Shown here in pieces: positions 1 through 64,000 of a stretch of DNA of 64,000 bases (the stretch's first letter is position 1; every line of letters begins with the position of its first letter). The notes under the pieces are model-generated. The model saw only the letters and a list, made by a program, of their open reading frames with translations. It searched no databases and was not told where the DNA came from. Both the position numbers and the translations under genes were made by a program. The DNA is from Styela clava (lineage: Eukaryota). The stretch is taken from positions 4,836,001-4,900,000 of the forward strand of contig NC_135250.1 of NCBI RefSeq assembly GCF_964204865.1, in the 5' to 3' direction.

Positions 1-212
1 ATTTTCCGGAAGTAAGAAAATTTTTTTCGTTAATTTTGTGTCAAATTTGAGGAAAAATGCGTATACATATTCGTTGCTTCTTATTTTGCAATATATCTTT
101 TTATGGTCGCCATTGATATTAGTATATGATTATCACTAAACTGAAGTTAATATTATTGTACAGTCTATCTGGAACTAGGCTAGCTCGCGATTGAAGAATT
201 TTGCAATAATAT

Positions 213-2758
213 ATGATGACAATGTCACCAACTAAATATTATTATGATTTGATGTCACAACCATGCAGAGCAATCTACATCTTTCTCAAATGTGCTAGGA
301 TTCCTTTCCAGTCAGAAGTTGTGGCTTTGCGTAAAGGTAACAAGTTTGTTATAAAATATATAAAACAAAATTTGTGATCCGTATTTTCCTGCTCTTCTAG
401 GAGGGTTTTATATTCCTTTTTGAGTATTTGTTTTTAAACTTCCATGATTGATGGTCTATGAAGACTCAGTGTTGTGGCCAGTGCTCTTCTATAAAAATAC
501 CGTAGTTTAACTTTTAACATTTTTTTTTTAATTTTGGAGTAGCTCACATATATTTTGTTAGAAATCCTATTAACTCTAATAGTGAATATCGAAGCCATTT
601 GTCCTACCTTTCTACCAAGTCTCAACTCTAATAAAATTTTTAAGCAGTATAAATATTTTACAGGAGAACATAGAACTCCAGATTATTTAAAGTTGAATCC
701 AATGGGTTTGGTTCCAGTCATTGATGACAATGGTTTTGTTTTGACAGAGAGGTAAGTATTTGCGGATAATTTTTCTAGATATCTTATATAGAAATTTTGA
801 TTGATAAGACCAGGGGTGTGCAACGGGCGGCGAACCACAACCAGTATTGCCCTTATCAACACTCTGATTTTCCCCGTCCAGCATAAGTTCCTGATCCGAC
901 AGTTTATGGGTAATAAAAATACCTTTTTTTTTGCTCTCGTGCTGCTTTAAATCTTTCACCGTTTGCCCGATGCCTTTATTACTAAAAGGCTAAGAGGTAG
1001 CTGCATTCTTTTCTCATATCTTTCCCACGGCACTCTGGTTTTATTCAACGAGTGTCATGACTACAGGAATCCAATAGAAAAAGTCCAATATACTGTTTTG
1101 TCCATTATAAATTTTCTTGTTGTTATTGATATAGTTCGTCATAAATATTCTATTTTTTTTTTCAGTGTTGCAATAATGAAATATCTTGCTGATAAATACA
1201 GTGCTGATGAATCTCTGTATCCTAAAGATTTACAACTAAGGGCGAAGGTTGATGAATATTGTGCATGGCAGCATCTTAATACACGGTATTTGTCATAAAA
1301 CTTTGTATAATTACTGAATAGGGAACAGAAATTGCAGTCTGAGTGCGCACAAGGAATTTACATGAAGTTTTCATCATCTACTGACAGTTTCTTTTCGAGT
1401 TTTTATTTGGTTGAAATATCCACGGCTGAGAAGTTGGGTAAATTTACGATTGATTCAGAATAGTTGCTGATAATTTTGAATACAGCTCCAAATCAAATCT
1501 CGATAATAAAAACTGCAGCACATATGCAGAGATTTTTTTTATACACCATTAAAAACGCTTGTTCAACTATTCAGTTTTTTCTCAATGGAAATTTAATTAT
1601 CTCGATTAAAAGTCTTAAATTCTGACTCATGTGAGTTTGAAAACGACTCTCGAAATACCTTTATCAATGGGAAAACTTTCTTAGTTACTTTGATTATTAC
1701 TTTAAACAAATCTGTAAGAATTCATAATTTGAGTATGGCTTACTAATTGATAATGTTGTGAGAAGTCCCCAAGTCAAATCAATTACCAGGCCTCACTCTT
1801 TGTCTCCTGGTACTCGTACTACATTCCGGTGTTCGCCCTCTTGGTTCACGTACTACACACCTTTTTTCTATCATACGAACCATTGATTACTCTTACAGAA
1901 TGAAGTCAGCTAAAGTATTCATTGCAGAAGTCATCATGTCAACTCCTTCCTCGGATGTTGGTCACCTAGTTGATAATATGAATAAAATGTTGGACCAATT
2001 TGAAAATATATTTTTGAAGAAAAAGAAGTTTATAGCAGGTTAGAAAAGATATTTAATTGTAGCAAAAAGGCGTGAAATGGCATGTATGAAAAAATGTAAT
2101 AAAAAAGATACTTTTGGAAGCGGCATATGGCAAGAATGCAGCAGAGAAATTAATTATTTAAGATAGGATTTTCATATTTTATCTTGCAAGAGAGAAAACT
2201 TGATAAGATGGTTTAAATACATGGTTCAGTACAGCCTTGTCTGGTTTAGGTAATAGTAATACTCAGTTAACTGATTGTTAATTTTACCGCACATACGGTA
2301 ACTATATACCACAGCATTCACAGGTTTCAAATTTTGAAGCCAGCTCTCAAGGCAATATTAGGCGTAATAACAGTGACTCAAAAAATTTTGTCTCTTACTT
2401 TGCTAAATATGCTTTGGGTGAGCGTATGGAACGGGATTCATGCTAAATTCATCGTGATGATTATGATGGATATAATAATGTGCCAGAAGGTTAAAGTGTT
2501 CATATCAAGTGAAATTTCTGTCAAAATATGCCAATATGAACTCTCGATTTATTTCCAGGAGACCAATTGACAATCGCAGATCTACTAGCTGCCTGTGAAA
2601 TCATGCAACCGACATGTAGTGGTCGTGATGTTCTCGCTGGGAGGCCGGTTATAAAAGCATGGATGGATAGAGTCCGAAATGCTACTAACCCATATTTTGA
2701 TGAAGCGCATGCTATGGTTTATCGTGTCAGAGAGAAACGTATAAAGCAAAAATTGTGA
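213..2758 (+). CDS. GSTT: Glutathione S-transferase, theta class (5 exons, ~223 aa)
   Basis: Exons 213-336, 664-751, 1166-1285, 1899-2038, 2559-2758 all have GT-AG boundaries and join in frame (672 nt). Protein contains [15 protein letters not shown] (theta catalytic Ser motif), [27 protein letters not shown] and [12 protein letters not shown]. Confidence 0.93.
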
Positions 2759-4134
2759 TTGTTGGTCATGTGTTTAATTATTCATACAATTTCAATTCAA
2801 TCTCTATGCGGGGACGTTCGAAAACGATTGGTTATATAAATATATTCAAATTAGTAGATTTCTGATCATAAGAATAGGTATTTTGAAATTGATATCTCAT
2901 ATCACATTAAGAAAATACAGGCTTCTTGAATTTGAAAATTGTTGAGAATAGAATAAACATGAAGTCTACCTCACATCCAATCATATCTCTATAATTTTGC
3001 AATGATGAGTCATCATCCTCAATTCAGATGTTCTTGTTTTTTAGTGCGACATGGTTCTGAATTCATCTGCGACATGATTCTGATAGGAACCTATCCCCTA
3101 AATTTTTGAACCCAGTGATCCCAATTTAGAATACATTCCATATATTTTCAAATAGTAAAAATACGTAGTTCGGCCACCTCAGTGGATAGGTTCATGTCCT
3201 TGTGGTGTGGCATCCCAAAAATTTACTTATTTTTGTAGATGAATTTTGGTCTGAAATTCCTATAATGAAATTCTTCAAGGACTAGAGAATATTACAATCT
3301 CTGAATGAATTTTAAGTTAGTTGTTTGAGACTAGCAATTTTTCGTCTTCAATAATGATATGCAATTATTTTATTCAAAATTTATCATTGTTTTCATGTAC
3401 CTAATCATTTTTGTAATTTGTGCACTGTGCAAGGATATTATATAATTAATTAATAGATTATATTCTGGCATGTTTTGCTGGCCTCATCCACGGGGTAATG
3501 ATGATAGCTTCACGAATTATGTAGGTAATACAGGGTAGAAATATCACCCAGGTTTAATGGAGCTGTGACCATACGTTTTGTAATTATGTTGTTCTTAGTA
3601 TCGTTTTCACACTATTGGATCAATTGCTTGGAAATTTTCAGAGGTTGAAGATATATTTTTTTGCTAGAAGGCTATTACTATTTTGTTTAAAATAGTAAAA
3701 ATTGACTATAAATTATGGTCGGGCCCCTATAGATCCCATAAACTACTTCCAATCAACTTCAACAATAGAGTAAAAATTTAATGAGAAAAACATGCAACAG
3801 TATTTTGCTCTGCATCTAAGGGGAGTTAAATAATAAAGTAGTGAAGGAGTATGAAACAAACAGTAGATCATGATATGCACTGGTTATAGCAGTGTTTATG
3901 GACTGCTGACAAAGAGCAGCAAATTGAAGTAAAATAGCAACATAAACTTTGATTTTTCTGGTGAGGTATATATTTTAAAAAATAGAATCAGTACACATTT
4001 GTGATGATAAAGTGCATAAAAATGTTATCAGTAATCTTAACCAGTATCAGGTTATATAGAGATTTAGTACATTACATATATTGATAGCTATATACATCCA
4101 GAAATGCTAAATTAATCTTTCCATGCAGTTGCAG

Positions 4135-4641
4135 CTAGGCACCAGGACATATCAAGACTGGTACAGAACTGTGGTGAAGCACATAGTGACTGACAGATCC
4201 CAGAATTGTTCGTCTTATTGTCCCTAAGCCTCTGGTACCAATAACAATCAATTTGGCATTATTTTTCTTGGCTGCATTTATTATAGCAACCCCTGGTCCT
4301 TTCTTTATATCTTCGTCAATTATAACTTGGTGGTTGAGCCCTATGTCGCTACATAATTTTTCATACTTCTCTTTCAATCTTTTATTGTGCAGCTCAATTT
4401 CATCATATGCAGCCATTAAGCTTTCGGGCATGAACCCTACCCCTCCACCAGGGACAAAAGCAGGTATTTTGACTTGGTCAGAAGCATGAAATATTATAAC
4501 ATTACTGTCAGATTGTCTGAAATTGCTGGTGAAGTATTGGAAAGCCTCTAGTGCATTTGAGCTACCATCCACACATATAAGAACTGTATTAGCAGGGCAG
4601 TCATAAATCTGCTCCATGGAAGGTGTACCAGGAATTGCCAT
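4135..4641 (-). CDS. Universal stress protein (UspA-domain), single coding exon, 168 aa
   Basis: ORF has VLICVDGSSNALEAF at the N-terminus and LIVIGTRGLGTIRRTILGSVSHYVLHHSSVPVLI (G-x2-G-x9-GS nucleotide-binding motif) at the C-terminus. Confidence 0.93.
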   Translation of the reverse strand: MAIPGTPSMEQIYDCPANTVLICVDGSSNALEAFQYFTSNFRQSDSNVIIFHASDQVKIPAFVPGGGVGFMPESLMAAYDEIELHNKRLKEKYEKLCSDIGLNHQVIIDEDIKKGPGVAIINAAKKNNAKLIVIGTRGLGTIRRTILGSVSHYVLHHSSVPVLICPGA

Positions 4642-6251
4642 ATTGCTGCCTTAATGTTTGTCTGATAACAGTAACAAAGTTTATTCACACTGAATTGTCT
4701 AAAGCACTAAATGTTTAGTAAAAACAACAATTTAAATAACATAGTAGCCTACACAAGATACAACCTAATTCTAGTTGTCCTTTTTGCCAAGCCAATCCAC
4801 GACTACTTAGTTTGGTATAACTGTATAAGTTTATTTCGACTCCATAACCAGCAACAGACCATGAAATAATTGATAAAAACAAAATAAATAAAACTGATTA
4901 TAGAATCGGAAAGCAAACGAAACCTCAAGTAAGGTTTGAAGCGTACCGGTACAGATACAGATTTTAGGTGAGAAGGTATTAATAAAAGTAGTAGTACATG
5001 TTCGCTTACCCAAAAGATAAAAACTAATTAAGGCACGCACGTACACACACTCCCGACTTCCCCCAACTTCAATATCATACGGCAAGTACCGGTACTGTAA
5101 CTCTCCCTATTGGAGTCAATGCTGGTGCACTAGTATAATGTTTTATTTGATATTAAAATTGCGTTGTGAGAATGATCACAAAACAAAACAGTTTTTAAAC
5201 CGGCGACCAATACCGGTACCAAATATTTACTGATACCGTAATACCGTACCATACGGCACGGTAGTCGTATACGGTATATGTAAATCCTATCCTATGGGAT
5301 CTTATATATCATCCAAAAATTCGCTGTGATATATTTTTATTCAACAGAACCATGGTTTTTGATCCGCTAAGCGTGACAGCTGTCTTGATTTGCAAAATCC
5401 TGCTAAGCGGAAGTTTTTTCGATACCGCGCGGTGACGCACTGTAGGTGCAGAGGGTATGTAAGTCGTTGTTACAGAGGTAGATACGTAAGTTACTTTAGA
5501 AGTAAAGAACTGTAAATAATTTGAAACTACAGTTTTTGTCAAATCATGGTAAAGCTAGCACAGTCCGGGTACCAGTACTAGTGAGTTACGACGGTCCGCA
5601 GTTTCAGCTTCGCCCAGAATATGTTTTGGGTGAAATATTTAGTTTTGGATTTCGTGATGATATATTTGAGCATTTCTCTCTTGTTTCAGTGATATCGGGT
5701 TCGTTCTTTTTTTTTGAACTCTATACAAAGTTGTGTACAGCTTTCCAAAAAATTTCGTATTCTGTATATATATACATATCCCTGCATTTCAATATTAATA
5801 TCTATACTTTGATGGTGGGAATATTAGTTACTGCCGCACAATCTACTTGCATGTGATTTTTTCGGTGTCAAATAAAAATAATCAACAACAATGAACAGTG
5901 CATGTGGTTGAACTACTGCATATGTCATTGTATATCGAGTGTTATTTCGGTGTCCCTGAACTCCGACTCACAAGTCTTTCGAGTATGTGTCGAGTCTGAG
6001 TTCAAAGTCGAGCTATTCCATTCAAATGACCAAAGTCTGATGATAAATCGTGACCTCGACTCTCTCCAACACTGATTTACTCAACCACTGAAATCAAACT
6101 TATGTGTGTGAATCATTGTATTTACACTTAAACGACACACAAGAAATAAAGACTAAACAATAGAATAGTTGTGTGGCACTTAAAAGTGAGTTTGAAATAC
6201 TCGCCGAGAGCAAGTGTGACAAATAAGCCTGGTGGACGTGGTCTGTTTATT

Positions 6252-6440
6252 TTACATGGATCTCATGCATAACACTCCTGCAGCGTTTACGGTCGGTTTC
6301 CGGTTTTGCATGCCTCCTTCGATTCCGGGGTATTGACTGACCTTAACCACAACTCTCGTTTCGGCGGCATTCATTGAAGGGAAGTTGGAGTCCCAGGCTT
6401 GGTGAACCGCCCACTCTCTCTTGGAAATCACTTTTTGGTT
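6252..6440 (-). pseudogene. CTL-A: orphan terminal exon paralogous to CTL-B
   Basis: 189-nt exon after a ttttag acceptor encodes NQKVISKREWAVHQAWDSNFPSMNAAETRVVVKVSQYPGIEGGMQNRKPTVNAAGVLCMRSM*, matching 12142-12330. I found no counterparts of B exons 1-6 in this duplicate. Confidence 0.8.
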
Positions 6441-6507
6441 CTAAAATTTTTTTTTTTTTTATAATTAAATAGTTTTTTATCAGCATCCAAAAGCAATTCC
6501 CGATATA

Positions 6508-7107
6508 CAGGGTGTCTCAAAAGTAAGTATAATATACACTTTCAGTTTTGATTTGCTTTCCAGGTACTCATGACTGAGCGTACACTTCTTCAGAAAACAT
6601 AGTATGGATAAATAGTAAAATTCAGGTATTGTTTGCATTTTTTGACAACCCACAGAATGACAAGGAGATTAACCCAAGTAATGAGGTGAAAAATTGCTGT
6701 TTGGCAAGAAGCATAAAAACAGAAAGGCATTTGGCACTTTTACGACGAAGAATTACGCAATTCATCTAAAATTCATAGAATCAGTAGATGATGCACAAAG
6801 ATCAGGAAAACCAAGGAGCTGACGCTCTGAAAAAAACATTCGAAGTTGAATTAATTTAAATTTCTCTGTTAAAGAGGCGCTAAGTTTGCCTTACTATTTT
6901 AAATGCTTCTTGCCAATCAGCAATTTTGCTCCAGATTTTTTGAGTTAATATCTTTGTCATTCTGTGGGTTGTATAAAGAAGCAAACAATACCTAAAAATT
7001 TTTACGAGTTATCCATACTATGTAACCTGAAGAAATGAACGCTCCATGATGAGTACCTGAAAAGCAAATCAAAATTAATAGTGTATACTTACTTTTGAGA
7101 CACCCTG
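6508..7107. mobile_element. Tc1/mariner-derived non-autonomous element with long TIRs
   Basis: TA|CAGGGTGTCTCAAAAGTAAGT...ACTTACTTTTGAGACACCCTG|TA. The inverted arms extend ~200 bp. An internal relic reads SVDDAQRSGKPRS*RSEKNI. The element is absent from the paralogous site near 12475. Confidence 0.88.
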
Positions 7108-7378
7108 TATAATGAAAATTTACGTAATGTAAGGATGAGCGTAATCTGAATCATCTCCCAAATTTAACGTGCGAGGATCTGACTTGGATAATCGTATGGT
7201 CGTATCGCTCCATCCAGTCTTTATCAAAAAACATGTGGTCTGTTTATTTCATTCATTTGTTTTTAGTTAATTATTCAATGAATCAATCTTGTTATTCTCT
7301 AATTATGCAATTATATTGGGTGGTAGCTGACTGGTGACCCTCTCGAGGTCGTATGGCTATGCGAAACCTTTTTGTTCA

Positions 7379-8018
7379 TTACTTATCGATTTTAATCGGT
7401 AAGTATGTTGGTAGGTATTTGTCTGTTAGATGCACGCGATATCTCACGAAGGCGTGGTTGAATCTGCTCCAAATTTTGCATGTGCATTCATCATATCTCG
7501 GACCAGAAGCCTATTGATTTTGGATGATATGTCGTATAATTAGCGAGTTATTAATTAATTAGTGATGAAGAGATCTGGATTTTTACAAAGCGAGAGATTT
7601 TTGAGACGCGCTGAATGTGTGTGTGCGTGTCCGATGCGCAAGTTTTCACGCTAGTGAGTCAGAGCGAAGGTAACTTTGACGTCGTCGCGATGCGCAAGTT
7701 TCCTTCGCAACCCAGGTTAGCGCCGTTGTATTTGATTCAAAATATAGCATTGGTAAATAGGCTATTGACTGGAAACTAATCGAAACAATCCAGTTCGGGT
7801 TTGCAGAATTCTTCATAAAAGTATTTCCTCGATTAGTATTCCGACGACGACATGGGTAGTTGGCTATTGTTTCCTACATTTTTGATATTGGCTGAAAACT
7901 AATCAAAACAATCCAGTTCGGGTTTGCAGAATTTTTCGAATCGAAACCGCAGTTTCTGTTTTGGGGGATCCCCTAACTTTCGATCGATAAGTCTTCGGTC
8001 TCTGACCGATATTCTCGT
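7379..8018 (+). mobile_element. Helentron/DINE-1-like non-autonomous element, copy 1
   Basis: Subterminal inverted repeats ACTTATCGAT (7381) and ATCGATAAGT (7983), a 3' hairpin TCGGTC-tct-GACCGA, and a short GTCT seed. Homologous to 35545-36315 and 37658-38033. Confidence 0.7.
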
Positions 8019-8034
8019 TTATTTATTGTTCATA

Positions 8035-8892
8035 TATTGTCACGCTAATAACCGAATTGCGTAAGTCATTTTTAGCAGTTTTGAGGAAAACGTAAAAAAC
8101 TTCCTAATGATATTGCTATGCCATTGAGAGTCAATATTTTGCCATAGGTCAAATTTTTGATCGTAGCCGGATTTAAGTTAATTTGTATGACGCAGTCATA
8201 TGACGTCATAATGGCGCACTGTGACTTAGGCAGAAATGTGTCTATGACTTGGTGACATACGCATTTTTGCAACTTGACTATATGCACCAGTCCTGAAAAC
8301 CAAACAATCCAAAAACGAATGTAATTCTTAGTATCTACGATGTCTAATCCCTAAAATAGCTAATCTGTTTCAATTACATTATTTTTTATGTTTAAAAATA
8401 TATATTTCATCAATATAACACGCTCAGCACACCCACCGAAATAAGACTGAGATTAAATATAGAGAATAAAACAGCAATGTACCCTTATATAGTAGCCAAG
8501 TACCAAGTAGTACCAAGTATAGTACCAATGTGAATTGGACTCAGACAGTGAACAAGTGCACGCCTTCCTATACTGTAGTATAAATTCAAATTTATAGGCG
8601 CTAAACTAGAATCTGAGATGCAAAAACTCGAAAATCCTTCGCCGAGGTTATTTTGCCTTTGTGACGTCACAATAGTTCTGCGGTACCAATGATAATTCAT
8701 TATGACGAAACAATTGAACAAATTTGCATGTCATACAAAATCTCAATTTTTATGGGTTATGGGTTTATGGAAATTTTTAAAATAAAATCTGAGTTAACAG
8801 GCAGGTGCGCAGCATTACATAAATACCTATTTTATAAAAAACTCAAAACCGCCAAAAATGACTTACGCAATTCGGTTATTAGCCTGACGATG
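8035..8892. mobile_element. Non-autonomous TIR element (~50-bp TIRs)
   Basis: GCTAATAACCGAATTGCGTAAGTCATTTTTAGCAGTTTTGAG near 8044 is mirrored by CTCAAAACCGCCAAAAATGACTTACGCAATTCGGTTATTAGC at ~8842-8883. Confidence 0.75.
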
Positions 8893-11709
8893 TGGTAATT
8901 CAGCTCCGGCATATTGCATGGCTAAGCGTAACTTTTGTATGACAATCATGTAGTCATGTCCGTTTGTTACAAGCTTGATTTTTGAGACCGCAATTTTCGT
9001 AGATTAGGCTTTTGATTATTTTTTCAAAATAATAAATAAAATAGGATGATGTATCTCAGAATTGCGAGAAGTGCCGTGATTGAAACTTAGAGTCACCATG
9101 GCAAATATTTTCATCCATTTTGAATATTACGTAACAGTTTTCAAGAGGAATATTTGGGAAAATTATATCTTTTCATAGGAATTTTATATATTATCAAGAC
9201 TCTATACCAACTTCTATTAATGTATGTCGAGGATGTGTGAGTTTTTTGGAAATACTTGGTATTATTGTGTTGTGAGGATGGGATTTGATATCGGGCTCAG
9301 TCTTAAAGTGGTTGCTTCCTACCTTTCTTCTCAAAAGTTTAATAAACTTTCTCGGAAATCAATCAACCAATAAAAACATTTGGTATTGTTTATACTAGAA
9401 AGGGCGGTGTTTTTTCTCCAAATTTAATTGGGCCATATATTTTAATTTTATCATTTTCAGCAAACCGAAACTGACAATCGTGGTTTCGATTAGATTTATA
9501 CTCGAGATAAATTATAATATCCGTTCTCTTTCTTATTTATTTATAAGCAAGATCTCAGTCTACGATTATCAATATCCGGCAAACCGTGCTTGTCAGTTTT
9601 TCAATGGTGAAAATGATAAAATCAAAACGCGGTCCAACGAGAGTCGACGAAAACGAACAGCGTCGAGGTTCTAACAATAGCGATTGTATGTTCTTTTTCA
9701 CTTCCAAAGTGGTTTAACCAGTATTCTCAACTTGATTTTTGAAATAGGCTTGAAGCTTTTATTTGGCTTACAGTAACTCCCAAGAAAAGTGTATAGCTGA
9801 AATTTATAGTTTATATACTGATGTAACGTTTAAATTTCAACTGTTAGATTGCTTCACGGTGTGGAATAATTTGGTCTGTTTCACTGTATTGTGTATGATG
9901 TATAATGTATATCAACAAAATAAAATCATGATATATTTATTAAAGGTTTTGTGAGCATAAGATGTATTTGGGCGCTGAAAATGAACTACAATGGAACAAA
10001 GGTTGACACCAACTTATTAAACTACTGAGACGAGATAAATACCATTGTTTATGGTAATAATATTTCACTTTTGATTAAAACAGATTTCAAAATTCATACA
10101 AAACCTATGTACTTTTTATCGCTTTCAAATCTTGTACACTATTTATATGAAATTCTATCTCAATATCCAAAAATAAGCAATCAAAATTTTTAAAATCTGG
10201 CGTCATTTGTGCATGTCATTTATTTTATAACTTATTTTGTTTATTTCATAGCTAAGATTGCTCACGCTGCTGCATTGCCAAAAATTAACCAAAAAAATGT
10301 AAAACTTCTGCATTAACACTTATGCCCCCTGGAACAAAATGCTGCTAGGCTTTGAAAAGCACATAAATTGTTATGTTCGTATGACGGCATTGTTGCTTCA
10401 GATTTCTTACCGTAGCTGAATTTCCTTTAAAGCCCTTTTTGTAGTTCCCTTCATCGTTCATTGTTTATACGTGTTCTGGCAGCAGCGATCGTCGCATTTT
10501 AACTGTAGATAGATATTTAGCAAAGGATGTTTACTTGGTAACTTATTACGGTACCAGGTGTTATTCTATATTTCGTTGAGATATATTCTGCATATCTGTG
10601 AAATACACATATAATATCTGATTTCTCTGTATTATTTTCACAGAAATATATTTTTTGCTGAGTGGAATTGAAACCACACCTCCGATTTAACTCACTGCCC
10701 TACACGAAGCACGGGTTTATTAATTCGAGAGAAAAGCGATAGAAAAAGAAAAAAAGATGCTGTTAGCTTCCCAGGGGTCTTCAGTATTGATATGATATAG
10801 GTACTGTAACCCTCCCTATTGAAGTCAATGAGCTAGCTAGAGGCTCGGATGTAGGTATATTTACTGATATAGTCCATAGCTGTTAGCGCCAGCAAGCTAT
10901 CACTTTTATTTATTTCAAAATTTTCTATGAATCCTATGAGATCTGATATTTTATCCAGAACTTCCCTGTAACTATTTTTTATTCAAGAAAACATGTTTTT
11001 TAATCCGCCAAGCATGACAACTATCTTGCGCAAAATCTTGCTGCGAGAAAGGTTTTTCGATACCGGTGACTATATATGCTCATTACGGTGACGCACCGTA
11101 AGTTACTTTTGAAAGGTGAAGTGCTATATATAATTTAATACTGCAGCTGTATGTCGAATCATTTATCATTTTAATTCACGTTGGCACAAGACGCACGAAT
11201 CTTCATTTTCACAAGACCTGGTAAAGCTAGCGCACTCAGTCCTGGTACCGGTACTTGTCATAGTAAGTTACGATAGTCCACAGTTTCAGCTCCGCCCAGG
11301 ATATGTTTTGTGGAAAATTGTGGGTAAAATATTTCGTCTTGGCCTTCGTGATGATATATTTAGTCATTACTCTCTTGTTTCATTAATATCAGGTTTGTTC
11401 TTTTTGTTTTGAACTCGATACGTGGTTGTGTACGGCTTTCCAAAAGTCATCGTGTTCTGTATATACGTACTCCTGCATTCCAATATTGATATCTATACTT
11501 AGTGATGGGAATATTAGTTACTGCATAAGTGCTCAGTCTACTTGCATGTCATTTTCTGGGTGTCAAATAAAAATATTCAACGGCATTAAACAGTGCATGT
11601 GACATTGCAGCTCAAGTGATTGTTATTTATTTCGGTTTTCCTAAACCCCGAGCCACAAGTCTTTCAAGTTTCGTGTCGGGTCTGAGTACGAAGTCGAGCT
11701 ATTCCAATC

Positions 11710-11912
11710 GGTTCCATTACATTTGAACCCACGTACATTTGAACCCATGACAATTGCACCTGTATGCTATTGCACCTATGGAATTTTTTTTGTTTTTCGG
11801 ATAGTTGAACCCATACTAACCCTAACCCATGGGTTTTAGCACCCGCATATAGATTGAACCCGTGGATATACGCATGGGTTCAAATGTACGTGGGTTCAAA
11901 TGTACGGTCACC
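11710..11912. mobile_element. MITE with GG..CC ends, 9-bp TSD (Mutator-like)
   Basis: Perfect TSD ATTCCAATC (11701-11709, 11913-11921). Arms TACATTTGAACCCAC / GTGGGTTCAAATGTA, internal CTAACCCTAACCC. Empty site in the paralog near 6015. Confidence 0.88.
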
Positions 11913-12141
11913 ATTCCAATCAGATACCAAAGTATATGATAAATCGTGACCTCGCGCCTCTCCAACACTGATTTGCTCAACCATTGAAATCAAACTTATG
12001 TTTGTGAATCATTGTATTTACACTTAACAACACACAAGAAATAAAGACAATGAAATAGTTGTGTGGCACGTAAAAGTGAGTTTGAAATACTCGCCGAGAG
12101 CAAGTACGACAAGTAAGCCTGGTGGACGTGGTCTGTTTATT

Positions 12142-15100
12142 TTACATGGATCTCATGCATAACACTCCTGCAGCTTTTGAATTCGCTTTTCGATTTTGCA
12201 TGCCTCCTTCGGTTCCGTAGAATTGACTGACCTTGACTACAATTCTCGTATAGGCGGCATTCATTGAAGGGTAGTCATAGTCCCAGGCTTGGTGAATCGA
12301 CCATTTCCCATTGGCGTTCACTTTGTTAGTCTATAGAAAAAAAATCAAAATTTCATTATTTTAATCATACGGAACTACGTGATGAAGCGAAGTAAGGTAG
12401 TAGGCGTGATAGTCTTACGTAAACCCAACTGACAGCAACATTTTTGTATCAGAATCCAAAAACAATTCCCTGATATATGATTTAAATTTACATATCACAC
12501 AAATATGCTTTTTGAGCACAGATACTAAGTGAAATTATTTCCCGAATTCAACGTGCGAGGATTATACTGGGACCGTATGGGTTGTGTCCCTCCATCTAAT
12601 AAATTAATCTGTTTATTTGCTAATCATGCAATTGGTAACTCTTTAAAGGTCGTATGGCTACCGCAACCTTTTCATATTTATATATATATATATATATATA
12701 TATACATGTGTGTGTACATTTTTTTTTCGATTTGACAACTCTGATTAACTCTCTCTCTCAACGTACCGTAAAGTCAATGGTGAGTCCTATCCATATGTAG
12801 ACAGCTGCTATCGAGTCCCAACTTATCATGGGACTTTTTTTCTTCAAATCGCTTTCCATCAGTTTCATCATGTCTTTATAATGATCAGCCCGGTGAAAGT
12901 AACCTACAGTCCCACCTTTTTCCCTGAAAATTGTAAGAGATTTATCAGATAACTTTACTGAAGGATGTATTAACTAATCCTACGTGCCAGCTCTGTATGT
13001 ACAACTATAATAGTGTAAGGGAAGATTGGTACACTTTTTCTGCATATTTTGAGCCCTATATTCGGTACTCCGGTAGTATGTGAACCAAGATGGCGGACAC
13101 CGGAACGTAGTATGTGTACCAGGTCAGGGTTAGGCTAGAATTTCATTCCAATTTTCCTTATTTTAGTTCTATCACGAGTTCTGGATCTAGCCAACTGCCT
13201 CCCGTAGTATCTGTACCTGAAATTATGGCCTAATCTGGTACGCCAACTACGTTCCGGTGTCCGCCATTTTGGTTCACATCCTACGGGAGTAAACAATCAT
13301 TTCACTTTGCGGGGCTGTGAAATGTGTCTTTCACTGTCCCACCGTGGCCAACCTTCCCCTACTGCGTGTAATATTTTGTCTGACAAACCTGCAAATATCT
13401 TCACCTTCTTCATACGACATTCCTCCAGAGTTTACATAGAATATTGAAAAATAACATCTACCTTGGTATAGCAGTCCATCACAGGGTTCTAAATGTAAAA
13501 TGATTAAAGATGAAACCAATTCAGAGTAATAAATACCAGCCACATCGGCTTGGTCATTTCATATATATATCGAATCTTGCATGACAGCCCACTGACGTGG
13601 AAGTAGAGACATTCAAGTGGGTCATATACATATATATATATCATATTAATTAGGGCACTCCAGAAGTATGTGTGCTAATATGGAGGTGACTAATTTTGTT
13701 CACCTACTTTACATTAAATTGTGTAAAGGGTCTGAAACGTAGGGGGTATATATACTTGGCTCGCACAGACAATCACCGTACTCGTAATAGAACTAAAATA
13801 AGGAAATTGGAATAACATTATGGCCAACCCTAATCTGGTACACACACTACGGGAGTACGTTAATTAGTATTGTATATAGCAGAGCAATTAGCAATGCGTA
13901 ACATAGTTTCCGTGAGCCTGTAACAAATTTTTGTGAATTATTAAATCATAAAATATCCGCGCGAAACTATTTTTAGATGACTAGTAAAAAAAAAAGGTAA
14001 ATGTTGAAATCAGATCAAAACAGAAAAATCACATTGTTATGTAATTGAGTTTGGCTGTTTTGTTTATACTCTACAAATTATTTGAATGTGATATTTTCTC
14101 AATTTGTATTGTCCAACTTTGTAATAATATCACAAAGTTTTGTTTGTGCTCACCATTTTTACTAGCTGGGATATATCTTGGACGTGAAGTAGGACTTCTA
14201 GTTGGAGGTGCGGTACGGCTTCCTTTCCCCGATTCCAAGGCAGAAACACGTCTTTTGAGATCATAAATATCTGAAAACAAATAGCAGGTAAAATAAAATG
14301 TGTTAAATTTGGTTTTCATTTTTGCAATTTATTGCTAAAGGCTTCAGTACGTTACACCGCCATTGCTCGGTATATATGCGTGTAAAGTAATATCAAATAT
14401 GAGAGATTTGCTAGTTTTTTCATCGTTCCTATTTGGTAAATACCTCATAGTCCATTTACTTTTACAAACTCCATGAGTAGATAGAACTTTGCGCGAACCC
14501 GTTCTAGGACTGCTGCGACAATCAGCGACCTGTTCTTCATTTTTATTTTAGATGTTAGACGATTGCAGCAGGTGGGCAATGCGCACCGCAGCTGACTACT
14601 AGCATTATAGTTAGCTCTCCAAACGCAAATAATATTCATGTAAAGCGTGTTGTGTCAATGCAGCCTAATGAAGTGGCTACATACATTTTCGGCAACACGG
14701 TAACCTGTTGTTAGTGAGTTCGACACAAAAAAAACTGTTTCGAAACTTTTGAATTTCATCACTGTATATATATGCATTCTATAACAAAAGGTTCCCGTAC
14801 ATTTGAACCCACGACAATTGCACCTGAATACTATTGCACCTATGGAATTTTTTTTTGTTTTACGGATATTTGAACCCATACTAACCCTAACCCATGGGTT
14901 TTAGCACCCGCATATAGATTGATCCCGCGGATATACACTCGGGTTCAAATGTACGTGGGTTCAAATGTACGGTCACCACAACAAAAGCATCCATTATGCG
15001 GGGCTGCCTCTCATAAAGTCACGTTTATTACTCCAGACGCAAGATCTAACCTTTTGTATTTTGGGCAATTTCGTCATTGAATTCCAGCATGGTATCAAGT

Positions 15101-16539
15101 GTTGTTTTGGAAGTTTCCAACAGTGCTAAAAAAAGTAGGAAAAAGAAAACAATATATTAAGATGCTCAGATTACCATATCATAAAGATAGTTGAAACATG
15201 TTTTTTACACAAAACAGGGAATTAAATATCACAAATTTAATATATTATGGTATATTACGAAGAAAATTAATCCGTACAGCAAATACATTTGGCGTTAAAT
15301 TAAAAGTTACATTGAAATGTGTATGATAATGATTCGAATAAAAGTAATAAAATGTCTTACTTGTGACGGCCTTTTGCAACCTGGACACGGACGCTTCGAT
15401 GGATGACAGACTTGCCTTCTTCACGCCTGCGATGTAAAAATATGTAGGTTTTAGACCAAAAATTATGTCCACGAACAATTTTGCGATTCTGAATTATGTA
15501 AAATGTTCTTAGAAGACAAGATGACAGCCAGAGTGGTAGTTTAAAATTGAATGTCGAGGCGTCTATTGACTTCGGCCTATTTTGCTTATTGACAAACCGG
15601 GCCCTGATAACAGCTTGCAGGTCAGGATTACAGATCTCAATAAGTTGCCAAAAACGACCACATGATACGTAAAATCGCCTTTCGACAAAGTTATTCGCTT
15701 ATGTTATTTATAGCGTACTTTGTATGTGTAGGTACTATACGTTTTTGGTCACAGCATCGATTTCATACTTACTTCCAACTGCGCCATAATTTCCAGTACC
15801 GGATACTTTTTCGATATTTTCAACCAAGGCTGCAATAACTTTAGCTTGACTGTATATTTGAGACAATTTTTGACTTTGTTCCACCGCCGGCTCTGAATCT
15901 GAAAAATTGAAAAAAAAAGTCGAAAAATTACAGGAGAGGTTAAATTTAACGATAGCGAATTTCTGCTGTGCTTCGCTTATTTAGATGCCCTTTAGCGCCT
16001 CATGGTTTGTGGAAAATAGAACTTTTGGTGCATATCTTCGATTGGTGCATGTCTTTCAGTGAACATATACGAATAAACAAACAATTATATGTCGGACAAG
16101 GCTAGACGGATGGCTCCGTTGGCGAAATCTTTCGCGTGGAACTTACCCAAAGAGCAAAGCCAACGTACACGACAAATGTAATACTACTTTTACATATTAT
16201 TTACTAAAAAATGACTCGATTTTGTCGAGGAAATATTGAAATATAAAATAAAAATATTGTGTTATAAAAGATATTTAATTGTTAAATAAAAGTATGTAAA
16301 AGCAAAAATGTGCTTGCGGATTGCTAACGGTATTTGGTAATTGGTAAATCCCATCTTTCTTATCGATTGTTATATTCCTTTTTCAAAATCGAAATCGTCT
16401 TACCTGGATGTGGATCCATTGCTCTTCTGTTTGACGGTTCGCTAGAATGGCTCAGGTCTAGTTTTTCTTCGTTTGCAGTTGCAAAACCGATCAATGTGGC
16501 ACAGAACAGAAACGCGAGAGAAAATACTCTTTGCGCCAT
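12142..16539 (-). CDS. CTL-B: secreted protein with coiled-coil/Pro-Ser-Thr neck and atypical C-type lectin-like domain (7 exons, ~293 aa)
   Basis: Exons 16539-16404, 15898-15773, 15426-15361, 14270-14163, 13488-13389, 12923-12767, 12330-12142 join in frame (882 nt, all GT-AG). Signal MAQRVFSLAFLFCATLIGFATA; domain PCDGLLYQGRCY..SYEEGEDICREKGG..IWIGL..GVLC. Confidence 0.85.
13064..13291. mobile_element. MITE family 'GGTACTCC-CAAGATGGCGG' copy
   Basis: Long inverted arms GGTACTCCGGTAGTATGTGAACCAAGATGGCGGACACCGGAACGTAG. Same family as 18899-19132. Confidence 0.8.
13655..13858. mobile_element. Related MITE subfamily (also ~20713-20923, ~39310-39522)
   Basis: Shares CTCGTAATAGAACTAAAATAAGGAAA..CCCTAA..GGTACACACACTACGGGAGTAC with the family above, but the left half differs. 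Boundaries approximate. Confidence 0.7.
14790..14977. mobile_element. MITE, second copy of the 11710-11912 family
   Basis: Near-identical body. Flanks ATAACAAAA / ACAACAAAA (8/9 TSD match). Confidence 0.85.
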
Positions 16540-18898
16540 ATTTTTGTTTAGTAATTTTATTTACGGTTATAGGAATACACTAATCGAAATAAAGGAAATT
16601 TTCAGAGAATAGAATGCCACACGAAAGTCAAATTCTTATGTAAAGTAATTGCGATGATTTTGCTGGACAAATTTTATGTATTCGAGCGTATTCTCGAATA
16701 TTTTAAATCTTCAAAAGCGCTTTTTCGGAAAGTTTCTTTGCCCGATAGTCCGATACCAGGCTAGAGAGGAACAAATTTGAAACTTAGAATAATTGGTGCA
16801 AGTTAGCGTTTTTATCCCTTCAGAAACTGGGTTATTATTTTGCCAACGGCAATGATTAAATCTTGTTTTTAACGTTTTGAAAAATATTCCTGGTAAAACT
16901 TTTGTCGTTAAGTGTGTAATAAACAGGTTTGTAAGCCAATTGGGATAATGCAGCTCAGGCACATCGCATGTCTAAGCATAACTTCTGTATTAAAATCACG
17001 CCGTCAGGTTTGTTTGTTACATGCTTGATTTTTGAGACCGCAATTTTAAGATTAAGTCTTTGATTCGATTTTTTTAAACTAAAGAATAATACATAAAATA
17101 GGATGACGTATTTCAAAAACAGTTTTTTCAAATCAGGGGAAGTACCGTAATTGAAACTAGAGTAACCATGAGAAATCTATTTTGAAAATTAGGTAACGAT
17201 GTTTATGAGGAATATTTGTCAAAATAATATCTTTCAATAGGGGTTTTACGTATTATCAAGGCTATATACCAACTTCTGTTAATCCGTGTCGATGATGCGT
17301 GAATTTTTTGAAATACTTGGGAATATTCTAGCCATGCGGCCTACCTTGTTTTTTATTGTTTCATAATGGCACTACGATTAGGTGTTTGATAGCCTGTTTT
17401 GGTTTATCCGACCTCCCCTTCCCCAGTAAAACTGAGTGATTATCTTTTTTCTCGAAATTTGTTTATGACTGATTTTTTACTGGTTGTAAAAAATAAACTT
17501 GACTCGGCGCTATTGAAATGGACCGTTACTCAAACTCCATGTCGTTTGATTTTTTAAATGTTTTTAATTCTTTAAATTCTTCGTTGCTTGATTGATTCAG
17601 CCAAAAATTTAGATCTATTTTTTTCCGGTTAGGTAATGACGAACCGCGAAGATCCTGGTCCTTTCGGTAAATAGTAGCTTCTTACTATCGTTAAATATCA
17701 GTGGATGCTTGTACCGGGCCTTGTTCGGAGAGAATAAACAGACAGCTAAAAAAAAGCATGATGAGTAATCGCTGTTCGAGTTCAACAAGTCTTCAAATGT
17801 TTTTATTACAAGGTTATTTTTACGATTAAATTCTTCAAAGTGATACGACAAATAAAGACTGCAGTATCGTCTGGCGGTATTTCCGCATTTGCTTGTCATA
17901 ACTGATTATTATTGGGTATAGGTATACGATGGAAAAAAGTCTTCATTTAATTTTCCAAACACGTTTACGGAAATTACAAAACGAACAGAATTTTTTTGGA
18001 TTAAATGATCTTTTATTAAATCCCCCTCTTCCCCCTCCCCTACAAGCAAAAAAAAACAATATTATTTATAGTGTCTTGGTAGTTTAAACTACCTTCCTTC
18101 TCAACAGTTAATAACCAATAAAAAACATCGTGTATTGTTGTTGCGAGAAAAGGCGTTGCTTTTGTCCTCAAATTTCATTGGGCCACGTTTCAATTTTATC
18201 ATTTCAAGCAAACAAAAACTGACAATCCATTGTTTGCATTAAATTAATTAAATTATAATTTCCTTTCTTTTATTTATTTATAAGTATGATTCTAGTCTAC
18301 GATTCTCTCTATCCAACAATACCTTGTTCAACTATAAATGCGTTTATACTATTTACATTCCAATGTGTTTTTTGCTGAATTCATTGCCACGTGACCGATT
18401 TAATCAGAAATTTTACCCAAAAATTTGATAATATAATTTGGGTACTCCCGTAGTATGCGCCAAAATTTTTCTCTTCGAAAATCGTTCACACCATTCAGTA
18501 GCAATCTAAATTTTGATTCGAATTCAAGAAAAAAATACTTGATTTCTGTTTATTATTAATGTAAGTTATTTTCAATTTTTCAATTACGATCTTAATTGTC
18601 AAATAATTCTTTTCGCTTGTTGCATTTGCGAAGAAAGCTTATTATGTAATGGTAAACATATACATCAATGTGATGGTAACGAAATACATCACAAATAGAG
18701 TAAATCACATAAGCTTATGGCTGAAATTTCCGCCTTGATTGTAACAAATAAATTATTCAGGTTGCTTTGTAGCTGATGATCATCACGTAATGCTTAAAAA
18801 TATTTTTGTTGAATTTTACATTCCGTCGCCGCAGGCTTATTATTTCATGAATGAAAATATTGTTTCTGCAAACCGCAAAAAATCGAGAATGTTCTCTC

Positions 18899-19132
18899 GG
18901 TACTCCCGAAGTATGTGAACCAAGATGGCGGACACCGTAACGTAGTATTTTTACCAGGATAGGACTAGGCCATGATTTTAGGCACAAATACTACGGGGGT
19001 CTTGGCTAGTCCCCGACCTCGTAATAGAACTAAAATAAGGAAAAATGGAATAAAATTATAGCCTTACCCTAACCCGGTAGACAATCTACGTTCCAGTGTC
19101 CGCCATCTTGGTTCACATACTTCGGGAGTACC
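18899..19132. mobile_element. MITE family 'GGTACTCC-CAAGATGGCGG', 8-bp TSD
   Basis: TIR GGTACTCCCGAAGTATGTGAACCAAGATGGCGGACAC with perfect TSD GTTCTCTC on both sides. Further copies near 25056-25290, 30083-30192, 43155-43391, 56178-56410, 61211-61320. Confidence 0.88.
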
Positions 19133-19376
19133 GTTCTCTCTGTTTGGGGAGTAACCATTACTGTAGTTGTAAAATTTAATTTTTTATTGTCACCTTTATT
19201 TTTTCGTGCAGAAAAAAATAACATACGAAATTGAAAAATAGCGAAATGTTTACGCACCCCGTTAAGTAAACAATGTGATATTTTTTTTGACTATTTGTAT
19301 AAAATCAACAATCCTTATATCTATCCTCAGGTCATATACTTTTCTATTCAACTTTAAGCAATACTATCTAAAGAGG

Positions 19377-19692
19377 CAAAGGTTCTCAAACGTTGGGGCG
19401 AACCCAACAAGGGGGGGCGTAGACAATTTTTTGAGGGGCGAGAAGCGAAATATAAATAAAAATATTTGTTAGATTTGATCTTGCCCACCTTATTTTGGAT
19501 ATTCACATTTCTTTCTTTTCAACGTTAATGTTCTATCCAATTATTTTCAACTTGATTTTTGAATGAAACATATTTTCCCCTTACTATCTGTTATCTGTAG
19601 CTTATTGTTAGCTAGGTATTTTTGAGTTAGGGCGCGAGACTTGACAAATTTTAAAAAAGGGGTGCAGCTTAAAAAATTTGAGAACCACTTCT
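19377..19692. mobile_element. hAT-type MITE (GGTTCTCAAA TIR family)
   Basis: GGTTCTCAAAC... / ...TTTGAGAACCAC termini, related to 38305-38590. Ends approximate. Confidence 0.6.
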
Positions 19693-19904
19693 GAAGAGAC
19701 AATGTGGGCTTAGTTGTTTCATGTACTATGTTTATCTGAATTGCTGTTTTTCCCAAACAGATAGTGCCAGAGTTTCCTGCTACATGATAGAGTAATGATT
19801 TGAACTGGTTGAAAAACAACTGCTGATATTCAACTGAGTTCACAAGGAATAGAAAAGTAACGTTACGTTGTCCTGTAAAACTAGGCTTGCACACTTCGAA
19901 TAGA

Positions 19905-20202
19905 ATAGGATCAACATACTTATCCCGGAGGAGAGGTAAGCCGATAAGCCGTCTTAATCATATAGGGAGCCACGGCCCCACGTCTGATTAACAGTTCATG
20001 TCGGGCATGGAATTAGTTGTTTTGCATGGACTTGGCAGTAGAAGAAGCCGTAACCGACCGGTAGTTACGTCAAAAACCCTACGACGACGAAGGGTCCAAC
20101 ATTTCTCTTGGACATAATTATACCTCACGGGATTCGAACCTACTCAGAGTAATCAGAGGTGCTGTGGCAAGCGTATTCCTAACGCTTAGCCCCACGCCGA
20201 GC
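19905..20202 (-). mobile_element. tRNA-derived SINE
   Basis: The minus strand starts GGCTCGGCGTGGGGCTAAGCG (A-box-like) and contains the B-box GGTTCGAATCC. The 3' part recurs at ~30820-30945, ~34298-34355 and ~61950-62075. Confidence 0.7.
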
Positions 20203-21135
20203 CAGGATTTTAAGCCAAGCAAGTTTGCAACTACAGCACGTTTTTTCGAATACTCGAAGAGAGATCATAGTTGTCACGCTATCATGTTTTTCGTGGAATT
20301 TTTTACAATGGTCGGCTCCTGTTTCTCAAACACATACGTATTGTCAAAAGTATGGCCGAGCGCAACGTCCTAAATATATTTTCAAGTCTGCCAATCTTAT
20401 TCTTTTGACTACGCAAGACCAACAAATATAGTAGGCTGTTTAGTATGCGTCATCCATGGTAATCTAATAAAATTTTGTTTTTAAAAACATACAATAAATA
20501 CATTCAAATTTTCTGTTTGTTTTCTCTATGAAAATAGTAAATACCATAAAATGATATGGCGTTAACACCGATGCCATAGATAGTGGAACAAGATGTGAAA
20601 ATTTGAAATTAGTTATCGAACATAACCACATTGGTGCTAAATTGATGAAATGATAAATGCGTAGAATTACAATATATTGAAAATAACGATGTTACAGAGA
20701 TATTGAATAAAAGGCGCTACAGAAGTATTTGTACCAATATGAAGGTAATTAATTTGTTAGCCTACTTTACATCAAGTTGAGCAAAGGGACTGGAACCTAT
20801 GGGTAGGAGGTATATCCCCTTGGCTAACACTAACAGTCCACGAGCTCGTAATAGAACTAAAATAGGGAAATTGGAATAAAATTATGGCCTGACCTTAACC
20901 TGCTACACACACTATGGGAGTACCGAATAAAATGTGTTTCTTGCGGCCGATAATAGGAAGTTTATGAAAATGGGCTATTGCCACAAAACGATTACTCAGA
21001 TGAAAGATGAATATATATAAAATCAGTCTGTTTTGTGGGTGTTTGAACGCCACAGAAATGACGGGAAAAAATTGAAGCAATTCTAACAATATTCATATTA
21101 CACTATAAATGAATAGCCTTGTATGTTATGTATTT

Positions 21136-24100
21136 TCACAATTTTATTTCACACATGTACGCAATTAGGAGATTGCAGGATTCATCGTTGAGTTGCCACA
21201 AGTTTTCTGTGCGTACAGCCAGATGCACACAATCCTCGCCATCTCCGGAGTTGTTGGGCTCACCTTCGAACCAGGCTGTATTTTCTATAGTGGACGGCAC
21301 ACCATCAGCCCAAATAAAATCTCCTTCGTTCTTTATATCGTCCAAACCAATCCAGATTGGAGTGTTGCCGGCCACAAGAGAATGCTTTAATTCACTGAAA
21401 AAAAGAATTTACGTTACGATTACGTTGGGCAAAATATGTTAAGCTTATCAATTGAGAAAACAGAATTTTACATTTAGACTGTTTGTTTTTGGACACGTTT
21501 AGTGGCCATAACGATCGTTTCAAAATTTTGTTGTTATTGTTATTTTCTTTCGTCATTATCATTAAAAAATCGCTTTTCTCTTCGAAAACTGGACCAATTG
21601 CTTTGGAATTTTCAGTGGTTCAAGATTGATTTTTTTGCCAGAAGGCTATTACTTTCATTTATTCCTGAATTTTCTATGAATCTTATGAGATCTAATATTT
21701 CATCCAAAATTGCGCTGTATTTATTTTCAATTATGGGAACACGGTTTTTAATCCGCCAAGCGTGACGGCTGACTGTGGAAATTCTTGCGACTGAAAACCC
21801 GGAACTTTTTGAGGGTACGGTACCGGTAACGTCAAAGGTAAACCCTGCTTCGCTCTAGTCCACGTGTCCATATATTTGAGCGTTGCTCTCTTGTTTCTAG
21901 AAAGCAATCGTGAGTCAGCTGACAATCGACAATCTTCTGGGGAATTCCTAATAACACCCGCTTCCAGATGAAGTCAAGCCCCTGCACCACAAATCAAATA
22001 CTTCTTTAGTCGAGTCGCAAATTAGAATGCTCAAACACATTTTTGAATACAACGTATATATGTACATTTTGTTGAATTTCAAAATTTGCCTGCTGCTATA
22101 TCGAGTACGTCTAAATTTGCAATTTTATTTTTAAATATTACTCAAAAATTAGAATATTTTAGCGCAGTGGTACACAAAGAAATATGAGTGATTTTTTCAA
22201 ACTGAAACCGGGCAGAGATGAGGAAAAAGAGTTGACCTTCTGCCTTTATTATTAGGTCCATATGTTTACCAACTTTAAAAAGACATAAAGTACATATAAC
22301 GATCACGAAACTAATTTTTATTTGAAAGCAGCATTTTTTTCGTGTAAGTGCGCCGTGCGTTTTTTCCCTGGTAATATGGCGCCGCACGAACAAAAAGTTT
22401 GGGAAATGCTATTCTAACGTATTAGATGAAGATGATTGAATTTAAATTTTATTTACCTTCGAATTGCTGCAGCCCGAATACCAACTGATGCCAGATTAGC
22501 CGAGTATTTTTGACAGTTTTCTTTAGCAGTTGCATAGTTGACATTATCGAGAAACAATTTATAATGCAAGTTATTACTCGCTTTGAACCAAGTCCTGAAT
22601 TTCACGTTTTGTTTCAGTTGCATTATGAATTCTGAAAACGGTAAAAGCAAGGGTTTCATTTCTACACCTGGGAAAGTTGTTTTCTTTTCTAAAGTTACGT
22701 TTTTACCAGTCTTGGGTAGAATTTCTGAAACCTCTTACTATAAAACAGCCGTGAATCAACGGACAATCGGACTTTCGAGTAGGGCTGTGCATTTACGAAA
22801 TTTCAGAATCGATTAAAACATTTTTTTTCGACCCGAACAGAATCTGGAATACTTGGAAGATATTTGAATTAAAAAAATCGAGTCAATCACTGAGATAAGT
22901 CTCACTGGTCTCGATTCTTTTATTCTACTTTTATGTATGAGGCACAAGACAATCAGCCACTGCTAACTTACGATATGTAAAAAGTTCCTATTTTGAAAAG
23001 ACTTATATATATTTAGATATATATATTTCTGTTTCGGCATTTTCTACCCAATTTAGTACATTGTGGGTGAGGAGAAGGGATTTGGACTCAAGATATGCAC
23101 ATTTTACGTTATAAACGTTAGGCCATCGCGTTCAACTAAATGCTATGAATTGAATCAAAGCTGAATATTAATTACCTTCGGTATCAGTAGTTTCGCAAGA
23201 TCCCTCAGATATCAAACGACCGTTCATCAATTTTCGGATACATAACCCATCTGTGTGATTGACATAATGATTGAATGATGAAAGATTGAAGACTAAACTC
23301 TCTATGAGGTCTAAATGTTTTGGGGAAGTTGTTCAGTTCTAATAGAAGCTACTAGATACGCATACGGATCCACTGACCCGGGGGTGGCCAACTCGCGACT
23401 CGAGAGCCGCATGCGGCTCTTGCACCGGTTTCATGCGGCTCTTTTCGTCTTGTTTATTCTAAGGAAAAATATCTTGCTAATTACTATTCTTCACGTTTCA
23501 ATCCAACATATTATGACTCGTTGCGCGTTTTTTTTATGTCGAAAACACAAGAGCGCCTTCATTCACTTAACTGTACAATTGTCCATTATAACGATACAAT
23601 TGCATTTATTGGTGTGAATAGCGTTTATTGCAAGGCCTGAACGTTTCGTCCTTCTAACTTACAAAGGCATATCTGCTGTTCATGTGTGTTATTATTTATA
23701 ATGTGGCTCTTGGCTGTAATATGACACAAAATGTAGCTATCGATCTCTGACTGGTTGGCCAGCCCTGCACTAGCCGCTAGCGCAAGGGCATTGAGGAAGG
23801 ATTGCGACTTAGTCACACATAACCTCATCTCATATCTCCTGTTGTTGTTGTGAAAAAATCTCCGTCACAACTAATCAACCAAAAGGTTTCGAATATTTAT
23901 TACTTGGGGCTGCTAGAACGAAATGTTTTTTTTTTCAATTTACGCTAAAGTTTTGCTGGTTTTTATAATTCACCGACACACGTTAATATGACATTCGCCA
24001 TTCAGTACAATTTTTCTATCACCAACACTTATTGACATAACAGTGGCCATATATTTCATTTGACCTTCTGTTTCATATTTGAACATTTTTCATTATTTTG

Positions 24101-25387
24101 ATAATTGGGATCATAACGTCATATTCATATTGCATTCGTTGCAATTCTTATAAAATTATCATTTACTGACATTACGGTGGCCGTATCTTGCTCGGTATTC
24201 GACGTTTGACCTGTATAATCATTGTTTTAATAATAATCATCACAGAATATAAGAGCCTACCGGTCGCCCACGATCGTTTAGGTATCCGTTGGTTTCGCTC
24301 CTGACAAGGCCTTGTACAGTAGCAGCCACTGATATTTAACGACATGTAAGTCACTGCTAAGTTTGAAAACCCCGTACTGAAGCGAACGCGCCGTGGCAAA
24401 ATTTTCTTATCAAAGTTAGTTAGAATTCTGATTTTTTTTTTAAAAACTCCGGAATCTTCTTGTAATAGAGTGGGCCACGGTAACCTATCTGCTTAATCCG
24501 TTGGATTTCAACCTATGACATCGTATGTTGAAATCTCGAGTTAAAATTCCGTGCCCACCCGGGTGTCATAAATTGCAATCCCGGTCTGGGAAGATTAAGC
24601 TATGGTTTACCTATAGGCTTATCCATACGTCCTGGTTTAGCTGGGACAATGGATGTTAATGGGGGGAGTCTATTTATCGCTGATTTGCGACTCACATCAC
24701 TACTCCAGTAAGAGAATGAGAAAACTACTGTCATAACTATTATATGTTTAATATTTCAATTCATTATCTAACCTTAGCCGTACTGCCATTAAATTATCAA
24801 AAATGCCGACAAACAGCGCGTTTTCCAATGATTAGAATATCAATACTATTCATAAGAGTTGTATATACTAAGCCTCGTAATTGAACCAAAGGTTTGTCCA
24901 ATTCTTTGTCTTTTTTAAAATATGATAAGCCTATCCTTACCCAACAGTGACTGCATGTGCACAGCTTTGTTCGGAGGTAATGACGTACGAGTACGTATTA
25001 TATAAAAACAATGAACGACTGTCAACAAAATTGATTTTTATTATACAAAATACTGGGTACTTATGTAGTATGTGAACCAAGATGGCGGACACCGGAACGT
25101 AGTATGTGTACCAGGTTAAAGGTCATTAATTTCAGGTACAAATACAACGGGAGTCACTTGGCTAGTCCCTAAACTTGTAATAGAACTAAAATAAGAAAAA
25201 AATTGAAATAAAATTATGGCCTAACCTTAATCTGGTACACATACTACGTTCCGGTGTCCGCCATCGTGGTGCACATACTACGGGAGCGCCAAAAAATGAA
25301 GGTTATTGTATAATTCAGCTTACCTTGTTTTGCTGAACAGGCTAAAAGTAAAATGGCAATGACAAGAAAAATTAGATATAATTTCAT
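21136..25387 (-). CDS. CTL-C: secreted C-type lectin, EPN motif (4 exons, ~190 aa)
   Basis: Exons 25387-25324 (MKLYLIFLVIAILLLACSAKQ), 23250-23176 (DGLCIRKLMNGRLISEGSCETTDTE), 22631-22457, 21394-21136 join in frame (573 nt). CRD has WIGLDD, WFEGEPNN, EDCV, WQLND. An alternative in-frame acceptor near 22724 is possible. Confidence 0.85.
22160..22412. mobile_element. Dispersed MITE-like repeat (inverse copies at ~25976-26200 and ~57078-57300)
   Basis: The reverse complement matches GCAATTCCCAAATTTTTTGTTCGTGCGGCGCC...AAAAAATGCTGCTTTCAAA. Ends approximate. Confidence 0.6.
23379..23767. mobile_element. hAT-type MITE
   Basis: CGGGGGTGGCCAAC...GTTGGCCAGCCCTG termini, flanks CACTGACC/CACTAGCC. Absent from the paralog near 54620. 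Confidence 0.7.
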
Positions 25388-28300
25388 TTTGGTGTATATT
25401 GCTAATAATAATTCTCGCTAAATTGTTTTCTGCAAAATAGACCACCCTCATTTTTACTAATGAAAAAAAAAATTGAAATTATATTACACGCTATCGGGTC
25501 CTTAGCTATTTTATAATACAGTTTCGATTCAATACTCCCTACAACCTCGCTAAAAAATATAACCAATAAATTTCTAGAATAGTAATTAATGTAAAATGCT
25601 ATAGTGTCATTGATGAAGCATCGCGCTCGAGCTATTTCCTCACCTCAGCTTAAAATGCCAATATGATTTCCTTGTACAATAATAATAAAGCGCCATACAA
25701 TATGATGGGGGTTATTGAATAAAAAACATGTCATCAACGTTCATTGCCCTAGGAAGATAAAACACGCGATAGATGAGCAATAAGATCTAAATCTGTTCGT
25801 CATTACGAAATACAAATCTCTACCAATCTTCTATAACGAACATTATTCTCTTCTAAGTTGCAGAAGCGAACATTGTTCAGTGATGTTTTGATCCCACACG
25901 GATTTATCTTTGTCGCTCATGATGTTGTTCTATGATTTTTTAGCATGTTACATGAGGCCTACTTTTATTATAGACCAGCAATTCCCAAATTTTTTGTTCG
26001 TGCGGCGCCAAATTTTCAGGGAAAATCTCACGGCACACTTACTCGAAAAAAATGCTGCTTTCAAAGAAAACTCATTTCTGTGATCGCTAATGTGTACTTT
26101 ATGCTATTTAAAGTTTGTGAACATGTATGACTATCGAAAAATTGCAAAAGGTCAACTCTTCTTTTTCATCTCTGCCTGATTTTCTTTTGTTAGGCTAAAC
26201 ACTCATGTTCGCTAAATTCGGTTCAGCTGATAAATAAACAGCACGGAGTGAGGTTCACGTAGCCCTTAGCATATTATGATTTTCGCCACCATTCTAGTTT
26301 GCGAGACTCAGAAGATAAACTGAGAAACATGTTTCAGCTATTACTAACTATAGCAAAGACAGGTCATGTTCGAAAATATGACTTCAATAAAAAAAATTTA
26401 AAAATTCACCTCGACCTTTGACAGAAAGAAAAAAAATGGCGGCGGTTCGAAATTTATGTCTGAACAAATTCGAATAATTTACTATTCGATTCGACATGAC
26501 CAGTTCTATTTGTAATCGAGCAAGGGGCTTTTGTCCACAATATGAGTCTTTGAACGAGTGGAAAACAAAAATTAAAAAGTAATATTGATGACGTTGGCCG
26601 TTTTTTGCCAACGAATATTCGAAGATAGAGCCGTAATTGAATCAAGGAAAATGACGTGGAAGCTTCTTGTTCGTTGCCCAAAATGTATATTGGAATTAGT
26701 GCTAGGCATTTTTGAAAACCTGGTGATTTCAGAATTGAATTGAATATTTTTTTCGAAATGGATCTCGAAGATTTTCAACTGTATACTATGTGACATGTTT
26801 CATCAATATCTCACAAGAAAGAAAAGAGTCATATTTCGAAATTACGTTGTAAAAAGATGGCTTCAATAAAAAAAAATAAGGAATTAAGATCAACCATTTA
26901 TCTCTGATTCGAAACTCCCGCCTGAACCGGTTCGATAATTTTCGATTCGATATGCCCAGCCCTAATTGGAATGTGCTTCAATCAATTTCCACCTTGTAAT
27001 AAAGTCGATTTCTCGGGATTTACATGTCGAGAACTTTACGATCATATCAAATATTCTCCGATAAAAAATGACTGAACTTATCTTTATATACAATTATATA
27101 TAAAATTTAGCCTCCAAGTAACGCAGAAGCATTTCCTTGTATGAAAACTGACACATGAGAGTTCAAAATTTTCCCTTCACTACCCTCGTATCAAACATGG
27201 CGAATATTCGGTTTCTACTCAGCCAATATGACTCAACAAAACACACGAATGGTAGGTTGTAATGATTTCCGTGTCCGATGATTGAGTAAGTCTCCATTTA
27301 GCATGATTTGAATATGAATTGTATATATATGATCTAAAGAAATTCCTACTCTATACTTCCGTTATGTATACACTCATTAGATATAAATTCATACCGTCTG
27401 TGACATAGGACGCAAGAGGTGTAGTTTTCCATTAGTGTAGGATTGAGACCCCACATCAGATCGGCATGTTTTAATTGTGTTACGCTTAACCAGCATAAGA
27501 ATTGAACTACAGCTCAATTAATGTGTGTAGTAGGTAGGCCTATAGTTGTTTTATGATAGTGAATCCTTGCATACAGCGACTTGAGGTGAAATTCTGGATC
27601 AAGATTAGTGACATACAAGGGGAATATGACGTACCGACATAGAGATTATTTAATTACGTTGAATCCAAAACAATCGAGTAAAGAATGAAATAATTTGGAG
27701 TGTAAAAAGCCTTGTTTATGGTCTTATGCAAGGTTTTTTTTACCAGAGACTCGGCCTACTTAGAGGACTATGAGCGTTTCTCTAAAAGCCACAAACGCCT
27801 TCACTATGTACGATAGGCGGTGACTATACTGATTTAAAGTAAATTGGCAGTGATCTGTCTCCATTTTTGACTTTATTATTTTGCTCTATTGTTTTTAGTA
27901 GTATTGTTTAGTAGTATGAAAAACGACTGATAGAAGCGTGTTATTAGCAAACTTAGGTGTTTTAATGAAGCACAAAGGCTGACAGTCTTTTGAAGAGTAT
28001 CGCGCGCGAATCAGCAAAGTTTGAAAACCACTCGTCTAATGATTTACCATCGAAACTGGTAAAAAGTTGTTTCTTCAACATGAAGGCTGTGATCAAAATA
28101 TTTCTTCTGATTTTACTTTTACAAACTACAAACAGCCGTGTCAATGGTATGAATTTGATCTGGTAAACTTTAACTTTCTTGTACCTTGAAGTATCGATTA
28201 CCGGTTTCCTAGTTATAAAATAGTTATATCAGTGGCATTCAATCAGGGTTCCACCAGTACAGTCCAGGGTTCCGCAAGTTTACTTTCAGTTCCGATAGTT

Positions 28301-28757
28301 TGTATTATGAAATGAATATTGTTTAAATATAAATACACTGGTATATGAAATGTGTTCCACAAGTGTTCTGTGAATGGTACAAGGGTTCCTCGAGTCTCCG
28401 GAATTTCATTGTTGTTCCGTTCCAATAAAAATGTTGTAATACATTGAATTATATAATAGTGGCCATAGGTTGAACATTTGTATTCGTTTTTTTTCGATAT
28501 CTTCATTGTATTGGAATTTTACAGACCAAAAATAGCGGAAATAACAATGCGTCACATACAAAGCGCAATACAGTGACAGCTTATAAAATGCCAATCTTAA
28601 CGGGGACGACATCCGCTATTGCGTTTCATAGATCACAAAGTTGACTCAACATTCGAACTTTAATATGTACCAACTTACAGAGACTCGTTTTTGTGTATTA
28701 TTTTCCACCCACCATGTCATACACTCATTAGCGGTTTCTGCTTTTTATAAAACTTCA

Positions 28758-31700
28758 ATGTATACTTCTCATTTACCGCTTTTAACTAAACTTTCAGGTA
28801 TGCTTTTTTCAAATGTTGTAGTAACATAAACCTTCATTTGAAAAAGAGTTTGTAGTTGAAGAATACAAGCGTTGAAATTTGAAAATAAATGCTAAGGAGG
28901 TCCTTAGATGGAGTTCTCACCTCTTTCGATAGAACAATGTCTATTCACACTTTTGTCAACAATTACCATGTGTAGCTCATGATAGAAGCGTTCATTTTTA
29001 TTGTATTTTAATTGCAGGAATCAATTTTTATGGTCAGAATTTATTTAGACACTGGAAATTCCGATTTAATATCACAATATTTTTATAATTAGCTCGTATT
29101 ATATTTTATCATTCAGGAAACTCGAACGAACCCTCCTGTACTGAGGACAGAGGCAAGAAGACTTTTCAAATAAACTTTTCCTCGGTGAGCGTAGCATTAT
29201 GCAATATACTTTCATACTAGGTCTTTTATGCAATGATACAGTAGTAAAAAATACGGCAACAATATATCAATACTGATACAATAACTAGAAAATAATAAAA
29301 GACCCAAGTACATACCGAACACAGCAGGAAGGAGACTAACGTTAGCACCTCCTTCGGCTTCATGTCGATTGTTTACGTTCGCGCGTCGAAAGCGATTGAG
29401 CGTAAAGATCACGTGACCAACAAGAAACCACTCGGGGCGCAATTGTACAAAATTTGCGATGAAACTGGAAGCCTATAAGAAATGTTAGAAATATAAAAAT
29501 AATAACCATTTGGCCTAACCCTAACTACAGAAAATTAGTAACCGATAGGCTTGGTTGGCACTTAATAGGAGAAGCAATTTTTCGCCTGTGTGAACTCCAA
29601 GAATTTTCCTGAACTTATATTTCGATCGTATTGTTTCATCGTTATCGTTAAGACAAAGTCAAGCAAAATCTAATTAACGATATTAGCCCACGAAAAGATG
29701 TAATCGAAATGGTATTTCCCAAACAATATTATAGGTTTAGATTAAAAAAAACTTAGATTGTAATTGTATCACAAATTTATTATATTCTAACACTTTGATT
29801 TTCTTTCTTCTCAGGTTGCTGATCTGGAAAGTAAGTGTAAAACATATTATTTTGGGAACGAAAATGAAAATCGGTCTTCTACAGAGTGGGGCAAATAAAC
29901 CTCCGCATTCTATTTAATTAGAAACTGCCTTTTTAATCACCTTAACTTATTTAATAAATCTGGGATGATAATACAACGCTACCTCCAAAGAAAGTATTGG
30001 TTCGCTTCAGCGTAGACGTGAAACAGATACAGGAAGTTTGACTTAACAAGTTTAAACAGGCTATGCGGTAGGCTAACAAATTGGCGCTCCGGCAGTATGT
30101 GTACCAAGATGACGCAAAATCTGAACCCTAACCTGGTACACATACTATGTTCAGGTTGTGCGCCATCTTGGTACACATACTTCGGGAGCACCAACAAACC
30201 CTATATTTTTTATCGTTAATATTTAAAAGCTTGACATGTTTGAAACTTCACAATAACGCAGATTAATATTCATTAGGTATCATTGATATTAATTTGTTTT
30301 GAGCATTCTTCTGAAATCAAATTACAAAAACAATTCAAATAATTCAAAATGAGATAAAAGAATATAGGCTACAACTTCCAAAGTGCTATGTTAATTTACT
30401 CAGAAAAGTTGGTGATGCCTGAATTCCGTAAGTTTCTAGCCAGGTAATACTACTAATGCAGTTTTCATCGAATGTCGATAAAGTAATCCAACGAATAAAT
30501 ACTTTAAAACCATTTTAAAAATATAAATTTTGTCCAGAAAAATTAAGAAACGATCCTGACCTACAACGTTACTTGGAAGAGAAACTATCGACAAATGCAG
30601 AAGAATATGAAATTACAACAGGTTATTATTATATTTGTCTTCACTTATTTTTGCTCAAATATTTAGTACTTTCTCTCATGAACCTGGGATTTCGATTTTG
30701 TTTTTCACATAAGGAAATTTGCTCAATGCAAGGTCCATAGCACTCACTCAGAAGTGTCATTAGTTAGTGAGGCAATAATGAAATATAATGTAGAATTGGA
30801 ATTGACGCGAGACATGAAGAATAGGATTGTCCTGTTTATCTTTGAGGAGAGGAAAGTCGATTAGTTGGCTTAATCAAAGGCCGTACCACGGTCTCTCGCC
30901 CTGTCCATGTCGGGTATGAGATTGGTTAGGCAGTTATTTGTTTTCAGATATTTCGACTCGATGTTCGGTTGCATCATTTCAGGTGATATGTTGTATGACA
31001 CAGTCATAGTAAAAAGCCATTTTTAACTACTCGATTATTCATCAAAATAGTAACTTTCCTGTTTAAAAACTACAATACGAGTTAAGGCCTACTTTTCAAA
31101 CAATGAGCTCTTCAGCTCAAACAATACACACACATATATATATATATATATGCCTACTAGTCTTGCTTTATGATTGGCGAATGATTTATTATATTTTACA
31201 GTTCTTCAATCTATCGATCCTCAATTAAGTGAGACAACGGCTACTTCTCCACAGATGGGGACCACTCATGCTGAAATGACAACAGAAAAATCAACTACTG
31301 GTATAATATATATGTTTACTGTCTATGTTTAGATGCTGGAAGCCTATCGAGAACTTGAATTTTGTGTACGTTATATGTCGGTGCATTTTTCTCGTTTGAA
31401 AAAGAAGAGCCCCCGTCGCTAAATTAATCAAAATGTCTGGGGAAGTTTTTCTAGAATCTGACATTTTTGGCAAATCTGCTTTTTCGTGTCAGGAATTTAT
31501 TAATTCAAATCAATATCCCTCTCTGCTTACAGCTTTTTTTCATTCAATATAGTACGATTATTCGCGATACTCGTCTAACCATTAAAAATAAGACTTCGTA
31601 TCAAATGAAGAATTCGTATCATTTTGAATCTATTTTCCATATATATGTGCAGACGACCTTAAGACATGGAATAAATCAAGCAGCAATTATTATTACAAAC

Positions 31701-32546
31701 TATTTCGCAACCCAGTCAACTACACAACTGCTAAAGCAAATTGTCAAAAGTTAGGAGCCGATCTTGCATCAGTGGGAGTGAGGAATGCTACCGTCCGCAG
31801 GTTAGGTGCTATTTGTTGCTAACATCAAGTAGACACATTACTTATATTTTAAATACATTCGGATCCCAAATAATCAGGTCAGTGGAGTTGGAATTTAGAA
31901 TTTGGCATGTTTTCTGCAGCCGGATTTAGAATTCCTGTATCCGGGGTCAAAGTTGGGGTCGAAATTTTAGAATTCCAATGGTAATAAAATCAGTTGAAAT
32001 TTTTTGCAGAAATATAGAAAAGCATTGATTTTTCCAAGCGTTTTAAACAGTCTATTGAAATAAAAATAATTTTGTGGCCCCTGAAGCCGACAACCTTAGA
32101 CCACCCTGGTTTAATTTAGGTGTTCATGGATAAGTATTATGGTGATAATAAAAACGAAAGAGTATCAATTATACTACGGCGAATATAAAGGTAGGAAATT
32201 CCTCCTCGTTTCAGAAATGTTGATTTGGGTCTTTAATTGTTTGATTACCTAACCTAAATTATATATATTTTATTGCAGCAAAATACTTCAAATGGTGAAG
32301 TCAGGGGAAAAAGATACTTGGGTTGGTCTGGATGACATCAATGAAGAAGGAAGATTTGTGTGGGCTGATGGCGTTATTTTAATAAAAGAGAATGCATATT
32401 GGAATGTTGGACAACCAGACGACTATGAAGACAACGAAGATTGTAGCGAATTCAGTGGTTATCAAAGTTGGAAGTTAAATGACGCTCGATGCTCAGACCA
32501 CCAATATTACATTTGCGAAAAAAGACCGTTTTTTTGGGATCAGTGA
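28758..32546 (+). CDS. CTL-D: C-type lectin, QPD motif, with microexon-encoded N-terminus and Ser/Thr-rich stalk (~250 aa)
   Basis: Exons 28758-28797 (start uncertain), possibly 29018-29032, then 29117-29184, 29815-29830, 30404-30427, 30538-30621, 31202-31300, 31653-31800, 32279-32546, all in frame. CRD has WVGLDD, WNVGQPDD, EDC, WKLND. CRD exons are secure; the first exon is not. Confidence 0.75.
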
Positions 32547-32563
32547 ATGAGATTCCTATAAAG

Positions 32564-33119
32564 CAGGGGTGGGCAACCTTTTTCGGCTCGCGTGCCAAAA
32601 TCGACTAAATTTAAAGAAAAAATTTATCCGCGTGCCGACCAAAATTGAAAACAATGCTTAGCTACTTTCAAAGCAAAAATACACAATAATAAACCTCTTA
32701 AAAATGTACAGACAGATTCAATATCCGGGAAAATATCAGTTCAACAAATAGATTTTATTAATTTTCTTATTCTACATCAGTGAGACTTCTGCTGCTGCAT
32801 TACCGCTGGTAGAGATTTTACATTGAGTATATTTTGTAACTTTCAAAGAAATACACGAACTACTGATTTCATCTTTTAGGCTACTCCTGTTACGAGACTC
32901 AATAAAGTCCATAACTGAGAACAGAGATTCACAAGCATATGTAGATGAAAACATGAAGAGTAATGCAGTTGCAAAGTTTTTGAGACACTAAAAATTCTCG
33001 GGAATGGAATCCCAATCAACCAATAGTTCGTTTTTTGCACTTCTCCCTCGTATACCCTTCTCTAATCGCTTACATTTCTTTTGAAATTTGGCACGCGTGC
33101 CAGGGGTTGCCCACCCCTG
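32564..33119 (-). mobile_element. Internally deleted hAT (Buster/Charlie-like) element with transposase C-terminal relic
   Basis: TIR CAGGGGTGGGCAACC, flanks CTATAAAG/CTATAGAG. Relic FSSTYACESLFSVMDFIESRNRSSL (32772-32954) resembles the hAT dimerisation region. Confidence 0.87.
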
Positions 33120-33443
33120 CTATAGAGTGAGGTCCAACACATAATAGCGTGGATATACCATATAGCGTGAGGTCTACCGTTGCATGTCCCATCCCTGGTG
33201 GATATCATTTATTTCTGTTCATTTTAAATAGCCACACACACGCCCAATCATGTACACTCACTCAGACAGCACCAGGATAGAGACCGCACGCACAGGTAAT
33301 ACCTTATATTCTTTCAATATATAGAAAGACTATTGCATTACTGCGCATCTGGCTGAGAAGTAGCTGTAATTATGTCATCGGCTTACAAATCTTTTGCACC
33401 ACGCAGGCTCGAATGTGCATTGATTTGACCACAACGCATTTAT

Positions 33444-33699
33444 TTGATTCAAATTGACAAAATGTTGAATCAAAAAATAAACGGGAGAAATGTAAAACAT
33501 AAGTCTATATTTCTAACCTGCAATACAGAACAAATAAATATATTCAAAATTAAAAAAAAAATGTGACAAGTTTTTTTCATTTCACATTTTTTTTTAATTT
33601 TATATATATTTGTTCTGTACTGCAGGTTAGAAATATAGACTTATGTTTTACATTTCTCTCGTTTATTTTTTGATTCAACATTTTGTCAATTTAAATCAA
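33444..33699. repeat. Long imperfect palindrome (~120-bp arms, ~16-nt loop)
   Basis: TTGATTCAAATTGACAAAATGTTGAATC...AATGTGA is the reverse complement of TCACATT...GATTCAACATTTTGTCAATTTAAATCAA. Confidence 0.9.
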
Positions 33700-35544
33700 T
33701 ACATTTACCCGCAATGCGCGATGCGATAGAAATCGACATATGTGATAAATATTTATTTCGATAATGAAAGTGGATTACTTCGTTAAATATAATATTAATA
33801 TTTTGTCGAAGTATTACGTTATTTCAAATAAGGAAAATGAAGGCAAACTTCAAAGATCCAACGCAAACAAAGGAACTCATTTCTTAATTTTCAACATTTT
33901 TCACTTTCCACGGCCATAAAACAAATAATAAAATGATAAATAAACATAATAATAAAGAATAAATAAATGATAAATAAATAATGTCTCGAAACTTCATAAT
34001 CAAGCCTCGTCCAAAGACGTACCTCCCACATCTGGTTCGAAACGTCCGTAGTCCAAAACGTCTGTATGTCATGTCATCACCATTTGAAAACAAGAGTAAT
34101 AAGCTTAATTCATATAGTAAAAACTACGACTGAAAATCTGTTTATTGCCCGTTTATGTAATATGCCATAAGTGTGAGAGTGTTACTTATTCTCGCCATTT
34201 TAAAATCACTTTTAGAAATGTATTTTTAGAAAAAAAAATGTGTAAAGAAAATATATATGTAAATATGTATTTTCAAAGTTCGGTGTAATGTCTTATATTA
34301 GGATAGCATTTCCGAATTTACCCGGGGAAAGGATAAGACGGCTTAATCATATGGCGTTACAAATAGTATTAACATTTTATTTCTAACAGCAATACTGCTT
34401 TATGTAGATCAGCTTATATTTCATATAATATATAAGCTTCAAACTGACATTTGTTCCTTCAGATTAAACGCCATTATTCACGTAAAATCACAGATCGGGC
34501 AATATTCGAAAACATTAGCACGGAAAGGCTCGAATGTTCAAATATTAAAATTTATCAAATTTAAGTTCAAGACCACCTTGATATCATTAGTAACTTTCCA
34601 TTCAACATGATTTTCAACAAAGCATAGCAAGCTTTAAATCAAACCGTATCACAATGCTGGTTTAAGACTCCTGACAGTGGCGGTTCAATCAAATTAGGAA
34701 AATCTGACACATTTATTTGTTGAAAGTTTTATCTTTAAAAGTGTTTTATTCAATATTCACAATATTTGATCCCATTTTTCTTCATCTCTGTTGAACTTTA
34801 TCACATTTTTGTACTTGTGTATTTATTTGTTCTGTACTGCAAGTTAGAAATAGAGAATTATGTTTTCCATTACTTTCGTTTATTTTTTCATTCAACATTT
34901 TGTCAATTTAAATCAAATTAATGTGTATATATAAAACAAACTATAAGTTATGCATTACTACTTTATAGTCTGCATTCCAAAGTATATTATTTGTTTTCTA
35001 AATCAACAAACATTACTGAAATATCGAAACCAAAATCGTTTTGGTAATAAGAGAGAAGCACGCTGAAAATCAATCAATCAACGAATTCGAACGAGCAAAC
35101 GAACACAGCAAAAGAAAAACAAAATTAAACTTATGCCTTCGCCTAAATGGGCAACCGCGCTGGACCAGGTCAACCGCGCTGGACCATTTGGTCTACTGGT
35201 CAGTAGGAGTGGGCATTTTCGAATACCTGATAATTTTAGTTTCCAATATTTCCTTCTGAATCGATTCGAATTACCGGTCAAGTAAAAGGGAATGTTTGAA
35301 TTATTGTTAATTAAATCATCAAACTAAGCAACAAATTGATCCCTACAACGTGCTGCTCGGCGCCGCTACACCTATAACCCTCCCCTTAGCACGCTTCAGC
35401 ACCTGCAGTTTGAACGTTCAAGAAACGGAATAAAGACTTCTTTCTATTGAAAGTGAAAAAATGATTATCATAACATAAAGTGATTAAATATTTTACAACA
35501 GTAAGCGCAGCGATGGCTTCAAACCAAATAAGGCAAAATAAAAA

Positions 35545-36177
35545 ACGAGAATATCGGTCAGAGACCGAGGACTTATCGATCGAAAGTTAGGGGATCCTCC
35601 AAAACAGCGCTTTTACTCCATAGTGACACCTTGTGTCCCATCACTAATTAATTAATAACTCGCTAATGATACGACATAATTCATCCAAAATCAATAGGCT
35701 TCTGGTCCGACATATGATGAATGCACATGTAAAATCTGGAGCAGATTCAATCTCGTTTTCGTGAGATATCCCGTGCATCTAACAGACAGACAAGCAGACC
35801 GACAAACAGACAGACAAACAGGCAGACAAACAGACAGACAAACAGACAGACAAACAGACAGACAAACAGACAGACAAACAGACAGACAAACAGACAGACA
35901 AACAGACAGACAAACAGACAGACAAACAGACAGACAAACAGACAGACAAACAGACAGACAAACAGACAGACAAACAGACAGACAAACAGACAGACAAACA
36001 GACAGACAAACAGACAGACAAACAGACAGACAAACAGACAGACAAACAGACAGACAAACAGACAGACAAACAGACAGACAAACAGACAGACAAACAGACA
36101 GACAAACAGACAGACAAACAGACAGACAAACAGACAGACAAACAGACAGACAAACAGACAGACTAACAGACAGACAA

Positions 36178-36240
<63 letters not shown>

Positions 36241-36315
36241 AACAGACAGACAAACAGACAGACAAACAGACAGACAAACAGACAGACAAACAAATAGACA
36301 GACAAATACCTATCA
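35545..36315 (-). mobile_element. Helentron/DINE-1-like element, copy 2 (one end truncated), with expanded microsatellite
   Basis: Reverse complement of the 7379-8018 ends. Includes the TCGGTCagaGACCGA hairpin and the ACTTATCGATC subTIR. Confidence 0.72.
35782..36305. repeat. Compound microsatellite (ACAGACAGACAA)n
   Basis: Directly visible 12-bp higher-order repeat built from ACAG/ACAA tetramers, ~520 bp. Confidence 0.97.
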
Positions 36316-36577
36316 GGAGGCAACTATTCTTTGTAAATTTGTCCATTTTTTTTCAAAATTCCGTATTCGTCTTGATGCCCTCGATTGTTTAAATATTTCC
36401 TTATTCCTAAAGTTCTGTGTCAAATCTTGTTCAATGTATTCATAGTATACCAGGCTTCTTTCCTCGTGATTTTCCGAAAGATCTACCCACTAATACAACT
36501 AGGCCTATTGTGTCTTAATAATAAAAAAATAAACACTCTCACATTTTACTGACTCAAACTTCAACCTTTATTTATAG

Positions 36578-37575
36578 ATGTTCTGGGACAACTGAGAAAA
36601 AGTGTCAAAGCAAAAAGTGAACTATTTATCACTTTTTGAGACTGTTTTCAATATATTTTCCAAGAAATCGAATCATGATTATGAGTTAAAGTTATTATCA
36701 CAAACATCTATATCTACATATCATAGTTCTTTATTCGTCTCTATGCATTTGCGCAAGTGAATCCGTATGTTCTTGAGCCAGAAGTTATTTTCAACTTTAT
36801 GTATTTGTAAGATTTTTGTGAGATAAGCATTATAGTGAGTGCGGCTACCTAGTGTTCAAAGCGTTGGACTAAACCACGGATGTGCACCCAGGGCCCACAA
36901 GGAAAAATTGTGCGACCCGCGGAGAAATGCCGAATCTAAATGGTGTGCGTCCTGCGAAACGAATTTTTAATTTAATTCAATCGGGTGTGAGTAATTTCAA
37001 TATTTTTGCGTTGTAAAATCTATGACCGAGTCCAATTTATTATCTATGCATATGGCAATTACTAGGAAAATTACTAGGTACTAGAAAAATCGATCCCCAC
37101 TTTTCTCTAGAATTGTAGTATATATTTGAAGAAATCCTGATACCGTACCAACTGGCAAAAGTCGGAGGTTAGATTATTATGCTAAATTCAACTTTTTTTT
37201 CGAGGGTTACACAAAAAATTCTACTCTTCCTTGCATCTGCGTCAATGGTTTCGTCTGCGTATGATACAAGAATAATATCCCAAATTAAACAAATAGAACT
37301 GAGTGAATTTGTTAATATTTTTGTTGCAGCGAAATAATGCCATTGATCAAAGCTGGCAACTATCACGTATGGATTGGTTTAAGAAAATTTGAAGGTAAAT
37401 TCATCTGGGCTGATGGCGTAGATTCAACTGAAAGTAACACTGATTAGTATGCAGAACAGCCAGATAAATGGAAAGGTGACGAAATTGTGTACAATTTTAT
37501 CCTGTGGATACATGCAAGTTAAACGATGTACGTTGCACCATGGACATGAAATATATATGCGAGGCACGTGCTTAA
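36578..37575 (+). pseudogene. CTL-E: pseudogene relic (39-nt neck exon plus H-like terminal exon with QPD)
   Basis: Exon 36578-36616 encodes DVLGQLRKSVKAK. Exon 37330-37575 has TAG at 37445 in place of the conserved Trp and a 1-nt frameshift before CV. I found no first CRD exon and no 5' exons. Confidence 0.85.
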
Positions 37576-37657
37576 AAATATTCGATTCTATTGTAATCTC
37601 ATTTCGTAATTGGTTATACACAACTACGGATAAAAACAGTGTGCCCATAAAAAAACA

Positions 37658-38033
37658 CGAGAATATCGATCGGAGACGGAAGAATAACGATATAAAGTTA
37701 GGGTATCCCCCAAAACAGAAACTGCGGTTTCGATTCATTTGCTCCGACTCTATAGTGACACCGCGCGTCCCATCACTAACTAATTAATGCCTCGGTAAAT
37801 ATACGGCATAATTCATTCAAAATCAATAGGCTTCTGGTCCGAGATATGATGAATTTACACGCAAAATTAGGAGCAGATTCAACCTCGCGTAAGATACGAA
37901 ACTGTCTAACAGACAGACAAACAAACAAACAAAAAAAAAACAAAAAAACAGACAGACAGAGAGACAGACAGACAGACAGACAGACAAACAAACAAATACC
38001 TATCACCATACTTACTGATCAAGATCGATAAGT
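37658..38033 (-). mobile_element. Helentron/DINE-1-like element, copy 3
   Basis: Same body as copies 1 and 2, a degenerate ACAG tract at 37910-37995, and terminal GATCGATAAGTAA. Confidence 0.72.
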
Positions 38034-38304
38034 AACAATATATATATATAAGTAACAAGATCAATAAGTAATAACCAAGGTTATAGAATATAACTGTGAT
38101 GCGAAAAGCCCTGGAATACTGAAACTTGAGGGCACATTTATTCACTAACAAAAATTCGAGTGTAAAAGAAGTTTTTCATGTAAAGTTTTAAGAAATCCAT
38201 GATTAGTGTTTGTTCTAATTCACCCTGTACCACAAACATTAATGTGGTAATCTGTATCTGCTTTTGGTATTGATTCTGTTTAGCTGTTTGATCACCCTCT
38301 ATTA

Positions 38305-38590
38305 CAGTGGTTCTCAAACTTTTTAAGCCCCTCGTGCCCCACTTCAAAAATGATAATTAGGTAAAAATATCCCATAAATAACTGCTAGTAAGGCGAAAGT
38401 ATGTTTTATTCAGAAAACACGTTGGAAATACGTGCATCAAACGTGAATATACAAAATAAAGAAATGTAATTGTTCAAAATAAGGCTGGCAAGATCAAATC
38501 TAACTTTTTATTTTCAATTAGCTTCACGCCCCCTAAAATAGATTATCTGCGTCCCTTTGCTGGGCGCTTCCCGCCATTTGAGAACCACTG
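38305..38590. mobile_element. hAT-type MITE
   Basis: TIR CAGTGGTTCTCAAA with perfect 8-bp TSD CTCTATTA. Confidence 0.9.
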
Positions 38591-38934
38591 CTCTATTAGC
38601 TCGTTCTTTACTAACATATGTTTTTATCTCATTATTTACTTTCATTTCTAGTGAGGTGATCGATTTGACTTTATCTTTATTGCTATATTATTTAGAAAAG
38701 GGGTGGCCAAACCATTTCGTGCGCACCCCTTCTCTAGGAGATAGTTGTGGACATTTTTTACAACTTTATACGAAATTTTGATTTATTTTCAACTTCATTT
38801 AAACTAATTACAAAATATATTCAAAAATATTTTCTCAGAATGTATTCGAAATAGTAAAACATTCGGTTGTGTTCATCCATGCTCCGGATATTTAAAATTT
38901 CGACTCCGCCTCCGCAACAATGGTCAAACCCTTT

Positions 38935-41492
38935 TCAAATTCTTTTCTCGCAAAGATATTTCATTGATATACTACATGTTATATCATTCAACTTCCACGA
39001 ATTGTCAGCGACGTAAAAATGCACGCAATCTTCACCCATTCCGTAGCCATTGGGTTCTCCTGTGTTCCAATCAGTATTTTCTTTAGTCGATTGTAAACCA
39101 TCAGCCCATATAAATATTCCGTCATGACCAATATCATCCAGGCCAACCCAAGTGTCATATTCCCCTGCCTTTATCATTGGAAGCAATTCGCTGCAATACA
39201 AACAAGAGATTTATGCTCAAATATAAGGATACGAAAGCCAAAACGAAGTAGTACCGGTATCAAATCTTTTACAGTAAGATATCGGTAGTCTTCCCGACCT
39301 CGACTGGCTGGTAATCCCGTGGTGTGTGTACCAGGTTAGGGTCAAGGCATAATTGTATTCCGATTTTCTTTATTTTAGTTCTATAACGAGTTCGGGGACT
39401 GTCTGTGTTAGTCAAATGAATATAAGCCCTGCCCATAGGATTCAGTCCCCTTACACAACTTGATATAATATATGGGAACAAATTAGTTGCCTTCATATTG
39501 GTAAACACACTTCTGGAGCGCCAACTGGCCACTGTCCATTTGCAATCGCAGAACCACCACACGGTGCGCAGTTTTGATTTGATGACGTCATCATACAAAA
39601 ACTTCAGAGTGAAAAACGAATTCCAAAGAAACGTTTTTGAAATAAATAAAAGTAAAGTAGCGTTCTAGCGACAAAAGCAATCTTCAACCACTGGAAATTA
39701 AAGCGGAAGCGATTACTAGAAGGCGATACTGACAGCCATAAAAAAACAATCCATAGATGTCAAATAGGCCGTGTAAGGTTGAATTGGTTTAAAAATCAAT
39801 ACAGCATTATTATTACTTGCGTATTGCAGGATTTCGAATGCCCACGGCCGCGATATCTGCTGAATAACTCTGAAAATTTGCCTTAGCAGTTGAGTAGTCG
39901 ACTTTATCGTTAAATAATATGTAGAAGTAATTGTTACTGGCTCGGTACCAAGTCTTGAATTTTTCTGTAATGTTCAAAAAAAATGAAAAAGAATTACGAG
40001 ATGGGCGTTTGGCAGGATAGTTCACAAGTTGTTAAAACTTATGAAAAGAACTGCCAAGCATTCGAATTGGAAATGACTCGAACATAGTAAGTTTGCAAAA
40101 TTCAAAATACATAGAGCCTATCACATTCCACTATTCATCAGCTTTTCAATGAAATATAGTCCTATCTGGTGCAGAATAATTGTCAAATACCAAACCACCT
40201 AATAATCAAACCCAAGTATTTCTTTCAATAATTATTTCTCAATACAATAAATGACTATTATATTTTACCATTCAACTCTTTTACAGCGACATCTTCTCTC
40301 ATTTGTTTGAGAACACCTAAAAAGTGGAAATTTATAAATTATCTAATCTTTGAATAACATGATAATATAATATTTCACATTGTTGCACAAACTTTTTCAA
40401 GGGAAAACTTTATTTCGACATTATGGCACGGAAAATTTTCATACAAAAATAATGAGTTTTCAATAGGAGGGAATGATGGCTTGTCACTAAAGCAAAAAAA
40501 AATTTGCGTCATTGACTAGGTCTTATGTAAGGGAATATCAGTGTCTGTTTACATAGAGTGGAAAGCGCGAATAAATGTCTTATGAAAAATGAATATTAGT
40601 TGAAATACATCTAATCTTCAAGTCTCATTATCTGATTCTGCTCTTGTGTCGGTACTCCTGTAGTATGTGAACCAAGATGTGAGTAAAAAAAACTATACCT
40701 TCAGCACTGGGATTGTTACAATCGCCAACAGAGACCCAACGTCCATCCTTCCACTTTGTAAGGCAGTGACCATCTGAATTTTAGATATGAAGAAAATTTA
40801 TAAATCAGTTGACTTTGGCAAAAATGCGTCGTTGCCCAGTTTACAACGCTTAGTCTGTATAGTTACGGTTGCAACGACACTAATATTTGAATGGAACCCA
40901 GAGACTGTACTGGGGGAGCGCTAGGATCCCACGGAAATCTCGTTGAAAACCACTGCTCTAAACCACGGGTGTGCAACCTGCTGCCCGCGGGACAAATGCG
41001 GCCCACAAAGAAAAATTGTGCGGCCCGCGGGGAAGTGACAATTTTGAATGGTGTGTGGCCCACGAAACGAGTTTCAATTTAGTTTAATCTAGTACGTGCA
41101 AGTAATTGAAACTCCTTTGAGTTGCAAAGCCTATTCTTGAGCCCGAGCAAAGCAAACAACGCATGTCATAAGACCAATAACCAACGTTTTTGTGCCTGCA
41201 ACTACTGGAATGCCTGCCTTGAATGAAGATGCGAACCGTGTATTTATTTGTAACTGCCCCTTCTGTAATAAAGCTTGCACACCCGTGCTCGAAACTATGG
41301 TCGCTTTCAAGAAGATCGTTTTTTCCTTCGGGCAGAATTGTATGAAAAATTATAATTGAGATGTTGTTATTATTACATCATAGTTTTGAATAATTCATAA
41401 AACATTATTTACTACATTACTGTTGTCTTACCTTGTTCAGTCATCCATATATTCGTCATAAAAATAAAACTGATAATGACAAAACATTTCAT
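38935..41492 (-). CDS. CTL-F: secreted C-type lectin, EPN motif (5 exons, ~195 aa); first CRD Cys replaced by Phe
   Basis: Exons 41492-41432 (MKCFVIISFIFMTNIWMTEQ), 40773-40699 (DGHCLTKWKDGRWVSVGDCNNPSAE), 40316-40269, 39964-39817, 39190-38935 join in frame (588 nt). CRD has WNTGEPNG..EDCV..WKLND. Confidence 0.85.
40964..41287. mobile_element. hAT-type MITE (GCGGCCCGCGG family; also ~36874-37040, ~42158-42460, ~46520-46773)
   Basis: TIR CACGGGTGTGCAA, flanks CTCTAAAC/CTCGAAAC. Confidence 0.8.
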
Positions 41493-42539
41493 TTTTCTTG
41501 AAATACAGTAGATCACCAAGAAAAATTAAAAGAGAACCTTATTGCTGATCAGTAGAAATTGTTGTCTCAGTAAATCTTGTTTCCCAGCCAGTTTCCTTTA
41601 GTATAAGTTAAGTTCTATCAATAAATGTAACTTGCTTACAGCTGAAATAAATGTGTGAGTTAAAATCCGTGTTTTTTAATAATAGTATTGGAGAGAGTGT
41701 CGAAGAAAAACAAAATCAACTGTTGGTATTTTCATGAGGATCTGATTTTTACTGTACGTTCACGACCCTATTTCCTGGTTGAACGAAGGGCCATCCATTG
41801 AAAAATAAAGAAATGCAATCAATAGCTGAAATAACGCAGATGCGAAGCGGTTCACTGCTCTGGTGACAATCAACATTAGATTATCAGATAACACACATAC
41901 GAATAACATTATGTATATATATACTAATTTTTAATGGTTTGGAAAACTTGGAAGTTTAAACCAGAACTAGGTTATATGTGCGATACGTGATTTTGATCTA
42001 TGCAATCTTAATAAAATTCCAATTTAGCAAACCACCACTCGACATGAACTGGTAACCAAACGAGTCACCGTGGTTCGTCACATGATCGGTCGTCTTAAAG
42101 GTTTTTTTCTCCACTGGGATGAATGTGAAATCCCTCCCTTAAAACAACAGTTTGGATCAAGGTTGTGAAAAGTTAACTGCGGCCCGCGGGCCAAATGCGA
42201 CCCACAAGAAAAATTGTGCAGCCCGCGGAGAAGTGCCAATTTTGAACGATGTGCGGCCCGCAAAACGAGATTTTAATTTAGGATAATCTAGTACGTGCGA
42301 GTAATTCCAATTCCTTTGCGTTGCAGAGCCTATACCTTGTAAGCTTGTAATTTTGTGCCTGTAACTACTGCAATGCCTATGTTGAATGAAGGTGCGGCCC
42401 GCGGTTTCAATCAGTTATTTGTATCTGGCCCTTCTATATTAAAAGTCACACACACCCCTGGTAGATAATATTTTACAATATCTCTATCTCCATCTCTATA
42501 CTATAAGCATACGACCCATGTACCACACGAAAAAAATCC

Positions 42540-45500
42540 TAAAACAACATCATGAGCGACAAAGATAAATCCGTGTGGGATCTAAACATCACTGACCAAT
42601 GTTTGTTTCTTAGAAGTGAATGTTCGTTAGGAGATCGATAGCGATCTGCATTTTGTAGTGACGAACAGCTTTAAATCTGTATTGCTAATTTCTAGCATGT
42701 TTTATCTTCAGAGGGCAACGAACCTTGATGGCATATTCTTTATTCAATGACCCCCATATGACGCTTCATTATTATTGTACAAGGAAATTGAATTGGCCTT
42801 TTAAGCTGAGGTGACGAAATAGCTCGAGCGCGATGCTTTATCAATGACACTATAGCATTTTACAATAATTACTATTCTAGAAATTTATTGGGTATATTTT
42901 TTAGCGAGGTTGTAGGTAGTATTGAATCGAAACTGTATTATAAAAAAGCTAAGGACCCGATAGCGTGTAATATAATTTCAATTTTTAAAAAAATGAGGTG
43001 GTCTATTTTGCAGAAAACAATTTAGCGAGATTTAATATTTAAAGCAAAATATACCAAAATAAAATTATATCTAATTTTTCTTGTAATTGCCATTTTACTT
43101 TTAGCCTGTTCAGCAAAACAAGGTAAGCTGAATGATACAATAACCTGCATTTTTGGCGCTCCCGTAGTATGTGCACCAAGATGGTGGACACCGGAACGTA
43201 CTATGTGTACCAGGTTAGGGTTAGGCCATAATTTTATTCCAATTTTCCTTCTTTCAGTTCTATTACGAGTTCGGGGAATAATCAAGTGACTCCCGTAGTA
43301 TTTGTACCTGAAATTAATGGCCCAACCCTAACCTGATACACATACTACGTTCCGGTGTCCGCCATCTTGGTTCACATACGGCATAAGTACCCAGTATTTT
43401 GTATAATAAAAATCAATTTTTTTGACAGTCGGTCATTGTTTTTATATAATACGTACTCGTACGTCAACTCCGAACAAAGCCTTGCACAGGCAGTCATCGT
43501 TGGGTGAGGATAGGCTTACCATATATAAAAAAAAACGAAGAATTGGACAAACCTTTGGTTCAATTACGAGGCTTACTTTGTATATAAAAATCTTATGAAT
43601 ATGATAACCAAATCATTAGAAAATGCGCTCTTTTTCGGCATTGTGGATAATTTAATGGCAGTACGGCTAAGATTAGATAATGAATTGAAATATTAAACAT
43701 ATATATAATAGTTATGACAGTAGTTTTCTCATTCTCTTACTGAAGTAGTGATGTGAGTCGCAAATCAGCAATAAAATAGACTCCCTCCATTAACATCCAT
43801 TGTCCCGGCTAAACCAGGACGTATGGATAAGCCTAGGTCAGGGGTGGGCAACCTTTTTCGGCTCACGTGCCCATATCGGCTAAATTTAACGACAAAATTC
43901 TTCCGCGTGCCAACCAAAATTAAAAACAATGCTTTGTTACTTTTAAAGCAAAAATACACAATTATAAACCTTCTAAACATGTAAGCTACAGACAGATTCA
44001 CTATTCGGGAAAATATCAGTCCGACAAATAGATTTTATTACTTTTCTTATTCTATATCAGTGATACTTCTGCTGCTGCATTACCGTTGATAGAGATTTAC
44101 ATTGAAAGAAAGTTACGAACTACTGGTTTCATCTTCCAGGTTACTCCTGTTATGAGACTTAATAAAGTTCATAACTGAGAAACTGTAGATAAAAACATGC
44201 AGTTGCAAAGTTTTTGAGGCACGAAAAATTCTCGGGAATGGCTTCCCAATCACGCGATAGTTCGTTTTCTGCACTTCTCTCTTGTATTCCCTTCTATAAT
44301 TGCTTATATTTCTTTCAAAATCAATTTATTTCGGTAAGTTAGCAAGTAACTCTAACCAACATGAGCTGTACAACCCCATAAATCAATCAGAAATGAAAAA
44401 AAATGGTGGCACAGACTATATATTACGTAACAATGAACCCCCCAATGAATGCTGTGTCTCGTTACAATTCGTCAAGAGCTAACTCAGTTGTTACGTCATA
44501 ATATATTTCTTTGTAGCCATATGTCATGAAAAGACAAAAAGAGTTTAAAATTTCAAATGAATAACAGATTGTTAACAAACGATAATGAATAAACAAACAC
44601 CGAGCTTCATCAGATAAATCAGAGCCTCGAAACTTTTTATTTGAAAGAGAATGATCTCGTTTCTGAGGCCTCGCTCGCGTGCCGAATAAATGGGCTCGCG
44701 TGCCAAGTTTGGCACGCGTGCCAGGGGTTGCCCACCCCCTGGCCTAGGTAAACCATAGCTTAATCTTCCCAGACCGGGATTGCTTAACCAATTTATAACA
44801 CCCGGGTGGGCACGGAATTTTAATCGGGATTTCAACATACGATGTCATAAGTTGAAGTCCAACGGATTACCCAGTTAGGTTACCGTGGCCCACTCTATTA
44901 CAAGAAGATTCCGGAGTTTTATTTAAAAAAATCAGAATTCTAACTAACTTTGATAAGTAAATTTTGCCATGGCGCAAAACGTGATCAGTATTCTATTCAG
45001 TTTACATACCGAGAGTGATAATTATGTTTTGGGTTGGAGCACAGGACTCAATCATGTTGACATCACATGTTATAAACCTCGGGTTCAAATCTCATGCGTT
45101 TCATTTACCCAGAAGTCGTTCGCTTTAGTACGGGGTTTTCATACTTAGCAGTTACTTACATGTCGTTAAATATCAGTGGCTGCTTCTGTACAAGGCCTTG
45201 TCAGGAGCGAATTAAACGGATACCTAAACGATCGTGGGCGACCGGTAGGCTCATATATTCTGTGATGTTAATTACGAAAACAATGATTATACAGGTCAAA
45301 CGTCGAATACCGAGCAAGCTTACGCAGAGGGTGTGTGAGTGAGGGTTAATCCCAATTATCTAAATAATGAGCAACGCTCGGAATATGAAACATAAGGTCA
45401 GATAACAGATACGACCACCGTAATGTCAGTAAATGATAATTTTATAAGAATTGCAACGTATGCAATATGAATATGACGTTATGATCCCAATTATCAAAAT

Positions 45501-45620
45501 AATGAGAAATGTTCAAATATGAAACAGAATGTCAAATGAAATATATGGCCACTGTTATGTCTATAAGTGTTGATGACAGAAAAATTTTACCGAATGCCAT
45601 ATTAAACGTGTGCCGGTGAA
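42540..45620. repeat. Inverted duplicate of ~23965-25930 (upstream region, signal exon and intron 1 of CTL-C/H type)
   Basis: Reverse-complement matches at 42546~25925, 43059-43122~25387-25324 and 45620~23968, interrupted by a hAT insertion. Confidence 0.9.
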
Positions 45621-48318
45621 CGTTTCTAGCAGTTGTGGTAGTGTCGACTTTACTTCGAGTGGGACGTTAAAACGCTACTTGCAGAAGTAAATTAGATTGA
45701 AAAGTTATTGAGAAAATGAATCTCTGCATTATAGGAACGCTTTGCTTGTTCATCATTAATATATCTTTGGTTGGAGGAGGTAATTTTTGCATTTTTAAAT
45801 TTTTTTTTATTTTATTTTTTTTTTATTGTGATAAGTAAGCACGAATGGGTGCGATGACCAAGTTGTCGAAGCGTTAGATTTAACTATGTTGGCATCGCAG
45901 ATCCCCACCTCACCCAGTGCGTAATAAAGTGGGAACTCTATGGCGAACCGAATATATATTATTCTTTACCTAATTTTGTTTGCCTACTTTACTTCTAGTT
46001 GTATAAAGGGAATGAAACCTGTGGGCAGGGGGTATATTTACTTGGATAACATAGGTATTCTCGCACTAGTAATGGAAATAAAACTAGGAAAATCGGAATA
46101 AAATTATTGTCTAACCTCAACCTGGTACATACACTACATACCTTGTTGTACCTTGTACCTTGTACCGAGCAGCGAGTACACCGTATAACAATTGGAAATT
46201 TTCTGAGTATTTTTCTGGGTCGTTTCAAATCTAAATACGTATTGTGCGCATTTATGTTCAGGTGGTCATTGTTATACAAAATGGAAGAATGGACGCTGGG
46301 TTTCGGTTGGAGATTGCAACAATCCCAGTGCTGAAGGTAATTTTATATTTCTATTAAATTTCGATTAATCTGAGTGGCGGTGTTAGAGTCGAAGTGTGAT
46401 TGTTGAATTACCAAGAACCTTTAGGTCCAACGTTGAGGAAACGGGATATAAGAATGTATAAACGACTTCTTTCTATAAGGAAATAAATTATAATTACATA
46501 CAGTGATTAATATTTTACAGCAGTGGTGTGCATCTGCGGCCCGCGCGCCAAATGCGGTTCACAAGGAAAAGTTGTGCTACGCACGGAGAAGTGCCAATTT
46601 GGAATGTTGTGAGGCCCGCGAAACGAATTTTTAATAAATTTAATTATAATTAACCAAAATTTTTGTGCATGCATCTACTAGAAAATCTATGTTAATTTGA
46701 ATAAACGTGCGACCCGCAGTTTCACCCGGTTATTTGTATCCGGCCCTCCTGTAATTAAGGCTGCACTCCCCTGTTTTACAGCATTCAGTACAGCGATTGA
46801 TTAAACCCAAATATAGGGAAATTTAAAATAAACAGTCTTGAGAAATTGAGAAAAACATATATTTTTGATTTTTAAACTTCAACTTTTTTATTGAAACACT
46901 TTGGTGAATATGTCTTTAAACTTTGATTAGAAACTTAGTCTAAAAAGCAACTATTCTTTGTAAGTTTGTCGTTTTTTTTTTAAATTCAATATTCGTCTTT
47001 TTGTCTTAGATGGTTTAGATATTTTTTTATTTTAAACTTCTGTGTCAAATCTTTTTCAATGCATTTAGTATACCTGGCTTCCTGTCTCGTGATTTTTCGA
47101 AAGGTTTACTCACTAATTAAATTAGGCCTATTGTGTCTTGGCAATAAAAAATAAACGCTCTCACATTTTACTAACTCGAACTTCAACCTTTATTTATAGA
47201 TGTTCTGGAACAACTGAGAAAAAGTGTCAAAGCAAAAGGTGAACTATTTATCTCATTTTGATTTGAACTAATTTTGAGACTGCTTTCAATATCTTTTACC
47301 AAAAAATCGAATCATAAAAATGTTATAAATTCATTATCACAAGCCAAGAGCATATGGCGTATAAAATTTATTGATTCCACAATTTCTTTAACATGCTCTG
47401 CACATGCATAAGTTGAGTTTACCGGATGTAAATTAAGAATTAGCGTACGGCGATGGCTTATTATGGCTCTAAAATAGTAACGCCGGAAATTTAATTATAT
47501 ATATGTATATATTATTATATAAATATGTACAGATGACCTCAAGACATGGGATAAATCAAGCAACAATTATTATTACAAACTATTTCGAGACCCAGTCAAC
47601 TACGCGACTGCAAAATCAAGTTGTCAAAAGTTAGGAGCCGATCTTGCATCAGTGGGAGTAAGGAATGCTATCGTCCGCAGGTTGGTTGATTATTTTTGGA
47701 AACATCAAGTAGACATATTACTTGGCATATGAATTACTTAGATTTTAAAATACATTAGGATCTCATTAATCATGGCTATATGGAACCACAGTCGGATTTT
47801 TAAAATACCCGGATTCTGAAATTGTAGTCAAATTTACAAAGCTTTCCTAATTAACAGTGTATCGAATTGCATAGCCAAAGCTTTTGTTGTTATTAAATGT
47901 TAAATTTTCTCGGAAATGTCGTCGGAGCCAAAATGTTTTCAACCCAGAATCGTTGAAGTTCGTTGAAGAGCATTTTTAAAATATGATGCCCAAAAGATTA
48001 CCTCAATTTAAAGAATTTTAACTTTTTGATTGAATAATTTGAATATTCATTTTTATTTGCAGCAAAATACTCCAAATGGTAAAGTCAGGAGGAGAAAATA
48101 CTTGGGTTGGCCTGGATGACATTGAACACGAAGGAAGATTTGTTTGGGCTGATGGCCTTATTTCAACAAGAGAGAATACCGATTGGACTGCTGGACAACC
48201 GGACGACTACGGAGAGAATGAAGATTGTGGAGAGTTCAATCGTGACCAAAACTGGAAGTTAAATGATTTCCGATGTTCAGAACGCCAATATTATATTTGC
48301 GAAAAAGGACGATTTTAA
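43059..48318 (+). pseudogene. CTL-G: mosaic C-type lectin, QPD motif; frame intact but start codon is ATA
   Basis: Exons 43059-43122, 46262-46336, 47200-47238, 47533-47680, 48063-48318 join in frame (582 nt). ccaaaATAAAATTATAT replaces the ccaaaATGAAATTATAT of C and H. Confidence 0.75.
43839..44741 (-). mobile_element. hAT element, longer relative of 32564-33119
   Basis: TIR CAGGGGTGGGCAACC with perfect TSD GCCTAGGT. Absent from the paralogous site near 24615. Confidence 0.9.
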
Positions 48319-49684
48319 ATGACATTAGTGAATGCGATTTCAATTAAAGATTTGTTATAGCGTGAGGTCTACCACGCCATAGCATGTATGTAGTAACGTA
48401 ACTTAAAGTCGGCGGTCAAATCCGGCTCAATAGGTAACTCGATCTGGCCTGCCTGATGTTGCCACAACCAACTATAAAACCACCTTTTTTTTAGCTAAAA
48501 TAAATTGAAATTGATGAGATTGCGATTAAATTTAGTTTTGGCACGAGGCTTATTGTTTTCCACCTTTGCTTTTCAAACACTGTAAATATTGTTCATAAAA
48601 AGTAACTTTTTACGTCACTCTTACATGACCCGCCAGTCTACATGGTCAAAATTTCTGGCCCCTGGTCCAAAAACCTTGCCAACCCCTGAGACGATAACCA
48701 GCGTTGAAAATGAAAATAATCGCAACCTACCTATTCTCAAATCTAATTGATTGTTTGGTTACCAGAACGTCTACATTTCAACAAATAATTTATTTCTTTG
48801 TTGGAAGTTTTATCTTCATAATTTTATTCTATATACACAATATTTAATCCCATTTTTATTCATGTTTGTTAAAATCCATCACATTTTTGTAATTAATTTG
48901 TATATATTTGTTTTGTATTGCAGGTTTGATATATAAATTTATGTTTTTCATCTTTCTTGCTTATTTTTTGATTCAATATTTAATCAAATTGATGCGTATA
49001 TATATACAATAAACTATAAGTCTATACATAACTACTTTATATTTTGCATTCCAAATCGGCATATTATTTGTATTCTGATGGAATATGAAAATAAAATTGT
49101 TTTGTATATAAAAGAGAAGCATGTGAAGCATGTCGAAAATCAATCAATAAATCAATCAAATCAGGGAATTCACAAAAACGAGCACAGTGAAAGAAAAAAC
49201 GAGAATAAATTTATGCATTTGTCAAAATGAACAGGACAACAGCAAATTTATTGGTCTACTTGTCAGTAGGGCTGGCCATTTTTGAATACCTGCTGATTTC
49301 AGAAACGAATCGAATATTGTTTTCTAATCAAATCGAACCTGCGTACTTGGGAAATATGTAATTGTGTGAGACTTTTTTATTTCAATTGGTCCTCCAAACA
49401 CATAAATTACTGAAAACTTAAAATTCATCACTCAAACAGTTCGCTACGTGTTTACATACAAAAAAAACATAATTTACCAATAACTCTCTATAAAATAAGG
49501 AAACAAAATGCATTGTAAAAGTATGACTCTAATAAAAAAAAATTTGGGGAATCCATCTCAACCTTTGGCGGCGAAAAAACAAAGCGGCGGCAATTCGATT
49601 CGATTAAAATGTTACTTGTCAACTTGAGGTTAATACTTTTGAACATTATTGTTAATACAAATCAAACATATAGTACTCTTTTAC

Positions 49685-50020
49685 ATAATGCAAATATTTA
49701 AATTTAGTTCAAAGATATGTGTCTAGTCATAAATCAAATTTTTCGGTGAGTTATAAACAAATGCAAAAATCCTCAATTTTCTGAATTCAATAACAAAGAA
49801 ATGCAAAATCAATTCACCCGAAAATGATTAAAATGCAAATATTTAATCCATGATTAGATAGATTTGCATAATAACTCATTACAAACCAAATTTTTCAGTG
49901 AGTTATAAACGAGATACATTTAATGCAAAAACACTTCCTTCCTGAATTCAATAAAGATATAAGTAATATTTAAGAAACGAAAAAAACTCAAAAATAAATT
50001 TGCATGAAAATGCAAATACT
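49685..50020. promoter_or_regulatory. Cluster of octamer motifs in a diverged tandem duplication
   Basis: ATGCAAAT at 49688, 49833, 50010; ATTTGCAT at 49862, 49998; three further ATGCAAAA. Function not demonstrated. Confidence 0.4.
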
Positions 50021-50206
50021 GAATTCCTGCTTTTGTCTAATAACGAAGAACATGAAATGACATTAAAAAAAAAAACTTAAATCGGCATAAAATCTTGGCC
50101 CAACCCTAACCTGGTACACACGCTATGTTCCGGTTTACATACAACGGGAGTACCAAAATATCAGCCAATCACAAAAGAAATGAGAATAACAACAGAATCA
50201 AGTATT

Positions 50207-53200
50207 TTAAGCACGTGCCTCGCATATATATTTCATGTCTCTGTTGCACGCTACATCGTTCAAATACCATTTATTCTCAGGCCAAAAATGTACACAGTCT
50301 TCGTCACCTCCCGAATTACTTGGCTCTCCTTCATGCCAATCCGTATTAATTGGAGTTGAAATCACGTCATCACCCCAGATGAATTTACCTTCAAATTTGC
50401 CTAAACCAATCCAAGTAAAATCGTTGCCAGCTTTGATCAATGGCATTATTTCTCTGCATCAAAAAAAAACAACAGATTAACATAGTTAACTTATTTCCGT
50501 ACATATACGGATCCACCGACGAGGTAGAGCAGGTAAGGGAAAGTAGATATTTTTGCTTGTGTTCAATGTTGCTTTCTCATCTACACCCTCCTGGTAAGCT
50601 TCATTGCGCGATGTTCTCAGTCAATAGTTAATTAAATATTTTGTATTCCCCCCAAAAAATAATGTATGACTCAAAACTTTGTCTGCTGCGCATCTGATGG
50701 ATAAAAATGGTAACTAAAACTCACAATGCTTATCTCACACAAATGTTACGAATAAATGAAGTCGAAAACATCTTTTGACTCCAGAAAATACGCACTTGCA
50801 CAAAGGCATAAAGCAAGAAAAGCTAATTAGACTCCCGTAAACCCAACTGATAGTTTGAAAATATTCAAGTTTAAATTTTTCAATCACCTGCGGACGGTAG
50901 GGTCTCTAACTCCAGTAGATGCCAGATCCGCCCCTCGTTTCTGGCATTCTGATTTTGCTGTTGCGTAATTGATTAGATCGTTGAATAGTTTGTAATAGAA
51001 ACCGTTGCTTGCTCGGTACCAGCCCTTGAATTCTGTTTAAAACACGAATAAAGAACTATGATATCTAGCTAGATGTTTCTTTCATTGATATTACAAGATA
51101 TTCGTCTTAGCGGTGAGCGCATACTAGATAACCCCCGGTGCTTAGCATTGACCGAGAGGCTTTAAAGCATGGTTGTCCAACCTTTTTGGCCAAAGTGCCA
51201 CATTTAGTTCACGAATGATTGCGCGGGCCACTTGACATGGTTGTTATGTTTTAGTTTTCACCAAAAAAAACTCACATTAAAATTATAAAAAGAATGAAAA
51301 TACAAAGATACAGTAAGGCAAATTTTTTATCACACATGTATATTTCAATGTCAAGTATGACGCCGCTTTCATCCAATAAGTTTGTCATTGTTCGGTGCGA
51401 TGAACGATGCTGCAATGCGAAGCGAATTTTTCATATGACTGTCAGAAATTGGCGATCTCACGGGAGATTTGACAAGGTTCATTCGCGACAAAACTTCCTC
51501 GTACAAGTAGCCTAAGTGCTGTCAAATATTGAGGTCATCAAAACTGCCCCTTTTAGCTTCATGGAAAAAAGACAGAAAGCAGATTGAAATACATGGCATA
51601 CGATAAAAATAAATTCAAACATCTCTTTCCCGCAATAACGCTCACAAAGGGACATAAATAGTCTTTTGATAGCTGGGTGGTGCTTCTCGCGCGTTTGAAT
51701 AACGAGAAATATTTTATTTATCAGATGTTTCAATAATGGCTTGTGAAAAAATTGAGATTCGAATAATACCACGCGGGCCACTCGGAAACCTTCGGCGGGC
51801 CACGGGTTGGACAACCCAGCGTTTAAAGCGTCAGATTTGACAATGTCGGAATCGCAGATTACACAGAGGAATTGTGAAATCTTTGACTTTTAAACTTCTA
51901 TACACCATACGCTCTTCACTTGTGGTAATAAATTTACAACATTTTCATTCGATTTCTTGGTTAAATATATTAAAAACAAACATAAGTCCAATTCAGAATG
52001 AGATAAATAGTTCACCTTTTGCTTTGACACTTTTTCTCAGTTGTCCCAGAACATCTTTAAATAAAGGTTGATCTTTAAATAAAGCCTATACCAGTACCCG
52101 GGTGCCACTGTAATATCAGTGAAACTAGCTAGCAAGATCTTGTTGGAAATACACGATGTTATAAAAGCGTGTTTCTGCCTAACTGAATTCGTTTAAATTC
52201 GGTGTGACAACAAATTTAAATAAAAGTTTTCTTTAGAAATTTTTGCGTTTTTACTCAAAATTTCTGCCAGGACCCCGAACAATGCCGTAAGATTAATAAC
52301 CAAAATATAAAGATTTTCTGCATACGAAAGTCCAAAAACCGAAAACAAAAAACGCGTGTATTGACATTTGTTTATTTCAAGTTAATTTAATGCAGTGCTT
52401 GAACCAGGGATATCGCGAACTTCAAATATCGTTTTTCGTGTTTGTAAGAATATCGAATATAACCCACATATCCAAGCGCCACGGCCGCTAACGTTTTGAT
52501 TTGAAACATTTTACAATTATTTCATTTTTTATCGTAATCGAAGGCAGTCGTGTGTGGCGCGGCAGTAAATTAAAGTTGGCATGAAAGAATTTCAATTATA
52601 GCGCTGACTTGAAGTTCTTATTACTAGGGCTGGAAATTTCAGGTGAAATACTTTAACCGTTAACCAGGTAAAATCAACCGGTTAACCGATAAACCGAATC
52701 GTGACATTTGATGTAATAGTTTACAATGTTAGCTTGTTACGTCACAATGGTTAATAGAAGCAATTTCGTGTGATCTGATCTTATCCCGGTATCGCTCAAA
52801 ATTATTTACGAATCGAGATAATTTCATGATCGCTCTGCTGCAAGAGATATGCAGCGTGCTTCGGACATATGGAAGTATTTTCGTAATAAAACCCGAATCC
52901 GTTAAATGTCATTTATGAGACAAGTTTTCAGTGTGTTCGACATGCAAATTCTACTCTGTGATATCATGAAGGAAAACGTCATCAACTGCGCGCTTGTTGG
53001 ATGACATCAAATATACATATTTTGTAATAAAATCTGGAACAATAAATTTCGCACGGTATCTAATTCTGAACTTATCATTGTCAAATGTTCATAATCAGAA
53101 ATCTTGGTACTTCAATTATTTTTCACATTTATTGGTTCCTTACCAATACAGTTAATGATACTATTTTAAATTAAAAGCCGCAGAAGATAAGTTTGCGATG

Positions 53201-56200
53201 ATGTAATCATTTTTGAAGAAATTGTTCGTTATAAAAAAGATTTCTACTCGAGTCAGTAAACAGTTAAAATAAATCGTAACCGGTAACCATCTAAAATCGG
53301 TTAACCGATTAATCGTTAACCATTCCCAGCCCTACCTATTACACGTCGAAGATGTTTCTGATTGAAAATATTTTACAATTATTATCGTGTATTTCAATTT
53401 TGTCGAGATAGTTTGGGCGGCCTCGGCAATAAATCTAAAAGCAAATTGTGTAAATTATTGTGTACAACCTTTCATTTTGATAGTGATCGAACATAAGAGC
53501 ACATTTTCTCATTTCTTGCAATAAGCAGTTTAAGTTGACGGTATTAATTTATAAACAAAAATAAAATCATAACAGCCGATATGAAAAATCAGCGCCGACT
53601 CGCAATATAAAAGAAGATCTCCGGTCCTAATTCTCTTTTATTGGCCGATGGGAATTTGGGAATAAGGTTTACTCATTTGATAATGACAGTGATCGCGTAA
53701 ATATATTTGCGTTTTACTTAATAAACGTATGGTGTCGTGAGCAATATAAAAACTAAATTTATAATAGCTGCCCTGCCACTAGCCAATCAACTATCTGTCA
53801 TGCCATTAGTCCTCTTTTTCATGTGCGTGTGCTCATTTTCGTACATAACTTTCTCTCTTAGATTTCAACTTTTAACGCATCATCCTCTCACCTCCTCCGA
53901 TCACCGTCCTCCCAATCTCCACGGTCTTCGCTTAAGTAGTCAAATATTACGTCCGAATTTTGTGGGGGCTTGGAACGGATAAATGTATTTTCAGGTAAAA
54001 AGCGTCCGTACTTACGAAATTTTCTACTTGCAAAGGGGCTTAGAACAAATTAATTTTGTTCCAATTACGGAAGCCCCTTCGTAAGTAGAAAATTCTGTGA
54101 GGTACACATGATAAGAAAAGAGAGCAGAGAAATAACAAATGAAAACTACAAATTTTTCATATTCAGAGACTTTCGTAGGCGGAGTTTGTATTTGGCCCTT
54201 TCGTGAAAAAGGTTGCACACCCCTGAGCTAGGCCATCGCGTTCAACTAAATAACACGGGTCGAGTTAACGCCGATTATTAATTACCTTCGGTATCAGTAG
54301 TTTCGCAAGATCCCTCAGATATCAAACGACCGTTCTTCAATTTTCGAATACATAATCCATCTGTGTGATTGAAATAATATTGAATGATAAAAAGGTTAAA
54401 GACGAAACTGTGTATGAAGTCAAAATGTTTTGGGAGGTAGTTCAGTTTTGATAGACGCTACTAGATTTCTAGAACGAAAGCATGTCTTAGGATTGTTTAT
54501 ATATAATCGGACAGAAAGTGGACCGTTTGCAAATCTATTTGTGTTAGTGTGCAGCAAGAATTTTTAATAGGATAGTCATGTTTATTCCTGCTGCAGCATC
54601 CTTGCATTATATGCATACGGATCTAACAGAGGAAGGGTATTGAGAAAGGATAGGGGCAAAAAATACTAATCTACTAACCAACTTATCAATTAATAGGTTT
54701 TGAATTTGTATTACACGTGGATAAAGTGCTGCAAGAACGAAATGTCATATTTCTTAATTTACGCTAAAGTTTTGCTGGTTTTTATAATTCACCGACACAC
54801 GTTAATATGGCATTCGGTGAAAATTTTCTATAATCAACACATTGACATAACAATGGCCATATCTTTCCTTTGACCTTCTGCTTCATATTTGAACATTTCT
54901 CATTATTTTGATAATTGGGATCATAACGTCATATTCATATTGCATTCGTTGTTATCATTTACTGACATTACGGTGGTCGTATCTGTTATCTGACCTTATG
55001 TTTCATATTCCAAGCGTTGCTCATTATTTAGATAATTGGGATTATACCCTCACTCACACACCCTCTGCGTAAGCTTGCTCGGTATTCGACGTTTGACCTG
55101 TATATTCATTGTTTTCGTAATAAACATCACAGAATATATGAGCCTACCGGTCGCCCACGATCGTTTAGGTATCCGTTTGTTTCGCTCCTGACAAGGCCTT
55201 GTACAGCAGCGGCCACTGATATTTAACGACATGTAAGTAACTTCTAGGTTTGAAAGCCCCATACTGGAGCGAACGAGTCTTGGGTAAAGTGGAACGCATA
55301 GGATTTGAACCCAAGATGTGTAACCTGTGATGCCAACACATTTTGGTTCATTGCTCCGACCCAAGACATATTATGAATATTAGTATTTAAACTAAATAGA
55401 ATACTGATCACGTTTTGCGCAGTGGCAAAATTGACCTATCAAAGTTAGTTAGAAAGTTTTGTAATGAAGTGGGCTGCGGTAACCCATCTGGTTAATCTGC
55501 TGGACTTTAACATCGCTGGTTGAAATATCGAGTTGAAATTTCGTGCCCACTCGGGTATAATAAATTGAGTATACCCAATTGCCTATAGGCAATGCCGGAC
55601 TGGATTAAGCTATGATAGCTCTTTAACTTGGTTTACCATACGTCTTGGTTTGGCTGGGACAGTCCCGATTTTGACAAGCTGTCCAGTCCGATAGACCCAA
55701 ATGTCCCGGTCATGTAGTATGGAAGTCATGAATATTTTTTTTATTTGATATCGATACAAAGTATCTTTTTAATCTTAATAAGGCAGTCTATTTATCGCTG
55801 GTTTCCGACTCACTTCCCTACTTCAGTAAGTGAGAGAGAACTATTATATGTCATAATTATTATATGTTCAATTTTCCAATTCATTATCTAATCTTAGCCG
55901 TACTGTCATTAAATTATCCAAAATGCCGAAAAAGAGCGCGTTTTCCAATGATTAGAATATCAATACTATTCATAAGAGTTGTATATACTAAGCCTCGTAA
56001 TTGAACCAAAGGTTTGTCCAATCCTTCGTTTTTTTATATTTATATGGTAAGCCTATCCTTACCCAACAGTGACTGCCTGTGCAGAGCTTTGTTCGGAGTT
56101 ATTGACGTACGAGTACGTATTATATAAAAACAATGAACGACTGTTAACAAAATTGATTTCTATTAAACAAAAAACTGGGTACTTATGTCGTATGTGAACC

Positions 56201-56507
56201 AAGATGGCGGACGCCGGAACGTAGTACGTGTACCAGGTTAGAGTTAGGCCATTGATTTCAGGTACAAATACTACGGCAGTCACTTGATTAGTCCCTGAAC
56301 ACGTAATAGAACTAAAAGAAGGAAAATTGGAATAAAATTATTGCCTAACCTAACCTAACCTGGTACACATACTACGTTCCGGTGTCTGCCACACATACTA
56401 CGGGAGCGCCAAAAAATGAAGGTTATTGTATCATTCAGCTTACCTTGTTTTGCTGAACAGGCTAAAAGTAAAATGGCAATTACAAGAAAAATTAGATATA
56501 ATTTCAT
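50207..56507 (-). CDS. CTL-H: secreted C-type lectin, EPS motif (5 exons, ~189 aa)
   Basis: Exons 56507-56444, 54360-54286, 52054-52016, 51032-50888, 50453-50207 join in frame (570 nt). CRD has WIGL, WHEGEPSN, EDCV, WYLND. Confidence 0.85.
51168..51820. mobile_element. hAT-type MITE
   Basis: GGTTGTCCAACC / GGTTGGACAACC termini, flanks CTTTAAAG/GTTTAAAG. Confidence 0.7.
52625..53334 (+). mobile_element. Deleted hAT (Ac-like) element with BED zinc-finger relic
   Basis: TAGGGCTGG...CCAGCCCTA termini, flanks CTTATTAC/CCTATTAC, subterminal TTAACCG repeats, and a frameshifted MQRASDIWKYF..SVKCHL from ~52849. Confidence 0.8.
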
Positions 56508-59500
56508 TTTGGTATATATTGCTTTAAATATTAAATCTCGCTAAATTGTTTTCTGCAAAATAGACCACCCTCATTTTTTTTTAAAATATTACACACTATC
56601 GGGTCCTTAGCTATTTTATAATACAGTTTCAATTCAATACTCCCTACAACCTCGCTAAAAAATATAACCAATAAATTTCTAGGAGAGATTATTGTAAAAT
56701 GATATAGTGTCATTGATAAAGCATCGCGCTCGCGCTATTTCCTCCCGTCAGCTTAAGGCCAATATAATTTCCTTGTACAATAATAATAAAGCGCCATACA
56801 ATATGATGGGGGTTATTGAATAAAAAACATGTCATCAACGTTCATTGCCCTAGGAAGATAAAACACGCGATAGATGAGCAATACAGATCTAAATCTGTTC
56901 GTCATTACGAAATACAAATCTCTACCAATCTTCTATAACGAACATTATTCTCTTCTAAGTTGCAGAAGCGAACATTGTTCAGTGATGTTTTGATCCCACA
57001 CGGATTTATCTTTGTCGCTCATGATGTTGTTCTAAGATTTTTTAGCATGTAACATGAGTCCTACTTTCATTATAGACAAGCGGTTCCCAAATTTTCTGTT
57101 CGTGCGGCGCCAAATTTTCAGGGAAAATCTCACGGCACACTTACACGAAAAAAATGCTTCTTTCGAAGAAAACTCATTTCTGTGATCGCCAATGTGTACT
57201 TTATGCTATTTAAAGTTTGTGAACATGTATGACTATCGAAAAATTGCAAAAGGTCAACTCTTCTTTTTCATCTCCGCCTGATTTTCCTCTGTTATGCTAA
57301 ACACTCATATTCGCTAAATTCGGTTCAGCTGATAAATAAACAGCACGGAGTGAGGTTCACGTAAGCCTTAGCATATATATTATGATTTTCGCCACCATTC
57401 TAGTTTGCGAGACTCCGAAGATAAACTGAGAAACATGTTTCAGCTATAACTAACTATAGCAAAAACGAGTCATGTCCGAAAATATGACTTCAATAAAGAA
57501 AATTGAAGAATTCACCTCGACCTTTGGCAGACAGAAAAAAAAATGGCGGCGATTCCAAATTTATGTCTGAACAAATTCGAATAATTTACTATTTGATTCG
57601 ACATGACCAGTTCTACTGGTAATCGAGCAAGGGGCTTTTGTCCACAATCTGAGTCTTTGAACGAGTGGAAAACAAAAATTAAAAAGTAATATTGATGACG
57701 TCTGCCGTTTCTTGCCAACGAATATTCGAAGATAGAGCCGTAATTGAATCAAGGAAAATGACTTGGAAGCTCCTTGTTCGTTGCCCAAAATGTATATTGG
57801 AATTAGTGCTAGGCATTTTTGAAAACCTGATGATTTCAGAATCGAATATTTTTTTCGAAATGAATCTCGAAGATTTTCAACTGTATGTGACATGTTTCAT
57901 CAATATCTCACAAGAAAGAAAAGAGTCATATTCCGAAATTACGTTGTTAAAGCATGGCTTCGATAAAAAAAAAATAAGGAATTTACCTCAACCCTTTATC
58001 GGTGATTCGAAACTCCCGTCTGAACCGGTTCGATAATTTTCGATTCGATATGCCCAGCCCTAATTGGAATGTGCTTCAATCAATATCCATTTTGTAATAA
58101 GTCGATTTCTCGGGATTTAAATGTCGAGAACTTTAGGATCATATCAAATATTCTCCGATAAAAATGACTGAACTTATCTTTATATACAATTATATATAAA
58201 AATGAGCCTCCAAGTAACGCAGAAGCAGTTCATTGTATGAAAACTGACACATGAGAGTTCAAAATTTTCTTCCACTACCCTCGTATCAAACATGGCGAAT
58301 ATTCGGTTGCTACCCAGCCAATATGACTCAACAAAACACACGAATGGTAGGTTGTAATGATTTCCGTGTCTGCTGATTGAGTAAGTCTCCATTTGGTATG
58401 ATTTGAATATGAACTGTATATATATATGATCTACAAAAATATTCTTGATCTATACTTCCGTTATGTATAAACTCATTAGATAGCCTATTCACACCGTCTG
58501 TGACAATGTTCGCAAGCGGTGTAGCTTTCCATGGCTTAATGTCTTACCAGAAGAAAACTTTAGTCTAGGATTGAGATCTGAAGTCTGATAAGCATGTTTC
58601 AATTGTGTTACGCCTAACCAGCATAAGAATTAAACTACAGCTCAGCTTACGTGTGTACTGGGAGTAGTTTTATAATAGTGAATCCTTGTATATTGCGACT
58701 TGAGGTGAAATTCTGGATCAAGATTAGTGCCATAAAAGGGGAATATGACGTACCCGACGTAGAGATTATTTAATTACGTTGAATCCAAAACAATCGAGTA
58801 AAAATTGAAATAATTTGGAGTGTAAAAAAAAAAGCCTTGTTTATTGTCTTATGCTAGATGTTTTTTAACAGAGACTCGGCCTACCTAAGGGGCTATGAGC
58901 GTTTCTATAGAAGCCACAAACGCGCCTTCACTATGTACGATAGGCGGTGACTATATTGATTTAAAGTAAATTGGCAGTGATCTGTCTCCAATTTTGACTT
59001 TATTTCTTTGCTCTATTGTTTTTAGTAGTATTGTTTAGTAGTATGAAAAACGACTGATAGAAGCGTGTTATTAGCAAATCTAGGTGTTTTAATGAAGCAC
59101 AAGGGCTGACAGTCTTTTGAAGAGTATCGCGCGCGAATCAGGGAAGTTCGAGAATCACTCGTCTAATGATTTACCATCGAAACTGGTAAAAAGTTGTTTC
59201 TTCAACATGAAGGCTGGGATCGAAATATTTCTTCTGATTTTACTTTTACAAACTACAAACAGCCGTGTCAATGGTATGAGTTTGATCTGGTAAACTTTAA
59301 AACTTTCTTGTACCTTGAAGTATTGATTACCGTTTTCCTAGTTATAAAATGGTAATATCAGTAGCATTAAATTAGGGTTCCACCAGTACAGTCCAGGGTT
59401 TCACTAGTTTACTTTCAGTTCCGATAGTCTGTATTATGAAATGAATATTGTTTAAATATAAATACACTGGTATATAAAATGTGTTCCACAAGTGTTCTGT

Positions 59501-59886
59501 GAATGGTACAAGAGTTCCTCGAGTCTCCGGAATTTCATTGTTGTTCCGTTCCAATAAAAATGTTGTAATACATTGAATTATATAATAGTGGCCATAGGTT
59601 GAACATTTGTATTCGTTTTTTTTCGATATCTTCATTGTATTGGAATTTTACAGACCAAAAATAGCAGAAATACCAATGCGTCACATACAAAGCGCAATAC
59701 AGTGACAGCTTATAAAATGCCAATCTTAACGGGGACGACATCCGCTATTGCGTTTCATAGGTCACAAAGTTGACTCAACATTCGAACTTTAATATGTACC
59801 AACTTACAGAGACTCGTTTTTGTGTATTATTTTCCACCCACCATGTCATACACTCATTAGCGGTTTCTGCTTTTTATAAAACTTCA

Positions 59887-62267
59887 ATGTATACTTCTCA
59901 TTTACCGCTTTTAACTAAACTTTCAGGTATGCTTTTTTCAAATGTTGTAGTAACATAAACCTTCATTTGAAAAAGAGTTTGTAGTTGAAGAATACAAGCG
60001 TTGAAATTTGAAAATAAATGCTAAGGAGGTCCTTAGATGGAGTTCTCACCTCTTTCGATAGAACAATGTCTATTCACACTTTTGTCAACAATTACCATGT
60101 GTAGCTCATGATAGAAGCGTTCATTGTTATTGTATTTTAATTGCAGGAATCAATTTTTATGGTCAGAATTTATTTAGACACTGGAAATTCCGATTTAATA
60201 TCACAATATTTTTATAATTAGCTCGTATTATATTTTATCATTCAGGAAACTCGAACGAACCCTCCTGTACTGAGGACAGAGGCAAGAAGACTTTTCAAAT
60301 AAACTTTTCCTCGGTGAGCGTAGCATTATGCAATATACTTTCATACTAGGTCTTTTATGCAATGATACAGTAGTAAAAAATACGGCAACAATATATCAAT
60401 ACTGATACAATAACTAGAAAATAATAAAAGACCCAAGTACATACCGAACACAGCAGGAAGGAGACTAACGTTAGCACCTCCTTCGGCTTCATGTCGATTG
60501 TTTACGTTCGCGCGTCGAAAGCGATTGAGCGTAAAGATCACGTGACCAACAAGAAACCACTCGGGGCGCAATTGTACAAAATTTGCGATGAAACTGGAAG
60601 CCTATAAGAAATGTTAAAAATATAAAAATAATAACCATTTAGCCTAACCCTAACTACAGAAAATTAGTAACCGATAGGCTTGGTTGGCACTTAATAGGAG
60701 AAGCAATTTTTCGCCTGTGTGAACTCCAAGAATTTTTCTGAACTTATATTTCGATCGTATTGTTTCATCGTTATCGTTAAGACAAAGTCAAGCAAAATCT
60801 AATTAACGATATTAGCCCACGAAAAGATGTAATCGAAATGGTATTTCCCAAACAATATTATAGGTTTAGATTAAAAAAACTTAGATTGTAATTGTATCAC
60901 AAATTTATTATATTCTAACACTTCGATTTTCTTTCTTCTCAGGTTGCTGATCTGAAAAGTAAGTGTAAAACATATTATTTTGGAAACGAAAATGAAAATC
61001 GGTCTTCTACAGAGTGGGGCGAATAAATCTCCGCATTCTATTTAATTAGAAACTGCCTTTTTAATCACCTTAACTTATTTAATAAATCTGGGATGATAAT
61101 ACAACGCTACCTCCAAAGAAAGTATTGGTTCGCTTCAGCGTAGACGTGAAACAGATACAGGAAGTTTGACTTAACAAGTTTAAACAGGCTATGCGGTAGG
61201 CTAACAAATCGGCGCTCCGGCAGTATTTGTACCAAGATGACGCAAAACCTGAACCCTAACCTGGTACACATACTATGTTCAGGTTGTGCGCCATCTTGGT
61301 ACACATACTTCGGGAGCACCAACAAACCCTATATTTTTTATCGTTAATATTTAAAAGCTTGACATGTTTGAAACTTCACAATAACGCAGATTAATATCCA
61401 TTAGGTATCATTGATATTAATTTGTTTTGAGCATTCTTCTGAAATCGAATTACAAAAACAATTCAAATAATTCAAAATGAGATAAAAGAATATAGGCTAC
61501 AACTTCTAAAGTGCTATGTTAATTTACTCAGAAAAGTTGTTGATGCCTAAATTCCGTAAGTTTCTAGCCAGGTAATACTACTAATGCAGTTTTCATCGAA
61601 TGTCGATAAAGTAATCCAACGAATAAATACTTTAAAACCATTTTAAAAATATAAATTTTGTGCAGAAAAATTAAGAAACAATCTTGACCTACAACGCTAC
61701 TTGGAAGAGAAACTATCGACAAATGCAGAAGAATATGAAATCACAACAGGTTATTGTTGTATTTGTCTTCACTTATTTTTGCTCCAGTATTCATTACTTT
61801 CTCCCATGAACCTGGGAATTCTATTTTGTTTTTCACATAAGGAAATTCGCTCAATGCAAGGTTCCGAGCACTCACTCAGAGGTGTCATTAGTTAGTGAGA
61901 CAATAATGAAATATAATGTAGAATTGAGATTGACGCGAGACATGAAGAATAGGATTGTCCTGTTTACCTTTAGGAACAGGAAAGTCGATTAGTTGGCTTA
62001 ATCAAAGGCCGTACCACGGTCTCTCGTCCTGTCCATGTCGGGTATGATATTAGTTAGCCAGTTATTTGTTTTCAGATATTTCGACTTGATGGTCGGTTGC
62101 ATCATTTCAGTTAATATGTTGTATGACACAGTCATAGTAAGAAGCCATTTTATCGAACTCATTTTTAACTACTCGAATATTTACCAAAATGGTAACTTTC
62201 CCGTTTAAAAACTACAATACGGGGTAGGGCCTACTTTTCGAACAATGAGCTCTTCAACTCAAACAAT

Positions 62268-62298
<31 letters not shown>

Positions 62299-63891
62299 GG
62301 CCCACTAGTCTTGCTTTATGATCGGCGAATGATTATTTATATTTTACAGTTCTTCAATCTATCGATCCTCAACTAAGTGAGACAGCAGCTACTTCTTCAC
62401 AGATGGAAACCACTCATGCTGAAATGACAACAGAAAAATCAACTACTGGTATAATATATATGTTTACTTCATATATATTTAGGTGCTGGCAGTCCATCAA
62501 GAATTGAATTGGATTTTGTGTACATTATATGTTTGTGCATTTTTCTAGTTTAAGAAGGCACCCGTCGACCTCCGTTTTTTTTTTTTGTTAAAGAAATCAG
62601 AAGGCTAAAAAAATTCAAATAGAAAAATAGAATGAACAATATTTTACCCTATCAATTTCGGGTCGAGGGTCCTTATCCTGTAAACACATTAGTTATATTT
62701 AATTTTTGCGGAAAGCGCCCATCCGAAAAAAACACCTTCAACCACTGCCAAAACAAGTGCTAAAACTCAAAATGTCTTGGCATGTTTTTCTAAAATCTCA
62801 CACTTTTGGTAAATCCCCTTCTTGGCGTCAGGAATTTATTCAGTCAAATCAATATCCCCCTCCGCTTACAGCTTCTTTTTGTCCAATCTAGTACGATTAT
62901 TCGCCATACTCGTCTGACCATCAAAATAAAATAAAAATTTGTATCATATTGAATCTATTTCCCCATATATGTACAGACGACCTTAAGACATGGAATAAAT
63001 CAAGCAACAATTATTATTACAAACTATTTCGCAACCCAGTCAACTACGCGACTGCTAAAGCAAATTGTCAAAAGTTAGGAGCCGATCTTGCATCAGTGGG
63101 AGTAAGGAATGCTACCGTCCGCAGGTTAGATGCTATTTTTAAAAACATCAAGTAGACATATCACTTGGCATATGTAGTGCTTAGAATTTAAAATACATTG
63201 GGATCTCAAATAATTATGAGAATGGAGCCGCCGTCGGATTTTTAAACTTTTCGGGTTTTGGAATCGTAGTCAAAACCCAGAATTTTCCGTAGGAATCAAT
63301 GGAAGATTGCATACGCCAAAGCTTATGTTATTAGCAAAGCATTAATAAATGTTGATTTTTCTCGAAACTAGAGTCGAAGCCGAATCGTTTTCAGACCGGA
63401 ATCGACATAAATTGTGAATTTCCGCCATATCCTTGTGGATAGTGAGTTGTAAAAATTCAATATGCAAACTACCTTATTATTTTTGAGTATAAGAGATATT
63501 TTGCAAAATTTAAACATTTCATAACATTTCTGATTTTTGAAGAGCATTTTTGAAAAGTGATGCCAAAGGATTTACTTCATTTCATCAAGGATTTTAATTG
63601 TTTGACTAAATTATTTGAATTATATATAAACATTATTGCAGCAAAATTCTTCAAATGGTGAAGTCAGGAGGAAAAAGGACTTGGGTTGGTCTTGATTACA
63701 TTGAACAAGAAGGAAGATTTGTTTGGGCTGATGGCGTGAATTCAACAAGAGAGAATACAAATTGAAATGCTGGACAACCAGACGACCATAGAAAAAACGA
63801 AGATTGTGGCGAGTTCAGTCGTTACATGAATTGGAAGTTAAATGACGTCCCATGTTCATTGTTCCAATATTATATTTGTGAAAAATCTTAA
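59887..63891 (+). pseudogene. CTL-I: paralog of CTL-D, QPD motif, premature stop in CRD
   Basis: Exons 59887-59926, (60147-60161), 60246-60313, 60943-60958, 61532-61555, 61666-61749, 62350-62448, 62977-63124, 63642-63891. TGA at 63763-63765 replaces the conserved Trp four codons before QPD. Confidence 0.85.
62266..62294. repeat. (CA)n microsatellite
   Basis: Direct observation. The paralogous position near 31125 has a shorter CA run followed by (TA)n. Confidence 0.9.
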
Positions 63892-64000
63892 ATGGGATCA
63901 GTGAATGAGATTCCAATTAAAGATTTGTTATAGCGTGAGGTCTACCACACCATAGCTGGAGACGTATATAGTAACGTAACTTAAGGTCAAGGGTCAAATC

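Follow-up and report, generated by a model that had tools for sequence, protein, structure and literature searches.

The CRD of C-type lectins is marked by four conserved cysteines and a calcium-site-2 motif (EPN or QPD, then ND). In vertebrates, tandem clusters of lectin-like and Ig-like immune receptors such as Ly49/NKG2 and KIR have been shaped by unequal crossing-over and intronic gene conversion, giving hybrids, pseudogenes and birth-and-death, and exon shuffling in general has mostly been inferred from ancient domain architectures. Class 1-1 extracellular modules, in the part of the review by Patthy on which we draw, are encoded by symmetrical phase 1-1 exons, recombine within introns and are prone to exon skipping (Patthy, 2021; PMC8001218).

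Here, we analyzed a window of 64,000 nucleotides on a Styela clava chromosome that holds seven genes for soluble C-type lectins (C to I), with one more, J, 2 kb beyond the window end. The mosaic structure of this cluster is real. We consider it probable that the cluster arose by local segmental duplication, followed by rearrangement through non-allelic recombination or gene conversion ending in introns. Within 50 kb one can still make out the donors, the recipients and the joins in introns, and the annotation treats the chimeras as intact genes, which makes the locus a convenient natural case for studying the exchange of small class 1-1 modules. Like the Ly49/NKG2 and KIR clusters, it is tandem and contains hybrids and pseudogenes, but its proteins are small and presumably secreted rather than membrane receptors. 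Its resemblance to class 1-1 shuffling, as treated in the same part of the review, lies in symmetrical 3n exons, a phase-1 signal-peptide boundary and recombination in introns. It departs from that account in involving close paralogues within one 50-kb cluster, where intron homology survives owing to recency, in having tiny modules (39-99 nt) instead of whole folded domains and in having its CRD split by a phase-2 intron (PMC8001218).

The best matches among solved structures were the DC-SIGN/CD209 family, collectin-11, CL-P1 and CEL-I, with best PDB E-values of 1e-11 to 1e-8. As in collectins and other soluble C-type lectins, a single CRD at the C terminus, bearing EPN or QPD together with ND, follows a signal peptide and a short neck. 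Unlike in collectins, however, a Cys-x14-Cys hairpin module precedes the neck, which is only 13-16 residues long, and the collagen Gly-X-Y run of a collectin was not found in the exon peptides of C, D, F, G, H, I and J. No sequence match to the hairpin was found among solved structures. Relatives on another chromosome (P0138) carry a short Gly-X-Y run.

Content of the lectin cluster

Seven of the eleven motif ORFs are C-type lectin last exons, lying where the earlier note had located them. The Pfam Lectin_C profile (PF00059; curated cut-off, 22.6 bits) matched five of the seven at 42-55 bits, including that of C (E=1.2e-14), and gave no match for the 43- and 48-aa last-exon pieces of the broken genes E and I. 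Exact spliced mapping showed that the models of D, G, I, H and J equal RefSeq proteins residue for residue, with GT-AG introns, and our own models of C, F and H have intact ORFs, with AG/GT at all C junctions (Table 1). In the exon peptides the calcium-site motif reads QPD in D, G and I, EPN in C, F and J, and EPS in H; LND is present in all of them, and the CRD cysteines are complete except in F, which has lost the first one to Phe. The annotated H protein has no signal peptide. Our H model with signal and neck exons is intact at 189 aa; its candidate signal exon, the MKLYLIF exon, lies at 56507-56444 and may be in use. Pseudogene E contains J-type intron 2 sequence, a 12-nt tandem repeat in 43 copies (35781-36304) and a neck exon (36578-36616); it is without signal and hairpin exons, its CRD-A exon is deleted and its last exon (37329-37572) carries a TAG and a frameshift.

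Table 1. Positions in the window of lectin genes, their exons and the duplicated blocks
Feature	Position	Strand	Description
Gene C (own model)	21136..25387	-	190 aa, EPN motif, intact ORF
C exons	25387-25324 (signal, MKLYLIF...), 23250-23176 (75-nt C/H-type hairpin), 22631-22457 (175 nt, neck fused to CRD-A), 21394-21136	-	
Gene D	28080..32546	+	RefSeq XP_077973104 (P0151), 249 aa, QPD
D exons	28080-28146, 29117-29184, 29815-29830, 30538-30621 (84 nt), 31202-31300 (99 nt, Thr-rich stalk), 31653-31800 (148 nt, CRD-A), 32279-32546	+	
Pseudogene E	35276..37572	+	inverted partial J/H-type copy
Gene F (own model)	38935..41492	-	195 aa, intact ORF
F exons	41492-41432 (signal), 40773-40699 (hairpin), 40316-40269 (48-nt neck), 39964-39817, 39190-38935	-	
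C/H-type 5' block upstream of G	42495..45620	+	inverted relative to C
Gene G	45716..48318	+	RefSeq protein P0160, 193 aa
G exons	45716-45779 (64 nt, J-type signal), 46262-46336 (75 nt, hairpin), 47200-47238 (39 nt, neck), 47533-47680 (148 nt, CRD-A, D/I-type), 48063-48318 (last, QPD)	+	
Gene H	50207..56507	-	RefSeq protein P0168, 186 aa
Annotated H exons	54886-54793 (non-signal first coding exon), 54360-54286 (C/H-type hairpin), 51032-50888, 50453-50207	-	neck exon 52054-52016 skipped
Gene I	59207..63888	+	RefSeq XP_077973109, 201 aa
I exons	59207-59273, 60246-60313, 60943-60958, 61666-61749, 62350-62448, 62977-63124, 63642-63765	+	
Large duplication, copy 1	23119..32562		C 5' part, intergenic region and D; self-BLAST, 50-nt identity windows
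Large duplication, copy 2	54229-63920		
Tail-to-tail block	47523..51119		G 3' part, intergenic region and H 3' part

Three parental gene types appear recognisable in the cluster. The J-type parent would have carried an MNL signal, the Cys-x14-Cys hairpin, a 39-nt neck and an EPN/EPS CRD; the D-type parent, a distinct signal, four small exons including a Thr-rich stalk and a QPD CRD; and the C-type parent, the MKLYLIF signal, a variant hairpin and a neck fused to the CRD. An annotated isoform of J skips the hairpin exon, and among relatives outside the cluster the hairpin and neck are present in some and absent in others.

Chimeric genes

G is a clear chimera: its signal, hairpin and neck are J-type, and its CRD exons are of the D/I type. 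Its sequence from 45640 to 47395 is 79-89% identical to the 5' part of J, and the junctions fall at 45616-45640 (from C/H-type to J-type) and 47395-47504 (from J-type to D/I-type). The hairpin, taken in the earlier note for F-type, is J-type: it is 95% identical to that of J, with homology in the flanking introns as well, and matches F at 84% in the exon only. Indeed, the homology of F to both G and J is confined to exons. The neck, as had been noticed, matches those of E and H, at 95-97% identity, and the D-type nature ascribed to the CRD exons was borne out, CRD-A being 91-94% identical to D and I (94% between G and I) and the last exon 83% identical to I and 81% to D. The C/H-type signal exon that G had been said to carry is a relic (43059-43122) with ATA instead of ATG. 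It lies in the C/H-type 5' block upstream and is absent from annotated G, which begins at 45716-45779. By BLAST this block is 87-94% identical to C and 83-87% to H; it also contains a TE insertion (43836-44744) and a 5' exon-like stretch ending at a donor (45615/GT), and it has only three long copies in the genome. In G, a galactose-type (QPD) head would thus sit on a scaffold of hairpin and neck that its neighbour J combines with what is probably a mannose-type head. No G transcript was seen in three possible RNA runs.

H is likewise a clear chimera, in which a C-type hairpin and 5' block are joined to a J-type neck and CRD. The C-H match (23119-24648 against 54229-55661) covers 1.4 kb of intron and exon sequence at 82-96% identity and ends just past the shared 75-nt hairpin exon, which is 96% identical between the two genes, whereas their CRD exons are only 59-60% identical; the earlier description of a shared 5' part with unlike CRDs therefore holds. 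J-type homology begins in H at 52079, and between it and the end of the C-type homology at 54229 lies TE-rich filler, including a TE at 52619-53335. H and J are 90% identical in CRD-A, 97.5% in the last exon and 89% across 2.3 kb of their 3' parts. Searches by tblastn found no remnants of a J-type signal or hairpin in H and none of D-type 5' exons in G. The tail-to-tail block has a colinear counterpart that runs from 62967 to 2970 nt beyond the window end and consists of the 3' part of I, the intergenic region and the 3' part of J; the two are 77-81% identical over G/I and 89% over H/J.

A large duplication of ~9 kb (23119-~31900 against 54229-~63240) spans a head-to-head gene pair at up to 93% identity, a value reached in its core (24664-31418 against 55782-62567). 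A single duplication across the C/D pair appears to account for both H and I. From 24664 as far as about 31300, identity between D and I is 90-94%, which agrees with the D-like 5' end reported earlier for I; it is then ~82% in the intron and 97% in the CRD-A exon, and the alignment is lost past ~31900/63240. Between these two genes dS is 0.065 in CRD-A but 0.39 in the last exon, a six-fold difference between neighbouring exons. The last intron of I aligns with that of G (75%) and not with that of D, again as reported, but the last exon clusters with D and not with G (support 94/89). I may be described as carrying a recently copied 5' part of D, extending through CRD-A, ahead of an older last exon of D type. 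Its annotated product is truncated by a premature TGA (63763-63765), beyond which the frame runs on, D/G-like, to 63888. The last intron of D contains a repeat fragment.

Evidence for exchange among paralogues

The 75-, 39-, 48-, 84- and 99-nt exons are all phase 1-1, as the earlier note had proposed, and of length 3n; the signal exons end in phase 1 and CRD-A begins in phase 1. Every exon lying between signal and CRD is class 1-1, so that exchange preserves the reading frame. A 24-nt module of the same kind was not found as a separate exon; the sole candidate would come from use of an alternative donor inside the 39-nt neck exon.

Separate exon trees, suggested earlier as a check, proved incongruent between modules (ML and AU). 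Hairpins are 96% identical between C and H and 95% between G and J, against 54-60% between the two types, and their ML tree groups (C,H) and (G,J). With groups that were picked after the identity matrices had been seen, each from another module than the one tested, AU tests rejected (H,J) for the hairpin (p=2.5e-4), (C,H) and (G,J) for CRD-A (p=0.008 and p~1e-36) and the same two groups for the last exon (p=0.02 and p~1e-62). Parts of one gene therefore differ in their nearest relative, with homology reaching into the flanking introns. Within the C/G/H 5' block, two copies of which are inverted relative to each other, sister relationships also switch: at C 26000-25614, 53 sites support C=H and 6 support C=G, and at C 24830-24313, 63 support C=G and 11 support C=H, a maximum chi-square reached in 0 of 1000 permutations. 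This switching points to gene conversion. Together, the trees, intron homology and site patterns uphold the germline exchange among paralogues proposed earlier. The joins would be the work of NAHR or gene conversion, or of TE-aided joining. No single inversion explains G and H, because both carry the J-type neck, and the order and number of events could not be recovered. Several of the homology blocks stop within 5-60 nt of a splice site, and some of these ends may reflect intron turnover by TEs and not true breakpoints.

Alternative explanations and wider reading

Since copies lying near each other are 80-93% alike and the species is polymorphic, chimeras and a 93% duplicate could in principle be artefacts of mis-joins or of haplotypes that were merged or wrongly kept as duplicates. 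Two proteins of the old annotation (P0158 and P0164) are, in addition, not encoded in the present assembly, which indicates that individuals differ at the locus. Yet the window is without N and inside a 32.7-Mb contig, flanks and TE insertions differ between copies, and both G junctions are bridged by read-derived DNA unitigs, although the reads probably come from the assembly individual and so give no independent support. Allelic differences at these junctions are about 0.6-2%, against 7-20% between copies, and C-form reads are told apart on G by 142- and 90-nt skips. We therefore regard an assembly artefact as extremely improbable. Whole-gene duplication followed by divergence that was uneven, because exons were under selection, introns were turned over by TEs and some exons were lost, would suit genes such as F, which is like G and J in its exons only; the repeat fragment in D speaks for this reading too, and the likeness of the I and G last introns is explicable by turnover in D, because the last-exon tree places I with D. 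Against it, H follows C over 1.4 kb yet J in its CRD, G has introns in common with J towards the 5' end but with D/I towards the 3' end, the AU tests reject shared clades and dS changes sharply between neighbouring exons of D and I, so that divergence without exchange is very unlikely.

A dedicated diversifying system, in which frequent exchange in the germline, in somatic cells or in RNA (through skipping of cassette exons or trans-splicing) gave each animal its own lectin set, might be read from the class 1-1 phase throughout all modules, the conversion-like tracts in the 5' block, the annotated hairpin-less J isoform, the neck omitted from annotated H and the older-annotation proteins missing from the present genome. 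A possible RNA contig from another animal also has, within one CRD-A exon, D letters at four places and G letters at three. However, the copies are 7-20% apart, so the events are old rather than ongoing, E and I among the eight genes are broken and replacement changes are not in excess (dN/dS of 0.26-0.74 in CRD exons); we hold such a system to be unlikely. Innate repertoire diversification, the function suggested in the earlier note, is likewise not borne out, E and I being broken, F lacking a CRD cysteine, annotated H being without a signal and G RNA being unseen in the three possible runs. The observation made in that note was confirmed in part, and its interpretation supported in part. Duplication followed by exchange with joins in introns fits birth-and-death evolution with class 1-1 exon shuffling, a special diversifying mechanism is not required, and the locus is a clear but ordinary case that reveals no new mechanism. 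The locus also suits a second question, whether recognition in an invertebrate closely related to vertebrates depends on how scaffold and head are combined.

It is conceivable, if rather doubtful, that modules are still exchanged in the population, with haplotypes that differ in their chimeric lectin sets and with RNA-level skipping of the hairpin or neck as a source of additional forms. In that case the repertoire of scaffold and sugar-head combinations would be particular to each animal. Pointers in this direction are the missing older-annotation proteins, the possible RNA contig of mixed D and G letters and the annotated skipping of the hairpin in J and of the neck in H.

Lectin genes of the window and their exon phases

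The 64-kb window (positions 4,836,001-4,900,000 on a contig of 32.7 Mb; genome size, 377 Mb) has a GC content of 35% and contains no N. A motif scan returned 11 open frames, seven of which are lectin last exons lying between 21 and 64 kb. Pfam Lectin_C matched five of these seven, the two misses being short pieces of broken genes, and at least 140 last exons of the same kind were counted genome-wide. The first CRD exon, which together with the last exon encodes the CRD, gave no match in the window in a first regular-expression scan. Gene models were obtained by spliced alignment of database proteins to the DNA, introns being of the GT-AG type, and five genes (D, I, G, H and J, the last lying past the window end) reproduced RefSeq proteins of Styela clava exactly. 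The models of C, F and a fuller H are our own, built from paralog similarity; the joined sequences, checked for frame and splice sites only, were all open with AG/GT at each join. J represents the unmixed J-type parent, with an MNL signal, a 75-nt hairpin, a 39-nt neck and an EPN CRD. Its hairpin exon is skipped in the RefSeq isoform X2, an annotated example of a class 1-1 module behaving as a cassette.

Signal exons measure 61-67 nt and end in phase 1. Six exon sizes had been described in the earlier note as phase 1-1, and this was borne out for five of them: the hairpin (75 nt), the neck (39 nt; 48 nt in F) and, in D and I, an 84-nt exon and a stalk exon of 99 nt. The sixth, a separate 24-nt exon, was not found, the neck exon having only an inner alternative donor. 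The first CRD exon runs from phase 1 to phase 2 and measures 145-148 nt, except in C, where a fused neck-like stretch brings it to 175 nt. Two candidate signal exons were rejected: 'MKLQQV...' at 30607, considered for D, turned out to be the final part of its 84-nt exon, and 'MRLCV...' at 23828, considered for C, sits in a transposable element (TE) insertion absent from H.

Pseudogene E lacks signal and hairpin exons and has lost the first CRD exon by deletion, and its last exon carries a TAG and a frameshift. In F, Phe replaces the first CRD cysteine that is present in all other genes, and the disulfide partner of the missing residue is predicted to be left unpaired. Self-BLAST of positions 1-14000 revealed one further pair of matching segments, plus other repeats.

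Coordinates of genes, modules, duplicated blocks and repeats (window positions; L001, sequence beyond the window end)
Feature	Position	Strand	Remarks
Gene D			7 exons; P0151
Gene I	TGA at 63763-63765		7 exons; P0152; ends at this premature TGA
Gene G			5 exons; P0160
Gene H			4 exons; P0168
Gene J	L001 2061-4670	minus	P0165 (isoform X2); 2-4.7 kb beyond window end
J hairpin exon	L001 4101-4027		skipped in P0165
J last exon	L001 2064-2307
H last exon	50210-50453
F first CRD exon	39817-39964
G signal exon	45716-45779		J-type; annotated start
C/H-type signal exon upstream of G	43059-43122		ATA; ATG in C and H
Duplicated block	23119-32562; 54229-63920		direct orientation
Duplication core	24664-31418		93% over 6.8 kb
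C/H-type block upstream of G	42495-43835; 44745-45620	inverted	83-94%
G 5' half	45640-47395		79-89% to J 5' half
G 3' part	~47504-48801		matches I, and D in part
H 3' flank, last exon, first CRD exon	48797-51119		89% to J
H neck region	to 52079		also J-like
TE, D 3' end	32564-33117
TE, block upstream of G	43836-44744		0.9 kb
TE, C intron 1	23357-23868		0.5 kb; absent from H
TE, H at C-H homology stop	54205-54233
Palindromic element	~25032-25297; ~43150-43380; ~56180-56410		~250 nt
12-nt unit (AACAGACAGACA)	35781-36304		x43, 95% match; pseudogene E intron
Self-BLAST repeat pair	5534-6434; 11206-12324

Exon trees are incongruent

Hairpin exons were 96% identical between C and H and 95% between G and J, with 54-60% between the two types, while neck exons of E, G, H and J were 95-97% identical. 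For the first CRD exon, identity was 97% for D-I, 94% for G-I, 91% for G-D and 90% for H-J, all others falling at 60-72%, and for the last exon it was 97.5% for H-J, 83% for G-I, 81% for G-D and 80% for D-I as well as for E-H and E-J. The hairpin ML tree was ((C,H)100,(F,(G,J)80)100), and the AU test rejected (H,J) (p=2.5e-4). The first CRD exon gave (H,J)94 and (G,(D,I))93, with (C,H) (p=0.008) and (G,J) (p~1e-36) rejected, and the last exon (E,(H,J)) and (G,(D,I)94)100, with (C,H) (p=0.02) and (G,J) (p~1e-62) rejected. Exon mosaicism, as proposed in the earlier note, would have been contradicted by congruent exon trees; the trees obtained here are incongruent. Both G and H are chimeras: H combines a C-type 5' end with a J-type 3' end, and G a J-type 5' end with a D-type 3' end.

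One assignment made previously had to be changed, and another confined to part of the gene. The hairpin of G, formerly called F-type, matches F over the exon only (84%), whereas J matches both exon and introns. Gene I had been described as G-like in its last intron and 3' flank; the likeness is limited to these parts, since the last exon groups with D in the tree and dS lends no support to a likeness to G. In the regions where I looks G-like, D carries a TE and repeat-derived sequence. Exchange is also indicated by the synonymous divergence between D and I, which rises from 0.065 in the first CRD exon to 0.39 in the last exon. Between H and J, dS is 0 in the last exon, whose six differences are all replacements (not significant), and 0.13 in the first CRD exon; the last exon may be a recent conversion tract.

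Duplicated blocks and probable gene conversion

Self-BLAST revealed a large direct duplication comprising the 5' part of C/H (minus strand), an intergenic region and D/I (plus strand). The C/H part consists of the signal exon, intron 1 and the hairpin exon plus 57 nt further. D and I are 90-94% identical until ~31300, fall to ~82% in the next intron and rise to 96-98% in the first CRD exon, and their alignment is lost beyond ~31900. The initial 2 kb of the C/H 5' part are repeated in inverted orientation upstream of G, interrupted by a TE, and these three long copies (C, H and upstream of G) are the only ones genome-wide. The signal, hairpin and neck exons of G, together with their introns, match the 5' half of J. 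Similarity of G to I begins 27 nt ahead of the first CRD exon. Because the 3' blocks of G and H match those of I and J, the tail-to-tail G/H pair is colinear at its 3' ends with the I/J pair.

Within the three-copy 5' block, sites at the distal end group C with H (53 sites, versus 6 for C with G), whereas at C 24830-24313 they group C with G (63, versus 11 for C with H). The observed maximum chi-square was reached by none of 1000 permutations. Such switching of site patterns is what gene conversion would produce; the copies in question, those of C and G, lie in opposite orientations.

The 5' end of gene G

The C/H-type signal exon upstream of G had been taken as the start of G in the earlier note; we rejected it, since it has an ATA start and the RefSeq model begins elsewhere, at a signal exon in which 76% of residues are as in J and whose upstream sequence is common to both genes. 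The C/H-type block stops exactly at a splice donor, 45615|GT, whose equivalent is used by the annotated first coding exon of H (54793). J-type sequence starts 20 nt after this donor and includes a conserved acceptor that precedes the ATG by 36 nt, so that G may have acquired a promoter and first exon of C/H type. Almost nothing of a G transcript was detected in three runs guessed to be RNA. The frame of the first coding exon of annotated H ('MKQKV...') is not open in C or G, and this exon may be an untranslated first exon, the MKLYLIF exon being the other candidate for the start of H.

Breakpoints, transposons and read support

Some of the homology ends may reflect erosion rather than breakpoints, in view of the TEs present. 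A single TE family with similar termini is represented, by copies or by ends, at four sites, and C-H homology stops at a TE terminus in H. Intron 2 of H contains a 715-nt high-copy element. A palindromic element lies directly downstream of the C/H-type signal exon and recurs twice in the window, with thousands of first-look candidates genome-wide. On the other side, the J-type intron 2 sequence is present in G, E and J and absent from H, which speaks for a true breakpoint at that join at least.

Reads bear on the junctions of G. Over 3701 nt of this gene we analyzed one DNA run, which probably derives from the sample used for the assembly, along with three presumed RNA runs. Unitigs built from the reads covered 30 of 30 bins and bridged both junctions (45616-45640 and 47395-47504), and their variants differ from the window by ~0.6-2%, paralogs differing by much more (7-20%). 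Contigs with 142- and 90-nt skips on G represent the 5' block in its C form. Run X9 (possibly RNA, another sample) yielded a spliced contig of 150 nt that aligned to 47556-47676 and 48059-48087, and its joint 47676/48059, with GT..AG, confirms that splice for a D/G-type gene. This contig is 95% like G and an exact match to none of D, G and I; within one exon it carries D letters at four listed sites and G letters at three others, which points to a copy absent from the assembly. Among proteins of the older Styela clava annotation (P0158, P0159, P0164 and P0166), the last exons of P0158 and P0164 found best matches in the genome of only 71% and 80%, and P0159 has the 99-nt stalk module twice. 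Individuals, or assemblies, therefore seem to differ in gene content.

Predicted function and relation to known systems

The best solved matches of the CRDs were DC-SIGN-family proteins, collectin-11, CL-P1 and CEL-I (E 1e-11 to 1e-8), and the CRDs are C-type lectin heads of an ordinary kind. Having no collagen repeat, the genes do not belong to the collectins. QPD is found in D, G and I, EPN in C, F and J, and EPS in H; we take QPD- and EPN-type motifs in these CRDs to mark galactose-type and mannose-type binding, respectively. G is thus predicted to combine a galactose-type head with the scaffold on which J carries a mannose-type one.

The cluster is a case of class 1-1 exon shuffling in the sense of Patthy (PMC8001218), with the difference that shuffling here is between close paralogs and the intronic joins are still readable. 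Literature searches retrieved no paper on this cluster, though relevant gene lists may exist in supplements. The hairpin had no sequence match in the PDB and is present at nine loci genome-wide (E<1e-5), and among relatives elsewhere some carry the hairpin together with the neck, some one of them and some none. The dN/dS of the CRD exons ranged from 0.26 to 0.74.

Follow-up and report, generated by a model that had tools for sequence, protein, structure and literature searches.

The 64,000-nucleotide stretch of the Styela clava genome analysed here (hereafter the window) contains four genes, G, F, C and H, in which the signal-peptide exon is directly followed by one 25-codon exon, as had been predicted from the sequence. 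Each of these exons is 75 nt long, with an AG acceptor, a GT donor and phase 1-1 boundaries, and the encoded peptides agree with those quoted in the original prediction. In gene G (+ strand), the signal-peptide exon (45716–45779, matching the N-terminus of NCBI protein P0003) is followed by an exon for a Cys-x14-Cys predicted hairpin and an acidic linker (46262–46336), an exon for a 13-residue amphipathic helix, or neck, which forms the second half of the conserved unit described below (47200–47238, also phase 1-1), and two C-type lectin exons (47533–47680 and 48063–48318; the second has PF00059 and QPD and LND motifs). Joined, these exons give the exact translation of P0003, a 193-aa S. clava lectin model that includes the hairpin exon and is 100% identical to the last exon of G. 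The head scored 50.8 bits against PF00059 (cut-off 22.6), and Foldseek matched it to DC-SIGNR and TC14 with a probability of 1.0.

The other three genes lie on the - strand. Gene F consists of a signal-peptide exon (41432–41492), a hairpin exon (40699–40773), a helix exon (40269–40316) and a lectin head of two exons (38935–39962, ends approximate), in which Phe replaces the first conserved lectin-domain Cys (39816–39962), so that the head may be impaired. In gene C, a signal-peptide exon (25324–25387) and a hairpin exon lacking Trp (23176–23250) precede the helix and lectin head (21136–22631, ends approximate); the short helix, read from the sequence, shares an exon with the first part of the lectin domain (22457–22631), and lectin exon 2 follows. 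Gene H has a signal-peptide exon (56444–56507), a hairpin exon (54286–54360), a helix exon that NCBI model P0050 skips (52016–52054) and a head of two exons (50207–51032). Gene D (28081–32547, +), used for comparison, and its duplicate I (59208–63892, +; in-frame stop in the last exon) have related lectin heads without the hairpin module. They lie in near-identical duplicated blocks (27000–32550 and 58090–63900, +), and close relatives of D carry a helical and Thr/Ser-rich stalk instead of the module.

The hairpin and helix exons of G are 95% identical to those of gene J, the next gene past the window (G000:C1 near 4.904 Mb), whereas its two head exons are 72% and 59% identical to J but 92–94% and 82–83% identical to the module-less D and I. 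Identity of H to C is 98% over the signal-peptide exon and 96% over the hairpin exon; its helix exon is 98% identical to G and J, and its two head exons 90% and 98% to J. With exons that match different genes, G and H are exon mosaics, which shows that heads and N-termini were swapped recently, most simply by recombination in phase-1 introns. Upstream of G lies a solitary signal-peptide exon of the C/H type (43059–43122, +), an orphan copy whose start codon has become ATA; it is followed by pieces resembling the first intron of H, and is likely a trace of the rearrangement that created G. A lectin relic, E (36579–37575, +), has a helix exon 95–97% identical to those of G and H and a last exon disrupted by a stop and by a break in the frame; we found no hairpin exon or first lectin exon in it.

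The hairpin exon and its conservation

The hairpin exon is a real exon and not a chance reading. The pattern C-x2-K/R-x2-N/D/K-G-R/K/H-x4-G-x-C matched four times in the six frames of the window and not once in 100 base-shuffled copies. Contigs from two of four read runs (X5 and X10, from two studies) splice position 46336 to 47200 over a GT..AG intron, joining the hairpin exon to the helix exon, which agrees with the expectation that the exon is present in transcripts; note that the contigs are "transcript-like", the RNA status of the four runs being the tool's guess and none being recorded as RNA. The X10 contig differs from gene G at four positions within the 75 nt of the hairpin exon, suggesting that it represents a paralog or an allele. 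The hairpin exon was without coverage in run X7. A Cys-rich frame at ~46520–46600 is a dispersed repeat rather than an exon, and the splice joint passes over it. Purifying selection acts on the hairpin core, with a pN/pS of 0.14 over eight G-type copies and 0.34 over 28 copies.

We compared the module among 32 NCBI-modelled proteins and 37 further loci (40 sampled, minus three whose match was offset or broken). Cys1, Gly8, Gly14 and Cys16 are invariant in the 32 proteins, with zero indels, and apolar residues are kept on both faces of the hairpin (positions 5/10 and 2/11). AlphaFold2 placed strands at residues 26–30 and 33–37 and a helix at residues 45–62/63 in both P0003 (lectin) and P0159 (fibrinogen), supporting the predicted N-terminal Cys-x14-Cys beta-hairpin in two unrelated host proteins. 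Confidence in the hairpin was moderate in these monomer models (block pLDDT about 62–78), and the head of the P0159 model failed, with a mixed alignment. Cys25 and Cys40 probably form an intrachain bond. Six Cys are present from the module onward in 13 of the 16 proteins counted, so the two module Cys can pair together. Alternatively, these Cys might cross-link subunits, as in the N-terminal segments of collectins, rather than close the hairpin. Passages of PMC6272597 describe both inter- and intra-monomer bridges made by collectin N-terminal Cys, and the Cys pair lies two residues off strict hairpin register. However, the 14-residue spacing, free of indels in 32/32 proteins, and the invariant Gly that precedes the second Cys by two residues would fit a closed, bulged loop, and we regard interchain cross-linking as very unlikely.

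The hairpin had also been predicted to have a tryptophan-zipper core. Tryptophan zippers have two cross-strand Trp pairs flanking the turn. G-type copies resemble them in having Trp-x-Asn-Gly-Arg-Trp round the turn, but the module has one Trp pair at most, and the family does not conserve Trp: both Trp occur in only 6 of 32 proteins, and Trp is absent from 20/32 proteins and from all 37 further loci. This part of the prediction therefore fails. The net charge of the core is +1 to +3 in the 32 proteins and 0 to +2 in the 37 further loci (0 to +3 overall), and that of the whole 24-residue exon is -3 to +3 in the 32 proteins, with a mean of +0.5 and values of -2 to -3 in fibrinogen members. Hairpin antimicrobial peptides are strongly positive, typically +5 or more, and are released as free peptides. 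Among the 32 proteins, the hairpin is single-copy, always joined to a head and never a stand-alone gene, and an acidic linker follows it. Although G and its close copies combine a cross-strand Trp pair with a +2 core, and the core is never net negative, the missing Trp, the low charge and the fusion to a head make a trpzip-like membrane-active antimicrobial hairpin, whether released or tethered, highly improbable. Hence, of the two activities first suggested for the module, cationic membrane activity is not borne out.

Position 4 is Lys or Arg in 32/32 proteins and 37/37 further loci, and position 9 is basic in all. Together, these residues could form a site on the hairpin where a common partner docks, for instance a MASP-like protease or a receptor on phagocytes, thereby taking the place of the MASP-binding collagen lysine of mannose-binding lectin (MBL), a role that would be compatible with oligomerisation. 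However, Asn/Asp-Gly-Lys/Arg is also a sequence favoured by a tight beta-turn. A conserved Lys is central to the binding of MASP by MBL (PMC6272597), and MASP is reportedly activated by two collagen-less proteins, GBL of Halocynthia and the ficolin of amphioxus (PMC8605247, PMC11312191). Descriptions of GBL give it an N-terminal coiled coil, and it is absent from the matches of a profile search of 5.8 billion proteins (see below), which argues against docking through this module; overall, we consider docking rather unlikely. We rejected Asn-Gly-Arg, an integrin-type motif, as a family function; Arg is found there in 19/32 proteins and 1/37 loci.

Conservation extends into the helix. In 28 of the 32 proteins (four without a helix or with an insertion were left out), apolar residues occupy positions 8, 9, 12 and 16, counted from the second Cys (28/28), position 13 is Arg or Lys (28/28) and position 7 is Asp or Glu (27/28). 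The hydrophobic moment of the helix at 90–100 degrees (0.36–0.39) does not exceed that at 180 degrees (0.37). Hairpin and helix occur together in 29/32 proteins; NCBI models P0050, P0163 and P0171 join the hairpin directly to the head, and may be annotation errors or real. In the majority clade, a phase-0 intron divides the 75-nt exon into 59 + 16 nt (donor in 37/37 loci, micro-exon in 34/37), yet the outer phase-1 boundaries are retained despite the extra intron, and the helix exon pattern is found 3' of the hairpin in 27/37 loci, ~3 of which look like chance. From these alignments, the conserved unit is a Cys-x14-Cys predicted hairpin plus an acidic linker and an amphipathic helix, roughly 40 residues in all (the cassette). 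In the C13 clade (L103:954-1016 and further copies on G000:C13), the donor of the split hairpin exon appears to be GC.

Consistent with the earlier view that the module is not a named domain, neither the four window peptides nor the N-terminal regions of 26 proteins had a Pfam match that exceeded the cut-off, and PDB profile searches, which are insensitive for 24–40 residues, gave best E values of 0.35 and 0.08. ESM Atlas, an insensitive search, returned nothing for the module in two queries, and a VIA wide search with the P0159 model, with its failed head, found no Z >= 5 among 48,161 chains; such blanks do not by themselves establish the module as new. A phage lipoprotein family, PF24052, was rejected: it scored 12–18 bits against a required 27, the resemblance had an E of 6–7, and the phage protein examined is without the second Cys. 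A Drexlerviridae lipoprotein (MN013075.1, L115:155-382) has about ten residues in common with the first strand and turn of the hairpin, by chance or convergence. Literature searched by listings and abstract openings held no description of the cassette, and there is no account of the hairpin module in the portions of PMC5465252 and PMC2527998 consulted; the N-terminal cassette apparently has no name so far, although the primary papers on Halocynthia GBL and ficolins or on S. plicata collectins may already describe it.

Distribution of the cassette among head domains

Peptide searches of the S. clava genome located the hairpin module at 132 or more distinct loci on 13 contigs, a lower bound obtained with five peptide queries from the genome itself at E limits of 0.5–1; 81 of these loci were inspected. 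The 81 heads comprise 21 canonical C-type lectins, 45 divergent lectin-like domains and nine fibrinogen domains, with none detected at six loci. The first 41 loci account for 21 canonical, 11 divergent and six fibrinogen heads and three partial relics to which no head was assigned; 40 loci sampled from the 73 found later account for 34 divergent heads, three fibrinogen heads and three loci with no head within ~7 kb. The 32 NCBI-modelled proteins have 13 canonical, 16 divergent and three fibrinogen heads, and PF00147 identifies the fibrinogen head in P0158, P0159, P0161 and loci L084 and L118. Thus, the module does sit on lectins, as first proposed, but not on lectins only. The fibrinogen heads, the at least 132 loci and the conserved amphipathic helix in the next exon had all been missed by the original prediction. 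A QPD, EPN or EPS plus x-ND motif, a candidate sugar-binding Ca site 2, is present in 10/10 canonical members checked; the divergent lectin-like heads, the largest class, lack QPD/EPN-type motifs. Two fibrinogen-type module genes, L116 and L117, lie head-to-head (G000:C2 near 9.197–9.199 Mb), each with a helix exon whose frame is lost at a poly-A run; in L118 the helix exon is intact at that position.

Divergent-lectin and fibrinogen heads both occur with the unsplit hairpin exon (contigs C10, C16 and C3, C17) and with the split exon (contigs C13, C5, C18 and C2). If the intron was gained or lost only once, this would mean at least two exchanges between head superfamilies. A cassette tree (27 proteins, 39 columns) required four label changes, with a minimum of two and half the branches open; the direction of swapping is beyond its resolution.

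The profile search of 5.8 billion proteins yielded 32 matches among 1,055 candidates, all from S. clava. This weakly suggests that the cassette is restricted to S. clava, since the same search missed most majority-clade members even in that species. A search of 1.84 billion proteins, which used all 193 columns and whose output was dominated by lectins, had the module in four of its 150 best matches. Metagenome scans gave 0/124 and 3/117 candidates; the three were rejected as chance matches, two being without both Cys and the third without the second Cys.

A putative oligomerising stalk

The same cassette precedes unrelated heads, suggesting that its job is independent of the head. In related S. 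clava lectins, the equivalent slot holds other stalks: a collagen-like and coiled-coil stalk in P0057 ('collectin-11-like'), and a Thr/Ser-rich stalk in P0005 and P0006. Parts of PMC6272597 describe this N-terminal slot as the one that oligomerises collectins and ficolins. Self-association is the most likely role for a unit that does not depend on its head, sits in a collagen/coiled-coil slot, and has an apolar face on its helix and apolar residues on both faces of its hairpin, which a lone two-stranded hairpin could not bury. We therefore propose that the cassette is, somewhat more probably than not, a collagen-free oligomerising stalk common to secreted recognition proteins, like the collectin/ficolin scaffold; it is this half of the original suggestion, oligomerisation, that stands as the best inference. 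Secreted proteins with the cassette before lectin, divergent lectin-like or fibrinogen heads would self-associate, with the short helices bundling into a coiled coil and the hairpins packing on one another to cap and nucleate the bundle. The oligomer would most likely be a trimer, by analogy with collectin and ficolin heads. Clustered heads would provide avidity and multivalent target binding, and the proteins may act in pattern recognition, an immune role assumed from the head families. Points against the stalk reading are the shortness of the helix (~13 residues), its hydrophobic moment, the moderate confidence in the hairpin, the three models that omit the helix, and the lack of such a stalk in TC14 (see below). 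A complex prediction with three copies of residues 22–66, in which the alignment was not used, scored 0.02, with an uncertain fold, and speaks neither for nor against this reading.

A monomeric mini-domain or spacer could account for the apolar faces just as well; here the hairpin would pack on its own helix as a small rigid stalk or folding aid without self-association. Such a fold is consistent with the co-occurrence of hairpin and helix and the survival of the unit despite the extra intron, and AlphaFold2 folds the two elements in a single chain. However, it would bury only one face of the hairpin, yet both are apolar, and it leaves unexplained why the cassette sits in the collagen/coiled-coil stalk slot of related heads; we consider it unlikely. 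More speculatively, the cassette could be S. clava's own collagen-free, Ig-free universal stalk, one that both multimerises and docks a lectin-pathway protease or phagocyte receptor and that was swapped repeatedly among heads across >130 loci. We view this combination as distinctly doubtful. If true, it would constitute a third independent recognition system with interchangeable heads, this one belonging to a chordate, and would explain the link between complement and the collagen-less lectins of ascidians.

An oligomerising stalk would invite comparison with several known systems. Collectins and ficolins, as outlined in sections of PMC6272597, are secreted proteins in which a Cys-containing N-terminal scaffold and a helical neck bear a C-type lectin or fibrinogen head. 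Collectins carry the C-type lectin head after the neck, and P0003 has a predicted helix at residues 45–62; the neck-plus-head of its model matches neck-head structures of collectins (SP-D, SP-A, CL-K1, MBL), DC-SIGNR and langerin. The fibrinogen C-terminal heads of P0158, P0159 and P0161 recall ficolins. By contrast, the region that separates signal peptide from head holds no Gly-X-Y collagen in any of the 32 module proteins, these three included, and the S. clava scaffold is ~40 residues long and includes a hairpin predicted to be closed. Gastropod VIgLs (FREPs, CREPs and GREPs), in the account given in parts of PMC5433772, are likewise an expanded family with a shared N-terminal scaffold and interchangeable fibrinogen, C-type lectin or galectin heads, but their scaffold is one or two Ig domains rather than a hairpin and helix. 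No Ig Pfam match was found in 26 module proteins, in which only ~40 residues separate signal peptide and head, and there was no galectin head among the 81 loci examined. On sequence grounds, the cassette family belongs to neither group, having no collagen and no Ig domain. The arrangement known from collectins/ficolins and from snail FREP/CREPs, in which one stalk serves many heads, recurs here on a third and much smaller scaffold. In this invertebrate chordate, the cassette is what unites a large family of genes for secreted proteins, most of them labelled 'uncharacterized'. The S. clava genome study counts 25 MBL and 54 ficolin genes as expanded, in the part of PMC7540406 available; some of these may be the collagen-less module genes described here.

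Among ascidian proteins, Halocynthia roretzi GBL is also a collagen-less plasma lectin, one that works with MASP (PMC8605247, in part), and differs in the coiled coil noted above. It is possible that GBL or ascidian ficolins share the cassette, the comparison here resting on descriptions of these proteins. The head of gene G resembles that of Polyandrocarpa TC14 (1BYF, E 4.6e-10), the closest solved ascidian lectin, which is a 125-residue head only and is without such a stalk. The T4 fibritin foldon offers a working analogy: this small beta-hairpin domain terminates a coiled coil and nucleates trimer formation (PMC13766278). The S. clava module differs in having a Cys pair and in sitting N-terminal to the helix. 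The foldon was not matched in PDB profile searches to E 10 or in the VIA search, weak tests for 24–40 residues. The cassette is small enough for synthesis and, if it trimerises, would be a compact natural oligomerisation tag.

Elsewhere in the window, one open frame (4135–4650, -) encodes a universal stress protein domain (PF00582, 81 bits), from a family that is patchy in animals. Exons at 951–2043 (+), which drew only a sub-threshold, unrelated Pfam match, have a look that we take to be that of a theta-class glutathione S-transferase. Exons at 13331–15980 (-), with no Pfam match, resemble another divergent gene of the C-type lectin-like kind, one that has a coiled-coil stalk but not the hairpin module, and a long simple tandem array of AGAC/AAAC units covers ~500 bp at 35800–36300.
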